Source: Candidatus Siliceabacter maunaloa
Lineage (GTDB): Bacteria > Actinomycetota > Thermoleophilia > Solirubrobacterales > Solirubrobacteraceae
Assembly (NCBI GenBank): GCA_024330185.1
Contig: JANDLV010000011.1
Location: 19,081 to 83,080 of the forward strand
Direction of reading: 5' to 3'
Length of the DNA: 64,000 bases
Shown: one piece after another, positions 1 to 64,000 of the stretch
Layout: each line of letters starts with the position of its first letter
Position numbering within the stretch: position 1 is the first letter of the stretch
Program-made: the position numbers and the translations under genes
The notes under the pieces: model-generated
What the model saw: the letters and a program-made list of their open reading frames with translations, nothing else
Told to the model about the DNA's origin: nothing
The model's database searches: none

Positions 1-1
1 C

Positions 2-673
2 GTCGCCCCTGAGCCACGCGAGCGCGCCACGGCCCCTCCGGCGGCGCGCCGCCGCCGCGCGAAGGCACAAGAGGCACCGGTCGCCTCCGACCAGGCGTCT
101 GGCGAGCACGTCCCGCCTGCCGGTAAGAGCCGTGGCGAGCCTGGTCGCTTCCGCCCCTCGGCGGCCGACGAGGCGCAGGCCCGCGCACAGCACGAGCCGG
201 GCCCCAGCCTCACCGAGCTGCTGCGCACCCGCCTCGAGGCGGGTATCGCCGCGGTGCGCGAGCCGCTGACCACCCGCGAGCAGCGGTTGGCCGACGGGCG
301 CACCCCGCGCCAGGAGCGCCTCAGCGAGGCGCCGCTCCACCAGCCGCCCCCCGCCGATCCCGTCCAGGACGCCCGCGCACAGGCCCGCCGCGCCGCGCGG
401 GAGACCTTCGGCGACTGGAGCATCGCCGAGCCGCCGGCTCCGGGTGAGCGGCGCACCATCCAGATCCGCGGCCGCCAGGACGATCCGCCGCGCCTCGCCG
501 GCCGGCGGGCGGGCGGGCATCCAGATCCGATCGTCCGCCGCCCGATGCCCAGCGCCCGCGACCGCATCGACCACCGGCCCGACCGCATCGCGGCCTGGGC
601 GGTCGCCCTGGGGTTCCTGCTCATCCTCATGGCCGCGGGCACGGCCGACGCGGCATCGCTCCCGCTGCCCTAG
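2..673 (+). CDS. hypothetical Pro/Arg/Ala-rich protein with C-terminal TM helix (5' end outside window)
   Basis: The frame is open from base 2 to TAG 671-673, and track ORF 254..673 is its tail. The C-terminus IAAWAVALGFLLILMAAG is hydrophobic. No family recognised. Confidence 0.35.
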   Translation, partial: VAPEPRERATAPPAARRRRAKAQEAPVASDQASGEHVPPAGKSRGEPGRFRPSAADEAQARAQHEPGPSLTELLRTRLEAGIAAVREPLTTREQRLADGRTPRQERLSEAPLHQPPPADPVQDARAQARRAARETFGDWSIAEPPAPGERRTIQIRGRQDDPPRLAGRRAGGHPDPIVRRPMPSARDRIDHRPDRIAAWAVALGFLLILMAAGTADAASLPLP

Positions 674-683
674 TGGGCCACTA

Positions 684-2024
684 GTGGAAGTCGACCGGCC
701 GCGCACGGCGCAGGACGTCCTCGCGCTCGTGCACGAGCGCGACATCCGCTTCGTGCGGCTGTGGTTCACCGACATCCTCGGCCGGCTCAAGTCCTTCTCG
801 ATCAACGCGCAGGAGCTCGACCAGGCCTTCGCGGAGGGCATGGGCTTCGACGGCTCCTCGATCACGGGCTTCAACCCGATCGAGGAGTCCGACATGGTGG
901 CCATGCCCGACCCGGTCACCTTCGCGGTGCTCCCCTGGCGTCCCGACGACCAGGGCGTGGCGCGCCTGTTCTGCGACGTCCTCACTCCGGAGGGCACGCC
1001 CTACGAGGGCGACCCGCGCCACGTCCTGCGCCGTGCCATCGAGCGCATGAGGACGATGGGCTTCGACACCTTCAACGTCGGCCCCGAGCTCGAGTACTTC
1101 CTGTTTCGCGACAGCACGGGCACCGAGGTCCTCGACGAGGGCGGCTACTTCGACCTGACCACCCTGGACGCCGGCTCGGACGTGCGCCGCGAGACCGTCC
1201 TGGCCCTCGAGCAGCTGGGCATCCACGTGGAGTACTCCCACCACGAGGTCGGCCCCTCCCAGCACGAGGTGGACATGCGCCACGCCGACGCGCTGAAGAT
1301 GGCCGACGACTGCATGACCTATCGCATCACGGTCAAGGAGTACGCGCTCAAGTACGGCTGGCACGCGACGTTCATGCCCAAGCCGCTGTTCGGCCACAAC
1401 GGCTCGGGGATGCACACCCACATGTCGCTCTCACGCGACGGGCGCAACGCCTTCTACGACGCCGACGACCCCTATTTCCTCAGTGCCGAGGCGCGCGCGT
1501 TCATCGCCGGCCAGCTTCGCCACGCCCGCGAGCTGAGCGCGATCTTCGCCCAGTGGGTCAACTCCTACAAGCGCCTGGTGCCCGGCTACGAGGCGCCCAC
1601 CTACGTCGCGTGGAGCAGGCGCAACCGCTCCGCGCTTGTGCGCGTGCCGCTCTACCACCCGGGCCGCGAGCGCTCCACCCGGATGGAGCTGCGCTGCCCC
1701 GACCCGGCCTGTAATCCCTATCTCACCTTCGCCGCCCTGCTGCAGGCCGGCCTGGAGGGCATCGAGAAGGGCTACGAGCTGCCCGAGCCGATGGAGCAGA
1801 ACCTCTATCACCTCGCGCCCGACGAGCGCCGGCGGCTGGGGATCGAACAGCTTCCCGAGACGCTGGGGGAGGCCATCGAGCTCCTGGCCGGCTCCGAGCT
1901 GGTGCTGCGCACCCTCGGCGAGCACATGTTCGACCGCTACGTGGAGATCAAGCGCCGTGAGTGGGACGAGTACCGCGTCCAGGTCACCCAGTGGGAGCTG
2001 GACCGCTACCTGCCGGTGCTCTAG
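684..2024 (+). CDS. glnA: glutamine synthetase type I (GSI-alpha-like, 446 aa)
   Basis: Frame of ORF 444..2024. Homology begins at GTG 684 (VEVDRPRTAQDVLALVHERDIRFVRLWFTDILG). Motifs present: GFDGSSI, NVGPELEYFLF, HHEVGPSQHE, NGSGMHTHMS. Confidence 0.9.
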   Translation: MEVDRPRTAQDVLALVHERDIRFVRLWFTDILGRLKSFSINAQELDQAFAEGMGFDGSSITGFNPIEESDMVAMPDPVTFAVLPWRPDDQGVARLFCDVLTPEGTPYEGDPRHVLRRAIERMRTMGFDTFNVGPELEYFLFRDSTGTEVLDEGGYFDLTTLDAGSDVRRETVLALEQLGIHVEYSHHEVGPSQHEVDMRHADALKMADDCMTYRITVKEYALKYGWHATFMPKPLFGHNGSGMHTHMSLSRDGRNAFYDADDPYFLSAEARAFIAGQLRHARELSAIFAQWVNSYKRLVPGYEAPTYVAWSRRNRSALVRVPLYHPGRERSTRMELRCPDPACNPYLTFAALLQAGLEGIEKGYELPEPMEQNLYHLAPDERRRLGIEQLPETLGEAIELLAGSELVLRTLGEHMFDRYVEIKRREWDEYRVQVTQWELDRYLPVL

Positions 2025-2053
2025 CCGCGCGGCCGGGCGGGTAGCGCGGTGAG

Positions 2054-2902
2054 ATGACCATCGCCGACGCAGGAATCTTCACCATCGCCGACCGCACCGT
2101 CCATCGCCTCGGCTTCGGGGCGATGCGCATCACCGGGGAGGGCGTCTGGGGCCCACCCGCCGATCGCGAGCGGGCGCTCGCCGTGCTGCGTCGCTCGCGT
2201 GAGCTGGGCATCGACCTCATCGACACCGCCAACTCCTACGGGCCAGAGGTCAGCGAGGAGCTGATCGCGCAGGCGCTGCATCCGTACGACGAGAATCTGA
2301 CCATCGCCACCAAGGCCGGCCTCACCCGCTCGGGACCCGGCGGGTGGCACGCCGACTGCCGGCCCGAGTCGCTCAAGCACGAGTGCGAGGGCTCGCTGAA
2401 GCGCCTCCAGGTCGACAGCATCGACCTCTTCCAGCTCCACACCGTCGATCGCAAGGTTCCCTACGAGGAGTCGGTCGGCGCCCTCAAGGAGCTCCAGGAC
2501 GAGGGCAAGATCCGCCACATCGGCGTCTCCAACGTCTCCGTGGAGCAGTTGGAGCAGGCCCGCGGGATCGTCGAGGTCCACACCGTCCAGAACCGCTTCA
2601 ACCTCACCGACCGTGCTCACGAGGACGTCCTGGACCACTGCGAGCGCGAGGGGATCGGCTTCATCCCCTACTTCCCGCTGGCCGCCGGCGACCTCGCCAG
2701 CCCCGGCGGGCCCGTCGCCGAGGCGGCAAAGCGCCACGACGCCACACCGGGCCAGGTCGCCCTGGCCTGGCTGCTGGCGCGCAGCGACGTGATGCTGCCC
2801 ATCCCCGGCACCGGCTCGCCCGAGCACCTCGAGGAGAACGCCGGCGCCGGCGGACTGCGCCTGGAGGACGACGAGCTCAGGCGGCTCGAGCAGGCTGCCT
2901 GA
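2054..2902 (+). CDS. aldo/keto reductase family oxidoreductase
   Basis: 282 aa with [22 protein letters not shown] and IRHIGVSN motifs typical of AKRs. Confidence 0.85.
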
Positions 2903-5012
2903 GGGCGTCCGAGGCAGGCTCCGATGGGGGCGGGGCCTCCCCGCCTCCGTCCTCCCGGGCCAGGCGTGAGGGCCACCACACCTTCGGCCCGATGTCCAGC
3001 ACCAGCGCGGGCACGAGGATCGAGCGCACGACGAGGGTGTCCAGCAGCACGCCGAAGGCCACCACGAAGCCGATCTCGGTCAGGAAGACGAGTGGCAGCA
3101 CGCCCAGCGTCGCGAAGGTGCCGGCCAGCACCACGCCGGCCGAGGTGATGACCCCGCCGGTGACGGCCAGGCCGCGCTTCATGCCCTCGCGGGTGCCGTG
3201 GCGCTGCACCTCCTCGCGCACGCGGGCCATGAGGAAGATGTTGTAGTCGACCCCCAGGGCGACCAGGAAGATGAACGCGAACAGCGGGAACGACGGGTCG
3301 CTTCCGGGGAAGCCGAAGACCACGTCGAAGACGACCGCCCCGACGCCCATGGCCGCCAGGAAGGAGAGGACCACGGTGGCGATCAGCAGCGCGGGAGCCA
3401 GAAGCGAGCGCAGCAGCACCACGAGGATCACCGCCACGATGGCCAGCGCGATGGGGATCAGCAGCAGGGTGTCGTAGGCCGACGCGTCACGCAGGTCGTA
3501 CTCCACCGCCGTCGGGCCACCTACGAGCGCCCCGGGCGCCACCCCGCGAACCGCCTCGCGCAGCGGCGCGATCACGTCGAAGGCCTGCGTGCTGTAGGGA
3601 TCGAAGCGCAGCAGCGCGGCGAGTTGGACGGCCTGGTCGTCACCCGCGACCGGCTCGGGGGAGACCCCGGCGACGCCCGCGACCTGCGACGCGGCAGCCA
3701 CCACGGCGTCAACCTGCGAGGGGTCGCGTACGACGATGTCGGTCGGGGCCGACTGGCCCGACGGGAAGGCCTGGGCGATCAGCTCCTGGGCCTGCACCGA
3801 CTCGACCTCCCCGCGGAACGAGTTGGCCGTGGTCAGGCCGTTGGAGTAGTTGAGCAGGCCCAGCGCGAGGACGCCGAGCAGCACGGTGGTGCCCACGGCG
3901 ACCCGGCGCGGCGCGCGGCCGACCCGGTCGCCCAGGCGCCGCCAGGGCCCGTGCGTCTCGTCGGCGCCCCGGTCGCCGAAGTGGGGCACGAAGGGCCAGA
4001 ACGGGCGCCGGCCGACCACCGTGAGCAGCGCGGGCAGGAACGTCAGCATGGCGACCATGGCGATGAAGACGCTCAGCGCGGCCACCGGCCCCATGCCCGA
4101 GGTCCCGTTGACCTTGGCCAGGCTCAGCGACAGCAGCGCCACGGCGACGGTGAGCCCGGAGGCGACGATGGCCGGCCCGGCGCGCCGCAGGGCGAGCGCC
4201 ATGGCCTCGTGCTTGTCCTCGTGGCGGCGCAGCTCCTCGCGGTAGCGCGAGACGAGCAGCAGCGCGTAGTCGGTACCCGCTCCGAGCACCAGCACGGAGG
4301 CGATGGACGACGTCTGGCCGTTGACGGTGATGCCCAGCTCGGTGAGTCCGTAGCCCGCGCCGCGCGCGGCCAGCTCCGCCACGATCACCGCCAGCAGCGG
4401 GAACCACAGGAAGAACGGACTGCGGTAGATCAGGATCAGCAGCACGAAGACCAGCCCGCCGGCGGCCAGCAGCAGCGTCCCGTTGATGGAGGTGAAGATC
4501 TCGATGGCGTCGGCGCTGGCGCCCGCCGGCCCGCCGACCGCCGCCTGCAGCCCGTCGCCGCCCTCGACGACCGCCCGGTAGTCCTCGACGGGCTCGAGGA
4601 TGTCGTCGGACTCGCCGGTGGCCCGCAGCACGTTGGTCACCAGGGCGGTGGTCCCGTCGGGAGAGACCTCGGGGCCCTGGAAGGGCGTCGTGTTGGCGAA
4701 CCGCCCCGTCGCCGCGTTCAGGGCTTCGAGATCCTGCCCGATGGTCGCGCGGTCGGCGGCGGTCAGCCCGCCGTCGCGCTGGTAGACGACGACCGTGGGC
4801 GCCGACTCGGCGCCCTGCAGGCGCTTCGTGATCTCCAGCGCCGCTGTCGACTCCGCGTCGCCCGGCAGGAACGACGTCGACTCGTTCTGCTCGGCCTCGG
4901 TGTACTTGGCGGGCAGGCCGAGGGCGACGATGGCGAGCAGCGCCGCGAACCACACGGCGAGCACGACCCACTTGGAGCGCCGGCCGGCCGAGAGCGTCAG
5001 GAGCTTGGACAT
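2877..5012 (-). CDS. mmpL: MMPL/RND-superfamily membrane transporter
   Basis: ORF 2877..5066 has two 6-TM bundles each preceded by a soluble loop (MMPL layout) and a [13 protein letters not shown]-type motif. The likely start is ATG 5012 ([15 protein letters not shown]). It is divergent from the NRPS. Confidence 0.85.
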
Positions 5013-5249
5013 GGTGCGCGGCACTGTAACGGAGTCCAGATTCCGGTTGAGTGCGGTTACCCACACAATCTCGCCCGACGTAGGCCGCGGCGCGGCCGTC
5101 CACGGGCCGGCGGCCCTCGAGCAGGGGCACGTCGCCCGCCCGCGACGACGACATGGGGCCGGTGCGCGCCGCGCACGACGCGCGCCAGGGCGGCCTGCTC
5201 ACCGGCCGGGGCCCACGAGGGCCCGCGACGAGGGTCCGCGCCCTAACTC

Positions 5250-5278
5250 GTTAGGGCTTCCTAAGTAGGCTACCCTAA
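5250..5278. promoter_or_regulatory. two abutting IdeR/DmdR-type iron-box-like sites
   Basis: GTTAGGGCTTCCTAA (5250-5264) and AGTAGGCTACCCTAA (5264-5278) fit the core GTTAGGnnnnCCTAA of the TTAGGTTAGGCTAACCTAA consensus. The palindrome CCCTAActcgTTAGGG lies at 5241-5256. The sites sit between divergent mmpL and the NRPS. Confidence 0.5.
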
Positions 5279-5329
5279 GGCCATGGCTGGACCGGGGATC
5301 TGTCGCGTATTCAACAGAGAGAGCACCAC

Positions 5330-5383
5330 TTGACCGACCCGTTCGAGGACCCCCACGGCAACCGTCGCGCGCTCCCCGGCTAG
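5330..5383 (+). pseudogene. mbtH-like gene stub (17 codons)
   Basis: TTG ACC GAC CCG TTC GAG GAC CCC encodes (L/M)TDPFEDP, against MTNPFEDP for the intact mbtH at 24947. 21 of the first 24 nt are identical. It then diverges and stops at TAG 5381-5383, 15 nt before the NRPS ATG. Confidence 0.45.
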
Positions 5384-5397
5384 CGACCCCGAACGGA

Positions 5398-8300
5398 ATG
5401 GCGCAGTTTCTGACCACTGACCCGTCCGACCCGTCGTCCGCGCAGCAGCCGGTGCCCGAGCTGCGCAGACGGACCGTGTCGCTGTCGGCCCCGGGAGCGG
5501 CCGCGCTCGATGCCGCCGCACAGCGCTTCGCGACGCGGCCGGCGTGCATCGTGGCGGCAGCGGTCGCCGTGTACGTGTCGCGCATCGCCGGTCTGACGGA
5601 CGTCGCACTCGGGCTGGCCGACGACGCAGGCGACGGGGTCCGGACGCTGCGGGTCACGGTCCGTCCGCAAACGACCGTGGACGAGCTTATCGCGGCGGTC
5701 GCGCGCGCGGCCGCGGACCCCAACGCGCGCGCAGGCGAGGTCGCGGGGCCGATCGTAGCGCTCGTCCTGGCGGACGACAAGCCGCGCTTCGGCCACCACA
5801 CCGCCGCGGTCGGCGACCCGCCGACGGGTCCGCTCGACGACCTGTCGGTCGCCGTCCGCGCGGGCCGCTTGCCCGCCGCTGCGACGCTCGAGCTGTGCGC
5901 GGACGCTGAGGTCGTCGGCGCGGACGAGCTCGCCGACCACGAGCGGCGCCTGCTCGGCGTGCTGGACGCCGTCACCGGCACGGGCGGCATAGTCGTCGGT
6001 TCGATCGAGCTGCTCTCGCCGGACGAGCGGCGCACCGTGAGGCAGCTGTCGGGGCCGCCGCAGCGCGCCGTCGACGAGCTCACGTGGACCGCCGCGTTCG
6101 AACGCCGGGCCGCGCTCGATCCCGAGGCCGTCGCCGTGGTCTGCGAGGACGTCGAGCTGACCTACGGGCAGCTCGCCGAGCACGCCCGCGGGCTGGCACG
6201 CACGCTGCTCGCACGTGGCGTGGGTCACGAGGACGTCGTGGCGGTCGCGGTGCCGCGATCGGTCGAGATGGTCGTGGCGCTGCTGGGCGTGATGCAGGCG
6301 GGAGCCGCCTACCTGCCGCTCGACCTCGACCACCCGCCCGACCGCGTCGCCTTCATGCTGCGCGACTCCGGCGCGCGCATCGTCGTGACCGTCTCCGAGC
6401 TCGCCGGCGACCTGCCGGCGGTCGACGGGCTGCAGGCGCTGCTGCTCGACGATCTGCCGGAGGGCGACGAGAACCTCGACCTTCCCGGTCCACTCGTTCT
6501 CGAGCAGGCGGCCTACGTCATCTACACGTCCGGGTCGACCGGCCGCCCGAAGGGCGTCGTCGTGTCGCACGAGGGCATCGGCAGCCTGATCGCGACGGCC
6601 ATCGATCGCCTCGGCGTCGACGCCCGCAGCCGCGTGGCGCAGTTCGCCTCGATCGGCTTCGACGTCGCCGTCTGGGACCTGTGCATGACGCTCGGCGTGG
6701 GCGGCCGCGCCGTCGTCGTTCCCGATTCGAGGCGGGTCGCGGGCGCGCCGCTGACGGACTACCTCGTCGAGCAGCGGGTCACCCACATGATCCTGCCGCC
6801 CTCGCTGGTCGCCGCGCTGCCGCCGGACTGCCCGCTGCCGCAGGGCGCGGTCCTCGTGGTGGGAACGGAGACCGTGCAGACCGAGCTCGTCACCCGCTGG
6901 TCGCAGCGCCTGCGGGTCTTCGCCGCCTACGGGCTGACGGAGGCGACGGTCAACTCGACGCTGTGGCCGGCGCAGCCCGGCTGGGACGAGCCGGTGCCGA
7001 TCGGCCGGCCCGACCCGAACACCCGCGCATACGTCCTTGATACGGCACTGCGTCCGACCGCGGTCGGGGTCACCGGCGAGCTGTACGTCGGCGGCCGCGG
7101 GCTGGCGCGCGGCTACCTCGGCCGGACGGGCCTGTCATCGCAGCGCTTCGTCGCCGATCCGCACGGCCCGCCGGGCAGCCGCATGTACCGCACCGGCGAT
7201 GGGGCTCGCTGGCGGGCGGACGGCTCGCTGGACTTCCTCGGCCGCACCGACGGGCAGGTCAAGATCCGCGGCCATCGCATCGAACCGGGCGAGATCGAGG
7301 CGGTCCTCATGCGCCACCCCGGCGTCGCGCAGGCCGCGGTGATCGCACGCGAGGACCCACCCGACAAGAAGCGGCTCATCGGCTACGTGGTCTGCGGCGG
7401 CGACCCGCTCGACGCGGCCGCGCTGCGCGCGCGCGTCGCCCACCAGCTGCCCGAGCACATGGTCCCGTCGGCAGTCGTCGTCCTCGACGGGCCGCTGCCG
7501 TTGACGCCCAACGGCAAGCTCGATCGTGCGGCGCTGCCGGCGCCGGATTTCACCGCCCTGACGGGCGGCGCCGAGCCGCGCACGCCGGCCGAGCGCACGC
7601 TCGCGGCGCTGTTCGCGCAGACGCTCGGGCTGCCGCGCGTCGGTGTCCACGACGACTTCTTCGCGCTCGGCGGCGACAGCATCGTCGCCATCGGACTCGT
7701 CAGCCGTGCACGTCAGGCCGGGCTGGTGCTGCGGCCGCGCGACGTCTTCGAGCGGCGCACGGTCGCCGCGCTGGCCGCGGTCGCCCAGCAGCGCCAGGCG
7801 CGGTCGGTGGATCCCCGCGACGGGCTCGGCCGGGTCGCGCCGACGCCGATAATGCACTGGCTGCGCGAGCTCGGCGGGGCGATCGGCGGCTTCTACCAGT
7901 CGCTCCTTCTGCAGGCCCCGGACGGCCTGGGTCGTGAGCGGCTGGAGGCGGTTCTCCAGGCACTGCTCGACCACCACGACCTGTTGCGCGCGCGCCTGCG
8001 CCGCGACGACGGCTGGTCGCTGGAGGTGCCGGCGCCCGGGACGGTGCGGGCCGCGGATCTCGTCGCGATCGTCCACGTCGGTGACGGAGGCCTGCGTGAC
8101 GCGATCGCCGAGCAGACCGAGAGGGCGGCGGCACGGCTGGATCCCGATGGCGGTCGCATGGTACAGGTCGTGTGGTTGCACGCCGGTCCGTCGCAGCCCG
8201 GCCGGGTGCTGTTGCTGGTCCACCACTCGGTCGTCGACGGCGTCTCGCTGCGGATCCTGATGACCGACCTCGCCGACGCGTGGGAGGCGATCGCCGCCGG

Positions 8301-9285
8301 CCGCGCTGCGTGCCCGAATGCCGTCGAAACGTCGTTTCGCCGTTGGTCGGAGCTGCTCTCGCAGACGGGGCGCAGCGGAGCGCGCGCCGGCGAGCGCGAG
8401 CTCTGGTTGCAGGCCGCCAACGCCTCCGACCCCTTGCTGGGCGCCCGCCGCCTGGACCCCGGGCGCGACGTCGTCGGCAGCTCGCGCACGCTGACGGTGT
8501 CCCTGCCCGCCGAGCAGACCGCCACGCTGCTGACCACCGTGCCGGCGCTCTACGGGGCGACCGTCAACGACGTGCTGCTGACCGCCCTGGCGGTCGCCGT
8601 CGGACGCTGGCGCGAGCAGCGCGGCCGCCGGACCACCCCCGAGGTCGTCGTCGATCTGGAGGGCCACGGCAGGGAGGACGTCTTCGACGACGTTGATCTC
8701 GCGCGGACCGTCGGCTGGTTCACGACGCTGTTCCCGGTTCGCCTGGACCCCGGTGCCGTCGACTGGGAGGCGTTGTGTCGCGGCAAGCCGGCCGCCGGGC
8801 ACGCGCTGCGGCGCGTCAAGGAGCAGCTGCGTTCGCTGCCCGACCGCGGCCTGGGCTACGGCATCCTGCGACACCTCGACCCCGGCGCGCGCGAGCAGCT
8901 CGCCGCCGCGCCCGCCCCACAGATGCTCTTCAACTACCTCGGCCGCTTCGCGGTGCAGGACGGCACGCCATGGACGCCCGCACCCGAGGCGCCCCCGCTC
9001 GGCGACGTGCGCGATCCGCAGATGCCGATGGGACACGTGCTCGACGTCGACGCCGTCGTGAGCGACGACGACGACGGGCCACGCCTCAGCACGGTCTTCG
9101 CCTGGCCGCGAGAGGTCTTCTCGGAGGCCGAGATCGCCGCTCTGGGCGAGCTGTGGCTCGAGGCGCTCGCCGGGCTGCACGCCCACGCCGGCGAGCCCGG
9201 CGCCGGCGGGCACACGCCGTCGGACTTCCCGCTCGTGACGCTCGATCAGGCCGAGCTCGACGGCTTCGCGGCGTCGGTCACCGAG
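5398..9285 (+). other. NRPS module 1: truncated C (aa ~25-215), A1, T1 (Ser761), E1 (His942-943)
   Basis: The N-terminus aligns only with the post-HHxxxDG half of C domains. LTYGQL is at aa 254, the A3 core at aa 377, NGKLDR at aa 705, FFALGGDS at aa 755-761, and HHSVVDGVS follows. Confidence 0.8.
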
Positions 9286-12200
9286 CTGGAGGACGTCCTG
9301 CCCGCGACAGCGCTGCAGGAGGGGTTCTTCTTCCATGCCCTGGCCGACGAGGACGCCCGGGACGTCTACCTCGTCCAGCAGCGCATCGATCTCGCGGGCC
9401 CGCTCGACGCCGCGGCGCTGCGGGCCGCGGTGCACGACCTGCTCGATCGCCACGCGCTGCTGCGCGCGGCATTTCGTCAGCGCGCCGACGCGCACGTCGT
9501 GCAGCTTATCGGGACGGGGATCGAGGTCCCGTGGCGCGAGGTCGATCTGCGCGGCGAGGATGAGGGCGAGCGCGCGGCTCGCGCCGAGGCGCTGGCGGTG
9601 CAGGAGGGCGCGCAGCGCTTCGACCTCGCTCGCCCGCCGCTGATCCGCTGCACGCTGATCGCGCTGGGCGACGAGCGCCATCGACTGCTCGTCACGCTGC
9701 ACCACATCCTCGCCGACGGCTGGTCGGAGGCGGTCATCGTGCGCGACCTGCTGGCGCTATACGCGCCCGACGGCGAGGCCCCGCCGCTGCCCGCCATCAC
9801 GCCGTACCGCCGCTACTTCGCCTGGCTCGCCGACCAAGACCGCGCCGCGGCCGCCGACGCCTGGCGGGCCGCGCTCGCCGACCTCGACGAGCCGACGCGC
9901 ATAGTGGCCGACGATGCGCCGGCGACCGCGCTGCGCTTCGAGGAGGTCCGCGCCGACCTGTCCGAGGAGCTGACCGCGGGGCTCGTCGCGAGCGTGCGCG
10001 AGCACGGCATCACGCTGAGCACGGCCGTTCAGGGCGCCTGGGGCCTGGCGCTGGGGCACCTCACGGGTCGCGAGGACGTCGTCTTCGGCACGACGGTCTC
10101 CGGCCGTCCGCCGGAGATCGAGGGCATCGAGGAGCTCGCGGGCCTGTTCATCAACACGCTGCCGGTCCGCGTGCGCTGGCGTGCCGGTCAGCCCCTCGGC
10201 GATGTCCTGGTCGAGCATCAGCTCGCGCAGGCCGACCTGCTCGATCACCAGCATCTCGGCCTGGCGGAGATCCAGCGGCTCACCGGGCGTGGCGAGTTGT
10301 TCGACACGCTGCTCGTCTTCGAGAACCAGCCGCCCAGCGACGCGGTCGGCCGCGTCGCGGGCGGCCTCGAGGTCACGGGGTTCCAGACGCTCGACTCCGA
10401 TCACTATCCGCTCGCCTTCGTCGCCACCCCGGGCTCGCGTCTGCGGCTGTTGCTCAAGCACGACGTCGATCGCTTCGCGCCCGAGGAGGCCCGCCGGATC
10501 CTTGCGCGGGTCGTCGCGCTGCTCGAGGCGGTCGTGGCCGATCCGGGACGGCCCGCCGGACGGGTCGACCTGCTGACCGAGGCGGAGCGCGAGCGCTTGC
10601 TGGAGGCCTGGACGGGCCCCAGCCTCGAGGTCGCCCAGCCGACGGTGCACGCGGCGTTCGCCGCGCAGGCGGCGCGGACGCCGGACGCAACGGCGGTCGT
10701 CGACGGCGACGAGGGGCTGACCTACGCGCAGCTCGACCGGCGCGCCGAGGCGCTTGCCGCGCGCCTGCGTGCAGCGGGCGCGGGCCCGGAGCAGGTCGTG
10801 GCGGTCGCGGTTGCGCGGTCGGCGTCGCTGATCGTCGCACTGCTCGGCGTGCTCAAGGCGGGAGCGGCGTACCTGCCCGTCGATCCGTCCCATCCGCCGG
10901 CGCGGCGAGCCTTGGTGGTGGCCGACTCCGGCGCCCGCCTGGTGGTGGCGATGACGGCGGACGCCCCGCAGTTGCCGGAGGTCGAGGGCGTGCGGGTGCT
11001 GGCACTCGACGCCGACGGCGGGCAGCCGGAGCATGTCGAGGGCCCGATTCCGACGGGCGCTGAGGCGCGTGCGCTGAACGCCGCCTACTGCATCCATACG
11101 TCGGGCTCCACGGGGCGGCCCAAGGGCGTCATCGTCAGCCATGGCGCGATCCTCAGCCAGCTCGCGTGGGTGCAGCGCGAGCTGCCCCTCGGCGCCGGCG
11201 ACCGCGTGCTCGCCAAGGCCCCGACGAGCGTCGACGTCAGCCTGCTGGAGACCCTGTGGCCGCTGTGCGCCGGCGCGGCCGTCGCCGTCGCGCCCGCCGA
11301 CGCGCACCACGACCCAGTCGCGTTGGCCGAGCTGGTTCGCGAGCACCGCGTCACGACGATGAGCTTCTCGCCGTCGATGCTCGACGCGTTCCTGCGCGCG
11401 ACCGAGGGTGCGGACGCCGTGGCGAGCCTGCGACACGCCTTCTGCGGCGGCGAGGCGCTGCACGCGGGGCTCGCCGATCGCTGGCGCGACCAGACCGGCG
11501 TCCCGCTGTACAACGCCTACGGACCGACCGAGGCCGCGATCCAGGTCACCTGCTGGGAGCACGCCGGCGGTTGCGCCGACCCCGTGCCGATCGGCCGCCC
11601 GGTGGCCAACACCGGCCTGCGGATCCTCGACGGCGCCCTGCGCCCGGTGTCGCCCGGAACCGCGGGCGAGCTGTACCTCGCCGGCACGCAGCTCGCGCGC
11701 GGCTACCACGGCCGGCCCGACCTGACCGCGCAACGCTTCGTCGCCGACCCCTTCGGCGTGGCCGGCGAGCGGATGTACCGCACGGGCGACGTCGCGCGCG
11801 ACCGCGGAGACGGGGCGATCGAGTACCTGGGGCGCACCGACGACCAGGTCAAGATCCGCGGCAACCGCGTCGAGCCCGGCGAGGTCGAGGCGCTGCTCGT
11901 GCGCGAGGACGGCGTCGCCCAGGCGGCGGCGATCGTGCGCTCCGACGGTCCCGGCGAGGCGCGGCTGGTCGCCTACGTCGCCGCCGTTCCCTGGCGCCGG
12001 CCGGACCCCGAGGAGCTGCGCGCCGCGCTGGCCACGGCGCTGCCCGAGGCGATGGTCCCGGCCGCCGTCGTCGTGCTCGACGAGCTGCCGCTGGCGCCGT
12101 CGGGAAAGGTCGACCGCACGGCGCTGCCGGCGCCGGTCCCCGGGCGCCGCGACCTGCGGGCACCGGCCGACGAGCGTGAGCGGCTGCTGTGCGAGATCTT

Positions 12201-15200
12201 CGCCGCCGTCCTGGGCCTCGACGAGGTCGGTCCCGACGAGGACTTCTTCGTGCTGGGCGGCGACAGCATCCTCTCGATCTCGGTCGCGATCGCCTCGCGC
12301 AAGGCCTGGCTGCAGCTCGCGCCGCGCGACGTGTTCCGCGAGCGCACCCCGGCCGCGCTGGCGCTGCACGCGGCAGCCGCGACACCGGCCGAGGCGCCCG
12401 ACCGCGGGCCGGTTGCCGGCGACGGCGTCGGTCACGTCGTGCCGCTGCCGGTCGTGCACCACCTGCGCGAGAGCGGTGGCCCGATCGGCCGCTTCAACCT
12501 GTCCCTGCTCGTCCAGGCCCCCGTGGGCGCGCGACTCGACGAGCTCGCCGCGGTGCTGCAGGCGGTGCTCGACCATCACGACGCCCTGCGCCTGCGCCTG
12601 AACCGGTTCGCCGGGGTGCTGTGGTCGCTGGAGACGCTCGCGGTCGGCGCGGTGCGGGCGGCCGACCTGCTGCGCCGGGTCCACGTCGACGACAGCGCGC
12701 CGGACGCGCTGCGCGCGGCGATCGCCGCGGAGTCCGACGCGGCGGTCGGCCGGCTGGACCCCGATGCGGGGCGGATCCTCGAGGCGGTGTGGTTCGACAC
12801 CGGCCCGCGGTCGCCCGGCCGGCTGCTGCTGGCGGCTCATCACCTGGCGGTCGACGGCGTGTCGTGGCGGATCCTGCTCGACGATCTCGCCGCCGCCTGG
12901 GACGCGGTGCACGCCGGCGAGCCCCCCGCGCTGGAGCCGGTCATGACGTCGCTGCGCAGGTTCGCGCGCATCGTCGACGAGCAGGCCGGGGCTCCGCAAC
13001 GCCTCGCCGAGCTCGAGCACTGGCGCGCGACGCTCGCACCCGGCGCCGACCTGCGGCCCGGCACGCGCGTCGACGCCACCGCCGCGGACGCCGTCGCGGA
13101 CACGATCGTCCTGTCCGCGCAGGAGACGGCCCCGCTGCTGACGACCGCCCCCGCCGCCGCGGGCGCCGACGTCACCGAGCTGCTGCTCGCGGCGCTGCGC
13201 ATGGCGGTCAGCCGCTGGCAGGCCGGACGCGGAAGCGATGGCGGGGCCGACATCCTCGTCCACCTCGAGCGCCACGGCCGCGAGCCGATCGCGGGGGCCG
13301 ACCTGTCGCGTACGGTGGGCTGGTTCACGACGATCCATCCGGTGCGTCTCGCGGCCGGCGGGGACGCGCTCGAGGTGCTCAGGAGCGTCAAGGAGCGCGT
13401 GCGCCGGGCGCCCGACGGCGGCATCGGCTACGGCATGCTGCGCTACGCCAACGCGCAGGTCGCCCCGTTGCTCGCGCAGGCCGAGCGCCCCCAGATCCTC
13501 TTCAACTACTACGGGCGCTTCCCCGCCGGCCCAGGCGCCGACTGGATGCCGGCGCAGGAGACCGGCGCGCTCACCGTCGCCCCCGACGGCGGGCTGGGCC
13601 TGCCCTACCTGCTGCAGCTCGACGTCGTGTGCGCCGACGAGCCGACCGGTCCGCGCCTGAGCGCGACCTGGACGCGCACGCAGGGCGGGCTGTCCGCGAG
13701 CGACGTGCAGGAGCTGCGCCAGGGCTGGCGCGACGCGCTGTGCGAGCTCGCGGTGCTCGCCGCCGACCGCGTCGCCGGCGGCTTCACGCCGGCGGACCTC
13801 ACCACCGTCTCGCTGACGCAGGAGCAGATCGACCGCGTGCAGCGCGCGAGCCCGTTGGCGATCGAGGACATCTGGCGGCTCTCGCCGCTGCAGGAGGGCC
13901 TGTACTTCCACGCGACGTTCGACGAGGGTGAGCTCGATGTCTACACGGCGCAAACCTCGCTGGACTTCACGGGCGGGATCGACGTCGAGCGCCTGCGCGC
14001 GGCGTGCGCGGCTCTGCTGGCGCGCAACGCGAGCCTGCGGGCGGGGTTCATCAGCGACGGCCTCATCCAGCCCGTCCAGTTCATCGCCCGCGAGCCGCAG
14101 ACGCCGATCGACGTCGTCGACCTCTCCGAGCCCGAGCCGGCGGCGCGGCGGGCGCGGCTGTCGGAGCTGATGTCCGCCGATCGCACGCGCCGCTTCCACC
14201 TCGCGCGCCCCCCGCTGCTGCGCATGCTCGTGGTGCGCCTCGGGGACGGTCGCGACCGGCTCGTGATCACCAACCACCTCGTGCTGTGGGACGGCTGGTC
14301 ACAGGGAACGTTCCGCGATCAGCTGCTCGCGCTCTACGAGCGCGCCGGCGACGACGGCGGGCTCGATCCGCCCGGCTCCTACCGCGACTACCTGGCGTGG
14401 CTGTCCGAGCAGGACGAGGCCCGTGCCGCAAAGGCCTGGCGCGAGGCGCTCGCGGGCATGGCGGAGCCGACGCTCGTCGGGCCGGTCGACCGCACCGCGC
14501 GGGCGATGATCCCCCAGAGTTGCCGCGTGACGCTGTCGCGCGAGCTCAGCGAGCGGCTGCGTCGCCAGGCTGGGCGCCACGGGGTGACGCTGAACACCGT
14601 GCTGACCGCGGCCTGGGGACTCGTGCTGTCCAGCGAGCTCGGGCGCGACGACGTCGTCTTCGGCGTGACCGTGACCGAGCGCCCCGCGGAGGTCTCCGGC
14701 GTCCAGGACACGATCGGGATGTTCATCAACACCGTGGCGGTGCGGGTGAGGCTCGACCCGCGCGAGCCGGTGGGCGAACTGCTGGGGCGCCTGCAGTCCG
14801 AGCGCGCGGCGCTGATGGAGCACGACCATCTGGGGCTCGGGGCCGTCCAGCGCGAGACCGGCCACGCGCAGCTGTTCGACACGCTGTACGTGCTGCAGAG
14901 CTTCGCCGGCGGCGACGACGAGGCGCTCGCCGAGGTGCGCGAGCGCCACGGCGTCGACGTCGTCGACTCCGTCGACGCGACCCACTATCCGCTGACCCTG
15001 GTCGTGACCCCGGGCTCGCGCCTGCGCGTGATGCTCGACCACCGGCAGGACCTCTTCGACCGCGAGGCCGCCGAGACGCTCGTGGCGCGCTTTGCGACCG
15101 TGCTCGAGCAGCTCGCCGGCGATCCGTGCGCGCTCGTCGGCAGTCTCGATCTGCTGGCGCCCGCCGAGCACCGGCGGCTGGAGGCGCGAACCGGCACGAC

Positions 15201-17070
15201 CGGTCACGAGCTCGGCCGGGACACCGTCGCCGACCTGCTCGACGCGCAGTCGCTGCGCACACCCGGCGCGACCGCGCTCGTGTGCGGTGACGAGTCGCTG
15301 ACCTCCGAGCAGCTGGCGGGGCGAATCCATCGCCTCACGCGCCTGCTGCTCACCCGTGGCGTGGGGCCCGAGGATGTCGTCGCGCTCGCGCTGCCGCGCT
15401 CGACGGACATGGTCGTCGCGCTGTTCGCCGTGCTCGCGACGGGCGCCGCCTACCTGCCGCTGGACCTCGACCACCCTGCCCAGCGACTCGAGCTCATGCT
15501 GCAGGACGCGGTGCCCGTCCTCCTGCTGTCCACCGCGAGCAGGGCTTCGTCGCTGCCGGCGGCCGGCGTCGAGCGCCTGCTGCTCGACGAGGCAGAGGTC
15601 CTCGGCGAGCTGGACGCGCTGCCCGGCGGGACGCTCGCGGACGCCGAGCGACCCGCGTTCGCGCGCTCGCTGGCCCATCGCCTCGGGCACGTGGCCTACG
15701 TGATCTACACCTCCGGCTCCACCGGGCGGCCGAAGGGCGTCGCGACGGCGCACCGCGGGCTGACGAACATGCAGCTCAACCACCGTCGCGAGATCTTCGC
15801 CCCGGTCGTCGCGGCCGCCGGCGGGCGGCGCCTGCGGATCGCACACACGGTCTCGTTCTCGTTCGACATGTCGTGGGAGGAGCTGCTGTGGCTCGTCGAG
15901 GGCCACGAGCTGCACGTCTGCGACGAAATCCTGCGCCGCGACGCCGAGGAGCTGGTCGCCTACTGCGCGCGCCACCGCATCGACGTCGTCAACGTCACGC
16001 CGACCTACGCGCACCACCTCATCCAGCAGGGCTTGCTCGAGGGCGAGGTCGATCGCGCGCACCCCCGTCCGGCCCTCGTCCTGCTCGGAGGCGAGGCGGT
16101 GCCCGACAGCGTCTGGTCGCAGCTGCGCGACACCGGCGGCACGCTGGGCTACAACCTCTACGGGCCGACGGAGTACACGATCAACGCGCTCGGCGCCGGG
16201 ACCGCCGACAGCGCCTCGCCGACGATCGGGCGGCCGATCCGCAACACGCGCGCCTACGTGCTCGACGGCTGCCTGCGGCGCGCGCCGATCGGCACCCCGG
16301 GCGAGCTGTACATCGCCGGGGTGGGGCTCGCGCGGGGCTACCACGGCAGCTTCGACCGCACGGCCGAGCGCTTCGTCGCCGACCCGCTCGCAACGGAGAC
16401 CGGCGCGCGGATGTACCGCACGGGCGACCTCGTGCGCCTGCGCGCCGACGGCACCATCGATTTCCTGGGCCGCACCGACGACCAGGTGAAGATCCGCGGC
16501 CATCGCGTCGAGCTGGGCGAGATCGAAGCCGTGCTCGACGCGCATCCGGACGTCGCGCACGCGGCCGTGATCGCCGACGGCGACGCCCCCGGATCGATCA
16601 AACGTCTCGTCGCGTACGTCGTCGCCCAAGCCGGCGCCTGGGACGACGACGAGGCCGCCACGGGCCGTCTGCGCGCCCACCTCAAGGATCGGCTGCCCGA
16701 CTACATGGTGCCGGCGGCGCTGATGGCGGTCGACGAGCTGCCGCTGACCGTCAACGGCAAGCTCGACATCGCCGCGCTCCCCGCCGCGACGATCGTCGCC
16801 GACAGCTCCGGGCGTGCCCCCACGACGCGCGAGGAGGAGGTGCTCAGCGAGCTGTTCACCGACGTGCTCGAGCTCGGCCACGTGGGACTCGACGACGGCT
16901 TCTTCGACTTCGGCGGACACTCGCTGCTGGCGATCCTGCTCGTCGGGCGCGCGCGCACCGCGCTGGATGTCGCGCTGACGGTGCGCGACCTCTTCGAGGC
17001 GCCGACGGTCGCGGGACTCGCCGCACGCGTCGCGGCGCGCAGGGCCGACGGCGGGGCGCAGAGCTCGTGA
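5398..17070 (+). CDS. non-ribosomal peptide synthetase, 3 modules: (C-terminal half of C)-A-T-E-C-A-T-E-C-A-T
   Basis: 3890-aa ORF. Three adenylation cores [10 protein letters not shown] start at nt 6526, 11098 and 15709. The PCP serines are GGDS at 7678, GGDS at 12265 and GGHS at 16921. Epimerase HHxxxDG motifs are at 8221 and 12838. Condensation motifs are HHILADG at 9700 and NHLVLWDG at 14272. The protein ends 48 aa after the last PCP serine. Confidence 0.97.
9286..13860 (+). other. NRPS module 2: C2 (DCL-like, His1435-1436), A2, T2 (Ser2290), E2 (His2481-2482)
   Basis: [51 protein letters not shown] and HHLAVDGVS appear in that order. Confidence 0.8.
13861..17067 (+). other. NRPS module 3: C3 (Asn2959-His2960), A3 (hOrn-type code), T3 (Ser3842)
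   Basis: [47 protein letters not shown] and FFDFGGHS are present. No TE, R or terminal C domain follows. Confidence 0.8.
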
Positions 17071-17843
17071 GCGCCGCCGAGCTCGACCGGTGGGTCCGCC
17101 GCCACCGGCCCGCTTCTGCGGGCCGGCGGCCGCTCGTCTGCTTCCCGCCGGCCGGCGCCGCTGCGAGCTTCTTCCTCGAACTCGCCGCCGCCGCCCCCGC
17201 GGGCGTCGATCCCTGGGCGCTCGTCTACCCGGGCCGCGAGGTCCGCATCCCCGAGCCGCCGCTGACGGAGATGACCCAGCTCGCGAACGCCGTCGCGTCC
17301 GTGCTGGCGCCGACGCTCGACGAGCCTGCGATCCTGCTCGGCCACAGCATGGGCGCGTCCGTCGCCTTCGAGGCCGCACGCGAGCTGGACCGCCTGCGGC
17401 CCGGCTGCGTCGTGCACCTCATCGTCTCCGGTCGCGCCGGCCCGGCCGGCGGCGGGCCGCGCCCGCCCGTCGCGCCGCCGACCGACGAGGAGCTCGTCGC
17501 CGGGCTGCGTATGCTCGGCGGCACGCCGCCGGAGATCTTCGACTCGCCCGACATGCTCGAGCTGCTGCTGCCGCCGATGCGCCACGACTACGACCTGCTC
17601 GCGCGCTACCAGCCGCGCTGGCTGCCGCCGCTGGCGATCCCGATGACCGCGCTGGTCGGCGACGCGGATCCGACAGTCGGCATCGACGCGGTGCGTGCGT
17701 GGAGCGAGGTCTGCGACGCGGCCTTCACGGCCCGTGAGGTCGGGGGAGGCCACTTCTACCTGCAATCGAGCGCCGACGAGGCGGCGTACGCCGTCGCCGA
17801 CGCGCTCGCCGGCGCCGACGTCCTCGCAGCCGAAGGCGCGTGA
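17067..17843 (+). CDS. type II thioesterase (alpha/beta hydrolase)
   Basis: GTG 17067 overlaps the NRPS TGA (GTGA). Motifs: [14 protein letters not shown], the GHSMGA nucleophile elbow, and GGHFYL near the C-terminus. Confidence 0.85.
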
Positions 17844-19537
17844 GCCCCGGCGCGCTGCGCATCGCGCACGGCGGGGTGCTGCGCGGCGCGATCTGGGGTC
17901 AGCGGCGGCGCGTCGCGATCGGTTCGGCGCTGCTGATCGCCCACCAGGCCGGCGAGGCGATGGTGCCCGTCATCGTGGGCGCGACGATCGATCGCGCGAT
18001 CGTCACCGGCGACGCCGGTGCGCTCGGGGTCTGGCTGGGTGTGCTCGCCGTGACGTTCGCGGTGCTGTCGGTCTCCTACCGCTTCGGCGACCGCTTCGTC
18101 GAGCGTGCATCGCAGACCGCGGCGCACGACCTGCGACTCGCGCTCACGCGCCGCATCCTGCATCCCCGCGGCGGCGCCGCGGAGGGCCGGCCGTCCGGCG
18201 GGCTGCTGAGCATCGCCACCTCCGACGCCTCGCGCGTCGGCGAGGTCAACGTCGTCATCGGCGTCGGCGCCTCGGCCGTCGCCGGGATCACGGTCGCCGC
18301 TGCCGCGCTGCTGCAGATCTCGCTCGTGCTCGGGGCGCTCGTGCTCGTCGGGCTGCCGCCGCTGCTCGTGCTCATCCACCTGCTCGGACGCCCGCTCGTC
18401 CGGCGCGCGGCCTCCGAGCAGGCCGAGGCGGCCGGCGCGACCGGCGTCGCCGCAGATCTCATCGCCGGGCTGCGCGTGCTGAAGGGGATCGGCGCCGAGT
18501 CCGCGGCGATCGAGCGCTACCGCGACTCGAGCCGCCGGTCTCTGGCCGCCACGCTGCGCGCGGCGGGCGCCGAGGCCACCGTCGCGGGCGTCGGCATCCT
18601 GCTGACCGGTGCCTTCCTCGCCCTCGTCGCGCTGATCGGCGGGCGCCTGGTCGCCGACGGGAGGATCGAGCTCGGCGAGTTCATCGCAGCCGTCGGGCTG
18701 ACGGGCTTCCTGACCGGCCCGCTCTCGTTGAGCTCGTACGTCGTCTTGGACCTCGCGCGGGGGCGCGCCTCGGCCGGCCGCGTCGCCGGACTGCTCGACA
18801 GCCCCGTGGCCGTGACGGGAGGAACGCGGGCGCCGTCGCCGCCGCCGGCCGGGGCCGTCGCGCTGCGAGACGTGCGCCATCGCGGGCTGGACGGGCTGAA
18901 CCTCGAGATCAGCGCCGGCGAGCACGCCGCGATCGTCGCGACCGACGCCGCCGACGGCGCCGCGCTCGTCGAGCTGCTGGCCCGCGCGGCGGACCCCCAG
19001 GCGGGCTCGGTGCAGCTCGACGGCGTCGCCTACACCGAGCTCGATCCCGACCTGCTGCGCGCCGTCGTGCGCGTCTCCGCCCACGACGCCGAGCTGTTCG
19101 ACGGCAGCCTGAGCGACAACCTGCGCGCCGCGGCGCCCGGGGAGCGCGTCGACGCCGCGCTCGTCGCGGCCGACGTGGCGGACGTCGTGGCGGCCCTGCC
19201 CGGCGGGCTGGACGCCACGCTGGGCGAGCGCGGGCGCTCGCTGTCGGGAGGCCAGCGCCAGCGCGTCGCGCTCGCGCGCGCGCTGGCCGCCGACGCCGCG
19301 GTGCTCGTCCTGCACGACCCCACGACCGCGGTCGACGCGGTGACCGAGGCGCGCATCGCCGCGCGCGTCCGTGACCTGCGTGCCGGGCAGACGACGATCG
19401 TCGTCACGAGCAGCCCGGCCCTGCTCGCCGCGGCCGATCGCGTCGTGCTGCTCGCCGGCGGGCGGGCCGGCGCGACCGGCTCGCACATGCAGCTGATGCA
19501 TCGGGACGCCCATTACCGCGCGGCGGTGCTCGCGTGA
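17840..19537 (+). CDS. ABC transporter permease/ATPase fusion (exporter fold) with degenerate NBD
   Basis: 565 aa with an N-terminal 6-TM domain. The signature [15 protein letters not shown] is intact. Walker A is replaced by [13 protein letters not shown] (nt 18932-18970), Walker B reads VLVLHDPT, and the H-loop His is absent. The start overlaps the thioesterase stop. Confidence 0.85.
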
Positions 19538-21291
19538 CGCTCGCCTACGAGCAGCTGCCGGTCGCCGCCGCGCCCCAGACGCGCCGCGCCGCGCTCGCCC
19601 TCGCGCGCCCCAGACGGCTCGCGCTGGCAGCGGCGGCCGCGCTCGTCGTGGGGACCGCCGCCGGTCTCGCGGTCCCGGCGATCCTCGGCCACATCGTCGA
19701 TCTCGTCACCGACCGGCGCGGCGTCGCGGAGCTGACCGGGCCGGCGATCCTCCTGCTGGCCGCGGCCGTCGTGCAGGGCGTGCTGACGGCAGTCGGCCAG
19801 GCGCTCGTGGCCCGCCTCGGCGAGGGCGCGCTCGCCGAGCTGCGCGAGCGCGTCGTCGAGCGGGTGCTGATGTTGCCGCTGCAGCGCATCGAGCGTGCCG
19901 GCAGCGGCGATCTCGTCGCGCGCGTCAGCGACGACGTGGCCGAGATCGCCGAGGCCGTCCGGCAGGCGCTGCCGCGGATGGCGAGCTCTGCGCTGATCGT
20001 GGGGCTGACGCTCGTCGGACTGGCGGCGCTCGACTGGCGCCTCGCGCTGGCAGGGCTCGTCGCGGTCCCGATCCAGGCGCACACGCTGCGCTGGTACCTG
20101 CGCCACTCGGCGCCGGTCTACGCGGCCGAGCGCCGCGCCGCGGCGGCACGGGCGCAGCAGCTGCTGGACTCGGTCTCGGGCGCCGGGAGCGTGCGGGCGT
20201 TCGGACTCGCACCGGACCACATCGCGCGCGTCGAGCGGCGCTCCTTGGACGCGCTTGCGCTCACGATGCGAGCCGTCAATCTCATCACCCGCTTCTTCGC
20301 GCGGCTGAATGCCGCCGAGCTGCTCGGGGTCGCCGCAATCCTCTCGACCGGCTTCGTGCTCGTGCGCTCCGGCCAGATCACGGTCGGTCAGGCGACTGCC
20401 GCGGCGCTCTACTTCATCCGCCTGTTCGATCCGATCAACATCCTGCTCGCGCTGGTCGACGACGCCCAGCGCGCGGGGGCGAGCCTCAGCCGACTCGTCG
20501 GGGTCACCGCCATGGACCCGCCCGACGAGCCGCCGGCGCCGCCGCGCCCGGCGGATGCCTCGGTCGTACTGCAGGACGTCCGGCACGCGTACGTCAGCGG
20601 CTACGACGTGCTCGACGGCATCGACCTGGAGATCCGGCCCGGTGAACGAATCGCGCTGATCGGCGTCAGCGGCGCGGGCAAGACGACGCTCGCGCGCGTC
20701 GTCGCGGGCATCCAGCGTCCGACCGCGGGCCGGGTCCTGCTGGGCGGCGTCGAGCTCGCGCAGCTCGGGCGCGCCGCTACCGCGCGCAGCGTCGGTCTCG
20801 TGAGCCAGGAGGTGCACGTGTTCGCCGGCACGCTGGCCGACGACCTGCGCATGGCGCGCTCGTCCGCCGGCGACGACGAGCTCGCCGCGGCGCTCGAGCG
20901 CGTCGGCGCGCTGGAATGGGTGCGCGCGCTGCCCGACGGCCTGGCGACGGCCGTCGGGGACGGAGGGCAGCGGCTGACGGCGCAGCGAGCGCAGCAGCTC
21001 GCGCTGGCGCGCATCGTCCTCGCCGACCACCCGATCGTGATCCTCGACGAGGCGACGGCCGAGTCGGGCAGCACCGGCGCCCGCGCGCTCGAGGCGGCGG
21101 CGGCCGCGGCGCTCGAGGGCCGCACGGCGCTCGTCGTCGCGCACCGCCTGACGCAGGCGGCGGCGGCCGACAGGGTCGTCGTCATGGAGTCCGGGCGCAT
21201 CGTCGAGCAGGGCACGCACGCGGACCTCGTCACCGCTGACGGGCCGTACGCCGCGCTGTGGTCCGCATGGTCCGATGGACGCAACGCGTGA
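19534..21291 (+). CDS. ABC transporter permease/ATPase fusion (exporter fold) with consensus NBD but degenerate signature
   Basis: 585 aa with Walker A GVSGAGKTT, Q-loop VSQE, Walker B IVILDEAT and H-loop VVAHRL. The signature motif reads LTAQRAQQ instead of LSGGQ. The gene overlaps the upstream ABC gene by 4 nt. Confidence 0.9.
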   Translation: MTLAYEQLPVAAAPQTRRAALALARPRRLALAAAAALVVGTAAGLAVPAILGHIVDLVTDRRGVAELTGPAILLLAAAVVQGVLTAVGQALVARLGEGALAELRERVVERVLMLPLQRIERAGSGDLVARVSDDVAEIAEAVRQALPRMASSALIVGLTLVGLAALDWRLALAGLVAVPIQAHTLRWYLRHSAPVYAAERRAAAARAQQLLDSVSGAGSVRAFGLAPDHIARVERRSLDALALTMRAVNLITRFFARLNAAELLGVAAILSTGFVLVRSGQITVGQATAAALYFIRLFDPINILLALVDDAQRAGASLSRLVGVTAMDPPDEPPAPPRPADASVVLQDVRHAYVSGYDVLDGIDLEIRPGERIALIGVSGAGKTTLARVVAGIQRPTAGRVLLGGVELAQLGRAATARSVGLVSQEVHVFAGTLADDLRMARSSAGDDELAAALERVGALEWVRALPDGLATAVGDGGQRLTAQRAQQLALARIVLADHPIVILDEATAESGSTGARALEAAAAAALEGRTALVVAHRLTQAAAADRVVVMESGRIVEQGTHADLVTADGPYAALWSAWSDGRNA

Positions 21292-21323
21292 GGACCGCCA
21301 ACCGCCCGGCACGCCACAGGGGA

Positions 21324-21342
21324 AGGTGTTAGGGTGACCTAA
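21324..21342. promoter_or_regulatory. iron-box-like site upstream of the formyltransferase operon
   Basis: AGGTGTTAGGGTGACCTAA matches the TTAGGTTAGGCTAACCTAA consensus at 13/19 positions by hand alignment. It lies 88 nt upstream of ATG 21430. Confidence 0.5.
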
Positions 21343-21429
21343 TACTGCGGGGCGGCGATCCGCGTCCGCCGGTCCATCCGACGGGGTGCCGAGCACCGGC
21401 CGTCGGCGGCAACCCCGGGAGGAGCGCTC

Positions 21430-22437
21430 ATGAACGTCGTGCTGTTCGCCTACCAGACCTGGGGCCACCGGGTGCTGCAAGCGCTGACCGAGTCCCGCCA
21501 CGAGGTCGTGCTGGTCGCCACCCACCCGCCGGGCGACGACGCGTACGAGACGATCTGGACCGACTCCGTCCAGAGGCTCGCGGAGCAGCACGGGCTCCCG
21601 GTGCTCGTCAAGGCCCTTCCGGACGACGAGACGGCGGCACGCGTGCGCGACGCCGGCGCCGACGTCATGGTGGCGTGCAACTGGCGGACGTGGATCCCGC
21701 CCGAGATCTTCGCTGCGCCGCGGCTGGGCACGCTCAACGTTCACGACTCGCTGTTGCCCGCCTACGCCGGCTTCGCGCCGCTCAACTGGGCGGTGATCAA
21801 CGGCGAGCCGGAGGTCGGCATCACGGCCCACGTCATGGACGAGCGGCTCGACCGCGGCGCGATCATCCTGCAGCCGCGAGTGACCGTCGAGCCGGACGAC
21901 ACGATCGGCGATCTGTTCGCCAAGACGCTCATGCTGTTCGGGCCGACGACCGTCGCGGCGCTCGACCACATGGAGCACGGTACCGGCGAGCGCCGCCCCC
22001 AGGATCCCGCACAGGCCACGTTCTTCCACAAGCGCGCCGAGGAGGACAGTCGCATCGACTGGATTTGGCCGGCGCAGGACATCGCCAACCTCGTCCGCGC
22101 CCAGGCCGACCCGTATCCGAACGCCTTCAGCTTCCATGGCGCGGCACGCCTGCAGATCCGCTCGGCCTCCGTCTCGCCCACCCGCGCGGGCGGCACGCCG
22201 GGCCGGATCTTCGCCCGTCAGGGCGACGGGGTGATCATCGTGTGCGGGCCGGACGCGCGCCGCGGTCGCAATCACGGCCTCGTCATCGAGCAGCTGCGCA
22301 CCGAGGACGGCGAGGAGCTCGCGGCGGGCGACTACTTCAAGCGGCTCGGCGGATACCTCACCGCACATCCGGGCGACCCGGACCGCTCTGCGCGGGCGGT
22401 CGGGCAGCGGATCGTCGCGGCCGGCGCAGCGCGTTGA
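21430..22437 (+). CDS. Fmt-like formyltransferase (candidate N5-hydroxyornithine formyltransferase)
   Basis: 335 aa. The N-terminal formyltransferase fold carries NVHDSLLPAYAGFAPLNWAVINGE and there is an Fmt-like C-terminal domain. The gene sits in a hydroxamate NRPS context. Confidence 0.85.
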   Translation: MNVVLFAYQTWGHRVLQALTESRHEVVLVATHPPGDDAYETIWTDSVQRLAEQHGLPVLVKALPDDETAARVRDAGADVMVACNWRTWIPPEIFAAPRLGTLNVHDSLLPAYAGFAPLNWAVINGEPEVGITAHVMDERLDRGAIILQPRVTVEPDDTIGDLFAKTLMLFGPTTVAALDHMEHGTGERRPQDPAQATFFHKRAEEDSRIDWIWPAQDIANLVRAQADPYPNAFSFHGAARLQIRSASVSPTRAGGTPGRIFARQGDGVIIVCGPDARRGRNHGLVIEQLRTEDGEELAAGDYFKRLGGYLTAHPGDPDRSARAVGQRIVAAGAAR

Positions 22438-23171
22438 GCACCGCTCGTCTCCGCGCCGGGCACGTCGCCGCTGCCTTCGCGCCGTGCAGCGTGTGGTGGT
22501 CGGGGCCGATCGGAGACGTCGGCGCGGCGCGGGAACTGCTCGACGAGGCCGAGCGCACGCGCTACGACGGCCTGCGCTCCCCGCACGACCGGGCACGGTT
22601 CGTGACGGGCCGGGTGCTGGCACGGCGCGCGCTCGCCGCCGAGCTGCGCACCGACCGTGCGGCGATCACCCTGATCACACGCTGTCCGATCTGCGGCGGG
22701 CCGCACGGCAAGCCGATCCTGGCCGGTGGACGCACCGCGATCGACTTCTCGATCTCGCATGCCGGCGAGCGCGTCATCGTCGCGACGAGCCACGCCGGGG
22801 CGATCGGCGTCGACGTCGAGCGGATCGGCCCGATCGGAGATCTTGCGACGCCCGAGGCGGGGGTGCTCGCCGACGACGAGCGATCCGTCTTGCGGGCGCT
22901 GCCCGCGGCGCGGCGCGAGGCGGCGTTCATGCGCTACTGGACGCGCAAGGAGGCGGTGCTGAAGGCGACCGGCGACGGACTCCTGACGCCGATGGCCGCG
23001 CTGCGCGTGACGGCACCCGGGGCAGAGCCTGCGGTCGCCGGCTGGCCTGCGGGCCAGCCGGCGCGTGAGGTCCGGATGCTCGACCTGGATGCCGGGCGCG
23101 GCTATCGTGCCTGCCTCGCGGTCCTGACGGCGCTGCCCCTGGAGCTGACCGAGCGGTCGCTGCTTCAGTGA
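22434..23171 (+). CDS. 4'-phosphopantetheinyl transferase (Sfp type)
   Basis: Frame of ORF 21675..23171. Motifs: ISHAGERV, GVDVERI and WTRKEAVLKATGDG. The start is TTG 22434 (overlapping the upstream TGA), with GTG 22491 as an alternative. Confidence 0.8.
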   Translation: MSTARLRAGHVAAAFAPCSVWWSGPIGDVGAARELLDEAERTRYDGLRSPHDRARFVTGRVLARRALAAELRTDRAAITLITRCPICGGPHGKPILAGGRTAIDFSISHAGERVIVATSHAGAIGVDVERIGPIGDLATPEAGVLADDERSVLRALPAARREAAFMRYWTRKEAVLKATGDGLLTPMAALRVTAPGAEPAVAGWPAGQPAREVRMLDLDAGRGYRACLAVLTALPLELTERSLLQ

Positions 23172-23281
23172 GACGAGAACCAGGGCTGACGGTGCCCGTC
23201 AGGCGTGTGCGGCAGTAACAGCACGAGCCCGTCCGACTCGAGAGGGCGCCGGGCGCGCCGGCGACGCGAACGTGAGCGAGG

Positions 23282-24379
23282 TCAGGGAGCTTCGTCTGGG
23301 ACTCTGCGGGGCTCCTCTACCTCAGTGCTCGGATCGCCGTCGACCGCGGTGGCGAGCCGCGGCACCATCTCCTCGATCGCGTAGGGCAGGCTCAGCGGGC
23401 TGTTGTACGAGAGCGCACCGGAGAGCTCGTCGAGATACTCGACATATATGTCGCGACCCTCGCGCACGGCGTTGAGGCGGGCGTAGATCGGGTTTTTCTC
23501 GATCGTGTCCTGGCCTGCTTCCCCGATCTCGAGCATCACGAGCACGTCTTGGTCAAGGAGGCGAAAGCGCTCGGTGCTGATTTCCGTGAAGGACTCCCCG
23601 TCGGCCCGCCGATCGATCTCGTCGGGCGTCTTGAAGCCCAGCGCTGCGAGGAACCGCGCGCGGGGCTCCTGCCCCGTATAGGCGCCAAAGTTGCCATCCC
23701 CATCCACCGTCGCGAACACCGCGGCCGCCCCCTCGAACTCCGGGTGGGCCTCGCGCGCTCCGGCGAACTGACCCTCAAGTTCGGCGACGATATCCTCGGC
23801 GTGCTCGCCGCGGCCGAGCGCACGGCCGGTGACCCGTAGCGTTTCCTGCCAGGGCTGGCCGAAGTCGACGAACTCGTTCGACTGCGCGATGGTGGGGGCG
23901 ATCTGCGAGAGCGTTTCGTAGTCTTTCTCCGTCATGCCCGACTGGCTCCCGAGGATGAGGTCCGGCCGTAGCGCCGCTACCTGCTCGAAGTTGAGCTCCG
24001 CCACGGGCAAGAGCTCGGGTTTGGCGTCGCCGAGCTCGTCCCGCGCCCAAGACCAGTTTTCGCTGGGCTGGCCGCCGAAGAACTCGCGCACCGCGACGGG
24101 GATGACGCCGAGCGCGAGCGGAAAGTCCTGCTCACCGAAGCCGACCGTCACGACCCGCTTGGGTGGCGCGGGAACCCCGGTGCTGCCGTACTTGTGCTCG
24201 ATCGTGGCGGGGAAGGCGCCAGCGCCCTCCCCCGTGGGCGCCTCGCCCGTGTCGTCCTCACCGCAGCCAACGAACACTGCCGCGCCGAGCGCGAGGCCGC
24301 CGGCCAAGAACCTACGGCGTGTGAGGGCGGCAACGACCTGGGGTGTGGGAGAGACGGGACGGGCAAGAACGCGGGTCAT
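23282..24379 (-). CDS. iron-siderophore ABC transporter substrate-binding lipoprotein
   Basis: 365 aa with a Tat/lipoprotein leader (TRRRFLAGGLALGAAVFVGCG) and a FecB/FepB-like periplasmic binding body. Confidence 0.85.
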   Translation of the reverse strand: MTRVLARPVSPTPQVVAALTRRRFLAGGLALGAAVFVGCGEDDTGEAPTGEGAGAFPATIEHKYGSTGVPAPPKRVVTVGFGEQDFPLALGVIPVAVREFFGGQPSENWSWARDELGDAKPELLPVAELNFEQVAALRPDLILGSQSGMTEKDYETLSQIAPTIAQSNEFVDFGQPWQETLRVTGRALGRGEHAEDIVAELEGQFAGAREAHPEFEGAAAVFATVDGDGNFGAYTGQEPRARFLAALGFKTPDEIDRRADGESFTEISTERFRLLDQDVLVMLEIGEAGQDTIEKNPIYARLNAVREGRDIYVEYLDELSGALSYNSPLSLPYAIEEMVPRLATAVDGDPSTEVEEPRRVPDEAP

Positions 24380-24417
24380 GAGTCTCCATTTCTGTCAGGG
24401 CGAGACCTTGGGCACGA

Positions 24418-24436
24418 ACTACTAAGGGCATCCTAA
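24418..24436. promoter_or_regulatory. weak iron-box-like site upstream of the SBP gene
   Basis: The core CTAAGGGCATCCTAA lies 39 nt upstream of the minus-strand start at 24379. It matches the 19-mer consensus at about 10/19. Confidence 0.35.
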
Positions 24437-24850
24437 CACCTACGGGCCGGCGGTTGATGGGCCCCTCGCTGTCTGGTGTGGGGGACCCGCTTGGCTGGGA
24501 TCGGTGCCGGGCCCATGACGAAGGGCCAAGAGGCGAGAAAGCACTGTGGACCGCCGATCGAGCGATCGAGCTGTCTGTCCTCGATGCCCGTCGTTCGCGG
24601 GTGTGACCTTGGCTTGGACCTGCAAATCGGCGCCTTTCGACGCACGGGCGATGTCTCCTCAACCGATAGGACGCCGTCGTGCGGCGGCCACGCGAGGCTG
24701 ACGAAGCCATCCGCCGCCTGACGTGAGGGCTCGGCGCTACCCACGCGAAGTAGCGAGGAGCGGGTTGATGCCATCGCCTCGAGCAATTAGGCAGCCCTAC
24801 TTGTATATGCCGGCCCGCGGAGCGTGGGTTGGCGGAGGACCCGACCTGGT

Positions 24851-24869
24851 AGCGGTTAGGATACCCTAA
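24851..24869. promoter_or_regulatory. iron-box-like site upstream of mbtH/N-hydroxylase operon
   Basis: AGCGGTTAGGATACCCTAA matches the IdeR/DmdR consensus at 14/19 by hand. A second weaker copy, ATTAGGCAGCCCTAC, is at 24786-24800. Confidence 0.55.
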
Positions 24870-24946
24870 CGAGCGACATCTGGGTGTACGCCGGGTGCCG
24901 TGAGGGCTGTCGGTCCGATGCAGTCAGCGAAGAGGGGAGAACGTCG

Positions 24947-25174
24947 ATGACCAACCCGTTCGAGGATCCCGGTGGCACGTACGTCGTGCTCATCAACGAC
25001 GAGGGGCAGCACTCGCTGTGGCCGTCGTTCGTCGCGGTGCCGGCCGGCTGGACGGTGGCGCACGGGGAGAGCTCCCGCAGCGCATGCCTGGACTACGTCA
25101 ACGAGAACTGGACCGACCTGCGACCCGCCAGCCTCATCCGGAGCATGGACAGTGGCGCCCGTCATACCTCGTAA
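24947..25174 (+). CDS. mbtH: MbtH-like protein
   Basis: [35 protein letters not shown] carries the full MbtH signature. This is an internal ATG of ORF 24884..25174, preceded by GAAGAGGGGAGA. Confidence 0.9.
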
Positions 25175-26504
25175 GGCGCCCGCCGAGTGCGTGCACGACG
25201 TCCTGGGCATCGGCTTCGGTCCGTCGAACCTCGCGCTCGCGATCGCGATCGACGAGCACAACCGCTCGCGGCCGGGCGATGCCGCCCTCGACGCCGTGTT
25301 CATCGAGAAGCAGAGCCGATTTGGATGGCACCGCGGCATGCTCATCGACGACGCAACGATGCAGGTGTCGTTCCTTAAGGACCTCGTCACGATGCGCGAT
25401 CCGACGAGCGCCCACAGCTTTGTTGCCTACCTGCACGATCGCGGGCGCCTGGTCGACTTCATGAACCACAAGACGCTGTTCCCGCTGCGGATCGAGTTTC
25501 ACGACTACCTCGAGTGGTCCGCCGGGCGGATGTCGCATCTCGTCGAGTACGGCGGCGAGGTCGTCGACGTGCAGCCGGTGCGCGAGGACGAGGTTGTGTG
25601 GGCCTTCGACGTCACGGTCCGCGAGCCCGGGCGGGAGCCGATCGTGCGCCGGGCGCGCAACCTCGTCGTCGCCATCGGCCTGGAGCTGCGCATGCCGCCG
25701 GGGATCGAGCGGTCGGCGCGCATCTGGCACAGCCGCGACTTCCTGCGCCACGTCGAGGAGCTGGCGGACGGTCCGCGGCCCGGTCGCTTCGTCGTCATCG
25801 GCGCGGGCCAGAGCGCGGCCGAGGTCACGGGCTACCTGCATCGCGAATTCCCGGAGGCCGAGGTCTGCGCGGTCTTCTCGCGCTACGGCTACTCGCCGGC
25901 CGACGACAGCCCGTTCGCCAACCGCATCTTCGATCCCGAGGCGGTCGACCTGTACTACGACGCGCCGCCGGCCGCCAAGCGGATGCTGCTCGACTACCAC
26001 CGCAACACGAACTACTCGGTCGTCGATACGGAGCTGATCGAGGAGCTCTACCGTCGCTCGTACCAGGAGAAGGTGACCGGTCGCGAGCGCCTGCGGATCC
26101 TGCACACGTGCAAGGTGCTCGGGGTTCGCCACGGCGACGGCGCGGTGCTGACGACGCTCGAGTCGCTGGCGACCGGTGAGCGCAGCGAGCTCGAGTCCGA
26201 CGCGGTGATCTTCGCCACCGGCTACCGGCCGGTGTGCCCGCTGGGGGTCCTCGGCCAGGCACGATCGCTGTGCGCCACCGGCGACGGCGGGATGGTGTGC
26301 ATCCGGCGCGACTACCGAATCGCCACGACATGCGCGACGCGCGCCGCGATCTACCTGCAGGGCGCCACCGAGCACACGCACGGCATCGGCTCGACCCTGC
26401 TGTCGAACACCGCCGTGCGCGCTGGAGAGATCCTTGACTCGGTCCTGCGCCACGACCCGCAACGCAGCGACGGCTCTCTGGTTTACGCCGGCGAGCAGGC
26501 CTGA
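25152..26504 (+). CDS. L-ornithine/L-lysine N-hydroxylase (flavin-dependent N-monooxygenase)
   Basis: Frame of ORF 24972..26504. Motifs: GIGFGPSNL (FAD), [10 protein letters not shown] (NADPH) and [11 protein letters not shown]. The start is GTG 25152 (overlapping the mbtH stop) or GTG 25191. Confidence 0.9.
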
Positions 26505-26543
26505 GACGCGTTCACGCGACGCACGGTGCCGCAGCGACGCCTG

Positions 26544-28664
<2,121 letters not shown>

Positions 28665-28744
28665 TGTGTGACGTCGTCCGAAGGTCGCTGGTTCCGGCGA
28701 CCGGAGGACGAAGCTACCCATTCCCCGCGTGAAGGAGCATCAAC

Positions 28745-29167
28745 GTGTCCCATCATCGCGAGGCCGTCACCGCCCCGGGCGCCCCCGATGCCGTCGGCCC
28801 CTACGTGCACGCGGTCCGCGCAGGCGGCCTGCTGTTCTGCTCGGGCCAGGTCCCGCTGGACCCCGACACCGGCGAGCTGGTCGCCGGGCCGATCGGCGAG
28901 CAGGCGGCGCGCTGCCTGCGCAACCTTCAGGCGGTGTGTGAGGCTGCGGGCGTCGGACTGGCCGACGCGGTGCGCATCACCGTCTACCTGACCGACATGG
29001 GCGACTTCGCGGCGGTCAACGAGGTCTACGCCGGCTTCTTCACCGCGGCAAGCAGCGGTACAGGCGGTGACGACCCGCCGGCCCGCGTGGCCATCGGCGT
29101 CGCGGCGCTCCCGCTGGGCGCATCAGTGGAGATGGACGCGGTGGTGGCGCTACCCGAGGGCGCCTGA
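28745..29167 (+). CDS. ridA: RidA/YjgF family reactive-intermediate deaminase
   Basis: 140 aa with APDAVGPYVHAV, LLFCSGQVPLDP, and PARVAIGVAALPLGASVEMD. Confidence 0.85.
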   Translation: MSHHREAVTAPGAPDAVGPYVHAVRAGGLLFCSGQVPLDPDTGELVAGPIGEQAARCLRNLQAVCEAAGVGLADAVRITVYLTDMGDFAAVNEVYAGFFTAASSGTGGDDPPARVAIGVAALPLGASVEMDAVVALPEGA

Positions 29168-29238
29168 GAGCACGCGACCCTCTCAAGCCTCCTGCCCTGG
29201 TGTTATGAGAGAACACCAAAGCAGGACGGTTGCCGACC

Positions 29239-30711
29239 TCACCCCTCGCCGCGCAGGGCAGCGCGGCGGACCTTGCCGCTCGCGGTCTTGGGCAGGTCGT
29301 CGGCGAAGTCGATCACGCGGGGGTACTTGTAGGGCGCGGTGTGGGCCCTGACGTGGGCCTGCAGCTCGCGGGCCAGCGCGTCGGAGCGCTCATGGCCCTC
29401 ACGCAGGACGACGACCGCGCGCACTACCGCGCCGCGCTCCTCGTCGGGCGCGGCGACCACCGCGGCCTCCGCCACGGCGTAGTGGGCGACCAGGGCCGAC
29501 TCGACCTCGAAGGGGCCTATCCGGTAGCCGGAGGAGACGATCAAGTCGTCGTTGCGGCCCTCGAAGAACAGGAATCCGTCCTCGTCCTCATGCACGCGGT
29601 CGCCGGTTCGCCAGATCCCGGTGGGTGCCGCCTCGCCCACCGCCTCGGCCACCCCCTCGCCCACCCCCTCGGTCAAGTACTCCAGGAAGAACGTGGGGAA
29701 CGTCGTCGGGTCGCCGACCAGCTCGCCGTCGGCCACCCAGAGCGACACCCCCGGCAGCGGGCGGCCCATCGAGCCCGGGCGCGCCTCCTCGCCCACGAGG
29801 TTGCCGGTGAGCTGCCCGGTCTCGGTCTGGCCGTAGCCGTCGCGGATGCGCAAGCCGGTGGCGTCCTCCCAGGCGCGCAGCACCTCGGGGTTCAGCGCCT
29901 CCCCGGCGGCCACCAGCGAGCGTAGGCCCTCGACAGGGCCCAGCCGCGCCGCGCGCTTGGCGATGACCCGGTACTCCGTGGGCGCCATGCACAGCACGCC
30001 GACGCGCTCGCGAGCCAGGATCTCCAGCCGTTGCTGGGGGTCGAAGCGCTCGTCGTGCAACAGCGCCGCCGCGCCACGCAGCCACGGCGCGACGAAGACG
30101 TTGCGCGCCGACTTGGACCACCCCGACGCCGCGGTGCACCACACCAGCTCGCCCTCGCGCGCGCCGAGCCAGTGCTCGGCCTGCACGCGCTGGCCGGCCA
30201 GGTAGCGCTGGGCGTGCAGGACCGCCTTGGGCTGCCCCGCGGTCCCCGAGGTGAAGGTTATGAGGCACGGGTCCTGCGGCGCCAGGTCCACCGCGGGCGG
30301 TGGGTCGCCGGCGTAGAGCCCCTCGTCGGGCGTCGTCAGCACCAGCCCCTGGGGCGCCGAGGCCTCCAACTCGGCACGGTTGCGCTCGTCGGCCAGCACC
30401 ACCTTGGGCCGGGCGACCTCCAGGCGCAGCGCCAGGTCCTTGGCCCGAAGCTGCTCGGTGCAGGGCAGCACGACGGCCCCGATGCGAAAGCAGGCGACCA
30501 TCGCGCACACCCAGTCGGGCCGGTTGCCGATGAGGGTCATCACGGTGTCGCCCGGCCCGACGCCGCGCTGCACCAGCGTCCCGGCCAGGCGCGCCGACCG
30601 GTCGGCGACCTCCGCGAAGCTCCACTCCCGCCGCGTGCCGTCGCGCGCGAGCTCCACCAGCGCGAGCCGGTCGGGAGGGGCGGCGTCGACCACGTCGCGG
30701 GCGAAGTTCAT
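29239..30711 (-). CDS. AMP-forming acyl-CoA synthetase/ligase
   Basis: Homology starts at ATG 30711 (MNFARDVV) inside ORF 29239..31125. Motifs: FTSGTAGQPKAV, GYGQTE, WRTGD, PKTASGKVRR. Confidence 0.8.
   Translation of the reverse strand: MNFARDVVDAAPPDRLALVELARDGTRREWSFAEVADRSARLAGTLVQRGVGPGDTVMTLIGNRPDWVCAMVACFRIGAVVLPCTEQLRAKDLALRLEVARPKVVLADERNRAELEASAPQGLVLTTPDEGLYAGDPPPAVDLAPQDPCLITFTSGTAGQPKAVLHAQRYLAGQRVQAEHWLGAREGELVWCTAASGWSKSARNVFVAPWLRGAAALLHDERFDPQQRLEILARERVGVLCMAPTEYRVIAKRAARLGPVEGLRSLVAAGEALNPEVLRAWEDATGLRIRDGYGQTETGQLTGNLVGEEARPGSMGRPLPGVSLWVADGELVGDPTTFPTFFLEYLTEGVGEGVAEAVGEAAPTGIWRTGDRVHEDEDGFLFFEGRNDDLIVSSGYRIGPFEVESALVAHYAVAEAAVVAAPDEERGAVVRAVVVLREGHERSDALARELQAHVRAHTAPYKYPRVIDFADDLPKTASGKVRRAALRGEG
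29631..29678. repeat. imperfect 12-bp tandem repeat x4, in frame in the acyl-CoA synthetase
   Basis: The units are cctcgcccaccg, cctcggccaccc, cctcgcccaccc and cctcggtcaagt. They encode the low-complexity TEGVGEGVAEAVGEAA just before the WRTGD motif. Confidence 0.7.
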
Positions 30712-30753
30712 CGGCCGGCACGCTACCCGCCGCGGGCGCGGTAAGCTGTTGGT

Positions 30754-30987
30754 ATGCAATCGGAGCGTGTGACCGTCACCATGCCCGCCGACGTCGCCAA
30801 GGCTGCGCGAGAGCGGGTGGAAGCCGGGGAGAGCCGGTCGTTGAGCGCCTTCGTCGCCGAGGCCGTGGAGGAGAAGGCGAAGCGAGAGACGTTGCGTGAG
30901 GTTCTCGACGACATCCGGGGCGAGATCGGCCCCCCGGGTCCCGAGGCGGAGGCGTGGGCCGACCGCGTCCTCGGTCGCCTGCGCTGA
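30754..30987 (+). CDS. vapB: ribbon-helix-helix antitoxin (VapB/CopG-like)
   Basis: 77 aa. RVTVTMPADVAKAARERVEAGESRSLSAFV is an RHH pattern. It overlaps the downstream PIN gene. Confidence 0.7.
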   Translation: MQSERVTVTMPADVAKAARERVEAGESRSLSAFVAEAVEEKAKRETLREVLDDIRGEIGPPGPEAEAWADRVLGRLR

Positions 30988-31352
30988 TCCTCGACGCCGG
31001 TGCGCTGATCGCCTACGAGCGCGGCGACCAGGAGGTCGTGACGCTGCTCGAGGGATCAGAGCGTGAGGGCGTGAGCGTGACGATTCCGGCGGGCGTGCTC
31101 GCGCAGGCGTGGCGCGACGGCGCACGTCAGGCGCGCCTGGCCCGGCTCGTCGGCGCCGAGGATGTCATGGTTGTCCCGCTCGACGAGCCCGTCGCCAAGG
31201 CGGTCGGGAGCCTGTGCGCATCGACCGGTACCAGCGATCTCGTCGATGCCTCGGTCGTCATCGCCGCGCAGGCGACCGGCGGTCTAGTCCTCACCTCCGA
31301 CCCTGGCGACCTGCGCCGCCTCGACCCCTCGCTGCCGCTGGAGCGGGTCTGA
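30954..31352 (+). CDS. vapC: PIN-domain toxin VapC
   Basis: LILDAGALIAYERGD, DLVDASVVIAAQ and LVLTSDPGDL supply the acidic PIN residues. The start is uncertain (GTG 30954). Confidence 0.75.
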   Translation: MGRPRPRSPALILDAGALIAYERGDQEVVTLLEGSEREGVSVTIPAGVLAQAWRDGARQARLARLVGAEDVMVVPLDEPVAKAVGSLCASTGTSDLVDASVVIAAQATGGLVLTSDPGDLRRLDPSLPLERV

Positions 31353-31368
31353 CCATATCCTCGTCGCC

Positions 31369-32595
31369 ATGGCCACAGCGACACCGGACACCTACACCGA
31401 GAAGACCGACGAGCAGAAGGCCATCATCGAGATGGTCCGCCAGTTCGCCGACGAGCAGATCATCCCCAACGCCGAGCACTACGACCACGAGGACGAGTTC
31501 CCCGAGCCGATCGTCGAGCAGATGAGGGAGCTGGGGCTGTTCGGCGTGACCATCCCCGAGGAGTACGGCGGGATGGGTCTGGACCTCACGACCTACGTGA
31601 TGATCGTCGAGGAGCTGTCGCGCGGCTGGATCTCCATCAGCGGGATTATCAACACCCACTTCATCGGTTCCTACCTGCTCATGAAGTTCGGCACCGACGA
31701 GCAGAAGCAGCGCTGGCTGCCGCGCATGGCCACGGGCGAGATCCGCGCCGCGTTCAGCCTCTCCGAGCCCGAGGTGGGCTCCGACGTGCAGGCCATCAAG
31801 ACGAGCGCCAAGAAGGTCGACGACAGCGAACCGGCCATGTACGAGATCAACGGCCAGAAGATGTGGGTCACCAACGGCCTCATGTCCGGCCTGGTCTTCG
31901 TGCTGGTCAAGACCGACCCCGACGCCGACCCGCGCCACCGCGGCATGACCTGCTTCGTCGCCGAGAAGGAGCCGGGCGTCGGCGAGAACACGGGCGAGTA
32001 CGCGGGCTTCACCGTGCCGCCCAAGCTCAAGAAGATGGGCTACAAGGGCGTCGAGTCCACCGAGCTGGTCTTCGACGGCTACCGCTGCCCGGCCGAGAAC
32101 GTGCTGGGCGGGGAGCAGGCCGGCCTCAACAAGGGCTTCGCGCAGATGATGGACGCGCTGGAGGTGGGCCGGGCCAACGTGGCCGCCCGTGGCGTGGGAA
32201 TCGCCCAGCGGGCCCTGGAGCTGGCGCTGCGCTACAGCCAGGAGCGCAAGACATTCGGCAAGCCGATCGCCGAGCACCAGGCCATCCAGTTCAAGCTGGC
32301 CGACATGGCCACCCAGATCGAGGCCGCACGCCTGCTCACGCTGAAGTCGGCGCGCCTCAAGGACGCCGGCGAGCGGTCGGACCTCGAGGCGGGCATGGCC
32401 AAGCTGTTCGCCTCGGAGGCAGGGCGCTTCTGCGTCGAGGAGTCCTTCCGCATCCACGGCGGCTACGGCTACTCCAAGGAGTACGAGATCGAGCGTCTCT
32501 ACCGCGACGCGCCGCTGCTGCTCATCGGCGAGGGCACGTCGGAGATCCAGCGGATGGTCATCGGCAAGAAGCTCCTGTCGCGGCACAAGATCTGA
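31369..32595 (+). CDS. acyl-CoA dehydrogenase
   Basis: 408 aa with AFSLSEPEVGSDV, YKGVESTELVFD, and the GEGTSEIQRMVIGK catalytic-Glu region. Confidence 0.9.
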   Translation: MATATPDTYTEKTDEQKAIIEMVRQFADEQIIPNAEHYDHEDEFPEPIVEQMRELGLFGVTIPEEYGGMGLDLTTYVMIVEELSRGWISISGIINTHFIGSYLLMKFGTDEQKQRWLPRMATGEIRAAFSLSEPEVGSDVQAIKTSAKKVDDSEPAMYEINGQKMWVTNGLMSGLVFVLVKTDPDADPRHRGMTCFVAEKEPGVGENTGEYAGFTVPPKLKKMGYKGVESTELVFDGYRCPAENVLGGEQAGLNKGFAQMMDALEVGRANVAARGVGIAQRALELALRYSQERKTFGKPIAEHQAIQFKLADMATQIEAARLLTLKSARLKDAGERSDLEAGMAKLFASEAGRFCVEESFRIHGGYGYSKEYEIERLYRDAPLLLIGEGTSEIQRMVIGKKLLSRHKI

Positions 32596-32662
32596 TGTCT
32601 GACGTCCGGAGACCGTCAGCCGGCGTCAAAACGCGGCGCTGGATGCCCCGCGGAGCACTCTG

Positions 32663-33040
32663 ATGGCCCCCGACGACGCCAAGGTCCTCCTCGAGGAGGC
32701 GGTCACCCGCTTCCTCGACGAGGTGCCCACCTTCAAGCAGATGAAGCTGGTGGCCGGGGTGGACCTGCGGGGCCGTGGCGATACGCAACAGTACCGCGTG
32801 GAGCTCCCCGGCCCGAAGGTCACCAAGGACATCGCGCCCGACGCGCGGGTGCGCGTGGAGATGCCGCGCGCGTTCTTCAACGTGATGGCCCGCGAGGCCG
32901 GGGTCTCCGACTGGGTCGAGGCCTTCACCTACGGCCAGGCCAAGGCCACCGGGAGCGCCGAGATCCTCAAGCTGATCCAGCACGTGGTGCAGCGCCACGA
33001 GGAGCGCGCACGGACCCGCCGCAGCCGTTCGCACGAGTAG
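32663..33040 (+). CDS. SCP2 sterol-binding-domain protein
   Basis: 125 aa. The call rests on an SCP2-like pattern and its position directly after the ACAD. It is a moderate-confidence family call. Confidence 0.55.
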   Translation: MAPDDAKVLLEEAVTRFLDEVPTFKQMKLVAGVDLRGRGDTQQYRVELPGPKVTKDIAPDARVRVEMPRAFFNVMAREAGVSDWVEAFTYGQAKATGSAEILKLIQHVVQRHEERARTRRSRSHE

Positions 33041-33181
33041 CTCCAGCGTGAAGCGGTCCCAGCCGCGGCGGTGGGCGGCCACCAGCGTCGCCCCCTCGAG
33101 AGCCGCCGCGATATCGCCGGGGCGGTGAGGTCTGCAGACGACCGTGGCGCGCTGCAACGTCCACGCGGGAGCGCCCCGAGC

Positions 33182-33862
33182 TCAGCGCGTCAGCACGGCC
33201 GAGCACTCCTCGGCCAGGGCTCGGGTCGCCCCCTCGAGGACCTGATCGCGCCACTGCTGGTAGACGACCACGGGGATGTCGTGTTCGCGGCAGACGTCCG
33301 CCACCGTACGGTCGTCGCGCTCGACGGCGAGGACGATGCCGAGCCGCTCCTCGGGGCCCAGCGAGCGCGGGCCGTCAGCGTGGGCCACGCGTGGCGGCAG
33401 CGGATCGTCGCGGACGATGCGTCCGCCGCGAAAGCTGGTCGCCGCGATCACCAGCCCGGCGCTCACCACGATCACGTCCTTGATGACGTACTGGCCCTCG
33501 AGCGTGGGGGCCAGGCCCGTGAACAGGCGATCGGTCAGCAGCACCAGCGGCGACAGGATGCCGACGAGCAGGACAGCCAGCAGCCAGATCCCCAGTCGCA
33601 TCCCGCGGCCGGTCAACAGGCACAGGCCTATGAGGCACTCCACGGTGGCGACGAAGACCAGTCCTGCCCAGTCCGGCACGAGGCCGAAGGTCAACAGGCT
33701 CATCGTGGTCACCACCAGATCCTCGGCCGGGCTCACGCCCGGGAGGTACTTCAAGACCCCGAAGCCCAGGAATATCGCCCCCACCGAGATCCGGAGGGCC
33801 ATCGCGCTGTGGCCGACCAGCCAGAGGTGCAGCGCGTTCTCGACGGCGATGATTCGTCGCAT
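33182..33862 (-). CDS. DoxX/DUF417-like 4-TM membrane protein fused to an IS3/IS911-type HTH domain
   Basis: The N-terminal ~150 aa contain four hydrophobic helices. The C-terminal EERLGIVLAVERDDRTVADVCREHDIPVVVYQQWRDQVLEG resembles the transposase orfA HTH. Confidence 0.6.
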   Translation of the reverse strand: MRRIIAVENALHLWLVGHSAMALRISVGAIFLGFGVLKYLPGVSPAEDLVVTTMSLLTFGLVPDWAGLVFVATVECLIGLCLLTGRGMRLGIWLLAVLLVGILSPLVLLTDRLFTGLAPTLEGQYVIKDVIVVSAGLVIAATSFRGGRIVRDDPLPPRVAHADGPRSLGPEERLGIVLAVERDDRTVADVCREHDIPVVVYQQWRDQVLEGATRALAEECSAVLTR

Positions 33863-33954
33863 CTCGGCTGCTGCGGTGTGGCCCCTGCGTCCGGGTCACC
33901 CGACCGCGAACGATTTACCCAACTCTTAGTTGCGGGGCGCAGGCCGGTCGGCCC

Positions 33955-34200
33955 CTACAGCTCCGCTCCGTCCTCGTAGAGCTTGAGCACCCGCACCGCG
34001 CCCGGGGGGGACGCGTCGAGGCACAGGCGGCAGAGCACGCACTCGTCCACGTTGTCCTCGACGATCCTCACGCCGCCGCCGTCCTCGGCGGCCGCGTAGA
34101 TGTCGACCGGGCAGACCTCCTCGAGCCTCGCGGCCAGGTCGGGATCGGCGGCGTGGTCGTCGGCCACCTCGATGCCGATGAACAGGGCGTCGGTCCTCAT
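33955..34200 (-). CDS. small ferredoxin-like protein with one CP...CxxCxxC cluster site
   Basis: 81 aa starting at ATG 34200 inside ORF 33955..34437. The only Cys residues are in EVCPVD and DECVLCRLC. Its ATG overlaps the TGA of the upstream ligase (ATGA). Confidence 0.6.
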   Translation of the reverse strand: MRTDALFIGIEVADDHAADPDLAARLEEVCPVDIYAAAEDGGGVRIVEDNVDECVLCRLCLDASPPGAVRVLKLYEDGAEL

Positions 34201-36410
34201 GGGGCGGCCTCCTCGCCGAGCTTCGCCTTCACCGCGTCCGGGATCTGGTCGATGCGCTCGACGACCTGAATTCCCGCCTCCTGCAGCCGCTCGATCTTCT
34301 GGGCGGCCGTGTCCTCCTCGCCCTCGACGATCGTGCCGGCGTGGCCGAAGGACATGCCCTTCATCTCCTCGGAGTCCATGAACCGCCCGGCCATGAAGGC
34401 GACGATGGGCAGGCGCGAGTCGTTGTCGGCCACCCACTGGGAGAGCTGGGCCTCCATCCGCCCGCCCGGCTCGGTGTAGATGACGATGGCCTCCGTCTGC
34501 TCGTCGGCCTCGAAGAGCGGCATGAGCTCGGCGTAGGTCGAGCCGATGATCGCGTCGCCGCCGATGGAGATAGCCGTCGAGACGCCCAGGCCGGCGGCGG
34601 TCAGGGTGGAGGAGATCTCCGTGGTCATGCCGCCCGAGCGCGACATCACGCCCACGCGGCCTGGCTGGTAGGCCTTCGCGGCGTCCTGCGCTGGCCCGCC
34701 GATGCCGCCCATCTTGGCCACGCCGGGGACGATCAGGCCCAGGCAGTTGGGGCCGATGATGCGCGCGCCGTAGAGGTTGGCCAGCTCGACCATCTGCGCG
34801 ACGTCACGGCGCGGGATGCGCTCGGTGACGACTACGATCAGGCCGATGCCGGCCAGGATGGCCTCGAAGACCGCGTCCTTGGTGAAGGCGGGCGGGACGG
34901 TCACCACCGACCCGTCGGGCGCCTGCCCGCCGTTGTGCTCGACGACCTGGCCGATGGTGTCGAAGACCGGCACGCCGTGGACCTCGCGGCCCTCGCGCCC
35001 CGGCGTCACGCCGCCGACGATCTTCGCGCCGTAGTCCAGGCACTCCCGTGTGAGGTTGACCGCCTCGCGCCCGGTGATGCCCTGGACGATGAAGGTGGTG
35101 TCCTCGCGGACGAGGATGCCCCGCGGGGCATCCTGCCCCTTGGTCTGATGAGGAGCTCGGCCTCCGGGCTCGCTTGACCGGGGCTTCGCCCCTCCTCCCG
35201 TGGCGTCGCCCTTGAGCTTCTCCACGGCCCGCTGCGCCGCCTCGTGCAGGGAGACCGAGCGGTCGAAGTGCTCGACGCCGTAGCGGCGCAGGATCTTGAA
35301 GCCCTCCTCCTCCCAGGCGCCGGGGATGCGGAAGACCGCGATCGTCTGCGCCGGGTCCCTGCCAAGCTCCAGGCAGGCCTTGATCACGCCGCGCGCGACG
35401 ATGTCGACGCGGGTGTTGGAGACGATCGACATCATCACCGCGATCGTCTCCACGCCGTCCTTCTGGAGCACCGCCTTGGCCAGCCCGCAGGCCTTGGCCA
35501 CCGACGGGTTGCCGCCGATCTCCGAGTAGTTCGCCGGCCTGCCGCCGACCGACTGCACGGCGTCGGTCAGCGTGAGCGAGCCGCCGCCCGCGCCGATGAC
35601 CAGGCCCAGGTCGCCGTGGAAGCCGGCGTCCTGGCCCTGGATCACGCCGCGGTGGTCGGCGCCGTCCACCCGGGCCACCGTCTCCTCGAAGGCGCTGGGA
35701 GTGTGCACGCCGCGGTCCTCGTCGTCGCCGATGCCCAGGTCGCGCAGCAGCGCGCGCTGGCGGCCCTCGGCCTCCTTCTCCATCTCCACGTGCGCGTCCA
35801 GGGCGACGAACGAGCCGTCCTCGAGCTCGGCCAGCGGGTTGATCTCGGCCAGGAGCAGGTCGTTGTCCTGGAACGCGCGGGCCAGGCGGGTGAGGATGGG
35901 CACCAGACGGGTCAGCGCGCGGCCGGTGACCCCCGCCGCGGCGACGGCCTGCTTGGCCTGGAAGTCCTGGGCGGGCAGGAGGCAGGAGAGGCGCTGGCGC
36001 CCGACGTGGTCGGGGTGCTCGCGGGCCACCTGCTCGATGTCGATGCCGCCCATGTCGCTGAACAGCAGCAGCGGGCAGCGCGCGGTCCCGTCCCACACCA
36101 CGCTCGCGTAGTACTCCTGCTTGACCTGCGCGCGCGGGTCGACCAGCACGCCGCGCGGGGTGTGGCCGTTGATCTCCAGCTCCAGGACGTCGGCTGCGTG
36201 GCGCTGGGCCTCCTCGGGCGTGTCGGCGAATTGCACGCCGCCGGCCTTCATGCGCCCGCCGGTGAGCACCTGGGACTTGATGACCGTCGGCCCGCCGATG
36301 CGCTCGGCGACCTTGCGGGCCTCGCCCGCGTCGGTGACGAAGCCGTAGTCGGTGACCGGGATGCCCGCGCGCCTGACGATCTCGCGCGCCTCGTACTCGT
36401 AGAACCTCAT
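34197..36410 (-). CDS. fused succinyl-CoA-synthetase-family ligase (SucC-like ATP-grasp beta part + SucD-like alpha part)
   Basis: 737 aa from ATG 36410 (MRFYEYEAREIV). The beta part carries VIKSQVLTGGRMKAGGV and ANYSEIGGNPS. A Gly/Pro-rich linker follows. The alpha part carries IVQGITGREA, MSRSGGMTTE and the phosphohistidine motif FGHAGTIV. Confidence 0.85.
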   Translation of the reverse strand: MRFYEYEAREIVRRAGIPVTDYGFVTDAGEARKVAERIGGPTVIKSQVLTGGRMKAGGVQFADTPEEAQRHAADVLELEINGHTPRGVLVDPRAQVKQEYYASVVWDGTARCPLLLFSDMGGIDIEQVAREHPDHVGRQRLSCLLPAQDFQAKQAVAAAGVTGRALTRLVPILTRLARAFQDNDLLLAEINPLAELEDGSFVALDAHVEMEKEAEGRQRALLRDLGIGDDEDRGVHTPSAFEETVARVDGADHRGVIQGQDAGFHGDLGLVIGAGGGSLTLTDAVQSVGGRPANYSEIGGNPSVAKACGLAKAVLQKDGVETIAVMMSIVSNTRVDIVARGVIKACLELGRDPAQTIAVFRIPGAWEEEGFKILRRYGVEHFDRSVSLHEAAQRAVEKLKGDATGGGAKPRSSEPGGRAPHQTKGQDAPRGILVREDTTFIVQGITGREAVNLTRECLDYGAKIVGGVTPGREGREVHGVPVFDTIGQVVEHNGGQAPDGSVVTVPPAFTKDAVFEAILAGIGLIVVVTERIPRRDVAQMVELANLYGARIIGPNCLGLIVPGVAKMGGIGGPAQDAAKAYQPGRVGVMSRSGGMTTEISSTLTAAGLGVSTAISIGGDAIIGSTYAELMPLFEADEQTEAIVIYTEPGGRMEAQLSQWVADNDSRLPIVAFMAGRFMDSEEMKGMSFGHAGTIVEGEEDTAAQKIERLQEAGIQVVERIDQIPDAVKAKLGEEAAP

Positions 36411-36481
36411 AGCGCGCGCCACCCTACCCATCGCGTGCACGAGGAGGACTGCCGGCGGCAGGCCGGGCATCCTCTAGGGCG

Positions 36482-37051
36482 ATGCCGCCCCTGCGTGCCT
36501 CCGACCGCGACCGCGATGTCGTCGTCGACCGCCTCCGGGTCCATCATCTCGCGGGGCGCCTGACGGTCGAGGAACTGGAGGAACGCGTCGCCCGAGCGCA
36601 CGCCGCGGTCACGCTCGCCGACCTTGACGCGCTGCAGGAGGATCTGCCGGACGTCGCCAAGGCCCCGGTGCCGCGCACGGCCGGCTCTTCGGTCCCGCGC
36701 ATGCCCGGGCACGGGACCTTCAGCCAGCGTCGCGAGCTGGCCGTGCCGGTCGAGGTAGCCCGCGAGGACGCGCTGGTGCACCTCCTTCCGGCACTCGCCA
36801 ACCACGGCTACCACCTGGTCAGCTCCACCGATCGTACGCTCAGCTTCGCCGGCTCGGCCCGGCCGGTGTGGACGTACGTCGTGTCGGTGCTGGTGTTCTC
36901 GATCGGCCTGGTCGCTCTCCTGCACACCAGAGCCCACTGGCTGACCCTCGAGTTCCGTGGTCAGGGGCCGGTCGACTCGGTCATGGTCGCCCACGGCGTC
37001 GCTTCCCTGCCGGTGCGCCGGATGTTCGCCCGCCTGGGCGAGGCCGCCTGA
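36482..37051 (+). CDS. DUF1707 (SHOCT-like) domain membrane protein
   Basis: LRASDRDRDVVVDRLRVHHLAGRLTVEELEERVARAHAAVTLADLDALQEDLP is a typical DUF1707 N-terminus. There is a C-terminal hydrophobic segment. Confidence 0.65.
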   Translation: MPPLRASDRDRDVVVDRLRVHHLAGRLTVEELEERVARAHAAVTLADLDALQEDLPDVAKAPVPRTAGSSVPRMPGHGTFSQRRELAVPVEVAREDALVHLLPALANHGYHLVSSTDRTLSFAGSARPVWTYVVSVLVFSIGLVALLHTRAHWLTLEFRGQGPVDSVMVAHGVASLPVRRMFARLGEAA

Positions 37052-37092
37052 GCCGCCCCGGTGCCGGATCCGGGCGCGGTATGGTCACCCAT

Positions 37093-37350
37093 ATGAAGAC
37101 GACCATAGATATTGCCAATGGCCTGCTGGCGCAGGCCAGGGCGCGCGCGCAGGCGGAGGAGACGACGTTGCGCGCGCTGATCGAGGACGGCCTGCGCCGC
37201 GTGCTGGCCGAAGACCGGTCACCGCAGGGGGAGCCCTTCGAGATGGGGACCTGGGGAGAGCCCGGCGACCCCTGGGACGAGGAGGCCGTGCAGGCGATGC
37301 TCAGGCAGCGCGAGCCCCTACCTCCGCCGTGGCGCGAGGACGGGGACTGA
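37093..37350 (+). CDS. vapB: VapB-type antitoxin
   Basis: MKTTIDIANGLLAQARARA is a typical type II antitoxin N-terminus. It is an internal ATG of ORF 36868..37350 (alternative ATG 37081) and sits directly upstream of a PIN gene. Confidence 0.65.
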   Translation: MKTTIDIANGLLAQARARAQAEETTLRALIEDGLRRVLAEDRSPQGEPFEMGTWGEPGDPWDEEAVQAMLRQREPLPPPWREDGD

Positions 37351-37360
37351 CCACCGCGCC

Positions 37361-37795
37361 GTGGTCGCGCTCGACACCAACATCCTCGTCTACGCCTACC
37401 GTCCGGCGAGCCCGCATCACGAGGCCGCTCGACGCGCAGTGCGGGCGGCGCGCGACACCGGCGCGTGGGGCCTTCCCTGGCCGGTCGCGCACGAGTTCGT
37501 GCGGGTCGTGACGGCGGCGGCACCGACAGCCGGCAAGCCGGCGCCGCTGGCGGCCGCCCTGGAGGAGATCGAGGGTCTGCTCAGCCGCGGCGGCGCTGTC
37601 GCGCTGGGCGAGACGCCCGACCACTGGCACCGCCTGCGGACGATCGCCGAGATGGCGAAGGCGTCGGGGTCACGCATCCACGACGCCCGCATCGCGGCGA
37701 TCTGTCTGAGCCACGGCGTGCGCGAGCTGTGGACGGCCGACCGTGACTTCAGCGCGTTCGGTGGGTTGCGGACGCGCAACCCGCTGTCCGGCTGA
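37361..37795 (+). CDS. vapC: PIN-domain toxin VapC
   Basis: VALDTNILVYAY, HDARIAAICLSHG and ELWTADRDF. Confidence 0.8.
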   Translation: MVALDTNILVYAYRPASPHHEAARRAVRAARDTGAWGLPWPVAHEFVRVVTAAAPTAGKPAPLAAALEEIEGLLSRGGAVALGETPDHWHRLRTIAEMAKASGSRIHDARIAAICLSHGVRELWTADRDFSAFGGLRTRNPLSG

Positions 37796-37875
37796 CGTCG
37801 CTCCGTGTGGCGAGTGAGCCGTCGGGAGGGCGAGGGTGCCCGCCATGAGGCCGCCGCCGCTGAGCGGCCTGCAGC

Positions 37876-38934
37876 TCAGGCCTGCTGCATCCCGTACTGC
37901 TCGGCCAGCTCAGGGTCCTTGGCGGCCAGCATCTCGGCCAGGTCGACCATCACGCGGCACTGCTTCCAGGTCGCGTCGTCCTGCATCTTGCCGTCGATCA
38001 TGTGCACGCCGCGCCCGTCGGGGATGGCCTCGATCACCTTCCGGGCGAAGGCGACCTCGTCGGGGTCGGGGGAGAACACCTTCCTGGCGATGTCGATCTG
38101 CACGGGGTGCAGCGACCACGTCCCCACGCAGCCCAGCAGGAACGCCGCGCGGAACTGGGTCTCGCAGCCCGCGACGTCCTTGATGTCGCCGAAGGGCCCG
38201 TAGAAGGGGAGGATCCCGGCGCTGGTGCAGGCGTCGACCATGCGCGCGACGGTGTAGTGCCAGGGGTCCTGCTGGGCGCTGGTCCGGGGGGCCTCCAGGT
38301 CGCCGTCGACCGGGTCCTCGATCACGCGGTAGCCGGGGTGCCCGCCGCCCACGCGGGTGGTCTTCATGCGCCGGAAGGCGGCCAGGTCGGCCGGGCCCAG
38401 GCTCATGCCCTGCATACGCGGTGAGGCGTGGGCGATCTCCTCGACGTTGGCCACGCCCGTCGAGGTCTCGAGGAGCGCGTGCACCAGCAGCGGACGGTCC
38501 AGGCCGGCGCGCGCCTCGAGCTGGGCCAGCAGGCGGTCAACGTAGTGGATGTCCCACGGCCCCTCGACCTTGGGCACCATGATGACCTCGAGCTTGTCGC
38601 CGATCTCGCCGACGAGCTGTGTGAGGTCGTCGAGGACCCACGGCGACTCGAGCGCGTTGACGCGCGTCCACAGGGCGGTCTGCCCGAGGTCCATCGTCTT
38701 GCCGACCTCGATCAGGCCCGCCCGCGCCGCCTCCTTGCGGTCCGCCGGGATCGCATCCTCGAGATTGCCCAGCAGGATGTCGGTCTTCATGGCGATGTCG
38801 GCCGCCTTGGCGACCATCTTCTCGTTGGAGAAGTCCAGGAAGTGGATCATCCGTGTCGGCGTGACTGGCATCTCGCGGATCGGGTAGGGAGCGTTCAGCG
38901 CAAGGGGCTTGTAGAAGTCGCGTGGGTGTCGCAT
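37876..38934 (-). CDS. mcl: HpcH/CitE-superfamily acyl-CoA lyase, Mcl type (malyl-/beta-methylmalyl-/citramalyl-CoA lyase-like)
   Basis: 352 aa with [39 protein letters not shown] and [14 protein letters not shown]. From memory these match the long Chloroflexus-type Mcl rather than CitE proper. Confidence 0.8.
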
Positions 38935-39033
38935 AGGGCGCAGACCCTATTGACCTGATCACCTGACGGCGAAGTGATCCAAGCGGGCGTCCACCGCGCT
39001 AGGGCCGAAAGAAAGCGACCTACGGAGGATCAC

Positions 39034-39849
39034 GTGTCAGAGACGCTCAACTACGTATACGAGACCATGGACGACGTCCACAAGGACAAGTCCGCCGCCA
39101 CCCGCCGGCAGATGATTGCCGGTACCGGTGCGCTACTGGGGACCATGGGCATGCTCGCCTGGGCCGATCAGGCCGAGGCGCAGATCAGCGAGGACTCGCC
39201 CAACACGGTGGAGAACATCCTCAACATCGCGGCGACGGCCGAGGTCCTGGCCACCATCGTGAACACGGTGGGCGGCGAGCGCATCGAGCTCAACACGCTC
39301 GAGCGGAAGAACATCGAGGGCGCCGCCTTCGAGGAGAAGATCCACTACGACGTGCTGATCTCCGACGGCGTCGGCGGCGTGCCGCTGACCAAGACCATCT
39401 GGGTCCCGGACGCCGTCTTCTCCAACCGCACGGAGTTCTTCGGGACCCTGGCGGTGGGTGACCAGATCTTCATCAACGCCTACCTGCTGGGCACCACGGT
39501 GTTCGCGCGGGCCGGCGGCAGCACCAACGCGCGCTTCGCGCGCTTCGCGGCCGAGTTCATGTCCGCCGAGGCCGTGCACCGCGCGCTGGCCATCCAGTCG
39601 CTCAGCGGCAACACCGCGAGCGGCAACGACCGCGTGTTCGCCAAGTTCGCGCAGACCGAGCCGGCGACCACCGTGCCCAACACCGGCCAGCCGGGCTTCT
39701 TCGACATCAACGGGGCGGTCACGCAGCTCCAGGCGGCCGGCTTCGGCTTCGGCGAGGAGGGCGCGACCCCGGGCGCGTTCTACGAGTACGACGAGGTCTC
39801 GGCGCGCACGCCGGAGCCCAGCTTCGTCAACACCCGCTCGCCCTCCTAG
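39034..39849 (+). CDS. Tat-secreted ferritin-like-domain protein
   Basis: GTG 39034 follows GGAGGA. There is a twin-arginine leader (ATRRQMIAGTGALLG) and an ILNIAATAEVLA..FEEKIHY..AEAVHR helical pattern of ferritin-like domains. Confidence 0.55.
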   Translation: MSETLNYVYETMDDVHKDKSAATRRQMIAGTGALLGTMGMLAWADQAEAQISEDSPNTVENILNIAATAEVLATIVNTVGGERIELNTLERKNIEGAAFEEKIHYDVLISDGVGGVPLTKTIWVPDAVFSNRTEFFGTLAVGDQIFINAYLLGTTVFARAGGSTNARFARFAAEFMSAEAVHRALAIQSLSGNTASGNDRVFAKFAQTEPATTVPNTGQPGFFDINGAVTQLQAAGFGFGEEGATPGAFYEYDEVSARTPEPSFVNTRSPS

Positions 39850-39913
39850 GGGGTGGAAGTCGCCCGAAGGCCGTCGCTTGCGGCGACCGGCGGGCGAAAC
39901 GCGGTCTCACCGC

Positions 39914-39937
39914 ACGGGGCGCCTTCGGGCGCCCCGT
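39914..39937 (+). terminator. GC-rich hairpin, possible intrinsic terminator
   Basis: acggggcgcc-ttcg-ggcgccccgt forms a perfect 10-bp stem with a tetraloop, 65 nt after the ferritin-like stop. There is no U-tract. Confidence 0.35.
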
Positions 39938-39965
39938 CTGCGTGCCGGGGTGCAAAGCTTGGGGC

Positions 39966-40499
39966 ATGAGCGACCACTTCACGACCGACCAGGCTGAGCG
40001 CGAAGCGTCCGGCGCCCGCCCCTACGGACGCTACCTCGAGGAGTTCGAGGTCGGCGCCGTCTACAAGCACTGGCCGGCCAAGACGGTGACCGAGGCCGAC
40101 GACCACCTGTTCTGCCTCGTCACCATGAACCACCACCCGCTGCACATCAACGACGTGTACGCGGGCGCCTCCCAGCAGGGCCGCAACGTGGTGGTGGGCC
40201 CGCTGGTCTACTCGCTGGCGCTGGGCATGAGCGTCTCCGACGTGTCGGGCAAGGCGATCGCCAACCTCCAGACCCAGGAGCTGAGCCACCCGGCCCCCGT
40301 GTTCCACGGCGACACCCTGTTCGTCGAATCCGAGGTGCTGGAGAAGAAGGAGTCGCGCTCCAAGCCCGACCGGGGCACCGTCAGGGTCCACACCCGCGTC
40401 TTCAACCAGGACGCCACGCTGGTGGCGGAGTTCAAGCGCCTGGTGCTCGTCCCCCGTCGCGAGGCCGGCGCCCCGCCGGCCGAGGGGGACGTGGAGTAG
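39966..40499 (+). CDS. MaoC-like (R)-specific enoyl-CoA hydratase/dehydratase (single hot-dog)
   Basis: ATG 39966 inside ORF 39942..40499. Motifs: DHLFCLVTMNHHPLHIND and GDTLFVESEVL. Confidence 0.8.
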   Translation: MSDHFTTDQAEREASGARPYGRYLEEFEVGAVYKHWPAKTVTEADDHLFCLVTMNHHPLHINDVYAGASQQGRNVVVGPLVYSLALGMSVSDVSGKAIANLQTQELSHPAPVFHGDTLFVESEVLEKKESRSKPDRGTVRVHTRVFNQDATLVAEFKRLVLVPRREAGAPPAEGDVE

Positions 40500-40518
40500 C
40501 GATCGGCCCGCGGCTGCG

Positions 40519-40821
40519 TCAGCTGGCCGCGCTGCGGCGGTCGATCGCGAGGGTGGTGCGCTCGACTATCAGGGTGAGCCACTCGCGGTAGGTCATGTCT
40601 CTCGCCCCGGTCGGGTCGTAGTCGGTCAGCCCGTAGGTCTCGAGGCGGGCCTGCAACTCGGGCTCGCTGAGGTCCTTGGCCAGAAGCGCTGCCGCGGCTT
40701 TGCGCGCACCGATCACCGGGCGGTTCTGACGAAGTACCCGGTCGGCGAGGTCCTCGACGACGGCGAGCACAACGCCGCCCAGGGCAAGGTACCGTCGAAG
40801 GCGGGGACGACCTCTCAACAC
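40519..40821 (-). CDS. hypothetical protein (100 aa)
   Basis: This is the only part of ORF 40519..41727 that does not lie antisense to pckG. It has a GTG start at 40821. No family was recognised. Confidence 0.3.
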   Translation of the reverse strand: MLRGRPRLRRYLALGGVVLAVVEDLADRVLRQNRPVIGARKAAAALLAKDLSEPELQARLETYGLTDYDPTGARDMTYREWLTLIVERTTLAIDRRSAAS

Positions 40822-40980
40822 TGCGAGTAGAGTCCCCGAGGGTAGCGTCCCCCCCAAACGTCGAGCGCGGCGCGCGACGCTCGGGAGGACCGAGGCCGAG
40901 GATACGTCGGATTGAGAAGGGACGCGCCGGAGGGGGGCCGGGTTCGGGCAGAATGCCCATCCCCTGCCTGACCTAGGAGC

Positions 40981-42816
40981 GTGAGCCGTACCGTGAGCAG
41001 CCAGACCACCGTGCCGACGACCAACCAGAAGCTGCTCGATTGGGTCGAGGAAGTCGCGGCGTTGACCCGCCCGGACACGGTGCACTGGTGCGACGGCTCG
41101 GCGGAGGAGTACGACGCCCTGGCCCAGCGGCTCGTCGAGGCCGGCACGTTCGAGCGCCTGGCCGACGCCAAGCGGCCCAACTCCTACCTGGCCCTCTCGG
41201 ACCCGGGCGACGTGGCCAGGGTCGAGGACCGCACCTACATCTGCACCCCCACCGAGGCCGAGGCTGGCCCGACCAACAACTGGCGCGACCCGCAGGAGAT
41301 GCGCGGCGTGCTCGAGGGCCTCTTCGACGGCGCGATGAAGGGACGCACCATGTACGTGGTGCCCTTCTCCATGGGCCCGCTGGGCTCGGACAAGAGCCAC
41401 ATCGGGGTGCAGCTCACCGACTCGGCCTACGTCGCCGTGTCCATGCGCATCATGACCCGCATGGGTAGGGGCGCGCTGGACGTGCTGGGCGCCGACGGCG
41501 ACTTCGTGCCGTGCCTGCACTCGGTGGGCATGCCCTTGGATGAGAGCGTCGCCGACGTGCCGTGGCCCTGCAACGCCGACAACAAGTACATCGTCCACTT
41601 CACCCGCGAGCGCGAGATCTGGTCCTACGGCTCGGGCTACGGCGGCAACGCGCTGCTGGGCAAGAAGTGCTTCGCGCTGCGCATCGCCTCGATCATGGCC
41701 CGCGACGAGGGCTGGATGGCCGAGCACATGCTCATCCTCAAGCTCACCTCGCCCGAGGGCGAGGTCAAGGTGATCACCGGCGCGTTCCCCAGCGCGTGCG
41801 GAAAGACCAACCTGGCGATGCTGATCCCGACGCTGGAGGGCTGGACGGTCGAGACCGTCGGCGACGACATCGCCTGGATGAAGTTCGGCGAGGACGGGCG
41901 CCTGTACGCCATCAACCCCGAGTCAGGCTTCTTCGGCGTGGCGCCGGGCACCGGCGAGAAGACCAACCCCAACGCCCTGGCCACCATCCGGGCCAACACC
42001 ATCTTCACCAACTGTGCGCGCACCGACGACGGCGACGTGTGGTGGGAGGGGATGACCGCTCAGCCGCCCGACCACGCCATCGACTGGCACGGCGACGACT
42101 GGACGCCCGACAGCGACACGCCGGCCGCCCATCCCAACGCCCGCTTCACCACGCCGGCCGCGCAGGACCCTGCCATCGCGCCGGAGTGGGAGGATCCCCA
42201 GGGCCTCGCGGTGGACGCGATGCTCTTCGGCGGCCGCCGCGCCACGGTGGTGCCGCTGGTCACCGAGGCCTTCGACTGGGAGCATGGCGTGTTCCTGGGC
42301 GCGACCATGGCCTCCGAGAAGACCGCGGCCGCCGCGGGCACGGTGGGCGACCTGCGCTTCGACCCCTTCGCGATGCTGCCCTTCCTCGGCTACGACATGG
42401 CCGAGTACTTCCGCCACTGGCTCGAGGTCGGGCGGCGCGATGGCGCACAGCTCCCCCGCATCTTCCAGGTCAACTGGTTTCGCAAGGATCCGCAGACTGG
42501 CCGGTTCCTGTGGCCGGGCTTCGGCGAGAACAGCCGGGTGCTGGCGTGGGTCTTCGGCCGCGTGGCGGGCCACGCCGAGGCCGTCGAGACGCCCATCGGC
42601 CTCCTGCCTCCCGTGGGCGAGAACGGCATCGACATCAGCGGGCTGGACATCGATCCCGACGCCCTCGCCCAGGTCCTGGAGGTCGACGCCGACGCGTTCC
42701 GCGAGCAACTCCTCCAGGTCAAGGAGCACCTTGCCGTGTTCGGCGACGACCTGCCCCGCGAGATCCACGATCAGCTCGCCGCGCTCGAGCGGCGTCTCGA
42801 GAAGGCGGCGGCGTAG
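40981..42816 (+). CDS. pckG: phosphoenolpyruvate carboxykinase (GTP)
   Basis: 611 aa with [39 protein letters not shown], and NWFRKD. Confidence 0.95.
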
Positions 42817-42992
42817 CCGGCGATCGCGAGCGGCTGCGGCGCGCCCTCGAGCGTGCCGCATGGCTGCTGGCCGATGCGCCGAGCACGCGGCTGGCGCTGG
42901 CCCACCTGGCCGGTGTCCTGCCGCCGGGCGCCGATGCCGAGCTGCCACCCGACCTGCGCCGCCGGCTGCAGGCCGCGGCGGCCGACGGCCGC

Positions 42993-44072
42993 GTGGCGAT
43001 GCCCGTCGATCACGTCGAGCGTCAGCTCCGCGAGGCGTGGGGGAGCGTCGACGGCGTCCTGGACGAGCTGGATCCCGAGCCGGTCGCGGTGCGTCCGGGC
43101 GGCCAGGTCCACCGCGGCGTGCACGACGGCGCGCCGGTAGCGGTCAAGGTGCGCCGCCCCGGCCTGGCCCCCGTGGTGCGCGGCGATCTCGTGCTCGTCG
43201 AGCAGGCCGCGCGCATGGTCGCCGGGGCGGCGCCGGGCATCGACGTCGCCGGCCTGCTGCGCGAGCTGCGCGAGCGCACCCTGGACGAGTTCGACCTGGA
43301 GCACGAGGCCTCGGTGCAGCGCTCCTTCGCCCGCGCGCTGCGCTCGTCGGGGCGTTTCGTGGTGGGGCGGCCGGACAGCGAGCTGTCGGCCGAGACGGTG
43401 CTCGTCACGCCGTGGGTGGAGGGCACGCCCGTCGTCGCGCTGGTAGCCGACGACCAGGGAGAAACTCAGGGGCCCCGCCTTGGCCAGGCACCCAGCGGTG
43501 CTCAGGCACCCCCCGCCGCCGTGCGCCTGGGCGCCGCCCAGGCGTTGGTGGCCTTCCACCTCGGCGCCGGGCGCTCTGGCACCGTGCACGCCGACCCGGA
43601 CCCGCGCGACGCGTTGCTGACGCCCGACGGGCGCCTCGCCATCCTCGACTTCGGCGCAACGGCACAGGTATCCGCCCAACGCGTGGGCCTGGCCACGGCC
43701 ACCCTCGATGCGCTCGCCCAGCGCGACGGGCCCGGGCTGGCCCGGGCGCTGGACGCGCTGGGCTGGCTGCCGGGCGCGAGCGCCGACGACGGCGCCGTCC
43801 TCCTGCGCGTGGCCGAGCGGGTCCTGGGCCCGTTCCTCGACGGCCCCGCCCTCCTCGACCTGGACGCGGTGGGTGACATCATGGAGCGCGCGGGACAGGC
43901 GGCGGAGCCGCAGGCCACGGCGCTGGTCCAGCGCACCGCCGTCCAGCCGCAGGACCTCTGGCCGCTGCGCGGCCTGGGTCAGCTCGTGCTGGCGCTCGCG
44001 CCGCTGGGCGTCGAGGCCGACTGGCTCACGCTGGGCCGCGAGGCGCTGGCCCACGGCTGGGACGGCGCGTAG
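42993..44072 (+). CDS. ABC1/UbiB-family atypical kinase-like protein
   Basis: Motifs: VAVKVRRPGL, LDEFDLEHEA, VLVTPWVEG, HADPDPRD and ILDFGA. GTG 42993 is the first canonical start, but homology extends upstream to about 42834. Confidence 0.7.
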   Translation: MAMPVDHVERQLREAWGSVDGVLDELDPEPVAVRPGGQVHRGVHDGAPVAVKVRRPGLAPVVRGDLVLVEQAARMVAGAAPGIDVAGLLRELRERTLDEFDLEHEASVQRSFARALRSSGRFVVGRPDSELSAETVLVTPWVEGTPVVALVADDQGETQGPRLGQAPSGAQAPPAAVRLGAAQALVAFHLGAGRSGTVHADPDPRDALLTPDGRLAILDFGATAQVSAQRVGLATATLDALAQRDGPGLARALDALGWLPGASADDGAVLLRVAERVLGPFLDGPALLDLDAVGDIMERAGQAAEPQATALVQRTAVQPQDLWPLRGLGQLVLALAPLGVEADWLTLGREALAHGWDGA

Positions 44073-44129
44073 GCCGGCTGCCTCGCGGGGAGGCTGCGCC
44101 CCAACCACACCGACCCAGGGGAGCCGCCC

Positions 44130-44336
44130 GTGCCCGACAACGTCTACAAGACCGTCGAGATCACCGGAACGTCGTCGTCGGGCATGGACGACGCGATCGC
44201 CAACGCCGTGAGCACCGCCGCGAAGACGCTGCGCAACCTCGACTGGTACCAGGTCGTAGAGGTCCGCGGCCACATCGAGGAGCAGGAGGTCATACACACA
44301 CAGGTCACGCTGAAGATCGGCTTTCGCCTGGAGTAG
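44130..44336 (+). CDS. dodecin family flavin-binding protein
   Basis: 68 aa with YKTVEITGTSSSGMDDAI..LDWYQVVEVRGHI..VTLKIGFRLE. Confidence 0.8.
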   Translation: MPDNVYKTVEITGTSSSGMDDAIANAVSTAAKTLRNLDWYQVVEVRGHIEEQEVIHTQVTLKIGFRLE

Positions 44337-44383
44337 ACGGTGGAGGCCGCCGCAGCCGCCGTCGCCCGCGGTAGTGTGACGGC

Positions 44384-45877
44384 ATGTCAACCAACGGTGC
44401 ACGCGCCCTCAGTGTGGTCATCGTCGGCGCGGGCTTCGGCGGGATCGCCGCCGCGATCGAGCTGCGTCGCCACGGCTTTCGCGACATCACGATCCTCGAG
44501 GCGGCGCCGCGGCTGGGGGGCACGTGGCTGTACAACACCTACCCGGGCGCGGCGTGCGACGTCCCCAGCCACCTGTACTCCTTCTCCTTCGCCCAGCGGC
44601 GCGACTGGCCGCGGCTGTGCTCCGGGCAGGCCGAGATCCTCGCTTACCTGGAGTGCGTCGCCCACGACTACGGCGTCGACGGCCTCGTGGTCTGCGACAC
44701 GCAGGTCACCGCCTGCGCGTGGGACGACGAGCGCGCGCAGTGGTCGGTGGCCACCGCGCGGGGCCACAGCTACGCGGCCGACGCGATCATCATCGCCACG
44801 GGGCAACTGCATCAGCCGGCCCACCCGCGGATCCCGGGCATCGAGACCTTCGCCGGCCAGAGCTTCCATTCCGCGCGCTGGAACCACGACGTCCCGCTGA
44901 GCGGCCGGCGCGTGGCGGTCGTCGGGACGGGGGCCAGCGCCGTGCAGCTCGTCCCCGAGGTGGCCGAGCAGGCCGCGAGGCTCACCGTCTTCCAGCGCAC
45001 GGGCAACTGGCTCCTGCCGCGCCGCAACCGCCCCTACCCACCGGCGATCAGGACGCTGATCGAGCGGGTGCCCGGGGTCCAGGCCTTCCGCCGGCGGTTC
45101 ATGTTCCAGTACGGCGAAGCCATCACGCTGGCCATCCGTCACCCCGCGACCATCGGGCGGCTTCTCAGGTTGCGCTCGATCGCCTTCATGCGCTGGCAGC
45201 TGCGCGACCGCGAGCTGCGGCGCAAGGTCTGGCCCGGCTACACGTTCGGCTGCAAGCGCATCCTGTTCTCGTCGGCCTTCCTGCCCGCGCTGCAGCGCCC
45301 TGACGTGGAGTTGGTGACCGAGGCGGTCAGGGCCGTGCGGGCCAACGGCGTCGTGGCCGCCGACGGCACCCTCCACGAGGCCGACGTCCTGATCTACGCC
45401 ACCGGCTTCAAGAGCAACGACTTCATGTTCCCGATGGAGGTCACGGGCCGGGATGGCCGCTCGCTGCGCGACGACTGGGCCGCCGGCGCGCACGCGCACC
45501 TCGGTATCACGGTGCCGGGCTACCCCTCCATGTTCGTCCTCTACGGGCCCAACACGAACACGTCGGGCGGCTCCATCATCGCCTACCTGGAGGCGCAGGC
45601 CGCCTACCTGCGCCAGGCGCTCACGCTGATGCGCGACCACGGCGCCGGGGGCATCGAGGTGCGCCCCGAGATCGAGGCGGCCAGCGACCGCGAGACCCAG
45701 GATCGCTTCCGGGGCACCGCCTGGACGCGCTGTGACTCCTGGTATCGCGACGAGGACGGGCGCATCGTGGCCAACTGGCCCGGCTACATGCGCGAGTACC
45801 TGCGGGCGACGCGCGAGCTCGACCCGGCGCAGTACCTGCTCACCCCGGCGCCGCGGCCGACGGTCGCGAGCCTCTGA
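44384..45877 (+). CDS. flavin-dependent (Baeyer-Villiger/FMO-type) monooxygenase
   Basis: Motifs: VIVGAGFGGIAAA, GGTWLYNTYPG, the FAGQSFHSARW fingerprint, and a second GTGASAVQ dinucleotide site. Confidence 0.8.
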   Translation: MSTNGARALSVVIVGAGFGGIAAAIELRRHGFRDITILEAAPRLGGTWLYNTYPGAACDVPSHLYSFSFAQRRDWPRLCSGQAEILAYLECVAHDYGVDGLVVCDTQVTACAWDDERAQWSVATARGHSYAADAIIIATGQLHQPAHPRIPGIETFAGQSFHSARWNHDVPLSGRRVAVVGTGASAVQLVPEVAEQAARLTVFQRTGNWLLPRRNRPYPPAIRTLIERVPGVQAFRRRFMFQYGEAITLAIRHPATIGRLLRLRSIAFMRWQLRDRELRRKVWPGYTFGCKRILFSSAFLPALQRPDVELVTEAVRAVRANGVVAADGTLHEADVLIYATGFKSNDFMFPMEVTGRDGRSLRDDWAAGAHAHLGITVPGYPSMFVLYGPNTNTSGGSIIAYLEAQAAYLRQALTLMRDHGAGGIEVRPEIEAASDRETQDRFRGTAWTRCDSWYRDEDGRIVANWPGYMREYLRATRELDPAQYLLTPAPRPTVASL

Positions 45878-45887
45878 GCGCCGGCGC

Positions 45888-46457
45888 TCAGTGCCGGTTG
45901 CCACCCGCCGCGGCGGGTGGGCGCTCCTCCTTGGCCAGCGAGGTGATCTCCAGTGTGCCGCGGGAGGCCTCCTCGAGGACCTGTATGGCCTCCTCGCGCG
46001 AGCGGGCGTAGAGCTCCACGAGCAGGTGGACCACGACGCGCGTGTCGCCCTCATGCTTGTGGAAGCGCACGTGGGTGAAGAACTCACGGGTGCCGTGGTC
46101 GCCGAAGGCGGCGAAGGAGAGCGCGTCGCCGGCCTCGGGGCCCGAGCAGCTCTCGACGTCCTCGGCGTCCACCGCCACGACGCACGAGGCGACCCAGGGT
46201 TGCCCGGCCACCATGCGCTCCCACCGGTCCTCGATGGGGCTCACGCGGCCGTCGTGCAGGCCCAGGTGGGGCTGATCGTGCATGCAGGCCAGGCACTGGA
46301 CGACGGCCTCCTGCACCTCGTCGACGACCTCGGCGCGCTCGCCGGTCTGCGGGTCGACGCGGTGGATGCCCTCGTAGTGGACCTGCACCTCCAGGTCGGT
46401 GGACCAGCAGCGGTAGCAGCGCAGCCAGGCCAGGGCGTCAACGGCGTCCATACCCAC
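45888..46457 (-). CDS. hypothetical protein with N-terminal 2x CxxC zinc-ribbon-like motif
   Basis: 189 aa with CYRC at residues 14-17 and CLAC at 55-58. No family recognised. Confidence 0.5.
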   Translation of the reverse strand: MGMDAVDALAWLRCYRCWSTDLEVQVHYEGIHRVDPQTGERAEVVDEVQEAVVQCLACMHDQPHLGLHDGRVSPIEDRWERMVAGQPWVASCVVAVDAEDVESCSGPEAGDALSFAAFGDHGTREFFTHVRFHKHEGDTRVVVHLLVELYARSREEAIQVLEEASRGTLEITSLAKEERPPAAAGGNRH

Positions 46458-46570
46458 GGAGTCTACGATGAGTCCCGTGCCCGGGAGCCTGCCCGAGGTC
46501 GCCCCGATCGCTCCCGCGCCGTCAGTCCGTCCGCTCGCTGCGCGACCCTTGGCCCGTGTGGATCGCCCGG

Positions 46571-46702
46571 ATGACCTGCTCGGACCCGGACTGCCCCGAC
46601 GAGCTCGAGGCCGTAGTCGACGACGTGAGCGAACTCGAGGCCCTGGCCTGCGCGTGTGGCTGCACCATGGCGGTCGTCGCCTGGCCCGACCGCACCGACT
46701 GA
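46571..46702 (+). CDS. candidate small Cys-rich protein (43 aa)
   Basis: MTCSDPDCPDELEAVVDDVSELEALACACGCTMAVVAWPDRTD. About 38 of 43 third codon positions are G/C, which is coding-like. An alternative in-frame GTG is at 46556. It is below the ORF-track length cut-off. Confidence 0.3.
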   Translation: MTCSDPDCPDELEAVVDDVSELEALACACGCTMAVVAWPDRTD

Positions 46703-46713
46703 CGCGGGGCGGG

Positions 46714-47709
46714 CTACCCGCCGATGGCGCTCATGGAGCGTGCCGGTTGGATGAAGCCCGGCTCGTTCACATGGTGCTTGAGCTCCTTGCGCCAGACGGC
46801 GTCGCGGATGATCTGCTCCAGGTCGTCGTCGGTCGCGCCGTCGCGCAGCGGGGCGCGCAGGTCGGTCTCGTTGAGGCTGAACAGGCAGGTGCGCAGCTTT
46901 CCGTCGGCGGTGAGGCGGATGCGGTCGCAGTCGGCGCAGAAGGGCTCGCTGACCGGGTTGATGAACCCGAGCCTTCCCTGGCCGTCGGCGAAGCGGAAGA
47001 CGCGGGCGGTGGCGTTGGGCTCGCGCGGCTGGGCCTCCAGCGGGTACACGGCGTGCACGGCGGCGCGGATCTCGTCGCCGGTGAGGACCTTCGCGTGGTC
47101 CCACGAGCGGTCGGCGTCCAGGGGCATGAACTCGATGAAGCGCACCTCGTAGGGGTGCTCGCGGGCGAAACGTGCGAAGGGGAGGGTCTCCTCCTCGGTG
47201 AATCCGCGGATGGCCACCGCGTTGACCTTGATGGGGTGGGCCTGCGGGAAGGCGGCCAGCGCCGCGAGCCCGCGCAGCACCTGGGGCAGCGCGTCGCGGC
47301 GGGTCATCTCGTAGAAGCGGTCGCGCTGCAGCGAGTCGATCGAGACGTTGAAGCGCCCGATCCCCGCCTCGACCAGGGCGGCGGCGTCGCGCTCGAGCAG
47401 GAAGCCGTTGGTGGTGATGCTCAGGTCATCGAGGCCCGCCACGGCGGCGAGCATCGCCGCCAGACGGGGGAACTCGCGGCGCACGAGCGGCTCCCCGCCG
47501 GTCAGGCGCACCGCGCTGACGCCCATCTCGGCCAGCAGGCCCGTGAGGCGCTCGATCTCCTCGAAGCGCAGTACGTCGTCGCGCTCCAGCCACGGCAGGC
47601 CTTCGGCGGGCATGCAGTACTGGCAGCGGAAGTTGCAGCGGTCGGTGACCGAGACGCGTACGTCACCGATGTGGCGGCCGTGGCCGTCGACGAGGGGGGC
47701 GCGAGCCAT
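46714..47709 (-). CDS. moaA: GTP 3',8-cyclase (molybdenum cofactor biosynthesis protein A)
   Basis: ATG 47709 inside ORF 46714..48219. Motifs: the radical-SAM CNFRCQYC, the C-terminal CADCDRIRLTADGKLRTC cluster, and a terminal GG. Confidence 0.9.
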   Translation of the reverse strand: MARAPLVDGHGRHIGDVRVSVTDRCNFRCQYCMPAEGLPWLERDDVLRFEEIERLTGLLAEMGVSAVRLTGGEPLVRREFPRLAAMLAAVAGLDDLSITTNGFLLERDAAALVEAGIGRFNVSIDSLQRDRFYEMTRRDALPQVLRGLAALAAFPQAHPIKVNAVAIRGFTEEETLPFARFAREHPYEVRFIEFMPLDADRSWDHAKVLTGDEIRAAVHAVYPLEAQPREPNATARVFRFADGQGRLGFINPVSEPFCADCDRIRLTADGKLRTCLFSLNETDLRAPLRDGATDDDLEQIIRDAVWRKELKHHVNEPGFIQPARSMSAIGG

Positions 47710-47733
47710 CGTCTCCAGGCTACCCTGCCGGCC

Positions 47734-48165
47734 GTGCAGCGTGTCACCATCGCCACCTTCCTGACCGCGGGCGTCCTCGCGCTCGTCGCCGCGGGCTGCG
47801 GCAAGAGCGATTTCGAGCAGGTCGAGACGACCATGCAGGATTTCGCCACGGGTATCGCCGAGGAGGACTACACCGGCCTGTGCGACGACATCCTGGCCGG
47901 CGAGCTGGTCGTGAGCGTGCGCTCGGTCGGCCTGGACTGCCCGGTGGCGCTGAGCCTGGCCCTCGAGGAGGTCCAGGCGCCCCGCCTGGAGATCGTGGAC
48001 ATCGACATCGAGGACGACGAGGCCCTGGCCCGGGTGCGCACCACCGCCGAAGGGCAGGAGCCCTCCGAGGACGCCGTGCGCCTGGTCAAGCAGGACGGCG
48101 ACTGGCGCGTGGCCTCCCTCTCCGCCGCCCAGCCCCAGCCGCCGCCCGCGCCTGTCGCTCCCTGA
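47734..48165 (+). CDS. lipoprotein (NTF2/DUF4878-like)
   Basis: GTG 47734 in the frame of ORF 46468..48165. The signal peptide with lipobox reads LTAGVLALVAAGCG. Confidence 0.55.
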   Translation: MQRVTIATFLTAGVLALVAAGCGKSDFEQVETTMQDFATGIAEEDYTGLCDDILAGELVVSVRSVGLDCPVALSLALEEVQAPRLEIVDIDIEDDEALARVRTTAEGQEPSEDAVRLVKQDGDWRVASLSAAQPQPPPAPVAP

Positions 48166-48366
48166 GGGGCCGCCTGCCGCCGAGGGACCGGTCTCCCGGT
48201 CGTCCATGAGTGACGGCACTCTGATGCGCCGTCGCTGGCATCACGCATCAGTGCCCCGCACGACCATCGACATCGACGCCTCGGTCCTCGACGCTGCGTG
48301 CCCGACAGCGCCGACGTTCGAAGGTGGGCCACGCATGACGCGGTGGATCCTTCGATGGCGGCGCGG

Positions 48367-48987
48367 TTACGTGACCGGGGTGGCGTTGCGCCCGCGATGG
48401 ACCGGGCCGCGGCGCTCGTGCTCCATCTCGCGGGCGATCGCGTCGGCCAGGCCCGCGCCGAAGAATCGCTCGACGAGCCAGAGGGCCAAGTCGATCCCGG
48501 CCGTCACCCCGCCGGCCGAGAGGACGTCGCCGTCGTCGACGACCCGGGCGTCGACGATCTGCACGCCGCGCTCGCGCAGCCCGTCCCGAGCGCGGTGGTG
48601 GGTGGAGGCCTCGCGGCCGTCCAGCAGGCCGGCCGCGGCGACGATCCCCGCGCCGGTGCACACCGAGGCGATGGTGGTGCCGCCCGCGTGCAGCCGGGCG
48701 ATGGCGGCGGGTAGCTCACCGCGCTGGGCCTCGGAGCGGGCGCCGGTCTGGGCGGGTTCGTTCCACCCGCCGGGGACCACGAGCAGGTCGGGGACGGCCT
48801 CGCCGTCGAGCGCCCCGTGGGGCACGAGGGCGGCCCCGTGGCTCGTGGTCACGGTCTCGGCGGGGTACAGGGTCACGAGGCGCACGGCGATGTCCGCTCC
48901 CCCGGCGCGGGCGTTGGCCAGCACCTCGAAGGGCCCGAAGGCGTCGAGGTCGTCGACTCCCGGGAAGATGACCACCGCAGCGTTCAC
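48367..48987 (-). CDS. DJ-1/PfpI family (class I glutamine amidotransferase-like) protein
   Basis: GTG 48987 inside ORF 48367..49452. Motifs: AAVVIFPGVDDLD, LLVVPGG and the nucleophile elbow IASVCTGA. Confidence 0.8.
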   Translation of the reverse strand: MNAAVVIFPGVDDLDAFGPFEVLANARAGGADIAVRLVTLYPAETVTTSHGAALVPHGALDGEAVPDLLVVPGGWNEPAQTGARSEAQRGELPAAIARLHAGGTTIASVCTGAGIVAAAGLLDGREASTHHRARDGLRERGVQIVDARVVDDGDVLSAGGVTAGIDLALWLVERFFGAGLADAIAREMEHERRGPVHRGRNATPVT

Positions 48988-49013
48988 GCTCGGAGAAGCT
49001 ACGGGATGGCCGG

Positions 49014-49172
49014 CTAGCGCTTGAGCAGCAGGAACATCAGCACGCCGGCGAAGGCCAGCGTGCCGAAGCTCAGCGCCGTGCCGAGGTTGACCGCGCCCAG
49101 CAGCTCGGCCAGCAGCGTCGCGGCGACGAACGCGCCCACGAGCATCCCCAGGTCCTCGGCCGTGCGCCTCAT
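49014..49172 (-). CDS. candidate small membrane protein (52 aa)
   Basis: MRRTAEDLGMLVGAFVAATLLAELLGAVNLGTALSFGTLAFAGVLMFLLLKR forms two hydrophobic helices. Its ATG overlaps the meaB TGA (ATGA). It is below the ORF-track cut-off. Confidence 0.35.
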   Translation of the reverse strand: MRRTAEDLGMLVGAFVAATLLAELLGAVNLGTALSFGTLAFAGVLMFLLLKR

Positions 49173-50134
49173 GTCGCGCCCGCCCGCGCCTCGAGTGCCC
49201 GGGTGAGAGCGGGGACCTCGAGCGCCGGGTCCTCCTCGTCCAGTGCGCGCAGCGCCGCCCGCCGGCCGCCCAGCGCGCGCAGGCCGCGGTCGCCGTGCTC
49301 GGCGTGGAAGTCGGCCACCGCGCCCGCACGACGGGCGGCCAGGCGGCGGGCGGGAAGGTCGAGGCCCGCGCGGTGCGCGTCGAGCGCGTCGATGAGTTGG
49401 TCGAAGCCCTGCACGGGAGCCACGGACGATACGCAGACGACCTGCGTAGCACGTTCCCCGATGGAGCGCAGCGTCGCGAGGAGATCCCGCCGGGCGCGCT
49501 GGGCTACCGTGCCCAGGTCGGCCTTGGTGACCACGAGCACGTCGGGGATCTCCATGATCCCGCTCTTGAGGAACTGCAGCACGTCGCCCGAGCCCGGTTG
49601 CACCACGACGGCCACCGTGTCGGCCACCTCGGCCACCTCGGTCTCCGACTGACCCACGCCGACCGTCTCGATCACGACCACGTCGAAGGCCGCGCCCAGC
49701 GCCTGGGCCGCCGCGCGGGTGGCGGGCGCCAGGCCGCCCAGGCGGTCACCGGCGGCCGTGGAGCGGATGAAGGTCGCGCGGTCGGCGGGGTCGGAGACGA
49801 TCCGTGCCCGGTCGCCCAGCAGCGCGCCGCCCGAGCGCTTGGACGAGGGGTCCACGGCCAGCACCGCGACGCTGCGCTGACGCTCGCGCCACGCGCGCAC
49901 GAGCTCGGACAGCAGCGTCGACTTGCCCACGCCGGGCGGGCCGGTGACCCCGACGACGTGCGCCCGGGCCTCGCCGCCCAGCGCACCCGGCGCCACCTCG
50001 TGCAGCAGCGCCTCGACCTCCCCGGCCTCCTGCGCCGGCCGGCTCTCGACCAGGTTGAGCACGGCGGGCGCGACGCTCAGGTCCCCGTCACGCAGCCGCC
50101 GCCCGAGGTCGGCGCCGGAGGGCGCCTCGCTCAC
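49169..50134 (-). CDS. meaB: methylmalonyl-CoA-mutase-associated G3E GTPase (MeaB/ArgK)
   Basis: GTG 50134 overlaps the mutase TGA. Motifs: VGVTGPPGVGKSTL, LAVDPSS, ETVGVGQSE and VTKAD. Confidence 0.85.
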   Translation of the reverse strand: MSEAPSGADLGRRLRDGDLSVAPAVLNLVESRPAQEAGEVEALLHEVAPGALGGEARAHVVGVTGPPGVGKSTLLSELVRAWRERQRSVAVLAVDPSSKRSGGALLGDRARIVSDPADRATFIRSTAAGDRLGGLAPATRAAAQALGAAFDVVVIETVGVGQSETEVAEVADTVAVVVQPGSGDVLQFLKSGIMEIPDVLVVTKADLGTVAQRARRDLLATLRSIGERATQVVCVSSVAPVQGFDQLIDALDAHRAGLDLPARRLAARRAGAVADFHAEHGDRGLRALGGRRAALRALDEEDPALEVPALTRALEARAGAT

Positions 50135-52119
50135 GCGCTCGCGCCGACCCCGTTGCGCTGCGCCACGAGCGCGACGATGTCGCCCATGATCACGCCCATG
50201 TCGAAGTCCTTGGGCGTGTAGACCGCGGCCACGCCCGCCTCGCGCAGCGGCGCCACGTCGGCCTCGGGGATGATCCCGCCGACGACGACCGGCGCCTCGA
50301 CGCCCGCCTCGCGCAGGCCCGCGATCAGGTCCGGGATGAGCTCGCGGTGGGAGCCCGACAGGATCGAGAGCCCGACCACGTGGACGCCCTCCTGCAGTGC
50401 GCTGGCCACGATCTGTGACGGTGTCAGGCGGATGCCCTCGTAGACGACGTCCATGCCCAGGTCGCGGGCGCGCACGGCGATCTGCTCGGCGCCGTTGGAG
50501 TGCCCGTCCAGGCCCGGCTTGCCGACCAGGATCTTCAGGCGGCGCCCCAGCCCTTCGCTGACGCGCTCGACCTCGTCGCGCAGGCGCTCCATGTCCTGCG
50601 AGGGCACGCTTGCCGCGGCCTCGCCCACGCCGGTGGGCGCGCGGTACTCGCCGAAGGCGTCGCGCAGGGCATGGGCCCACTCGCCGGTGGTCACGCCGGC
50701 GCGGGCGGCCTCGATCGTGGCGGGCATGATGTTCTCCGTGTCGTCGGCGGCCGCGCGGCGCAGCCCGTCGAGGGCCTGCGCGACTGCCGCGTCGTCGCGC
50801 TGGGTGCGCCAGCGCGCGAGCTCCTCGCGCTGGCCGGCCTCCACGCCGGGGTCGACGGTGAGGATGCCGCCGTCCTCGCCCTCGGCCATGGGGGAGGGCT
50901 CGCTGTCGGCGTAGCGGTTGATGCCCACCACGACCTGCTCGCCCGACTCGATGCGCCCCAGCCGCTCGCGATGGGAGTCCACCAGCGCGGCCTTCATGTA
51001 GGCCACGGCCTCCACGGCGCCGCCGTGCTCGTCCACGACGGCCATCTCGGCCCGGGCGCCACGGGCCAGCTCGTCCACCAGCCCGTCCATGACCCTGGAG
51101 CCCTCGAAGATGTCGGGGTACTCGAGCAGGTCGGTCTCGTAGGCCAGCACCTGCTGGATGCGCAGCGACCACTGCTGGTCCCAGGGGCGCGGGAGGCCCA
51201 GGGCCTCGTTCCAGGCCGGAAGCTGGATGGCGCGGGCGCGGGCGTCGCGGCCCAGGGTCACCCCCAGCGTCTCCAGCACGATGCGCTGGACGTTGTTCTC
51301 GGGCTGGTTCTCGGTCAGTCCCAGCGAGTTGACCTGCACGCCGTAGCGGAAGCGCAGCTGCTTGGGGTCCTCCACGCCGTAGCGCGTGCGCCCGACCTCC
51401 TCCCACAGACGCCCCATCGCGCGCAGCTTGGCGTGCTCCTCGACGAAGCGCACCCCTGCGTTGACGAAGAACGACATGCGCGAGAAGACCTTGCCCATGA
51501 GCGACGGCTCCACCCGCTCGCGCACCGCGTCCAGGACGGCGATGCCGTTGGACAGCGCGTAGGCGATCTCCTGCACCGGCGTCGCGCCCGCCTCCTGGAG
51601 GTGGTAGGAGCAGATGTTGATCGGGTTCCACTTCGGCACCTCGGTCACCGTGTAGGCGACCATGTCGGCGATCAGGCGCATGGACGGTGCGGGCGGGAAG
51701 GCATAGGTGCCGCGGGCCAGGAACTCCTTGATGATGTCGTTCTGCGTCGTGCCCTGGAGCGCGCCGGCCTCGACGCCCTGCTCCTGCGCGGCCACGATGT
51801 AGAGGCCCAGCAGCCAGGCCGCCGTGGCGTTGATGGTCATCGACGTGTTCATCTCGTCCAGCGGGATGCCGTCCATGAGCGCCGCCATGTCGCCGCGGTG
51901 GGCGACGGGCACGCCGACCTTGCCCACCTCGCCGCGGGCCAGCTCGTGATCGGCGTCGTAGCCGGTCTGGGTCGGCAGGTCGAAGGCCACCGACAGGCCG
52001 GTCTGGCCCATGGCCAGGTTGCCGCGGTAGAGCTCGTTGGACTTCTTGGCCGTGGAGTGGCCCGCGTAGGTGCGCATCATCCAGGGACGGTCGCGCTCGG
52101 GGAGACGGTGGTCGCTCAT
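50131..52119 (-). CDS. ecm: B12-dependent acyl-CoA mutase, single-chain, Ecm/MeaA-like
   Basis: ATG 52119 (MSDHRLPERDRPWMMRTYAGHS). The string RTYAGHS..GQTGLSVAFDLPTQTGYD is the MeaA/ethylmalonyl-CoA-mutase variant as I recall it. The C-terminal B12 domain carries GLDGHSNG. Confidence 0.85.
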   Translation of the reverse strand: MSDHRLPERDRPWMMRTYAGHSTAKKSNELYRGNLAMGQTGLSVAFDLPTQTGYDADHELARGEVGKVGVPVAHRGDMAALMDGIPLDEMNTSMTINATAAWLLGLYIVAAQEQGVEAGALQGTTQNDIIKEFLARGTYAFPPAPSMRLIADMVAYTVTEVPKWNPINICSYHLQEAGATPVQEIAYALSNGIAVLDAVRERVEPSLMGKVFSRMSFFVNAGVRFVEEHAKLRAMGRLWEEVGRTRYGVEDPKQLRFRYGVQVNSLGLTENQPENNVQRIVLETLGVTLGRDARARAIQLPAWNEALGLPRPWDQQWSLRIQQVLAYETDLLEYPDIFEGSRVMDGLVDELARGARAEMAVVDEHGGAVEAVAYMKAALVDSHRERLGRIESGEQVVVGINRYADSEPSPMAEGEDGGILTVDPGVEAGQREELARWRTQRDDAAVAQALDGLRRAAADDTENIMPATIEAARAGVTTGEWAHALRDAFGEYRAPTGVGEAAASVPSQDMERLRDEVERVSEGLGRRLKILVGKPGLDGHSNGAEQIAVRARDLGMDVVYEGIRLTPSQIVASALQEGVHVVGLSILSGSHRELIPDLIAGLREAGVEAPVVVGGIIPEADVAPLREAGVAAVYTPKDFDMGVIMGDIVALVAQRNGVGASA

Positions 52120-52141
52120 GGCAACCTGATGATATGCGGCC

Positions 52142-52990
52142 ATGCCCGAGCCACGGCCCATCGACGTCCACCACGTCGGCCGCGAGAAGGTCATCTGCTG
52201 CTGGCAGGTCGGGGACGCGCTGGTCGATCCGGGCCCGGCCCCCAGCGTCGGGACGCTGCTGGAGGCGCTGGGCGACGAGCGTCCCGCCCGGCTGCTGCTG
52301 ACCCACATCCACCTCGACCATGCCGGTGCCGCCGGCGTGCTGGTGCGCCGCTGGCCCGACCTGGAGGTATGCGTCCACGAGCGCGGGGCGCCCCACCTGG
52401 CGGACCCCACGAAGCTGCTGGCCTCGGCACGCCAGCTCTACGGCGACGACATGGAGCGCCTGTGGGGCGAGGTCGCCCCCGTGCCGCAGCGCAACCTGCG
52501 CGTGCTGCAGGGCGGCGAGGAGCTCGACGGCTTCGAGGTCGCCTATACCCCCGGCCACGCGTGGCACCACGTCGCCTACCGCCACGCGGCCAGCGGATGG
52601 GCGTTCACCGGGGACGTCACCGGCGTGCGCATCCCGCCGCCCGGCCACCTGCTGCCGCCCACCCCGCCGCCCGACATCGACCTCGAGGCCTGGCACCGCT
52701 CCCTCGACGCGGTGGCCGCCTGGGAGCCCGCGGCGCTCTGCCTGACGCACTTCGGCGCGTGGACCGACGTCGCCGACCACCTCGCGGGCATGCACGAGGC
52801 GCTGGACCGCTGGGGCGCCCGGGCCCGCGACCTGGACGCCGAGGCCTACGCCGAGGCGGTCGTGGCCGAGATGCGCGAGCACGGGGAGGGGAGGGTGGAC
52901 ACCGTGGAGAGTTACATGCAGGCCATGCCCCCCGACCAGCAGCAGCTCGGGCTGGCTCGCTACTGGCGCAAGCGCGCCGAGCGGGCCTGA
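52142..52990 (+). CDS. MBL-fold metallo-hydrolase
   Basis: THIHLDHAGAAG (the HxHxDH motif) and TPGHAWHH. Confidence 0.8.
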   Translation: MPEPRPIDVHHVGREKVICCWQVGDALVDPGPAPSVGTLLEALGDERPARLLLTHIHLDHAGAAGVLVRRWPDLEVCVHERGAPHLADPTKLLASARQLYGDDMERLWGEVAPVPQRNLRVLQGGEELDGFEVAYTPGHAWHHVAYRHAASGWAFTGDVTGVRIPPPGHLLPPTPPPDIDLEAWHRSLDAVAAWEPAALCLTHFGAWTDVADHLAGMHEALDRWGARARDLDAEAYAEAVVAEMREHGEGRVDTVESYMQAMPPDQQQLGLARYWRKRAERA

Positions 52991-52999
52991 GCCCATGCA

Positions 53000-54202
53000 A
53001 TGCTCAGAGCGCCCTCGGTGAGCGCTGCCGCCGCCGGCAGCCCGCCGCGCCTGCGCCTGGACCGCCGCGAGCTGGCGGGCGCGGTGGGGGACGTGGGGGT
53101 GCTGGTGCCGATCGCGACGGCCCTCATCGTCGCCAACGGACTGTCGGCCACCGCCGTGCTGCTCCCGGCGGGCCTGCTCTACCTCGGCGCCGCGGCCGCC
53201 TACCGACTGCCCGTCCCCGTGCAGCCCCTCAAGGCCTTCGGCGCGATCGCGATCGCGCAGGGCCTGGGCTCGGACGCGATCGCGGCCGGGGCGCTGCTCA
53301 TGGGTGCCGTCTTCTTGGTCCTGGGGCGCACCGGCCTGATCGACCGGGCCGCCCGCGCGTTCCCCACGCCGGTCGTACGCGGCATCCAGCTCATCGTCGG
53401 CGTCCTGTTCCTCCAGATCGCGTGGGACCTCGTGCGGGACCCGCCGGCGGGCTTCGTGGACGCGAGCGCCGACCCCGTCCTGCTGGTCGCGCTGGCCCTG
53501 GCAGCACTGGGCGCGGCGATGGTCCTCAAGCACCGGTCGGTGAGCCTGGCGCTGGTCGGCGGGGGGATCCTGATCGCCGTCGTCCGAGCAGCCGACGAGC
53601 TCGCGCTGGGGCCCTCGGCCCTCTCCCTTCCCACGCTGGACGCCGCGACCTTCTGGACGGCCTTCACCGTTCTGGTCGTGCCCCAGCTTCCGTTGACCTT
53701 CGCCAACTCGTGCGTGGCCACCAGCGACGTCGCGCGCACCTACTTCGGCGCGGCGGCGGAGAGGGTGCGGCCCGGCCGCCTCGCGCAGAGCCTCGGGGTG
53801 GCCAACCTGTTCTCGGGCGCAGTCTCGGGGATGCCGGTGTGCCACGGGGCCGGGGGCATGACCGCCCACCGCGCGTTCGGCGCGCGCACGGCGGGCGCAC
53901 CCGTGGCCATCGGCGCGGTGCTCGTCGTCGCCGCCCTCCTTCTCGGCGCCGGCATGGCCGCGCTGCTGGCTGCCTTCCCGCTGGCCGTCCTCGCCGCGAT
54001 GCTCGCCGCCGCGGGCCTCTTGCACGTCGGGCTGCTGCGCGACCTGCGCGGCGGGCGCGCCTGGACGATCGCCCTCCTCGTGGGCGCCGTCGGAGTGCTC
54101 GTGGGCCTGACGCCCGCGCTCGTGGTGGGTCTGGCGGCGTGGTGGGTACCCGCCCGCCTCGCTTCGCACCGGCGCACGCCTCTGTCATCCTCGCGGGGAT
54201 GA
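53000..54202 (+). CDS. SulP-related (MOT-like) anion transporter
   Basis: 400 aa, polytopic. The N-terminal ELAGAVGDVGVLVPIA resembles the molybdate/sulfate-transporter family signature. Confidence 0.6.
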   Translation: MLRAPSVSAAAAGSPPRLRLDRRELAGAVGDVGVLVPIATALIVANGLSATAVLLPAGLLYLGAAAAYRLPVPVQPLKAFGAIAIAQGLGSDAIAAGALLMGAVFLVLGRTGLIDRAARAFPTPVVRGIQLIVGVLFLQIAWDLVRDPPAGFVDASADPVLLVALALAALGAAMVLKHRSVSLALVGGGILIAVVRAADELALGPSALSLPTLDAATFWTAFTVLVVPQLPLTFANSCVATSDVARTYFGAAAERVRPGRLAQSLGVANLFSGAVSGMPVCHGAGGMTAHRAFGARTAGAPVAIGAVLVVAALLLGAGMAALLAAFPLAVLAAMLAAAGLLHVGLLRDLRGGRAWTIALLVGAVGVLVGLTPALVVGLAAWWVPARLASHRRTPLSSSRG

Positions 54203-54486
54203 CGCAGACCATCGAGCGCCCGCGCACGTCCGGGCCCGACAGCGGCCTGGGTGGCTCCTGGCGGGTCATAGTGCGCAACGACAGTCACAACACCTTCGAC
54301 CACGTGGCTCAGACACTCGCGCGCACGATCCCGGGGACATCCGTGGATCAGGGCCACCAGATCGCGGAAACGATCCACCGCAGCGGTCAGGCCATCGTAT
54401 GGAGCGGCCAGCGCGAGCCCGCCGAGCACTATTGGGAGCAGCTCCGGTCGGCGGGGCTCACCATGGCCCCGCTCGAGCGCGACTGA
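54199..54486 (+). CDS. clpS: ATP-dependent Clp protease adaptor ClpS
   Basis: ATG 54199 overlaps the transporter TGA. WRVIVRNDSHNTFDHVAQTL..IHRSGQAIVWSGQREPAE is ClpS-like. Confidence 0.85.
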   Translation: MTQTIERPRTSGPDSGLGGSWRVIVRNDSHNTFDHVAQTLARTIPGTSVDQGHQIAETIHRSGQAIVWSGQREPAEHYWEQLRSAGLTMAPLERD

Positions 54487-54534
54487 TCGGCCGGCCCGCA
54501 CGGCGGCCCTGCGGCGTGTCGTAGGCTCGCAGGG

Positions 54535-55380
54535 ATGGATGGGGACAAGGACCAGCGGGCTCAGGCTCTGGGCTCGGCGGGCAATGGTGGCTCCGCGAAG
54601 GACTGGGGGCCGGTGGGTCCGGCCACGGACACCGCCCAGCGCGCTCTGCGCGAACGCGAACTGCTCAAGCGCTACCACGAGCGCGGCGACACCCGCGCCC
54701 GCGACCAGCTCGCTGAAGAGATGGTCCCGCTGGCTCGTGCGCTGGCGGGTCGCTACACCGGCCGCGGCGAGCCCCTGGACGACCTCGTGCAGGTGGCCTG
54801 CGTCGGCATAATGAAAGCGATCGATGGCTTCGATCTCACGAGAGAGGTCCGCTTCTCCTCCTACGCGACCCCCACCGTCCTGGGTGAGATCAAGCGCTAC
54901 TTCCGCGACAAGACCTGGGCCCTGCGCGTGCCCCGCGGCCTGCAGGAGCTGCAGATCGAGGTGGCCAAGGCACGCGACAAGCTCACCACGACGCTCGGCC
55001 GCTCCCCGACGGTGCAGGAGCTTGCCGACGCCGTGGGCCAGCCCTTCGAGGAGGTCCTGCAGACCATCCAGAGTCAGGACGCGCGGCGCACGCGCTCCCT
55101 GGACGAGCCCACCGGCGAGGACGTCACCCTGGCCGACTCCCTGGGCCAGCGCGACCCCGACATCGCCCGCGCCGAGATGCGCGTCCTGCTCGACGAGGCC
55201 ATGGACGTCCTCTCCGAGCGCGATCAGGCCGTCCTGCGCCTGCGCTTCGAGGGCGACCTCACGCAGACCGAGATCGCCACGCGCGTCGGCGTCTCCCAGA
55301 TGCAGGTCTCGCGGATCATCCGCTCGTCGCTGACCAAGCTGCGCTCGGACATCGAGCGCGAGACGGCCGACCAGCGCTAG
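54535..55380 (+). CDS. RNA polymerase sigma factor, SigB/SigF (group 3) type
   Basis: Region 2 reads DDLVQVACVGIMKAIDGFD..FSSYATPTVLGEIKRYFRD. Region 3 is present. The region 4 HTH reads LTQTEIATRVGVSQMQVSRI. Confidence 0.85.
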   Translation: MDGDKDQRAQALGSAGNGGSAKDWGPVGPATDTAQRALRERELLKRYHERGDTRARDQLAEEMVPLARALAGRYTGRGEPLDDLVQVACVGIMKAIDGFDLTREVRFSSYATPTVLGEIKRYFRDKTWALRVPRGLQELQIEVAKARDKLTTTLGRSPTVQELADAVGQPFEEVLQTIQSQDARRTRSLDEPTGEDVTLADSLGQRDPDIARAEMRVLLDEAMDVLSERDQAVLRLRFEGDLTQTEIATRVGVSQMQVSRIIRSSLTKLRSDIERETADQR

Positions 55381-55386
55381 CGCGCG

Positions 55387-55758
55387 CTACGAGCCGTTGC
55401 CCTGCGTCACGGCCGCCGCGAAGGTGGTCGCGCCGGGCAGGGACCCGCTGGTGACCAGGTCGGACCAGACGTAGTTGAGGGGGACCTGATACCAGCCCGA
55501 GCACTGGGCGCGCATGTCGACGAACTCGTCGCCGTACCAGAAGCGGTCCCAGTCGTACTTGTGCTCGAACTCTATGATCTGGAGCATGCTGTAGCGGTCG
55601 TCGCGGGTGCGGTAGACCATGTAGGACAGCGCGCCATAGCGCACGGAGAAGGGCGTGATCTGGCCCAGCGCGTACTCGAGGTCGTCACCGCGGAAGCCGG
55701 TGGCATACCAGGGGAGCTGGACCATGCCGGGCGACTTACGCTGATCCGTCGTGCTCAT
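55387..55758 (-). CDS. hypothetical protein (123 aa) translationally coupled to ccr
   Basis: This is the tail of ORF 55387..56943. Its ATG at 55756-55758 shares one base with the ccr TGA at 55758-55760. The protein is Trp/Tyr-rich (QLPWYATGF..FEHKYDWDRFWYGDEF). No family recognised. Confidence 0.55.
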   Translation of the reverse strand: MSTTDQRKSPGMVQLPWYATGFRGDDLEYALGQITPFSVRYGALSYMVYRTRDDRYSMLQIIEFEHKYDWDRFWYGDEFVDMRAQCSGWYQVPLNYVWSDLVTSGSLPGATTFAAAVTQGNGS

Positions 55759-57014
55759 CAGGCGCCCACCTCCGCACGGATCGCGCCCGGGCCCTCGACG
55801 GCCCTGCCCAGGCCCTCCTGCGCCGCGCCGACGAGGATCGAGATCTTGCCCAGGTGCTGGTTGTCGCGCATGAGCTGGTGGGCCTCTCCGACGCCCTCGA
55901 AGCCCAGCGTGCGCCACAGAACCGGGCGGATGGCGCCGGACTCGATGAGCTCGTTGGCCTTGAGGCACTCGTAGGCGTTGGCGAAGTGCGACCCGATGAT
56001 CTGCTTCTGCTTCATCCACAGGTAGCGCACGTCGAAGTCGAGGTTGTAGCCCGTGGTGCCGGCGCAGATGACCACCTTGCCAAACGGCTTGACGGTGAAC
56101 ACCGAGGTGGGGAACGTCGCCTGGCCGACGTGCTCGAAGACGATGTCGGGCTTGTCGCCCAGCAGCTCGCGCACGCGCTTGTCGAAGGCGCGGGTGACCT
56201 TGAAGCGCTCCTTCTCCTCGTCGGGCGTCTCGCCGCCGCGACGCATCATGCCCGCGAACTCGTTGCGGTCGATGTAGGCGGTTGCGCCCAGCCGCTTGAC
56301 CAGCTCGCCCTTCTCCTCGTTGGAGACCACGCCGACGGCGTGCGCGCCGGCCGCCCTGCAGAGCTGGGTTGCGAAGACGCCCAGGCCGCCCGCGGCGCCC
56401 CAGATGAGGACCCGGTCGCCCGCCTGGATGTTGCAGCGGTTGATCAGCATGCGGTGGGCGGTGAAGTACACGAGGCCGTAGGAGGCGGCCTCCTCCCAGG
56501 TCAGTGCCTGGGGCTTGGGCAGGAGCTGCTGGGCCTGGACCTTGGTGAACTGCGCGAAGGAGCCCCAGGTGGTCTCGTAGCCCCAGATCTTCTGGGACGG
56601 CGCGGCCAGGGGATCGAGGCCGTGGACCTCTGGGTCCTCGTAGGAGGCCTGGTTGCAGTGGACGACGACCTCGTCGCCGGGCTGCCAGCGGGTCACGCCC
56701 GGGCCGACCTTCCACACGACGCCCGAGGCGTCCGAGCCGCCGATGTGGTGGCCGTACTCGGGATGGTCGCCGTAGCGCATGACCGAGACCGGCTCGCCCA
56801 GAGCCGCCCACACGTTGTTGTAGTTCACTCCCGCGGCCATGACCCGCACGATGACCTCGAACGCGCCCGGCTCGGGGACCTCGATCTGCTCGAGCTGGAA
56901 GGCGTCGATGGGCTCCCCGTAGCGCTCCTCGCGGATGACCCATGCGGCCATGCTGGCCGGGAGCTCACCGGGCTCGGTGTCGACGTGGGATAGGTGGCTG
57001 AGATCGACGGCCAT
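55758..57014 (-). CDS. ccr: crotonyl-CoA carboxylase/reductase
   Basis: ATG 57014 inside ORF 55758..57671. It has a medium-chain dehydrogenase/reductase fold with AAGVNYNNVW, IWGYETTWGSFAQF, IWGAAGGLG and VICAGTTGYN, which is typical of Ccr. Confidence 0.9.
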   Translation of the reverse strand: MAVDLSHLSHVDTEPGELPASMAAWVIREERYGEPIDAFQLEQIEVPEPGAFEVIVRVMAAGVNYNNVWAALGEPVSVMRYGDHPEYGHHIGGSDASGVVWKVGPGVTRWQPGDEVVVHCNQASYEDPEVHGLDPLAAPSQKIWGYETTWGSFAQFTKVQAQQLLPKPQALTWEEAASYGLVYFTAHRMLINRCNIQAGDRVLIWGAAGGLGVFATQLCRAAGAHAVGVVSNEEKGELVKRLGATAYIDRNEFAGMMRRGGETPDEEKERFKVTRAFDKRVRELLGDKPDIVFEHVGQATFPTSVFTVKPFGKVVICAGTTGYNLDFDVRYLWMKQKQIIGSHFANAYECLKANELIESGAIRPVLWRTLGFEGVGEAHQLMRDNQHLGKISILVGAAQEGLGRAVEGPGAIRAEVGA

Positions 57015-57126
57015 GGGCGTGCGGCCAGGCACCCTAGCGGGCGCCCGCAGCGCGCGGGCTCCACGGACCGATGTCCGGTGCAATCCGCCATGCAGCGCGT
57101 CCTCGGCACACGCGATCCTCCCGGCG

Positions 57127-58827
57127 ATGGACCTGCTGGATCGTCCGCTGCGCACCACCGAGTTCCTCGTCGTCGACACGGAGACCAACGGCCGTGCCGG
57201 CGACGCCTGCGAGCTCACCGAGGTCGGCGCGGTGCTGGTGGGCGGCGGCGAGCTGCACGATCGCTGGGAGGCGCTGGTGGGGGTCCGCGCGCCGCTGTCG
57301 CGCTCCATCCAGCGGTTCACCGGGATCACCCAGGCGATGGTCGACGAAGCGCCGGCCGCGGAGCTCGTCCTCGGGGACCTGGTCGAGCTGCTGAGGGACC
57401 GCGTCCTGGTCGCCCACAGCGCCGCCTTCGACCGCCGTGTGCTTGCCCGGGCCTTCGCCCGCGCTGGGTTGGCCTGGCCCGACCCGCCGGCGCTGTGCAC
57501 GGTCGCGCTGGCGCGGCGCCTCGCGCCCCTGGCGCGCCAGCGCCGGCTGGGGACGCTGGCCGGGGCGCTGGGTATCGACGTGGAGGTCAGCCACCGGGCG
57601 CTGGCCGACGCCGAGACGTGCGCGCGGGTGCTCTGCGCGCTGCTGCCGCGCCTGTGCGCGCACGCGACCACGCCACGCGAGGCACTGGAGCTGCTGCGCC
57701 CGGCGCGCCGGCGGGCGGCCCGGGCCGGCGCGACCGACGGCGCCCCCGACCGCCGCCGCGGCCGGCGGCGCGGTACGCCCGGCCCCGACTGCTCGACGCT
57801 GCCCGACGCTCCGGGCGTCTACGTGTTTCGCAACGCCGAGGGTCAGGCGCTCTACGTGGGCAAGTCGGTCGCCCTGCGCACCCGTGCGCGGGCGCACTTC
57901 GCGCCCTCGGCGCCGCCGGCTCCCTGGCGCGCGCAGGCGGCGACCGTCGAGCACGAGGAGACCGCGTCGGAGCTGGGCGCGCTGCTGGTCGAGCACCGCC
58001 TCATCCGCCGCCTGCGCCCGCCGGGCAACGCGCGGGCCAAGCACGCCGACCCCTACGTGTGGCTGCGCTGCCGCTTCGACGTGGCCTACCCGGTGCTCGA
58101 GGTCGCCGGCGCCCCCGCGCCGGGGAACGCGGTGTCGGTGGGCCCGCTGCGCGGCCGCGCGAGCGCGGTCGAGTTGATGGAGCAGCTCAACTCGCTCTTC
58201 GGGCTGCGCCACTGCGGGCGACGGCTCAAGCTTCGCGAGCACCCGTCGGCCTACGGGCAGATGGGGCGCTGCCTCTCCCCGTGCCTCAACGACCTGGATC
58301 CGAACCTGTACCGCGCGCGGCTGGATGCTGCGCTCGGGCTGTTCACCGGCGAGGAGGGCGATGGGTCGGCGCTGCTGGCGTACGTGGAGGGGCGCATGCG
58401 TGAGGCCGCGGAGGCACAGCGCTACGAGCAGGCGGCGTGGCTGCGCCGGCGGCTGGCGCGGCTGGAGGAGCTGTGTGCCGGGTTGGGGACGCTGCGGCGG
58501 GCCGGCTCGGGCTCGCGGCTGGTGCTGGCTCCCTCGCCGGAGGGGTTGGCGGTGGTCGACGCGCTGTGGCTGAGGGACGGGCGGGTGGCCGGGTTCACCG
58601 CAGGTGTGCGGTCGGTGGGGGAGGTGGAGGCGGTGCTGCGCTCGCCTCGTCCTGTCGATGCCGACGACATCGCCGAGCTGCGGGTGGTCGAGACGTGGCT
58701 GGTCACCGGTGAGGCCGCGGTACTGGAGCTGACCGGGTCGGCTGGTGAGGGAGAGGGTGATGTGAGCGCCTTCGTCGAGGCCACTCTTGGCGCCGCGGCG
58801 CTTGGTCTGCGTCGAGTGTCGAGTTAA
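57127..58827 (+). CDS. DEDD (DnaQ-like) exonuclease fused to GIY-YIG/UvrC-like domain
   Basis: ATG 57127 inside ORF 56935..58827. The exonuclease part carries FLVVDTETNG and HSAAFD..HRALADA. The GIY-YIG part carries GVYVFRNAEGQALYVGKS and ELGALLVEHRLIRRLRPPGN. Confidence 0.8.
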   Translation: MDLLDRPLRTTEFLVVDTETNGRAGDACELTEVGAVLVGGGELHDRWEALVGVRAPLSRSIQRFTGITQAMVDEAPAAELVLGDLVELLRDRVLVAHSAAFDRRVLARAFARAGLAWPDPPALCTVALARRLAPLARQRRLGTLAGALGIDVEVSHRALADAETCARVLCALLPRLCAHATTPREALELLRPARRRAARAGATDGAPDRRRGRRRGTPGPDCSTLPDAPGVYVFRNAEGQALYVGKSVALRTRARAHFAPSAPPAPWRAQAATVEHEETASELGALLVEHRLIRRLRPPGNARAKHADPYVWLRCRFDVAYPVLEVAGAPAPGNAVSVGPLRGRASAVELMEQLNSLFGLRHCGRRLKLREHPSAYGQMGRCLSPCLNDLDPNLYRARLDAALGLFTGEEGDGSALLAYVEGRMREAAEAQRYEQAAWLRRRLARLEELCAGLGTLRRAGSGSRLVLAPSPEGLAVVDALWLRDGRVAGFTAGVRSVGEVEAVLRSPRPVDADDIAELRVVETWLVTGEAAVLELTGSAGEGEGDVSAFVEATLGAAALGLRRVSS

Positions 58828-58859
58828 TCGGCCTGAGGCCGAACAAGTCGACACTCGAC

Positions 58860-59819
58860 TCACGAGAAGGGCAATTCGACGACGGTGGCGGTCGCTTCCG
58901 TGTCCCTCAATGCGAGTTGATCTCCCGGTGACGCCTCGCGGCGCACGAAGGCCAGAGCGATGAGGCCGTGGACCGGGGACTCGACGGCGCTGGCGATCCT
59001 GCCCACCACCTTCTCGCCGCGCAGCAGCTCGGTGCCGACCTCCACGGGCGCCGAAAGCGCCAGCCCGCGCAGGTGCCGGTTGGGCTTGCCGCGCCAGTGC
59101 AGGCGCGCGACGGTCTCCTGGCCGACGTAGCAGCCCTTGGTGAAGCTGACCGCGCGGTCGTTGAGGCCCGCCTCCTGGGGGATCACCGTCTCGTCGAGCT
59201 CGACGCCGTGGCGCGGGCGCCCCGACTCGATGCGAAGGATCTCGGCGGCCTCCTCGGAGACCTCCACGGCGCCGGCGGAGACCAGCGCCGCGCGCACCCG
59301 CTCCACCTCCTCCGCCGCGCACACCACGTCCACGCCCGGGTCGGTGCGCACGATCAGGCAATCGACCCCGCCGATCTCCCCGCGAACGTTCACGTGCTCC
59401 TCAGCAGCAGAAGTTTCGTCGACCCCGGCCACGACCCCAGACCGAGGCCCCACCAGCGACAGCAGCCCCTGCTGGACCGTGCGCTTGTGCAGCTGGACGT
59501 CGTGGCCCAGGCTGAAGCGGCGGACGGTGTCGAACAGCGCCTGGAGGCCGCTGCGCTCGCAGATGAGGAGCAACTCCGAGCCGGTGTCCAGCACGCGCAG
59601 GTCGGCCAGCATCTTGCCCTTGGGGGTCAGGAGTGCGGCGTACTGGCCGTGGCCGGGCTCCAGCGCCTCGATGTCGTTGGTGACCTGGCCGGTCAGGAAG
59701 CTCTTGGCCTCGGTGCCCGTCAGCGCGAGCTTGCCCAGCGCGCTGCGGTCGACGAGGCCGCAGGCCTCGCGCAGCACGCGATCCTGCTCGGTGGGGGTTG
59801 CTGCGACTGTCGTGGCCAT
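58860..59819 (-). CDS. ygfZ: folate-binding YgfZ / glycine-cleavage-T family protein
   Basis: ATG 59819 inside ORF 58860..60128. Motifs: GLVDRSALGKLALTG, and the KGCYVGQETVAR motif. Confidence 0.8.
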   Translation of the reverse strand: MATTVAATPTEQDRVLREACGLVDRSALGKLALTGTEAKSFLTGQVTNDIEALEPGHGQYAALLTPKGKMLADLRVLDTGSELLLICERSGLQALFDTVRRFSLGHDVQLHKRTVQQGLLSLVGPRSGVVAGVDETSAAEEHVNVRGEIGGVDCLIVRTDPGVDVVCAAEEVERVRAALVSAGAVEVSEEAAEILRIESGRPRHGVELDETVIPQEAGLNDRAVSFTKGCYVGQETVARLHWRGKPNRHLRGLALSAPVEVGTELLRGEKVVGRIASAVESPVHGLIALAFVRREASPGDQLALRDTEATATVVELPFS

Positions 59820-59843
59820 GGTCCCCAGGATAGGATCGAGGTG

Positions 59844-60206
59844 ATGGCGCTCGCAGGCACCTTCCGGGAGATCGTCGACTCCCTGCCCGACGACTGGACC
59901 GACCTCGAGCTCGACCTGCGCCTCCTCGACGAGAGCCGGTACATCGACGCGGCCAGCTTCCTGGTCACCTGCAACGCCCAGCCCTACTCCAAGCACGACT
60001 GGCACTTCCGTCTGCTGGTGGCCCATCGCTTCGGCCATGCCGCCGCCGCGCCCACGGTGCACGGCACGCTCAAGCTCCTCGACGACGCGAGCATCCCCGG
60101 TGAGCTCGCCGTGCGCCAGGTCCGCCACGGCCGCGTCGAGGTGACCCAGATGTGGGGGCGGCCCCAGTCGATGCGCGAAGAGTTCCGCCGCATCCGCGCC
60201 CAGTAG
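59844..60206 (+). CDS. hypothetical protein (120 aa)
   Basis: This is the tail of ORF 58968..60206 from ATG 59844. It is divergent from the ygfZ-like gene. No family recognised. Confidence 0.45.
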   Translation: MALAGTFREIVDSLPDDWTDLELDLRLLDESRYIDAASFLVTCNAQPYSKHDWHFRLLVAHRFGHAAAAPTVHGTLKLLDDASIPGELAVRQVRHGRVEVTQMWGRPQSMREEFRRIRAQ

Positions 60207-60208
60207 CC

Positions 60209-60565
60209 GTGGCCCGCGTCGTGGCGCTCATGCCCGACCTGCTGTTCGGCTCCAACGTCCAGGGCGCGCTGGCCGCCGCCGGGCACGAGGTCCAGCTCGT
60301 GGGGGGCGAGGAGGCCGCGCACGCGGCCCTGCCCGGCGCCGACCTGTTCGTGCTCGATCTCGCCGCCGACGCGGACGGGGGCCTCGCCGCGCTGCACGCG
60401 CTGCGGGCTGCCGACGCCCTGGAGGGCGTGCGGGTGCTGGCGGCCTACGCCCACGTCGAGGCCGACACGAAGGCCCGTGCGCAGGCGGCGGGCGTCGACC
60501 TCGTCGTGCCGCGCTCGCGCATGGCCCGCGAGGGGGCCACGCTGGTCGAGCGGCTGCTCGCCTGA
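60209..60565 (+). CDS. receiver (CheY)-like single-domain protein
   Basis: The pattern is ARVVALMPD..LFVLDLAADADG..RVLAAYAHV. The start is uncertain (GTG 60209, GTG 60221 or ATG 60230). Confidence 0.45.
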   Translation: MARVVALMPDLLFGSNVQGALAAAGHEVQLVGGEEAAHAALPGADLFVLDLAADADGGLAALHALRAADALEGVRVLAAYAHVEADTKARAQAAGVDLVVPRSRMAREGATLVERLLA

Positions 60566-60640
60566 GCGGCGCGGCGGGTGGGCGGGCCGTGACCGCTCAG
60601 CCGGCCTCGGTGTCCGCGGCGGACGGGCGACCCGAACCGC

Positions 60641-61636
60641 TCAGCCGGCCTCGGTCTCGACGGGCACGAAGCCACCGTCGAACATCAGCTCGACCTCCGG
60701 CGGCTCGTCGGTGATGCCCACCTCGGCCTCCCACGCCGCCCATTCGCGCAGCTCGGCGGGGTCCAGCTCCCCGATGCGCCCGCCGGCGCGGAACGTGGGC
60801 TCCACCGCCTGTAGCTGGGCCGCCACCGTCTCGCGGTCCAGACCCTCGGTGGCGTCGATGAGGGTGCTCGTCGCGCCCTCGGGGTCGGCCAGCGTGCGCT
60901 CGTAGCCGCGCACGAGGGCGGCGACCGTCGCGCGCACCTCCGAGGGGCGGTCCTGCAGCGTCTCGCGGGTGACCGTGAGCAGCAGCTCGGGGTGGCGCGG
61001 GGCGCCGAAGTCGTCGACGCGGAAGATCTGGGCCTCCGGACGCTCGCGCTGCAGGGCCAGGCCCTCGACGTTCCAGAACGCCGTCGCCCCCGCCACCTCG
61101 CCGCCCAGCAGCGAGGCCACCGCGTTGAAGCCGATGGTCACCCGCTCGACCTCCTCGGGGTCGCCGCCGTCGCCGGCCACCACGGTGTCCAGCACCGCCT
61201 CGTCGCTGGGCAGGCCCGTGACGCCCACGCGCTCGCCCTCCAGGTCGCGCGGGCGCTGCACCGGCGCGGTGGCCACCACCGAGGCCAGGGGCCGGCGCAC
61301 GATTGCCATCACGGCCACGAGGTCGCGGCCCTGCTCGCGGGCCAGCGCGAGATCATGGATGTCCAGCACAGCGAAATCGGTCTCGCCGGCCAGCAGGAGG
61401 CGCACCGCGTCGCTGGAGGAGGAGGGCACCTCGACCTCCAGGTCGATGCCCTCGGCGGTGTCGAAGTCGCGCTGCGTGGCCATGTAGATGCCGGTGTGCA
61501 CCGCGCTGGGCTGGAAGTCCAGCAGCAGGGTCGCCTCGGTGTCCGGGGCGCCGGCGGCCGGGCCGCCACCCGTACCGCAGCCGGCGGCGGCCAGGCACAG
61601 CACCAGCACGAGGGCGAGGAGGCGCACAGAAGGCAT
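60641..61636 (-). CDS. ABC transporter substrate-binding lipoprotein (NMT1/THI5-like)
   Basis: ATG 61636 inside ORF 60641..61723. It has the lipobox LCLAAAGCG and an LLLDFQPSAVHTGIY pattern. Confidence 0.7.
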   Translation of the reverse strand: MPSVRLLALVLVLCLAAAGCGTGGGPAAGAPDTEATLLLDFQPSAVHTGIYMATQRDFDTAEGIDLEVEVPSSSSDAVRLLLAGETDFAVLDIHDLALAREQGRDLVAVMAIVRRPLASVVATAPVQRPRDLEGERVGVTGLPSDEAVLDTVVAGDGGDPEEVERVTIGFNAVASLLGGEVAGATAFWNVEGLALQRERPEAQIFRVDDFGAPRHPELLLTVTRETLQDRPSEVRATVAALVRGYERTLADPEGATSTLIDATEGLDRETVAAQLQAVEPTFRAGGRIGELDPAELREWAAWEAEVGITDEPPEVELMFDGGFVPVETEAG

Positions 61637-61713
61637 CGGGCGCTCAGGATACGATCGCGGCGCCCGGAGCGCAGTCGTAGCCCGGCCACCACCGACACCC
61701 AGGAGGCCCACCC

Positions 61714-62511
61714 GTGGAAGCACGCGCAGCCGAGCTCGAGGAGCGGGGAGCCGCCGCCTACATCGCCGAGTTCGTCGGGACGTTCCTGCTCGTGCTCTTC
61801 ATCTGCGTGGCCGCCTCGCAGAGCGGTGGCACCGGCGTGACGGACTTCGCGGTCATCGGCCTCGTGTACTTCCTGGCCCTGGCCGTCCTCGTCGCCGTGC
61901 TGGGCGGCGTGTCGGGCGGGCACTTCAACCCGGCGGTCAGCGTCGCGCTGGCCGCGCTGCGCAGGATCGCTCCCGCCGACGCGGCGATCTACGTCGTCTG
62001 CCAGCTCGCCGGCGGCGTGGCCGCGGCGCTGGTGGTCGGGCTGATGACCGGCGCCGCCGGCGATGTCGCCAACCTCGGCGCGCTGGCGCCCGACGAGGCC
62101 TTCGGCATGACCGTGTGGAGCGTTGCCCTGGCCGAGCTGCTGGGCACGTTCATCCTCATGGGCGCGATCATGGGCACCGCGGTGGCCCGCGGCGACACGG
62201 AGCGTTGGGCGCCGCTGATCATCGGCGGCGCGCTGGGCCTGGGCGCGCTGGCTTTCGCTCCGCTGACCGGCGCGGGGTTCAACCCGGCGCGCGCCTTTGG
62301 TCCGGCCATCGCCAGCGGCCAGTTCGGCGGCGCCGACGTCTTCATCGTCGGCTACGTCCTCGCGCCCGTCCTGGGCGCCCTGGCCGCCGCGTTCGGCTAC
62401 CAGGCGCTGGCGCCGCGCGGGTGGACGAGCTACCGCCCGGCGGACACGCTGGACGAGAGCCCCGTCGAGCGGCTGGCGGAGGAGCGGATCGCCGAGCGGC
62501 CGGCGGAGTAG
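61714..62511 (+). CDS. MIP-family channel (aquaporin/glycerol facilitator)
   Basis: Two NPA boxes (HFNPAVSVA and GFNPARAFG) and six hydrophobic helices. Confidence 0.85.
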   Translation: MEARAAELEERGAAAYIAEFVGTFLLVLFICVAASQSGGTGVTDFAVIGLVYFLALAVLVAVLGGVSGGHFNPAVSVALAALRRIAPADAAIYVVCQLAGGVAAALVVGLMTGAAGDVANLGALAPDEAFGMTVWSVALAELLGTFILMGAIMGTAVARGDTERWAPLIIGGALGLGALAFAPLTGAGFNPARAFGPAIASGQFGGADVFIVGYVLAPVLGALAAAFGYQALAPRGWTSYRPADTLDESPVERLAEERIAERPAE

Positions 62512-62583
62512 GCCGACCCGCAGGCGAGCCGCCGGTTGGCGCCCTACCCCCGTGGAGCGGGGGCAATGCGCCACACGTCGAGC

Positions 62584-63375
62584 TCAGGCCGGGACGGCCA
62601 GGCCGCCACTGCGCCGGGCCATCACGGCCAGCAGCGCGGCGCCGCCGAGCATGCAGGCGATGGCCAGCACCTGGGCCTGGGTCAGTCCGGCCAGCTCCGC
62701 CTGGTTGCGGCGCACGAACTCGACGAGCAGGCGCTCGAGCCCCGCGCCGATCAGGTAGAGCCCGAACAGCGTGCCCGGGCGGAAGCGGTCGCGCAGTCGC
62801 CACAGGACGTAGGCCAGCAGGCCCATGGAGAGCGTCTCGTAGATCGGGCTGGGGTGGACCGCGTCGTCGGTGGGCACGACGCCGTCGGGATAGGGCATGG
62901 CCCACGGCAGCCCGCTTGGTACGCCGTAATCGCCGTCGCCGGAGATCTGGCACCCGATACGCCCGATCGCGTAGCCCAGCGGGAGGCCGATCGCGGCGAT
63001 GTCGACCAGGTGGGGGATGTCCATGCCGCGCCAGCGCACCCAGGCCAGCACGGCCAGGGCGCCCCCGGCCAGCCCGCCGTACCACGTCAGCCCCGAGCCG
63101 CTGAGCAGGCCCGCGAAGGTCAGCTCGGCCCCGTTGTCGACGATCCAGTAGAGCTTGGCGCCGACCAGCCCGCCGCCCAACGCGACGAAGACGAGCTCGT
63201 AGGCCCAGTCGCTCGGGCGACCCAGCTCCACCAGCCGCCGCGAGGCCACCGCGCCCCAGGCCAGGAAGTTCAGCCCGAAGAACAGGCCGAACATCTGGAT
63301 GGACACGCCCAGGATCTCGACATCGGCGAGCACGGCCGGGAGCGTATCCCGGCCGACGAGAGCGCCCGCCTCCAC
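62584..63375 (-). CDS. lgt: prolipoprotein diacylglyceryl transferase
   Basis: Motifs: LTWYGGLAGG, AIGRIGCQISGDGDYG and HPSPIYE. Confidence 0.9.
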   Translation of the reverse strand: MEAGALVGRDTLPAVLADVEILGVSIQMFGLFFGLNFLAWGAVASRRLVELGRPSDWAYELVFVALGGGLVGAKLYWIVDNGAELTFAGLLSGSGLTWYGGLAGGALAVLAWVRWRGMDIPHLVDIAAIGLPLGYAIGRIGCQISGDGDYGVPSGLPWAMPYPDGVVPTDDAVHPSPIYETLSMGLLAYVLWRLRDRFRPGTLFGLYLIGAGLERLLVEFVRRNQAELAGLTQAQVLAIACMLGGAALLAVMARRSGGLAVPA

Positions 63376-63378
63376 CTC

Positions 63379-64000
63379 TCAGCGGAACAGGTCCTCCTCC
63401 AGCGGCCGTACGAGCGCCGCGGCGCCGGGTCCGTCCTGTGCGGTCACGTGGCGCTCCAGGCCGCGCACCAGGACCGCCGGCTCGCGTGACGCCTTGTCGC
63501 GGGCCAGGTCGGCCGTCGCCGCGGCCTGGTCGGCGACGGCGATCACGGTGGCGCGCAGCTCCCGGCCGGCGCTGTCGCGGCGCCCGCGCCAGTCGTCGAG
63601 CGCGACGAGCCCCGCGATGCCGATGGCCACGTCGCACTGGCCGTGGCGCCACGCGCGACCGAACGAGTCGCTGACCACCACGGCCGGCCCCGCGCCGGTC
63701 AGCGTGCGCAGGCGGGCGCGCAGCGCGCGGGCGGAGGCGTCGGGGTCGCTGGGCAGGAGGATCAGCTCGCCCTCCGCTGCCGCGTTGGACGCGTCGACCC
63801 CGGCGTTGGCGCACACGAACCCGTGCCGGGTGCGCGCGATGAGCACGCCGCGTTGGGCGCGCACGAGCTCGACGGCCTCGTCGAGCACGATCTGCACCGC
63901 GCGCGGCTCCTTGCCGTGCTCGGCGGCCAGCCGGCGGGCTTCGTCGCCGGCATCGACCTCGCCGAGGGCGACGACCGCCCCCTCGGCCTTGGAGACCACC
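63379..64000 (-). CDS. cofE: coenzyme F420-0:L-glutamate ligase (N-terminus beyond window end)
   Basis: Motifs: VSKAEG, HGFVCANAGVDASN and VSDSFGRAWRHGQCDVAIG. The frame is still open at base 64000. Confidence 0.85.
   Translation of the reverse strand, partial: VVSKAEGAVVALGEVDAGDEARRLAAEHGKEPRAVQIVLDEAVELVRAQRGVLIARTRHGFVCANAGVDASNAAAEGELILLPSDPDASARALRARLRTLTGAGPAVVVSDSFGRAWRHGQCDVAIGIAGLVALDDWRGRRDSAGRELRATVIAVADQAAATADLARDKASREPAVLVRGLERHVTAQDGPGAAALVRPLEEDLFR

Follow-up and report, generated by a model that had tools for sequence, protein, structure and literature searches.

The 64,000-nucleotide stretch analyzed here (the window) contains, at 2877-26504, a real and complete-looking gene cluster that encodes an iron-scavenging hydroxamate peptide siderophore. 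With good confidence we read the region as a predicted iron-repressed ornithine-hydroxamate peptide siderophore biosynthesis and transport cluster of an uncultured Solirubrobacteraceae host, and its predicted product is likely a new hydroxamate siderophore of the tri- or tetrapeptide type. Genes and their domains, iron-box positions with their conservation, and specificity codes were read directly (Table 1). An earlier note on this DNA had listed ten genes and read them as a hydroxamate siderophore cluster in a non-streptomycete host. All ten were found in place by Pfam and PDB sequence matches, and genes called independently on the source contig have matching coordinates; the domains, codes and iron boxes fit the siderophore reading, and the host is an uncultured soil Solirubrobacteraceae bacterium represented by a MAG. 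The boundaries are sound because the cluster lies between glutamine synthetase and aldo/keto reductase genes to its left and a DUF255 thioredoxin-like gene to its right. Near-identity to a characterized siderophore cluster, which the same note had raised as a caveat, was checked and not found: no characterized cluster was close to this one, and the closest cluster, 68-84% identical, lies in another MAG. The class is very common among biosynthetic gene clusters, and this member is an orphan.

Frames and start codons of some listed genes were corrected relative to the mechanical ORFs. Two such ORFs, 22484-23068 for the phosphopantetheinyl transferase and 17090-17737 for the thioesterase, lay in the wrong frame and were replaced by the genes given in Table 1.

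Table 1. Features of the siderophore cluster, in window coordinates
Feature	Position	Strand	Basis and details
MMPL-family RND transporter	2877-5066	-	Pfam MMPL, E 4e-120; 729 aa from first start codon, 711 aa from 5012 in NCBI gene call
Tandem iron-box-like palindrome pair	5251-5278	none	TTAGGGCTTCCTAA then directly GTAGGCTACCCTAA, 14 nt apart; between MMPL gene and NRPS
Trimodular NRPS, 3890 aa	5398-17070	+	Pfam, motif positions, domain HMMs
NRPS module 1	5398-9222	+	C remnant (aa 1-229, C-terminal half only, without HHxxxDG); A1 6085-7545; T1 7573-7797, GGDSI; E1 7813-9222, HHSVVDG
NRPS module 2	9268-13812	+	C2 9268-10617, HHILADG; A2 10645-12132; T2, GGDSI; E2, HHLAVDG
NRPS module 3	13888-17070	+	C3 13888-15222; A3 15235-16788; T3 16813-17037, GGHSL
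Stand-alone type II-family thioesterase, 258 aa	17067-17843	+	PF00975, E 8.5e-39
ABC half transporter 1 (ABC1)	17840-19537	+	Pfam ABC_membrane and ABC_tran, exporter fold
ABC half transporter 2 (ABC2)	19534-21291	+	Pfam ABC_membrane and ABC_tran
Iron box TTAGGGTGACCTAA	21329-21342	none	Upstream of formyltransferase gene
Fmt/ArnA-like N-formyltransferase	21430-22437	+	N- and C-terminal domains, HDSLLP motif
Sfp-type 4'-phosphopantetheinyl transferase, 226 aa	22491-23171	+	PF01648 and AASDHPPT_N; source-contig gene call
Siderophore-type substrate-binding lipoprotein	23282-24379	-	PF01497 (Peripla_BP_2)
Divergent promoter region	24423-24869	none	Between binding-protein gene and mbtH; boxes at 24423, 24787, 24856
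MbtH-like protein, 75 aa	24947-25174	+	PF03621, E 1.5e-28
Lys/Orn N-monooxygenase	25191-26504 (alternative start 25152)	+	PF13434, E 3e-108

By domain HMMs, the synthetase consists of a vestigial half C domain followed by A1-T1-E1-C2-A2-T2-E2-C3-A3-T3, and its Pfam content comprises 3 A and 3 PCP domains together with 4 condensation-type stretches. C3 carries the variant motif N-H-L-V-L-W-D-G, with Leu for the second His of HHxxxDG. Some 10 aa follow T3 at the end of the protein, and neither a TE domain nor a terminal C domain was found in it.

The A1 code, DVWIVGAVNK, is standard for the first module of albachelin-, salinichelin- and foroxymithine-like synthetases and occurs as the module 1 code in albachelin-like 6-module and salinichelin-like 4-module loci (PMC6151521; PMC5776446). 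Because of this identity, A1 most likely loads N5-formyl-N5-hydroxy-L-ornithine (fhOrn), which would then be epimerized to the D form. The 6-module Amycolatopsis loci that share the code are colinear with albachelin, which is composed of N-alpha-acetyl-fhOrn, three Ser, N-methyl-N5-hydroxyornithine and cyclic N5-hydroxyornithine (hOrn) (PMC6151521). The 4-module loci that share it fit the description of SlcE: its E domain is confined to module 2, it ends with a C domain, and one of its A domains, with a specificity that cannot be predicted, loads D-Arg (PMC5776446). The A2 code, DVLSFGAIQK, has Ser at position 278 (codon AGC, 11362-11364) in place of the Asp seen in every relative, and the relatives with Asp278 probably load D-Arg. 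Among short database entries, the nearest general relatives of A2 are Ser-type domains, from which it differs at 6 of 10 code positions. The third A domain, described earlier as hOrn-type, indeed carries the N5-hydroxyornithine-type code DMENLGLINK, which is identical in the hOrn modules of 5-module synthetases of the exochelin type and in CchH module 3. The code order in the exochelin-type synthetases agrees with the residue order of exochelin MS (fhOrn, beta-Ala, hOrn, allo-Thr, hOrn). The building blocks had been called unassigned in the earlier note; that description now applies to A2 alone.

The iron boxes proposed earlier are borne out by number, placement and conservation. Searching for the 14-bp core TTAGGNNNNCCTAA with at most 1 mismatch returned 6 sites in the 64-kb window (5251, 5265, 21329, 24423, 24787 and 24856), against a chance expectation of 0.07. 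All six TTAGG-N4-CCTAA palindromes fall in the cluster's four promoter regions, with 0 elsewhere in the 64 kb. They recur at orthologous promoters of two related clusters, L077 and L036: L077 has the same tandem pair with the same 14-nt spacing upstream of its NRPS and likewise three boxes upstream of mbtH, and the box at 21329 has orthologues in L077 (17062) and L036 (27897). In a further related locus, L056, the exact IdeR core TTAGGTTAGCCTAA lies between the formyltransferase and hydroxylase genes. The repressor itself is assigned only putatively, because the full 19-bp IdeR consensus had no match at ≤3 mismatches and no DtxR/IdeR-type domain was matched among the window ORFs scanned with Pfam.

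The thioesterase gene begins with a start codon that overlaps the stop codon of the NRPS gene; the protein carries a GHSMG nucleophile motif and GGGHFY, and in the PDB it matches 6vap and RifR best. The order NRPS-thioesterase-ABC1 also occurs in L077, L036 and the metagenome fragments L081-L083. The enzyme accompanies 3-module, T-terminated synthetases only (3 of 3 loci plus 3 metagenome fragments), and the 75 loci with at least 4 modules yielded no homologue. Since the NRPS has neither a TE nor a terminal C domain, this stand-alone protein is probably the chain-release enzyme. The earlier note had listed it as a type II thioesterase; a role as proof-reader alone gives way to probable release. 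CchH similarly has no TE domain, and release there needs a separate gene, cchJ (PMC9854754).

Among the transport genes, the MMPL gene is divergent from the NRPS and shares its iron-box promoter region; none was seen in L036. The solved structures closest to the MMPL protein are those of MmpL4 and MmpL5 (E 6e-55 to 2e-45), with MmpL3 at 2.5e-19. MmpL4 and MmpL5 are siderophore exporters, and the MMPL protein is a probable siderophore exporter as well. ABC1 has degenerate Walker A and Walker B motifs with a canonical LSGGQ signature, and ABC2 has canonical Walker A (GVSGAGKT) and Walker B (ILDEAT) motifs with a degenerate signature; the two are predicted to form a heterodimer with one competent ATP site. 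The binding lipoprotein, a siderophore-type gene as the earlier note had it, carries a twin-arginine signal (RRRFL) and a Cys lipobox, and its best PDB matches are the mycobacterial iron-transport lipoproteins 4mdy, 7fhm and 4pm4 and other siderophore-binding proteins. Its cognate permease and ATPase are absent from the window: a Pfam scan found no FecCD domain in the cluster genes or 19 flanking ORFs, and no FecCD permease, matching ATPase or ferric-siderophore reductase was found in the 64 kb. As the closest relative, L077, has both FecCD and ATPase, the uptake half is considered incomplete here.

In the pathway we propose, a DtxR/IdeR-type repressor encoded elsewhere would occupy the six boxes of the four promoter regions when iron is plentiful. 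When iron is scarce, the monooxygenase would make N5-hydroxy-L-ornithine, part of which the formyltransferase (59-84% identical to those of related hydroxamate clusters) would turn into fhOrn. The phosphopantetheinyl transferase would prime the three carrier domains and the MbtH-like protein, one of a family of usual helpers of NRPS adenylation domains, would assist the A domains. Module 1 would load and epimerize fhOrn, module 2 would add and epimerize to the D form a residue X, Arg-like in relatives and facing a pocket in which Asp is replaced by Ser here, and module 3 would add L-hOrn, joined probably via its N5-hydroxylamine, which would make a backbone hydroxamate. The translationally coupled thioesterase would free the chain, export would use the ExiT-like ABC heterodimer, the MmpL4/5-like transporter or both, and the ferric complex would be caught by the lipoprotein and imported via a permease encoded elsewhere.

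For the product we tentatively favor, at slightly under even confidence and by analogy, a coelichelin-type tris-hydroxamate tetrapeptide of D-fhOrn, D-X and L-hOrn with a second D-fhOrn supplied by re-use of module 1, which is argued from CchH and from the need for three bidentate ligands. A strictly colinear synthetase would yield a linear or C-terminally cyclized tripeptide, D-fhOrn/D-X/L-hOrn, with two hydroxamates only, iron being bound by two or more ligands per metal ion, or with the X side chain helping. That outcome is plausible though somewhat doubtful: colinearity is the NRPS default, the protein has three modules and three carrier domains, and chain release would fall to an ordinary type II-family thioesterase, but CchH, the sole characterized synthetase with the exact domain string, works non-colinearly to give a tetrapeptide (PMC9854754), and tris-hydroxamate tetrapeptides, salinichelin A among them, are what the 4-module relatives produce, suggesting selection for three bidentate groups. 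Derivation of the hydroxamates from lysine (N6-hydroxylysine), as in mycobactin, is highly improbable. The monooxygenase is of the FAD/NADPH-dependent N-hydroxylating type (motifs GFGPSN and GAGQSA), its Pfam family spans Lys and Orn enzymes, and its top PDB match, 9nns (~65% identical), was named 'L-lysine N6-monooxygenase MbtG' by its depositors. However, 'MbtG' is a name often assigned automatically; the structures ranking next, KtzI (3e-114), PvdA and SidA (~1e-83), are ornithine hydroxylases; entries labeled as lysine or cadaverine hydroxylases score far lower (5cqf, 190 bits; 5o8p, 112 bits); and the A3 code is that of hOrn modules. The enzyme is also 57% identical to the hydroxylase of an albachelin-like Amycolatopsis locus, and the albachelin enzyme takes ornithine, not lysine (PMC6151521). 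We infer that it is an L-ornithine N5-hydroxylase. A decaying or silent remnant that makes no functional siderophore, with the importer and some of the starter C domain gone, is very unlikely. The half-domain at the N-terminus, the missing FecCD and ATPase and the lost Asp278 of A2 would suit such a remnant, but every reading frame is unbroken and shows the G+C bias at third codon positions that real genes have, catalytic motifs are intact in the A, T, E and C domains, thioesterase, formyltransferase and monooxygenase, iron boxes are kept at every promoter, the identical NRPS protein occurs in three assemblies, and the related synthetases L003 and L039 likewise begin without a full C domain by domain HMMs.

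The direction of the ABC pair bears on the transport half of the proposed pathway. The pair could act with the lipoprotein as a ferric-siderophore importer in the manner of IrtAB or YbtPQ, leaving the MMPL protein as sole exporter, a reading we hold to be rather unlikely. It would account for a binding protein without FecCD permease or ATPase in the window, and it is consistent with the lipoprotein's closeness to solved mycobacterial iron lipoproteins, the resemblance of the MMPL protein to MmpL4 and MmpL5, and the presence of YbtQ (E 1e-39) among the solved relatives of ABC1. Yet YbtQ scores far lower than generic multidrug and lipid exporters, the top 60 matches do not include IrtAB, and both half transporters are too short for an IrtA-type N-terminal reductase domain. 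L077 has the same pair plus a complete FecCD-ATPase-binding-protein importer, and therefore the pair is not needed for import there. Homologous pairs also occupy the ExiT, that is exporter, position in exochelin-type Mycolicibacterium loci.

Set against known systems, the synthetase has the same A-T-E-C-A-T-E-C-A-T domain string as the coelichelin synthetase CchH, given in published tables as A/T/E-C/A/T/E-C/A/T (PMC5932044), and here the domain order described in the earlier note was recovered by the HMMs. The likeness to coelichelin extends to architecture and not to close kinship: the NRPS is 52-60% identical to the 4-module erythrochelin/salinichelin/foroxymithine-type lineage versus 43-47% to coelichelin/exochelin-type synthetases, and its sequence places it with the former. 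The cch cluster is under DmdR control (PMC9854754). ABC2, by position and homology, is like ExiT of the exochelin loci, the exochelin exporter (PMC6684656).

The region at 2877-26504 holds the ten-gene hydroxamate siderophore island that the earlier note had proposed, with every gene named there present by Pfam and in agreement with the gene calls on the public source contig. Its boundaries also held, the flanks and the remainder of the window being primary metabolism. G+C is 70-77% over the whole window, and third-codon-position G+C indicated one clear gene for each stretch. Two mechanically called ORFs (17090-17737 and 22484-23068) were rejected as genes, being in the wrong frame and without a Pfam match, and were replaced by the frames of the thioesterase and the PPTase. 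NCBIfam gave no equivalog-level names for the cluster proteins, and the Rfam search returned no matches.

Genes and predicted iron boxes of the siderophore cluster, with the genes on either side (positions in the window).
Feature	Position	Strand	Evidence or context
Left flank: glutamine synthetase, aldo/keto reductase			
MMPL transporter	2877-5066	-	Pfam, E 4e-120
Iron boxes	5251 and 5265		Direct tandem pair, MMPL-NRPS intergenic
NRPS, 3890 aa	5398-17070		3 AMP-binding, 3 PP-binding and 4 condensation-type stretches (Pfam)
Stand-alone thioesterase	17067-17843		PF00975, E 8.5e-39, 134 bits
ABC1, ABC_membrane+ABC_tran half transporter	17840-19537		Pfam
ABC2, ABC_membrane+ABC_tran half transporter	19534-21291		Pfam
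Iron box	21329		Upstream of formyltransferase gene
Fmt-like formyltransferase	21430-22437		Pfam
Sfp-type PPTase	22491-23171		
Peripla_BP_2 binding protein	23282-24379	-	Pfam
Iron box	24423		Upstream of binding-protein gene
Iron boxes	24787 and 24856		Upstream of mbtH and monooxygenase gene
MbtH gene	24947-25174		
Lys/Orn N-monooxygenase	25191-26504		Pfam
Right flank: DUF255 thioredoxin-like protein, RidA			

Just beyond the cluster, two divergent genes occupy 29239-32595, one (-) for a stand-alone AMP-binding acyl-CoA-ligase-like protein and the other for an acyl-CoA dehydrogenase; since no iron box lies nearby, the pair probably belongs to fatty-acid metabolism unrelated to the cluster. An ORF a few kb from the cluster (33182-33895), with only a weak match to HTH_Tnp_1 (E 1.6e-5), may be a mobile-element remnant. 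A central-carbon gene group (34197-42816 and 50131-52437) includes a fused succinyl-CoA-ligase-like protein of ~758 aa (ATP-grasp_2 + CoA_binding + Ligase_CoA), an HpcH/citrate-lyase-like aldolase, a GTP-dependent PEP carboxykinase and a methylmalonyl-CoA-mutase-type enzyme with a fused B12 domain. The sole tRNA of the window, tRNA-Ser (GGA) at 61477-61561, lies within overlapping stop-to-stop frames of an NMT1/THI5-like gene (-) and an aquaporin (MIP) gene (+), so that the starts of both genes need trimming.

Iron boxes had been described as flanking the island, and this was borne out with a short palindromic motif. The 19-bp IdeR/DmdR consensus TTAGGTTAGGCTAACCTAA had no match at ≤3 mismatches in the 64-kb window. 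After the intergenic regions had been read, a 14-bp core, TTAGG-N4-CCTAA, was adopted with ≤1 mismatch allowed, and this gave 6 sites in 64 kb against 0.07 expected by chance, all six of them in cluster promoters. The boxes are kept at the orthologous promoters of the two closest related loci, L077 (an uncultured actinobacterial MAG) and L036 (Patulibacter medicamentivorans); L077 has the tandem pair with identical 14-nt spacing, and a more distant locus, L056, carries an exact IdeR core, TTAGGTTAGCCTAA. Like IdeR/DmdR boxes, the sites have a palindromic TTAGG...CCTAA core, lie in siderophore promoters and are conserved across related clusters; unlike them, they are 14-bp palindromes, and one promoter has a direct tandem pair. 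We infer, with good support from these predicted sites, that the cluster is repressed by a DtxR/IdeR-type protein in response to iron. No DtxR/IdeR-type domain was found among the window ORFs scanned with Pfam. The intergenic region between the binding-protein gene and mbtH (24380-24946) is unusually long (~570 nt) and lower in G+C and holds three iron boxes; neither an Rfam family match nor a convincing ORF was found in it.

The domain order of the NRPS, determined by motif searches and with HMMs built from the protein itself, is A1-T1-E1-C2-A2-T2-E2-C3-A3-T3 (A, adenylation; T, carrier; E, epimerisation; C, condensation). T1 and T2 carry GGDSI, the usual carrier motif ahead of E domains, and T3 carries GGHSL. 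HHxxxDG and FNY(L/Y)G motifs are present in both E1 and E2, and with these two domains residues 1 and 2 are predicted to have D configuration. Residues 1-229 align with the starter C domain of a related synthetase solely over its positions 258-500; as the HHxxxDG half is missing, they are a vestige of such a domain, and with only half of it left N-alpha-acylation is not expected. The C-terminus lies ~10 residues beyond T3, without a thioesterase (TE) domain and without a terminal C domain. The C3 domain (13888-15222) has the variant motif N-H-L-V-L-W-D-G at nt 14272. Across all loci, the second His of HHxxxDG is replaced (H-L/F-x-x-x-D-G) in 122/133 C domains directly upstream of modules with the code DMENLGLINK; of the C domains ahead of other modules, 141 show a motif, and it is canonical in 130. 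C domains of the H-L/F-x-x-x-D-G kind may acylate an N5-hydroxylamine, forming a backbone hydroxamate, and the C3 variant would fit such a hydroxamate at residue 3.

With the A4, A5 and A10 motifs as anchors, a MAFFT alignment gave the specificity codes DVWIVGAVNK for A1, DVLSFGAIQK for A2 and DMENLGLINK for A3, and these were rechecked in a wider alignment. A search of the published literature for Stachelhaus code strings gave nothing relevant, so that the basis for the assignments is colinearity with published structures, together with the cch (coelichelin) codes. By its code, A3 is predicted to be of the N5-hydroxyornithine (hOrn) type, in line with the hOrn-type A domain reported earlier. 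The A1 code type fills module 1 wherever, among the related loci, the product begins with an N5-acylated hOrn, and since the formyltransferase is the only acylating enzyme of the cluster, the A1 substrate is likely N5-formyl-N5-hydroxyornithine (fhOrn). The A2 code belongs to a small family, D(V/P)(L/Q)DFG(A/V)(I/V)QK, which in synthetases of the salinichelin type probably marks the D-Arg module. Position 278 of A2 (NRPS residue 1989; codon AGC, 11362-11364) is Ser in the window and Asp in L077, L036 and all nine 4-module loci with the A2 code family; the change from Asp to Ser needs two nucleotide substitutions, and the window protein sequence is identical in three assemblies. Among the best 120 matches listed from an A2 domain search, all <900 aa, nearly all were Ser-code domains at 45-57% identity; because these short Ser-activating entries, the nearest generic relatives, differ from A2 at 6/10 code positions, no substrate was given to A2. 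Of the building blocks previously left unassigned, a likely one can now be named for A1, and A2 stays without. As a single specificity-position change from all relatives, the Asp-to-Ser replacement is a ready natural experiment on substrate switching.

The monooxygenase has the motifs GFGPSN (FAD) and GAGQSA (NADPH). Its best solved relative is 9nns (~65% identical), deposited as 'L-lysine N6-monooxygenase MbtG', followed by the ornithine hydroxylases KtzI, PvdA and SidA; lysine- and cadaverine-labelled entries score far lower. It is 57% identical to the hydroxylase of an albachelin-like locus, and the albachelin hydroxylase is ornithine-specific (PMC6151521). Taken together, the A3 code, the solved ornithine hydroxylases and the similarity to the albachelin-like enzyme make ornithine the likely substrate. 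Lysine-based chemistry, as the label of 9nns would suggest, was considered and rejected on the A3 code and the ornithine-specific relatives. The genomic context of the monooxygenase also indicates ornithine, and the 'MbtG' label of 9nns may be automatic. The formyltransferase resembles Fmt/ArnA; both domains are present, as is the HxSLLP motif.

The NRPS was used to scan one genome per species (185,579 species), and 78 loci were kept, none of them the source and the weakest of them 42-44% identical to the window NRPS. Near-identity to a characterised cluster was rejected: the best matches among these species representatives were the MAG locus L077 (74% identity over the full length of the NRPS and 68-84% for the other genes) and then L036 from the Solirubrobacterales (NRPS 61%). 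A trimodular synthetase combined with the thioesterase was seen in only these 2/78 loci. A metagenome scan with the thioesterase gave only three short fragments of the family, soil contigs at 73-81% identity in which the NRPS end is followed by the thioesterase and then ABC1.

Codes and domain strings extracted from all loci fell into four groups. Group (a), found in Mycolicibacterium and many other genera, has five modules with the codes DINYWGGIGK / (I/V)DTLxSSGDK / DMENLGLINK / DFWNVGMVHK / DMENLGLINK. The residue order of exochelin MS is fhOrn, beta-Ala, hOrn, allo-Thr, hOrn, and the code order of group (a) agrees with it. Beyond mycobacteria, exochelin-order five-module synthetases were observed in Actinoplanes, Dactylosporangium, Nonomuraea, Lentzea, Actinocorallia, Thermopolyspora and Nucisporomicrobium (loci within L006-L078), and the Pseudonocardia loci have DARQxGVIDK in place of the beta-Ala code. 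Group (b), from Amycolatopsis, has six modules (DVWIIGAVNK / Ser / DMENLGLINK with an insertion / Ser / Ser / DAQEGGLVDK), and these codes fit albachelin, which is composed of N-alpha-acetyl-fhOrn, three Ser, N-methyl-hOrn and cyclic hOrn (PMC6151521); the sixth code is similar to DAWEGGLVDK, which stands for hOrn in scabichelin (PMC7692728). Group (c), from Streptomyces and Couchioplanes, has four modules in the string C-A-T-C-A-T-E-C-A-T-C-A-T-C with the codes DVWIVGAVNK / DPQDFGVIQK / DMENLGLINK / DVFILGAVNK. It was matched to the salinichelin/foroxymithine type by published domain descriptions, not by SlcE or FxmE sequences: in SlcE, the salinichelin synthetase, three domains are predicted to be of Orn type and one is unpredictable, module 2 alone has an E domain, a C domain stands at the end, and the product is acyl-hOrn / D-Arg / hOrn / fhOrn (PMC5776446). 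Group (d) comprises L003, L012 and L039, with four modules and E domains in modules 1 and 2. Aligned with the first three modules of groups (c) and (d), the window NRPS is colinear at 49-60% identity. DVWI-type synthetases score 52-60% and DINY-type ones, group (a), 43-47%, so that the window NRPS is nearer to the 4-module erythrochelin/salinichelin-type (DVWI) lineage than to the DINY type. No trimodular locus with the cch code set (DINYWGGIGK / Thr code / DMENLGLINK) was found among the 78 kept loci.

For chain release, the synthetase probably uses the thioesterase, whose GTG start overlaps the NRPS stop codon. The enzyme is of type II (stand-alone, PF00975), separate from the synthetase, with a GxSxG nucleophile and a catalytic His; it shows the motifs GHSMG and GGGHFY, and its best solved relatives are RifR and 6vap. 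A stand-alone thioesterase stands beside 3/3 T-terminated trimodular synthetases and occurs in three metagenome fragments, and it is found beside 0/75 longer synthetases, many of which terminate in a C or E domain. Both this distribution and the overlap of stop and start codons speak for a role in chain release over one in mere proof-reading, and the thioesterase is probably the releasing enzyme.

Two products were weighed, a colinear tripeptide from the three modules and a coelichelin-like tetrapeptide for which module 1 would act twice. Iron favours three bidentate ligands, and this preference, taken with the tris-hydroxamate tetrapeptides of the 4-module relatives, favours the tetrapeptide over the tripeptide. 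By analogy, we give the tetrapeptide slightly less than an even chance, and we regard the tripeptide as possible at a lower probability. In coelichelin, the doubled residue is fhOrn; PMC9854754 wrongly names another residue. The analogy is with CchH, which has no TE and needs cchJ, a separate gene, and whose three modules give a tetrapeptide (PMC9854754). Building on the tetrapeptide, we tentatively propose, as a somewhat doubtful reading when taken whole, that the window NRPS represents a second non-colinear, T-terminated trimodular lineage, not closely related to CchH and apparently a 4-module erythrochelin/salinichelin-type ancestor minus module 4 and the terminal C domain, in which module 1 would be re-used and a trans-acting type II-family thioesterase would yield a tris-hydroxamate tetrapeptide with a new central D-residue. 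The product is likely a new compound, predictable in type.

The MMPL protein has the mycobacterial siderophore exporters MmpL4/MmpL5 as its best solved relatives (E 6e-55, against 2.5e-19 for MmpL3). It shares the MMPL/RND fold with them and its gene is under an iron-box promoter, whereas its length is 711-729 aa against ~960-1000 aa (~250 residues shorter); it also scores under the NCBIfam subfamily cut-off (460 bits vs 875). No small ORF for an MmpS-like partner is adjacent to the MMPL gene, and the single small unannotated ORF in the neighbourhood (32603-33040) has no Pfam match. Of the ABC half transporters, ABC1 retains LSGGQ and is without the Lys of Walker A and the Glu of Walker B (LHDPTT), and ABC2 has canonical Walker A (GVSGAGKT) and Walker B (ILDEAT) motifs and a degenerate signature; with these complementary defects the pair is an asymmetric heterodimer, one of its ATP sites being consensus and the other degenerate.

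ExiT is the exochelin exporter (PMC6684656). In the Mycolicibacterium loci, homologues of the ABC pair (43-52% identity) have the formyltransferase/mbtH genes on one side and the NRPS on the other. That is the position of exiT. By homology and position, the window pair would be ExiT-like, with export as the predicted direction. Its PDB matches are generic type IV exporters, with the importer YbtQ at a lower score. An IrtAB/YbtPQ-like importer is the alternative for the pair, and we consider it unlikely: besides its ABC pair, L077 has an importer set at 18168-22158 of that locus, where a 713-aa fused FecCD-FecCD permease, an ATPase and a binding protein are encoded after the formyltransferase gene and before mbtH, and with this importer present the ABC pair is probably not one. 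The counterpart in the window (22491-24379) consists of the PPTase gene and a binding protein only 27% identical to that of L077, so that the import module appears to have been swapped or lost relative to L077. In the window cluster neither a permease nor an ATPase of its own was found, and the uptake half of the system is incomplete within the window.

The host had been judged non-streptomycete, rightly: the glutamine synthetase of the window is 100% identical to a protein of 'Solirubrobacteraceae bacterium MAG38_C4-C5', and the NRPS and formyltransferase map to CCXAPD010000047.1 of GCA_973374305.1 and to a Logan assembly of SRR19994649. This places the uncultured host in the Solirubrobacteraceae, a soil lineage of wide distribution, and in the class Thermoleophilia, which is abundant in soil and barely cultured. 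The literature searched contained no characterised siderophore for Solirubrobacter relatives or the Solirubrobacteraceae, and we know of no siderophore pathway earlier described for Thermoleophilia; if the reading as a second trimodular lineage is true, this would be the first. NRPS hydroxamate siderophore clusters are common in actinobacteria, and the find is unsurprising in kind. The CchH architecture of three modules and no release domain recurs here in a synthetase that is closer to the 4-module family by sequence. To our knowledge, module re-use in coelichelin is still without explanation, and a comparison of the window NRPS with CchH could help to explain it. Knowing the iron chelator of the host could also help to cultivate uncultured Solirubrobacteraceae.

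Among known systems, exochelin MS of Mycolicibacterium smegmatis (fxbA, fxbB/C, exiT, fxuA-D) shares with the window the formyltransferase, MbtH and ABC pair beside the NRPS, the hOrn code DMENLGLINK and the variant active-site motif in the preceding C domains; it differs in its five modules, its DINYWGGIGK, beta-Ala and Thr codes and its dedicated FxuABC importer.

For the cch cluster of Streptomyces coelicolor, Challis and Ravel in 2000 and Lautru in 2005 are said to have given the codes DINYWGGIGK (fhOrn), DFWNVGMVHK (Thr) and DMENLGLINK (hOrn). Against these codes, only A3 agrees, with DVWIVGAVNK in place of DINYWGGIGK in A1 and DVLSFGAIQK in place of DFWNVGMVHK in A2, as the statement that two of the three codes are unlike cch had said. 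The window further differs from cch in adding the MMPL transporter and the PPTase, in having no FecCD or ATPase importer, in its host class, Thermoleophilia, and in an NRPS that is 43-47% identical to DINY-type synthetases vs 52-60% to the DVWI type. Both clusters include a formyltransferase, an N-monooxygenase and an MbtH-like protein (CchK in cch), and the separate hydrolase for release (CchJ) may have its counterpart in the stand-alone thioesterase, which in the window is of the PF00975 type II family. In cch, the formyltransferase and the ornithine monooxygenase are encoded by cchA and cchB, and accounts differ on which is which. CchH has the domain string of the window NRPS, A-T-E-C-A-T-E-C-A-T without TE (PMC5932044), and cch is controlled through iron boxes (PMC9854754). 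The coelichelin-like logic claimed in the earlier note is retained for architecture (domain string, no TE); sequence kinship appears to lie nearer the erythrochelin/salinichelin-type lineage.

That type, represented by salinichelin (slc, Salinispora), foroxymithine (fxm, S. venezuelae) and erythrochelin, is the closest NRPS lineage found with cultured representatives. It shares with the window the A1 code DVWI(V/I)GAVNK, the A3 code DMENLGLINK, a related A2 code (D[VP][LQ]DFG[AV][IV]QK) and the formyltransferase, monooxygenase, MbtH, ABC-pair and binding-protein genes. Unlike it, the window NRPS has no module 4 and no terminal C domain, has a starter C domain reduced to its C-terminal half and has Ser for Asp at A2 position 278; its cluster has a trans-acting thioesterase and no acetyltransferase, and, relative to the salinichelin type, module 1 carries an additional E domain.

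Follow-up and report, generated by a model that had tools for sequence, protein, structure and literature searches.

Two gene relics at the 5' end of a coelichelin-type NRPS gene: a probable mbtH-derived leader ORF and a shrinking starter condensation domain

On balance, the NRPS gene of the window (the whole 64,000-nucleotide stretch of Candidatus Siliceabacter maunaloa DNA that was analysed) carries two gene relics at its 5' end: a stub of mbtH that probably now acts as a leader uORF, and one lobe of a starter condensation (C) domain that has been eroding stepwise throughout a clade of orthologues. Both relics occur in related soil bacteria too; they are ordinary evolutionary debris and involve no new mechanism. 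As judged from orthologous sequences, the event behind the stub and the half C domain is neither recent nor private to the window genome; in the lineages that share the stub, the first A domain (A1) is only 78-80% identical to that of the window. Both relics would predate this genome, and we infer that leader and N-terminus were eroded step by step within an actinobacterial clade.

What kind of cluster do the relics belong to? Judged by gene content, it is predicted to be a coelichelin-type siderophore cluster: Pfam matches identify a trimodular NRPS with the domain order A-T-E-C-A-T-E-C-A-T, a formyltransferase, an ornithine N-monooxygenase and an MbtH protein. The coelichelin cluster of Streptomyces coelicolor comprises the trimodular NRPS CchH, the formyltransferase CchA, the ornithine monooxygenase CchB and the MbtH-like CchK. 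The two clusters are alike in domain order, accessory gene set and iron-box control, while the window differs in the half C domain in front of the synthetase, in the stub, in a divergent MMPL exporter gene, and in having mbtH as the first gene of the monooxygenase operon. The synthetase is 3,890 aa long and is encoded on the forward strand. It starts with ATG GCG and a low-complexity N-terminal tail (5398..5466), followed by the half C domain (5467..6042) and then by the remaining domains in CchH-like order (6043..17070, by Pfam). The intact mbtH gene (24947..25174, forward strand; Pfam MbtH match, E 1.5e-28) is single-copy, as a tblastn search of the whole genome with MbtH returned it alone.

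The iron box TTAGGnnnnCCTAA occurs at 6 sites in the window with at most one mismatch, against 0.07 expected, and all of them lie inside the cluster. Two abutting boxes of the IdeR/DmdR type, TTAGGGCTTCCTAA and GTAGGCTACCCTAA (5251..5278, forward strand), occupy the divergent MMPL-NRPS promoter, and another, found by pattern search at 24856..24869 on the forward strand, precedes the mbtH-ornithine monooxygenase operon. From these TTAGGnnnnCCTAA-type palindromes, IdeR/DmdR control of the cluster promoters is predicted. The double box TTAGGGnnnCCTAAGTAGGnTnnCCTAA also stands ahead of the orthologous NRPS genes L004, L025, L033 and L034, and the double-iron-box promoter is common to a clade of uncultured actinobacterial clusters. 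Paralogy of the NRPS and mbtH 5' UTRs was considered and rejected, their alignment being limited to the iron box; a CTGyCG motif common to the two UTRs is too short to count.

How can so short an ORF be assigned to mbtH? The stub (5330..5383, forward strand) consists of 17 codons and a TAG and reads TTG ACC GAC CCG TTC GAG GAC CCC ... TAG. Its nucleotides 5330-5353 are identical to codons 1-8 of mbtH at 21/24 positions, start codon on start codon. The stub peptide opens with LTDPFEDP and that of mbtH with MTNPFEDP, so that after the start codon the stub has the N-terminal opening M-(S/T)-N-P-F-(D/E)-(D/E) of MbtH-like proteins (PF03621). Within the window the stub alone matches the 24-nt mbtH start with at most 3 mismatches, and none of 100 shuffles gives a match; a random coding 24-mer at the same stringency has a mean of 0.26 extra matches genome-wide. 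The match is significant because of its location and not by itself: it is aligned to the start codon, stands behind a purine-rich SD, lies 68 nt 5' of the NRPS ATG, and is in the same cluster as the intact gene. The mbtH-derived stub proposed upstream of the NRPS by the first-pass annotation is thereby confirmed. The homology may extend to codon 15 (CTC); past codon 8 it is statistically weak, and the tail (5363-5397) resembles mbtH less than shuffles do on average. Read past its stop, the stub frame offers a W-x-S-F match (TEWRSF against SLWPSF), which was statistically unsupported and was dropped. No origin can be assigned to some 64 nt that separate the mbtH-like part from the repeat in the NRPS N-terminus described below. 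The MbtH core, some 53 residues long and marked by SxWP and GW motifs, is absent from the stub, whose ORF ends at 17 codons. The stub is a gene fragment and not a member of the MbtH family, because such a peptide would be unable to fold or to bind an A domain.

Seven orthologous promoters were read, and a stub-type uORF was found in three of them (the window, L034 and L050). Its length is 17, 40 and 29 codons, respectively; neither peptide nor length is conserved, and the stop position in the window differs from that in L034 and L050. All three uORFs are read in the +2 frame with respect to the NRPS. The uORF of L034, ATG ACA GGC CGC TTC GAG GAC CTC, matches the window stub at 18/24 positions. 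It keeps MT..FED, including TTC GAG GAC, and, where the window does not, it agrees with mbtH at codons 11 (ACG) and 13 (GTC). The uORF of L050 is at the homologous place and shares CCCACGGCAACC; its PFED codons have been lost. Is the short ORF then only a conserved leader without mbtH homology, which the first-pass annotation had named as the observation that would speak against it? The answer is divided, as L034 argues against such a leader while L050 agrees with it. In four stub-less orthologues (L033, G198, G167/L004 and L051) the NRPS ATG lies directly behind the homologous ribosome-binding site, and the start of the window stub aligns with the position of that ATG. The half C domain is distributed differently: it occurs without the stub in L033 and G198 and together with it in L034 and L050, and G167 has neither.

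There is a further question of whether the stub takes part in translating the NRPS. A purine-rich SD-like stretch, AGAGAGAG (5316..5323, forward strand), lies 6 nt 5' of the stub TTG, and in the alignments it is positionally homologous to the SD serving the NRPS ATG in stub-less orthologues. The anti-SD duplex energy in the window is -5.7 kcal/mol at the stub but -1.5 at the NRPS ATG, with a background of -3.5 +/- 2.6. The corresponding values before the uORF and before the NRPS start are -9.4 and -3.0 in L034 and -11.6 and -6.6 in L050; NRPS starts in stub-less orthologues have -5.9 to -12.6. The good SD of the window operon precedes the stub only, and the NRPS ATG has none, the 14-nt spacer between stub stop and ATG (5384..5397, forward strand) containing no usable one. 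A gap of 14 nt is within re-initiation distance; the uORFs of L034 and L050 end in a TTGA, in which the stop shares bases with a TTG of the NRPS frame. Because there is an SD before the stub and none at the NRPS ATG, the likeliest reason for the survival of the stub is that, as a leader uORF, it passes ribosomes to the NRPS. Ribosomes would load at the SD before the stub, translate the short ORF, terminate 14 nt before the SD-less ATG and re-initiate there, and the uORF peptide itself would be irrelevant. The arrangement resembles coupled gene pairs and short uORFs that act by termination-reinitiation or NTGA overlap, in that the SD precedes the short ORF and not the main one, and in that 14 nt separate the stop from the main ATG or, in L034 and L050, stop and start overlap as TTGA. 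It differs from dedicated regulatory leaders, as the stub has no conserved peptide and is recycled from a gene fragment; its translation is putative. Counter to coupling, the start codon of the window stub is weak (TTG) and its SD only moderate. What is more, coupling may not be required everywhere, because L050 has a fair SD at the called NRPS start. In DNA of 73% G+C, chance alone keeps ORFs of 17-40 codons open, so the conservation of an ORF as such is no evidence of selection. Two other roles for the leader were rejected. An RNA structure is not indicated, the leader being less stable than shuffles (z-score +1.5), and a programmed frameshift that would carry ribosomes from the stub to the NRPS frame lacks a slippery heptamer, the NRPS frame having its own conserved ATG GCs.

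The second relic is the decayed C-terminal lobe of a starter C domain, residues 24-215 of the NRPS. These residues align with residues 226-446 of P0100, a 4747-aa NRPS with a starter C domain, at 42% identity, and the alignment runs colinearly on into A1 (BLASTP, E 2e-64). A phmmer search of 1.84 billion proteins aligned residues 17-230 with many C domains, at about positions 215-455 of these. In an AlphaFold (AF2) model of residues 1-232 (pLDDT 73.6), the Foldseek matches in the PDB were C domains only. The best of them, 4jn5 (E 2.6e-11), gives TM-scores of about 0.6 for the query and 0.33 for the target, equivalent to roughly half a domain. The best structural matches, the starter C domains of CDA synthetase C1 (PDB 4jn5) and RzmA (PDB 7c1h), set the half domain in relief: the window NRPS has the C-lobe alone, without the catalytic His motif. 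No HHxxxDG occurs before residue 942 of the NRPS, where the first one sits in the E domain, and full-length sequence relatives carry a starter C domain with HHxxxDG. Alignment and model thus agree with the earlier view that the N-terminus is the C-terminal half of a C domain lacking this motif. In the HMM scan suggested for finding the truncation point, the Pfam Condensation model (PF00668) has no match to residues 1-239 at E <= 1. The silence of Pfam over the first 239 aa marks the remnant as degenerate. NCBIfam MxcG matches in part (E 2e-8), with model positions 340-420 aligned to residues 116-196.

Having lost its catalytic N-lobe and, by deletion, the C5 and C6 motif regions, the half C domain is incapable of condensation. 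Then why is it still there? Its dN/dS is 0.47-0.63 compared with 0.26-0.32 for A1/T-E, and its GC3 is 0.91; codon comparison indicates that it is under relaxed, non-zero purifying selection. It stays in frame because translation of the A domain passes through it, and it may in addition be retained as a scaffold packing against the A domain. Truncated C* loading domains are already known. The thermoactinoamide synthetase ThdA has a truncated, inactive C* remnant at the N-terminus of its loading module (PMC7253712), and the likeness to the window extends to having the C-terminal part of a C domain alone, directly before the first A domain and presumed inactive (PMC7253712). The window remnant is likewise a C-lobe alone, at the extreme N-terminus and immediately before the first A domain. 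It differs from the C* of ThdA in that its C5 and C6 regions are already deleted, and in that it can be placed in an orthologue series from a full starter C domain to 225, 215, 165, 70 and 35 aa.

The members of this series are L034 and L050 (about 225 aa), the window (215 aa), G198 (165 aa), L051 (about 70 aa) and G167 and P0012 (about 35 aa). The half C domain begins at one lobe boundary in every clade member possessing one, and the aligned sequences indicate that it shrinks across the clade by in-frame deletions, from about 225 to 35 aa. On the A1 tree P0012 is sister to L050 and G167 is sister to G198. Therefore the half C domain has been lost completely at least twice, independently.

How did the leader reach its present state? 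Probably the common ancestor of the clade already had the stub, and some lineages lost it when the DNA between two short direct repeats, NTG-rCC-(rAC CCG TyC), was deleted. The NRPS tail holds a second, weaker mbtH-start-like repeat from CTG 5410 (CTG ACC ACT GAC CCG TCC GAC CCG TCG), exactly 80 nt 3' of the stub start; both the 80-nt spacing and the +2 frame offset recur in L034. Deletion from repeat to repeat would return the SD and a start codon to the NRPS frame. Deleting 5336-5418 yields TTG ACC GAC CCG TCC GAC..., the form found in G167/L004 as ATG GCC AAT CCG TCT GAC. The stub is present in 2/3 lineages of the window/L050/G198 trichotomy on the A1 tree.

The opposite direction of change is possible, and we regard it as rather unlikely. 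The clade gene would at first have been stub-less, with the SD directly before ATG GCs. In the ancestor that the window shares with L034 and L050, a short tract copied from the 5' end of the cluster's mbtH would then have entered at the NRPS start and displaced it by 68-80 nt, the NTG-rCC-rAC-CCG-TyC microhomology having primed a gene conversion or a template switch. The four stub-less orthologues, with ATG GCs or ATG GGA right behind the homologous SD, are consistent with such an insertion, and so is the ATG GCG that the window retains at 5398 (ATG GCs is common to G198, G167 and L051). So are the direct repeats that flank the indel and the TTCAACAG that the window and L034 share 5' of the SD, where most stub-less members have TCGACsGAG. 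However, the resemblance to mbtH covers only about 24-45 of the 68-80 extra nucleotides, and stub-bearing lineages span the clade root in 2/3 resolutions of the A1 trichotomy. Nor is there any sign of a recent intragenomic copy, as the stub matches the mbtH of G167 at 20/24 positions (after the 9-nt insertion of G167) and that of its own genome at 21/24. The same figures led us to reject concerted evolution, species by species, between the stub and the mbtH of its genome.

Were the two relics made in one step? The first-pass annotation had ascribed both to one deletion or fusion. In such a scenario the iron-box promoter was formerly followed by mbtH and then by a C-A-T... NRPS, and a single deletion from mbtH codon 12-15 to the middle of the C domain produced stub and half C domain together and put the NRPS under the mbtH promoter. 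The relics are indeed real and adjacent, and the single lobe boundary at which the half C domain starts would fit, as would the mbtH-start-like 9-nt units in the NRPS tail, which are expected if the mbtH 5' end had been fused to a C domain. Yet comparison with orthologues, which was to reveal the undeleted arrangement, recovered no example. An intact mbtH at the stub position was not found in any relative examined. Instead, mbtH lies immediately 3' of the NRPS, with stop and start overlapping, in L042 and L043 (full C domain) and in L044 and L045 (no starter C domain). A gene for a periplasmic binding protein lies 5' of the NRPS in each full-C relative whose upstream DNA was read (L002, L042 and L043) and likewise in L044 and L045. 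Forty close relatives are without the NRPS N-terminal region, and the orthologues found on scanning 151 genomes from the same family were all stub-less and C-less. Moreover, the stub is out of the NRPS frame and about 100 nt from the C-homologous part, with the second start-like repeat between them, and some orthologues have the half C domain and no stub. A single event is not demonstrated, because stub and half C domain vary independently among orthologues, and the second, weaker repeat implies a history of more than one step. What stands of the claim is that the relics are real and that the NRPS operon was clearly remodelled in its promoter and 5' region; an origin of both relics in one step is unlikely.

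It is quite improbable that the mbtH-like opening is not debris at all and has been kept as a shared cis element at both iron-regulated transcripts. This opening, a start codon with ACC/GCC and rAC-CCG-TyC units, heads both the NRPS leader and mbtH. Units of the NRPS-tail type, 9 nt long, extend the mbtH N-termini of G167 and G198 as NPS/DPS units, and the NRPS start of G167 matches its own mbtH start at 19/24 positions. If true, the element would be a candidate common target of a small RNA, or a candidate translation-initiation module co-regulating MbtH and its NRPS partner.

Very improbable is a stub that arose as an out-of-frame tandem duplicate of the first 80 nt of the NRPS, its likeness to mbtH being a coincidence of low-complexity D/N-P-S/F codons. 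TTGACC GACCCGTTCGA (5330-5346) does resemble CTGACC(ACT)GACCCGTCCGA (5410-5429), and the spacing is exactly 80 nt in the window and in L034. But the two 80-nt segments are unrelated past the first 15-18 nt, and TTC GAG GAC CCC fits mbtH and not the NRPS copy TCC GAC CCG TCG, from which 7 directed changes would be needed; L034 independently retains TTC GAG GAC together with the mbtH-like ACG and GTC. A false short ORF from mis-assembly or a sequencing frameshift is scarcely credible even for a metagenome-assembled draft of 120 contigs, given that the independent metagenome contigs L034 and L050 each carry a uORF at the corresponding place, again offset by +2 and with an intact NRPS frame behind it, and that L034 repeats the 80-nt spacing.

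No new kind of system is revealed by the two relics, mbtH stub and starter-C lobe. Their practical consequences concern annotation, as gene callers will mis-start genes with such leaders, and heterologous expression, in which removal of a leader taken for junk could abolish translation. They also show that a fragment of a neighbouring gene can come to hold the ribosome-binding site of a 3,890-aa synthetase. The orthologues form a natural series of the shedding of a starter C domain, in which the N-lobe goes first and the C-lobe then follows by in-frame deletions, repeatedly and independently, staying fused to the A domain while it shrinks. For the engineering of loading modules, this series shows how much loss of the C-lobe an A domain tolerates, and thus where to cut.

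An iron-regulated hydroxamate-siderophore cluster spans 2877-26504 in Pfam assignments, in a window of 72.8% G+C from an actinobacterial draft genome of 3.79 Mb in 120 contigs. Its genes encode an MMPL transporter (2877-5066, minus), an NRPS of 3,890 aa (5398-17070, plus), two ABC half-transporters (17840-21291, plus), a formyltransferase (21430-22437, plus), a periplasmic binding protein (23282-24379, minus), MbtH (24947-25174, plus) and an ornithine N-monooxygenase (25191-26504, plus). The NRPS has the layout [215-aa prefix]-A-T-E-C-A-T-E-C-A-T, and its domain order and the gene set are those of the coelichelin cluster. The iron-box core TTAGGnnnnCCTAA occurs at 6 sites against 0.07 expected, all of them upstream of cluster genes; two copies abut at 5251-5278 and one lies at 24856-24869.

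Is the short ORF in front of the NRPS a piece of mbtH? The ORF stands as the first-pass annotation described it: it opens with TTG at 5330, runs for 17 codons to a TAG ending at 5383, and is followed after 14 nt by the NRPS ATG at 5398. Its start is identical to that of mbtH at 21 of 24 nt, also as first described; this is the sole such match in the window, and 100 shuffles gave none. Note that a random coding 24-mer averages 0.26 further matches genome-wide (up to 3 mismatches, 7.6 million positions), so the weight of the match comes from its location: start codon falls on start codon, after a purine-rich ribosome-binding site, 68 nt upstream of the NRPS start and in the same cluster. The genome has one copy of mbtH. 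In a gapped local alignment the homology may extend to codon 15 (CTC); beyond that point the scores against mbtH are no higher than those of shuffled sequence, and the stub, which is without the MbtH core, failed the MbtH family test. The stub matches mbtH of its own genome at 21/24 and that of the related genome G167 at 20/24 once a 9-nt insertion is allowed for, and thus there is no sign of recent intragenomic copying. The stub is an old shared feature with its origin in mbtH sequence. A private recent scar or an assembly artefact was rejected, since the stub is shared with L034 and L050 (here L, G and P handles denote loci or contigs, genomes and proteins of relatives).

The cluster is absent from most close taxonomic relatives, and orthologues were gathered by similarity to the first adenylation domain (A1), by a metagenome scan for the double iron box TTAGGGnnnCCTAAGTAGGnTnnCCTAA and by exhaustive protein search. 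In the resulting clade the leader runs in the order double iron box, GGGGATCTGyCG-like stretch, TTCrAC, purine-rich SD ending GAGC, 0-5 nt and start codon. This start codon is that of the NRPS itself in four stub-less orthologues (ATG GCC in G198, G167 and L051, ATG GGA in L033); in the window, L034 and L050 it is instead the first codon of a short ORF whose frame is +2 with respect to that of the NRPS. The L034 stub (ATG ACA GGC CGC TTC GAG GAC CTC GAA CGC ACG GTC) agrees at 18/24 with the stub of the window and at 17/24 with the window mbtH, and it keeps mbtH codons 11 and 13 (ACG, GTC), which are lost from the window stub. From the L050 stub the PFED codons are gone, and CCCACGGCAACC is common to it and window 5351-5364. 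Exactly 80 nt downstream of the stub start there is another start-like element, both in the window (CTG ACC ACT GAC CCG TCC) and in L034 (ATG CCC TCG GAT, the called NRPS start). The window ATG GCG at +68 matches the ATG GCs found in stub-less genes.

The promoter-plus-NRPS unit occupies a variable edge of the cluster. Its neighbours are tRNA genes in G167 (L004:1-300) and G198 (L025:690-870), the divergent MMPL gene in the window and a pntA-like gene in L034. Nine unrelated contigs from metagenomes (L029-L032, L036-L039, L041) also carry the identical double iron box, TTAGGGAGnCCTAAGTAGGCTCCCCTAA, upstream of a lipoprotein gene, with a slightly different box before the similar gene of L031. 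This lipoprotein, with the N-terminus MRRNTRLAVPAIALALGAGLLAGCGG...LAPVKTYLT.H, could be an EfeO/imelysin-like iron-uptake component. The paired boxes are therefore a regulatory module that is used more than once and is not confined to the NRPS.

How then is the NRPS translated from such a leader? Anti-SD duplex energies at the stub starts of the window, L034 and L050 are -5.7, -9.4 and -11.6 kcal/mol, and at the NRPS starts behind them -1.5, -3.0 and -6.6 kcal/mol; the NRPS starts of stub-less orthologues give -5.9 to -12.6 kcal/mol, against a background of -3.5 +/- 2.6 kcal/mol. By these values the sole plausible ribosome entry site in the window would be the one before the stub. The window stub stops just short of an SD-less NRPS ATG, and in L034 and L050 the TGA of the short ORF overlaps an NRPS-frame TTG as TTGA, a classic coupling overlap. 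Ribosomes would load at the stub start, terminate at the stub stop and then re-initiate on the NRPS. The best reading of this sequence geometry is that the stub now acts as a leader uORF; its peptide, which is not conserved, is presumably irrelevant. A predicted 12-bp long-range helix between 5286-5298 and 5371-5384 (GCUGG.CCGGGGA with CUCCCCGG.CUAGC) would enclose the SD and the entire stub; the leader fold is no more stable than shuffles (z = +1.5).

The half condensation domain reported at the NRPS N-terminus is real, though degenerate, by alignment, phmmer and structure model. The Pfam Condensation model does not detect the prefix at E <= 1, and HHxxxDG is absent from the NRPS before residue 942. 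Residues 24-215 are colinear with residues 226-446 of a 4,747-aa Streptomyces NRPS that starts with a full starter C (42% identity, E 2e-64); the alignment continues directly into the A domain, and two gaps take out the regions with core motifs C5 and C6. Nearly all of the 79 matches from exhaustive phmmer against 1.84 billion proteins place residues 17-230 on C-domain positions of about 215-455. An AlphaFold model of residues 1-232 (pLDDT 73.6) matches only C domains in the PDB, best of all CDA synthetase C1 (E 2.6e-11), with TM about 0.6 on the query and 0.33 on the 435-residue target, that is, half a domain. By homology and by fold the prefix thus qualifies as a C-lobe, whereas it fails the catalytic tests of a C domain, and judged by its sequence it cannot be catalytic. 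In the same pairs dN/dS is 0.47-0.63 for the half-C and 0.26-0.32 for A1 and T-E, and half-C GC3 is 0.91; selection on the region is relaxed, but it is still read as protein. Then why is the half-C retained? It lies within the reading frame, and that frame has to remain open for ribosomes to reach the A domain. Another reason may be that a C domain makes contact with the A domain through its C-lobe, as PMC7253712, citing Meyer et al. 2016, describes for the C* remnant of ThdA.

Among orthologues the half-C has 215 aa behind the 17-codon stub of the window and about 225 aa behind the uORFs of L034 (40 codons) and L050 (29 codons; A1 78% identical to that of the window). It is present in stub-less L033, about 165 aa long in G198/L025 (A1 80%), about 70 aa and frameshifted in L051, and reduced to about 35 aa in G167/L004 (A1 79%); P0012 (A1 80%) likewise has only about 35 aa ahead of its A domain. 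L034, L033 and L051 are contigs without usable A1. In L051:140-1710 and beyond (ENA contig_33043), frameshifts in the half-C and A1 break the NRPS into several ORFs, through either long-read sequencing errors or pseudogene decay. In the A1 tree the group {window; (L050, P0012); (G198, G167)} is split from all the remaining relatives at support 98/94; the three lineages form a trichotomy, and the two pairs are supported at 100/100 and 99/98. The half-C was therefore lost separately in P0012 and in G167, while the sister of each still bears it. The nearest A1 domains outside the clade (66-72% identity) fall into two groups, one of full starter-C NRPSs from Streptomyces, Couchioplanes, Saccharopolyspora and others, the other of lineages without starter C (G096, G054/G188, Umezawaea) or with a short one (P0004). 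With full, short and absent forms among relatives, the starter C was shed several times in this NRPS family. Several independent losses or truncations are seen in the A1 tree, in proteins P0004, P0135 and P0132 and at loci L018, L019 and L027; the P0004 remnant, about 106 aa, begins at the same lobe boundary as the half-C of the window and is placed outside the window clade.

Which history gave rise to the stub? There are two candidates. One is that the stub was ancestral to the clade and deleted in some lineages between direct repeats NTG-rCC-(rAC CCG TyC). Removing 5336-5418 from the window gives TTG ACC GAC CCG TCC GAC..., essentially the G167 form with direct SD-to-start spacing restored, and two of the three resolutions of the A1 trichotomy favour this history. 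The other is that the clade ancestor was stub-less and that the ancestor of the window, L034 and L050 later gained the stub by insertion of an mbtH 5' tract. The motif TTCAACAG, common to the window and L034, is compatible with both. The first-pass proposal, that a single deletion removed an upstream mbtH together with the front of the C domain, is a possibility only. Against it, mbtH lies directly downstream of the NRPS, overlapping its stop codon, in L042 (18241-18450) and L043 (17539-17733), which have a full starter C, and in L044 (19886-20095) and L045 (16139-16348), which have none; the gene upstream of the NRPS in these four and in full-C L002 encodes a binding protein; and the distributions of stub and half-C across orthologues are independent of each other. 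The overlap suggests translational coupling in the wider family. In one JGI gene model (P0063) MbtH is fused to the NRPS C-terminus. In the clade of the window mbtH has moved and now heads the ornithine-monooxygenase operon.

The N-terminal tails of the NRPSs (MANPSDSSAHA in G167/L004, MPSDQSD in L034, MAVKDQPDTS in L051, 11 residues in the window) are made of a 9-nt unit, rAC-CCG-TyC, which encodes N-P-F of MbtH. The same unit, in tandem, expands the mbtH N-terminus on the minus strand of L022 (G167, MPNPS-NPFEDP) and L046 (G198, VSDPSAPSDAS-NPFEEP), and in G167 the NRPS and mbtH genes agree at 19/24 over their starts. This is suggestive only, the units being of low complexity, of an NRPS N-terminus that also descends from the mbtH 5' end. 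Such descent would fit the fusion first proposed, with the in-frame tail and not the stub as the fused piece. Alternatively, the 5' ends of NRPS and mbtH may have exchanged sequence, again in low-complexity units. A role for the mbtH-like opening as a cis element common to both transcripts is very improbable.

Neither gene fragments nor short uORFs are unusual, and C* remnants, truncated and inactive, have already been described in front of loading A domains (PMC7253712). The novelty is at the level of description: a natural series in which a starter C domain erodes and is lost repeatedly and independently, and an mbtH fragment that, from its sequence context, would now carry the ribosome-binding site of the synthetase.

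What the first reader, a model, noticed from the sequence alone, without database searches (positions are those of the whole stretch)
29042..29071. The same repeat unit occurs once, inverted and in frame, inside the neighbouring ridA
On its coding strand yyaL reads acc gcg gca ggc agc ggt acg ggc ggc gac (TAAGSGTGGD) at the end of its array. ridA is divergently transcribed about 1 kb away. At 29042-29071 it reads acc gcg gca agc agc ggt aca ggc ggt gac (TAASSGTGGD). By hand alignment 27 of 30 nt are identical. In ridA the segment lengthens the loop between the YAGFF and PARV motifs by roughly 6-7 residues relative to the RidA proteins I know. So two unrelated adjacent genes on opposite strands carry the same approximately 30-nt in-frame insertion, and one copy has been amplified six-fold. 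This looks like copy-paste of a short coding-compatible element (template switching between inverted copies, gene conversion, or an undescribed mini-insertion) rather than independent slippage.
Basis: seen in the sequence. Interest (0 to 1): 0.65.

Follow-up and report, generated by a model that had tools for sequence, protein, structure and literature searches.

The report
One 24-base coding repeat shared by three genes
The same 24-base, 8-amino-acid module (TAA[S/G]SGTG) sits in frame in surface loops of three unrelated conserved genes (ridA, yyaL and a Crp-type regulator) in one group of uncultured soil actinobacteria, and its copy number varies at each site, so a tiny piece of coding DNA has been copied between genes and then expanded and contracted.

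Summary
ridA 29042-29071 matches the last unit plus flank of the yyaL array at 27 of 30 nt, on opposite strands about 1.1 kb apart. Shuffles give 0 expected matches.

The inserted unit is 24 nt, not 30. The trailing G-D/D-D codons are native flank.

Orthologues show both inserts are recent and unstable:
- ridA has 0, 0.5, 1, 2.5 or 3 units among contigs that are 98-99.6% identical.
- yyaL has 0, 1, 6 or 7 units. A sibling assembly identical to the window over 6.4 kb has 7.

A metagenome scan found a third, unlinked host, a Crp/Fnr regulator. It carries a unit 23/24 identical to the ridA unit, in the same frame, with 1-4 copies among relatives. Its distribution is the deepest, and a probable single organism has it while both ridA and yyaL sites are empty.

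Shared rare codons (GCA, ACA, GGT) rule out peptide convergence: P is about 1e-6 given the same peptide. The unit is at chance frequency elsewhere in the GTDB, JGI, viral and plasmid scans. No terminal repeats, target duplication or significant hairpin were found.

The two empty sites already share TTY-NNN-GACGMCCCG.

Best reading: the unit was copied between loci by microhomology-guided template switching or short-patch conversion, and slippage then changed the copy number. The mechanism is inferred, not shown. This is a new variant of dispersed coding minisatellites.

The parts
29042..29065 (+). Single 24-nt unit ACCGCGGCAAGCAGCGGTACAGGC (TAASSGTG) inserted in frame in ridA, between FF and the x-DDPPAR catalytic-Arg motif.
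   Evidence: There is an exact 8-aa gap against the nearest orthologues and against PDB 2dyy. It lies in the low-confidence loop of the AlphaFold model (pLDDT <50 at residues 105-110).
29066..29071 (+). GGT GAC: native flank of the ridA site. GAC is ancestral. The junction codon GGT is specific to the window lineage; relatives have CCC, TCC, ACC, ATC or ACG.
29036..29041 (+). TTC TTC: left flank of the ridA site. TTC is shared with the yyaL site as left microhomology.
27918..28061 (-). yyaL array of 6 x 24 nt, ACCGCGGCAGGCAGCGG[C/T]ACGGGC (TAAGSGTG). Three GGC-type units are followed by three GGT-type units on the coding strand.
   Evidence: A sibling assembly (L003) that is otherwise identical over 6.4 kb has 7 units.
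27912..27917 (-). GGC GAC: native right flank of the yyaL site (the ancestral GD of GGF-GD-APKFPP).
28062..28064 (-). TTC: native left flank of the yyaL site (the F of GGF).
28745..29167 (+). ridA CDS (140 aa, Rid family / PF01042), a host gene.
26544..28664 (-). yyaL CDS (706 aa, DUF255 thioredoxin-like domain plus six-hairpin domain), a host gene. The insert lies between the two domains, inside the conserved GGF-G-x-APKFP motif.

Best explanation
A 24-nt coding module, ACC GCG GCA [A/G]GC AGC GG[T/C] AC[A/G] GGC (TAA[S/G]SGTG), behaves as a small dispersed in-frame minisatellite in one Solirubrobacteraceae-like clade.

Proposed history:
1. It probably arose in the loop of a Crp/Fnr regulator (inferred).
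2. It was copied into ridA and into the divergently transcribed neighbour yyaL by a polymerase template switch, or a very short conversion patch, guided by a few bases of flank identity (inferred). The two empty sites already read TTY-NNN-GACGMCCCG, and the ridA T-allele and the crp flank share CACCG.
3. At each locus slipped-strand mispairing has added and removed whole units and 12-nt half units (shown by polymorphism).

All six frames of the unit are open. Only the Thr/Ala/Ser/Gly reading is seen, presumably because that floppy, polar peptide is tolerated in loops (inferred). No dedicated mobilising enzyme needs to be invoked.
For: Common DNA origin:
- 27/30 (22/24 within the unit) between ridA and yyaL, and 23/24 between ridA and crp.
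- Shared rare codons give P of about 1e-6 under peptide convergence.

Recent insertion:
- The insert is absent from L050 in both genes, from ridA P0009-P0025 and from yyaL P0122-P0128.

Slippage shown:
- ridA has 3 units (L001), 2 units plus a 12-nt duplication (L038), 0.5 (L051), and 0 (L054, L055) among contigs that are 98-99.6% identical.
- yyaL has 6 versus 7 units in assemblies otherwise identical over 6.4 kb.
- crp has 1, 2, 3 or 4 units.

Guiding flanks:
- The empty sites in L050 are TTC ACG GAC GAC CCG and TTT GGC GAC GCC CCG. That pattern is expected 0.01 times per 8 kb.
- The insert is flanked by ACCG...ACCG on the ridA T-allele.

crp is older:
- An expanded loop is present in all crp orthologues down to about 79% identity, with graded and diverged forms.
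- L056 (crp with units) and L050 (ridA and yyaL both empty) come from the same metagenome, 3300013024, as two of its largest contigs.

Not a common string or high-copy element:
-.

Loop location:
-.
Against: - No template-switch event was observed directly. The microhomologies are short (3-9 nt) and were identified after the fact.
- crp is at an unknown distance from ridA/yyaL and is not in the 64-kb window, so a long-range switch is needed for that step.
- The three genes could not be placed on one genome. The linkage rests on shared samples, GC content and parallel divergence.
- The ridA unit is 24/24 identical in three lineages that differ at about 25% of third codon positions, and the crp unit is identical across lineages 86-88% identical. 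The yyaL unit differs at 6/24 between the window and the L001 population. Simple one-off copying plus neutral drift does not predict this. It calls for re-copying, constraint on the DNA, or an active process.
- Four junction-codon alleles occur within one near-clonal population and are unexplained.
Confidence: 0.55

Rival explanations
1. The unit is a genuine mobile coding mini-element. It is inserted in frame into protein loops by a dedicated trans-acting activity, for example an IS200/IS605- or RAYT-like ssDNA transposase that recognises the ACCGC...GCGGT hairpin, or a reverse-transcriptase-assisted repair pathway that copies an RNA.
For: - The same 24-mer occurs in three unrelated genes, always in the same frame and sense.
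- The unit sequence is unusually conserved across diverged lineages.
- Presence/absence alleles occur at exactly the same position on different junction-codon backgrounds.
- The unit contains a 5-bp inverted repeat.
- ridA and yyaL inserts both follow TTC.
Against: - Only three loci were found in about 190 kb of clade DNA, including the whole 64-kb window.
- The unit is at chance level in GTDB representative genomes, JGI metagenomes, viral contigs and plasmids.
- The hairpin is no better than shuffled sequence (z -0.2 to -1.8).
- There is no target-site duplication or terminal inverted repeat, and the crp site lacks the TTC target.
- I noted no transposase or reverse-transcriptase gene next to the locus, but I scanned only three proteins against Pfam and relied on precomputed Pfam labels for the rest.
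Confidence: 0.1
2. RecA-dependent ectopic gene conversion between pre-existing similar loops. Each gene acquired a Gly/Ser/Thr-rich loop on its own, and the loops were later homogenised by homologous recombination among the three loci.
For: - The window yyaL unit is closer to the ridA unit (22/24) than to the orthologous yyaL unit of the L001 population (18/24).
- The window ridA flanks (GTC ... GGC TTC; GGT GAC) resemble its yyaL flanks more than other ridA alleles do.
Against: - Empty sites have no loop sequence to convert.
- The homology available is 24-37 nt at 86-92%, which is at or below the usual minimum for efficient RecA pairing (established knowledge).
- ridA keeps a diagnostic T and crp a diagnostic C at unit position 18 in every lineage. 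That argues against frequent homogenisation.
Confidence: 0.2
3. Convergence. Selection for the same flexible peptide, together with extreme GC codon bias, produced the same DNA independently, or the match is chance.
For: - The peptide is low-complexity T/A/S/G, which is typical linker composition in high-GC actinobacteria.
- Degenerate versions of the string occur sporadically in many phyla.
Against: - Zero matches in shuffles.
- Identical use of rare codons GCA, ACA and GGT, with P of about 1e-6 given the peptide.
- No TAA[GS]SGTG arrays among 1.84 billion representative proteins.
- Most of the sporadic hits examined lie in other frames or strands of unrelated genes.
Confidence: 0.03
4. Assembly artefact. 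Short-read metagenome assemblers mis-joined or mis-counted a repeat, creating the shared segment or the copy-number differences.
For: - The 144-168-nt yyaL array is near read and k-mer length.
- 6 versus 7 units in two assemblies of the same strain could be an assembler difference.
Against: - The inserts are in frame inside conserved genes in independent assemblies from NCBI, ENA, JGI and Logan and from different samples.
- The ridA and crp arrays (24-96 nt) are well within read length.
- Diverged single units (TAPNSGAG and others) cannot be produced by mis-assembly.
Confidence: 0.02

Closest known systems
Rickettsia palindromic elements (RPEs): selfish repeats inserted in frame into protein-coding genes. 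This description is from my own knowledge of Ogata et al. 2000. A paper search listed articles mentioning these elements (e.g. PMC1779305, PMC10969869), but I did not read them.
   Same: A repeated DNA element sits in frame inside unrelated conserved genes. It is tolerated because it encodes a surface-exposed peptide, and it is restricted to one clade.
   Different: RPEs are about 100-150 bp, clearly palindromic, present in tens of copies and not tandemly variable. Here the unit is 24 nt, has no significant palindrome, has three known loci, and each locus is a variable-number array.
[quoted passage not shown] 2010, PMC2996958)
   Same: A tandem coding repeat with variable copy number is dispersed among different ORFs and inferred to move at the DNA level.
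   Different: PARCELs are 25-residue (75-nt) amphipathic domains with dyad symmetry. They occur in ORFs of unknown function or surface proteins, are often linked to mobile elements and are spread by HGT across phyla. Here an 8-residue floppy loop module sits in cytoplasmic housekeeping proteins of one clade, with no linkage to a mobile element seen.
MIRU-type dispersed minisatellites (VNTR loci) of mycobacteria (own knowledge: Supply et al. 1997/2000)
   Same: This is also an actinobacterial group. One unit family is present at several dispersed loci, and copy number differs between close strains at each locus.
   Different: MIRUs are 40-100 bp, lie between genes of operons, and occupy about 40 loci. 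Here the unit is 24 nt and intragenic, is read in frame as part of conserved proteins, and is known at only 3 loci.
Template-switch (quasipalindrome / inverted-repeat) mutagenesis and short templated insertions (paper searches, titles and abstracts only: PMC5941160, PMC8604942, PMC7202029, PMC7954356)
   Same: A nearby inverted copy (about 1.1 kb away, opposite strand) could serve as an alternative template. Short flank identities occur at both junctions. The outcome is a multi-nucleotide, in-frame change.
   Different: Classical cases homogenise arms of an existing imperfect inverted repeat over tens of bases. Here a whole new 24-nt segment would be installed, and one donor or recipient (crp) is unlinked.
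Slipped-strand contingency loci / intragenic tandem repeats
   Same: Whole-unit gain and loss occurs between near-identical genomes. The unit length is a multiple of three, so the frame is kept.
   Different: Contingency repeats are usually 1-9 nt and switch surface or restriction genes on and off. Here the hosts are a deaminase, a thioredoxin-fold protein and a transcription factor, and the same unit is shared between loci.

Membership tests
Rid/YjgF/YER057c family (RidA; Pfam PF01042), host gene 1 | Significant match to the family profile over the full length, and similarity to solved RidA trimers including the conserved Arg of the PAR motif. | tested here: met
   PF01042 E = 4e-36, residues 13-135. 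52 PDB relatives, best 2dyy at E = 1.5e-32. PPAR is retained and the 8 inserted residues align to a gap.
YyaL/SSP411 (DUF255 thioredoxin-like plus six-hairpin domain), host gene 2 | N-terminal PF03190 domain and the C-terminal GlcNAc-2-epimerase-like region. | tested here: met
   PF03190 E = 1.6e-72. PF13899 also matches. PF07221 scores 23.3 bits, just under its 23.4 cut-off. Orthologues are named YyaL/SSP411.
Crp/Fnr transcription regulators, host gene 3 (L046 231..962 -) | cNMP-binding domain followed by a Crp-type helix-turn-helix. | tested here: met
   PF00027 E = 6e-25 and PF13545 E = 3e-14. 82 residues align to 68 profile positions of the HTH domain, consistent with the inserted loop.
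Variable-number tandem repeat (minisatellite) | Head-to-tail copies of one unit. | tested here: met
   TRF: period 24, 6.0 copies, 99% matches. ridA x3 in L001 and crp x4 in L048.
Variable-number tandem repeat (minisatellite) | Copy number differs between closely related genomes. | tested here: met
   ridA has 0 / 0.5 / 2.5 / 3 units at 98-99.6% nt identity. yyaL has 6 versus 7 units at 100% flank identity. crp has 1-4 units. Assembly error cannot be excluded for the longest array.
Dispersed repeat family (MIRU-, RPE- or REP-like) | The same unit is present at several unlinked loci of one genome. | tested here: inconclusive
   Three host genes were found. ridA and yyaL are adjacent. crp is on other contigs and could be tied to the same organisms only through shared samples, GC content and parallel divergence.
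Dispersed repeat family (MIRU-, RPE- or REP-like) | High copy number (tens to hundreds per genome). | tested here: not met
   No further copy with 4 or fewer mismatches in about 190 kb of clade DNA, including the 64-kb window. Whole genomes were not available.
Dispersed repeat family (RPE- or REP-like) | Palindromic unit able to form a stable hairpin. | tested here: not met
   A 5-bp stem gives -4.6 kcal/mol, z = -0.35 to -1.1 against shuffles. Arrays give z = -0.85 and -1.8.
IS / MITE-type transposable element | Terminal inverted repeats and a target-site duplication flanking the insert. | tested here: not met
   Filled versus empty sites were read directly. There is no duplication beyond 1-4 nt of microhomology, no terminal inverted repeats, and the unit is too short to carry them.
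Template-switch / microhomology-templated insertion | A donor copy exists, and short identities between donor and recipient occur at both junctions. | tested here: met
   An inverted donor lies about 1.1 kb away. The empty sites share TTY-NNN-GACGMCCCG, expected 0.01 times per 8 kb. CACCG occurs at both junctions for the crp to ridA(T-allele) step. The identities were recognised after the fact.
Template-switch / microhomology-templated insertion | Direct observation of the event, for example de novo in culture, or a polarity tied to replication direction. | not testable with these tools
   The organisms are uncultured, and neither the origin nor the replication direction is known.

The most novel reading that the evidence does not exclude
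The 24-nt unit is an active, sequence-specific coding module. Under this reading a lineage-restricted mechanism repeatedly installs and re-copies the same 8-residue loop cassette in frame into conserved cytoplasmic proteins and keeps its DNA sequence homogeneous. That would create hypervariable loops, including one next to the RidA catalytic Arg and one in the hinge of a Crp regulator.

A corollary: the ridA and yyaL copies are inverted and in the same frame, so recombination between them would invert the 1.1-kb promoter-proximal segment and swap the N-terminal parts of the two proteins in frame.
Probability: 0.1. Interest if true: 0.85.

Novelty: new variant of a known kind. Interest (0 to 1): 0.62.

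Why it matters
If the reading is right, this is a clean natural example of how a very short piece of coding DNA spreads between unrelated bacterial genes without a transposon and then becomes a hypervariable protein loop.

- It bears on the origin of shared low-complexity inserts in proteins. These are usually put down to convergence or slippage alone.
- It bears on template switching as a source of protein innovation in bacteria.
- It offers strain-level markers (VNTRs) for an abundant but uncultured soil actinobacterial group.
- The inserts sit 4 residues before the catalytic Arg motif of RidA and in the domain hinge of a Crp regulator, so copy number could modulate activity. This is testable by expressing the natural 0-, 1- and 3-unit alleles.

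Tried and rejected
- **Common-linker hypothesis.** I scanned GTDB species-representative genomes with ACCGCSSCARRCAGCGGYRCRGGY. There were 15 single hits across unrelated phyla, with no arrays and none in ridA or yyaL. Rejected.
- **Metagenome scan.** 28 loci were hit. Only L038 (ridA) and L046/L047 (crp) are real in-frame copies. L028 is out of frame in a small Zn-ribbon ORF after lexA. Most of the other hits I examined lie in other frames or strands of unrelated genes; L042 may be in frame and several hits were not examined.
- **Protein-level search.** phmmer with (TAAGSGTG)x6 against 1.84 billion representatives returned only generic VAVGSGVG-type repeats and no TAA[GS]SGTG. This search cannot see inserts hidden inside 50%-identity clusters.
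- **Viral contigs and plasmids.** No match.
- **Hairpin or REP-like structure.** Not better than shuffles.
- **Transposon footprint or target duplication.** None seen.
- **Finding the crp gene of the window's own genome.** Lookups via cluster members and encoding contigs returned other assemblies only: GCA_030154825.1, GCA_030858005.1 and GCA_020063745.1. No direct same-genome link was obtained.
- **A donor for the diverged yyaL unit of the L001 population.** I compared it with the TAPGSGTG unit of crp in L056. It differs at 7/24, so there is no support.
- **Literature.** Nothing was found on Solirubrobacter tandem repeats or on a shared in-frame repeat of this kind.

Full report
**1. The observation**

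- ridA (28745..29167, +) has ACC GCG GCA AGC AGC GGT ACA GGC GGT GAC at 29042-29071.
- The coding (minus) strand of yyaL (26544..28664) ends its array with ACC GCG GCA GGC AGC GGT ACG GGC GGC GAC at 27941-27912.
- Allowing three mismatches, that 30-mer has exactly these two places in 64 kb, and none in 100 dinucleotide-preserving shuffles.
- The 24-mer alone finds the six yyaL units plus ridA, again with 0 expected.
- TRF reports a 24-nt x 6.0 array, 99% matches, score 269. The next best array in the window scores 130.
- The inverted-repeat finder extends the pair to 37 nt at 86% complementarity with 1098 nt between the arms. A second register of 34 nt includes the upstream GGCTTC.
- In a self-BLAST of the real sequence, matches this good otherwise appear to come from repeated (probably paralogous) coding segments and tandem arrays; I did not inspect most of them.

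**2. What the inserted piece is**

Both genes are ordinary members of their families.

- ridA matches PF01042 at E = 4e-36 and has 52 solved relatives.
- yyaL matches PF03190 at E = 1.6e-72.

Nearest orthologues define the empty sites.

- RidA proteins of 130 aa read ...AFF-[T/P/S/A]-DDPPAR.
- YyaL proteins of 658-663 aa read ...GGF-GD-APKFPP.
- On contig L050 both sites are empty at the DNA level: ridA is TTC TTC ACG GAC GAC and yyaL is GGC TTT GGC GAC GCC.

The insert is therefore exactly 24 nt (8 aa) per unit. The alignment with PDB 2dyy shows a clean 8-residue gap. An AlphaFold model puts the insert in the only low-confidence stretch (pLDDT <50 at residues 105-110), between the long helix and the strand that carries the PPAR arginine motif.

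**3. Both inserts are recent and unstable**

ridA:
- Among RidA proteins 84-93% identical to the window protein, the site holds three units (P0003), two (P0005), one (P0001, P0002, P0004), one diverged unit (P0006, P0008), four residues (P0007), two residues (P0016) or nothing.
- Read as DNA, five contigs that are 98-99.6% identical in ridA carry five different alleles. They are 3 units (L001), 2 units plus a 12-nt internal duplication (L038), a 12-nt half unit (L051), and two empty alleles with different junction codons (L054 CCC, L055 TCC).

yyaL:
- yyaL has no unit in P0122-P0128 and L050.
- It has one diverged unit (ACC GCC CCA AAC AGC GGT GCG GGT, TAPNSGAG) in every contig of the L001 population.
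- It has six units in the window.
- The NCBI contig L003 (GCA_973374305.1) is identical to window 25769-32167 with zero mismatches, except for one 24-nt gap. Its array has seven units.

The window is thus a sibling assembly of the same strain. The yyaL copy number is either truly polymorphic or not reliably assembled. I cannot tell which.

**4. A third host gene**

A scan of JGI metagenome contigs with the synonymous-degenerate unit returned 28 loci.

- One is ridA (L038).
- Two (L046, L047) carry ACC GCG GCA AGC AGC GGC ACA GGC, which is 23/24 identical to the ridA unit. It is in frame inside a 242-aa Crp/Fnr regulator, in the loop between the dimerisation helix and the helix-turn-helix...EQARKEG-TAASSGTG-TADGEKV....
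- BLAST against the window extends the match to 35 nt at 94% against the yyaL array, because the crp unit is followed by ACC GCG G.

Homologues of this regulator again vary at that point:
- one unit (P0241-P0245);
- three units (P0246);
- four units (P0247 / L048);
- two G-type units with half units on each side (P0251 / L056);
- two units (P0254);
- single diverged units (P0248, P0250, P0253, P0255, P0256);
- shorter forms (P0257, P0258);
- the plain loop EGA-x-DGEVL in orthologues at 77% identity or less.

The same module, read in the same one of its six open frames, is therefore a variable-number repeat in three unrelated conserved cytoplasmic proteins.

**5. Copy, not convergence or chance**

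- In genes of this window, GCA is 4.9% of Ala codons, ACA is 3.0% of Thr codons and GGT is 6.8% of Gly codons. All three occur at the same positions of the unit. Given the same peptide, the probability of the same codons is about 1e-6.
- The degenerate unit is at background level in 596 Gb of species-representative genomes: 15 single hits in many phyla, no arrays.
- It is absent from viral contigs and plasmids.
- The other metagenome hits I examined lie mostly in other frames or strands of unrelated genes; one (L042) may be in frame and several were not examined.
- A phmmer search with (TAAGSGTG)x6 against 1.84 billion representative proteins found only generic eight-residue Gly/Val repeats and no TAA[GS]SGTG.

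**6. Order of events (inferred)**

- The crp loop has the deepest and most graded distribution.
- L056 (crp with units) and L050 (ridA and yyaL both empty) are two of the largest contigs of the same metagenome (3300013024), with matching GC content. They probably come from one organism. This suggests crp is the oldest host.
- In the L001 population the yyaL unit is fixed and diverged, while ridA is polymorphic with pristine units.
- In the window lineage the yyaL units are only 2/24 from the ridA unit but 6/24 from the orthologous yyaL unit.
- ridA keeps a diagnostic T and crp a diagnostic C at unit position 18 in every lineage examined.
- The ridA unit is 24/24 identical across three lineages that differ at about 25% of third codon positions.

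I cannot reconcile all of this with one insertion per gene followed by neutral drift. Either the window's yyaL array was re-templated recently, or the unit DNA is constrained, or copying is recurrent.

**7. Mechanism**

Shown:
- Whole-unit and half-unit gain and loss occurs at all three loci (slippage-type behaviour).

Not found:
- There are no terminal inverted repeats and no target-site duplication.
- There is no hairpin better than shuffled sequence.
- There is no further copy in about 190 kb of clade DNA.
- I noted no transposase or reverse-transcriptase gene next to the locus. I scanned only three proteins against Pfam myself and relied on precomputed Pfam labels for the neighbours.

Suggestive:
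- The two empty sites in L050 already read TTC ACG GAC GAC CCG and TTT GGC GAC GCC CCG. That shared pattern is expected 0.01 times per 8 kb. A strand copying one site could therefore re-anneal at the other.
- They lie about 1 kb apart in inverted orientation, which is the geometry of intramolecular template switching.
- For the ridA T-allele, the insert is bounded by (C)ACCG on both sides. The crp unit is bounded by GGCACCGCGG on both sides.

My best explanation (confidence 0.55) has three parts:
1. Microhomology-guided template switching or short-patch conversion moved one period of an existing array between loci.
2. Slippage then changed the copy number.
3. Selection kept only the harmless Thr/Ala/Ser/Gly frame.

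Rivals:
- RecA-type ectopic conversion (0.2).
- A dedicated mobile coding element (0.1).
- Convergence (0.03).
- Assembly artefact (0.02).

**8. Comparison with known systems**

- It works most like a dispersed minisatellite (MIRU-like) that happens to be intragenic.
- Like Rickettsia palindromic elements and PARCELs (PMC2996958), it is repeat DNA tolerated in frame inside genes.
- It fails the defining tests for those families on size, palindromy, copy number and mobile-element association.
- It also fails the tests for IS/MITE elements (see the membership table).
- The proposed copying step belongs with template-switch mutagenesis, as described in the titles and abstracts of PMC5941160, PMC8604942 and PMC7954356.
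- I found no paper describing this situation.

I rate it a new variant of a known kind.

**9. Caveats**

- All sequences are metagenome assemblies.
- The three genes were not placed on one closed genome.
- Microhomologies were recognised after the fact.
- Copy numbers of the longest array may be assembler-dependent.
- Whole genomes could not be scanned, so the true number of host loci is unknown.

Noticed in passing
window 5075-5240 versus 26610-26780: A stretch of about 170 nt lies in the gap between an MMPL transporter gene (2877..5066 -) and a giant NRPS gene (5398..17070 +). It is a direct copy of the 3' end of yyaL (HSPs 56/59 and 44/48; the 281-column alignment averages 80%). In relatives (L050, L002) yyaL is followed directly by SRPBCC/cyclase and MMPL genes. 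The NRPS/siderophore block of about 21.5 kb (through the Lys/Orn N-monooxygenase at 24972..26504) therefore looks like an island inserted next to yyaL and flanked by direct repeats of its 3' end.
   Followed up: partly
window 29631-29671 (acyl-CoA synthetase gene, about 29239..30720 -): A second in-frame array, 12 nt x 3.4, is specific to the window lineage. The window reads EYL-TEGVGEGVAEAVGE-AAPTG, against GYVGEAPPAG in L001/L038/L052/L054 and EYLGAEAPTG in L050. It is an amplification of the native GTG GGC GAG GCG and is unrelated to the 24-nt unit. It shows that tandem amplification is active in this lineage.
   Followed up: partly
L003 (GCA_973374305.1, CCXAPD010000047.1) versus window 25769-32167: The public contig carrying the same genes is identical to the window over 6.4 kb with 0 mismatches. 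The only difference is that its yyaL array has 7 units (4 GGC-type plus 3 GGT-type) instead of 6 (3 plus 3). The window therefore comes from a sibling assembly of the same strain.
   Followed up: yes
ridA junction codon, window 29066-29068 and the same position in L001, L038, L051, L052, L054, L055: The codon just after the insertion point has four alleles (CCC, TCC, ACC, ATC) within a population that is 98-99.6% identical. It is GGT in the window and ACG in L050. This is a local mutation hot spot or a scar of repeated insertion and deletion.
   Followed up: partly
window 30754..30987 and 30954..31352 (+): A small antitoxin-like ORF overlaps a PIN-domain (VapC-like) gene between the acyl-CoA synthetase and acyl-CoA dehydrogenase genes. 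L050 has a formate/nitrite transporter at the corresponding place.
   Followed up: no
L009 (Sphingomonas MAG), minus-strand offset 4707 (locus + strand 3271-3294): An unrelated genome has ACCGCCGCAAGCAGCGGTACGGGC followed by a partial second copy (the frame reads TAASSGTGTAASS, then a stop). It lies in an open frame of only 82 aa. It is probably chance or another reading frame, and I did not examine it further.
   Followed up: no
L028 6028-6051 (-), downstream of lexA: A 22/24 match to the ridA unit lies out of frame inside a 90-aa Zn-ribbon-like ORF (5985..6257 -) in a GC-rich actinobacterial contig from the same sample series. I judged it compatible with chance given the degenerate scan.
   Followed up: partly
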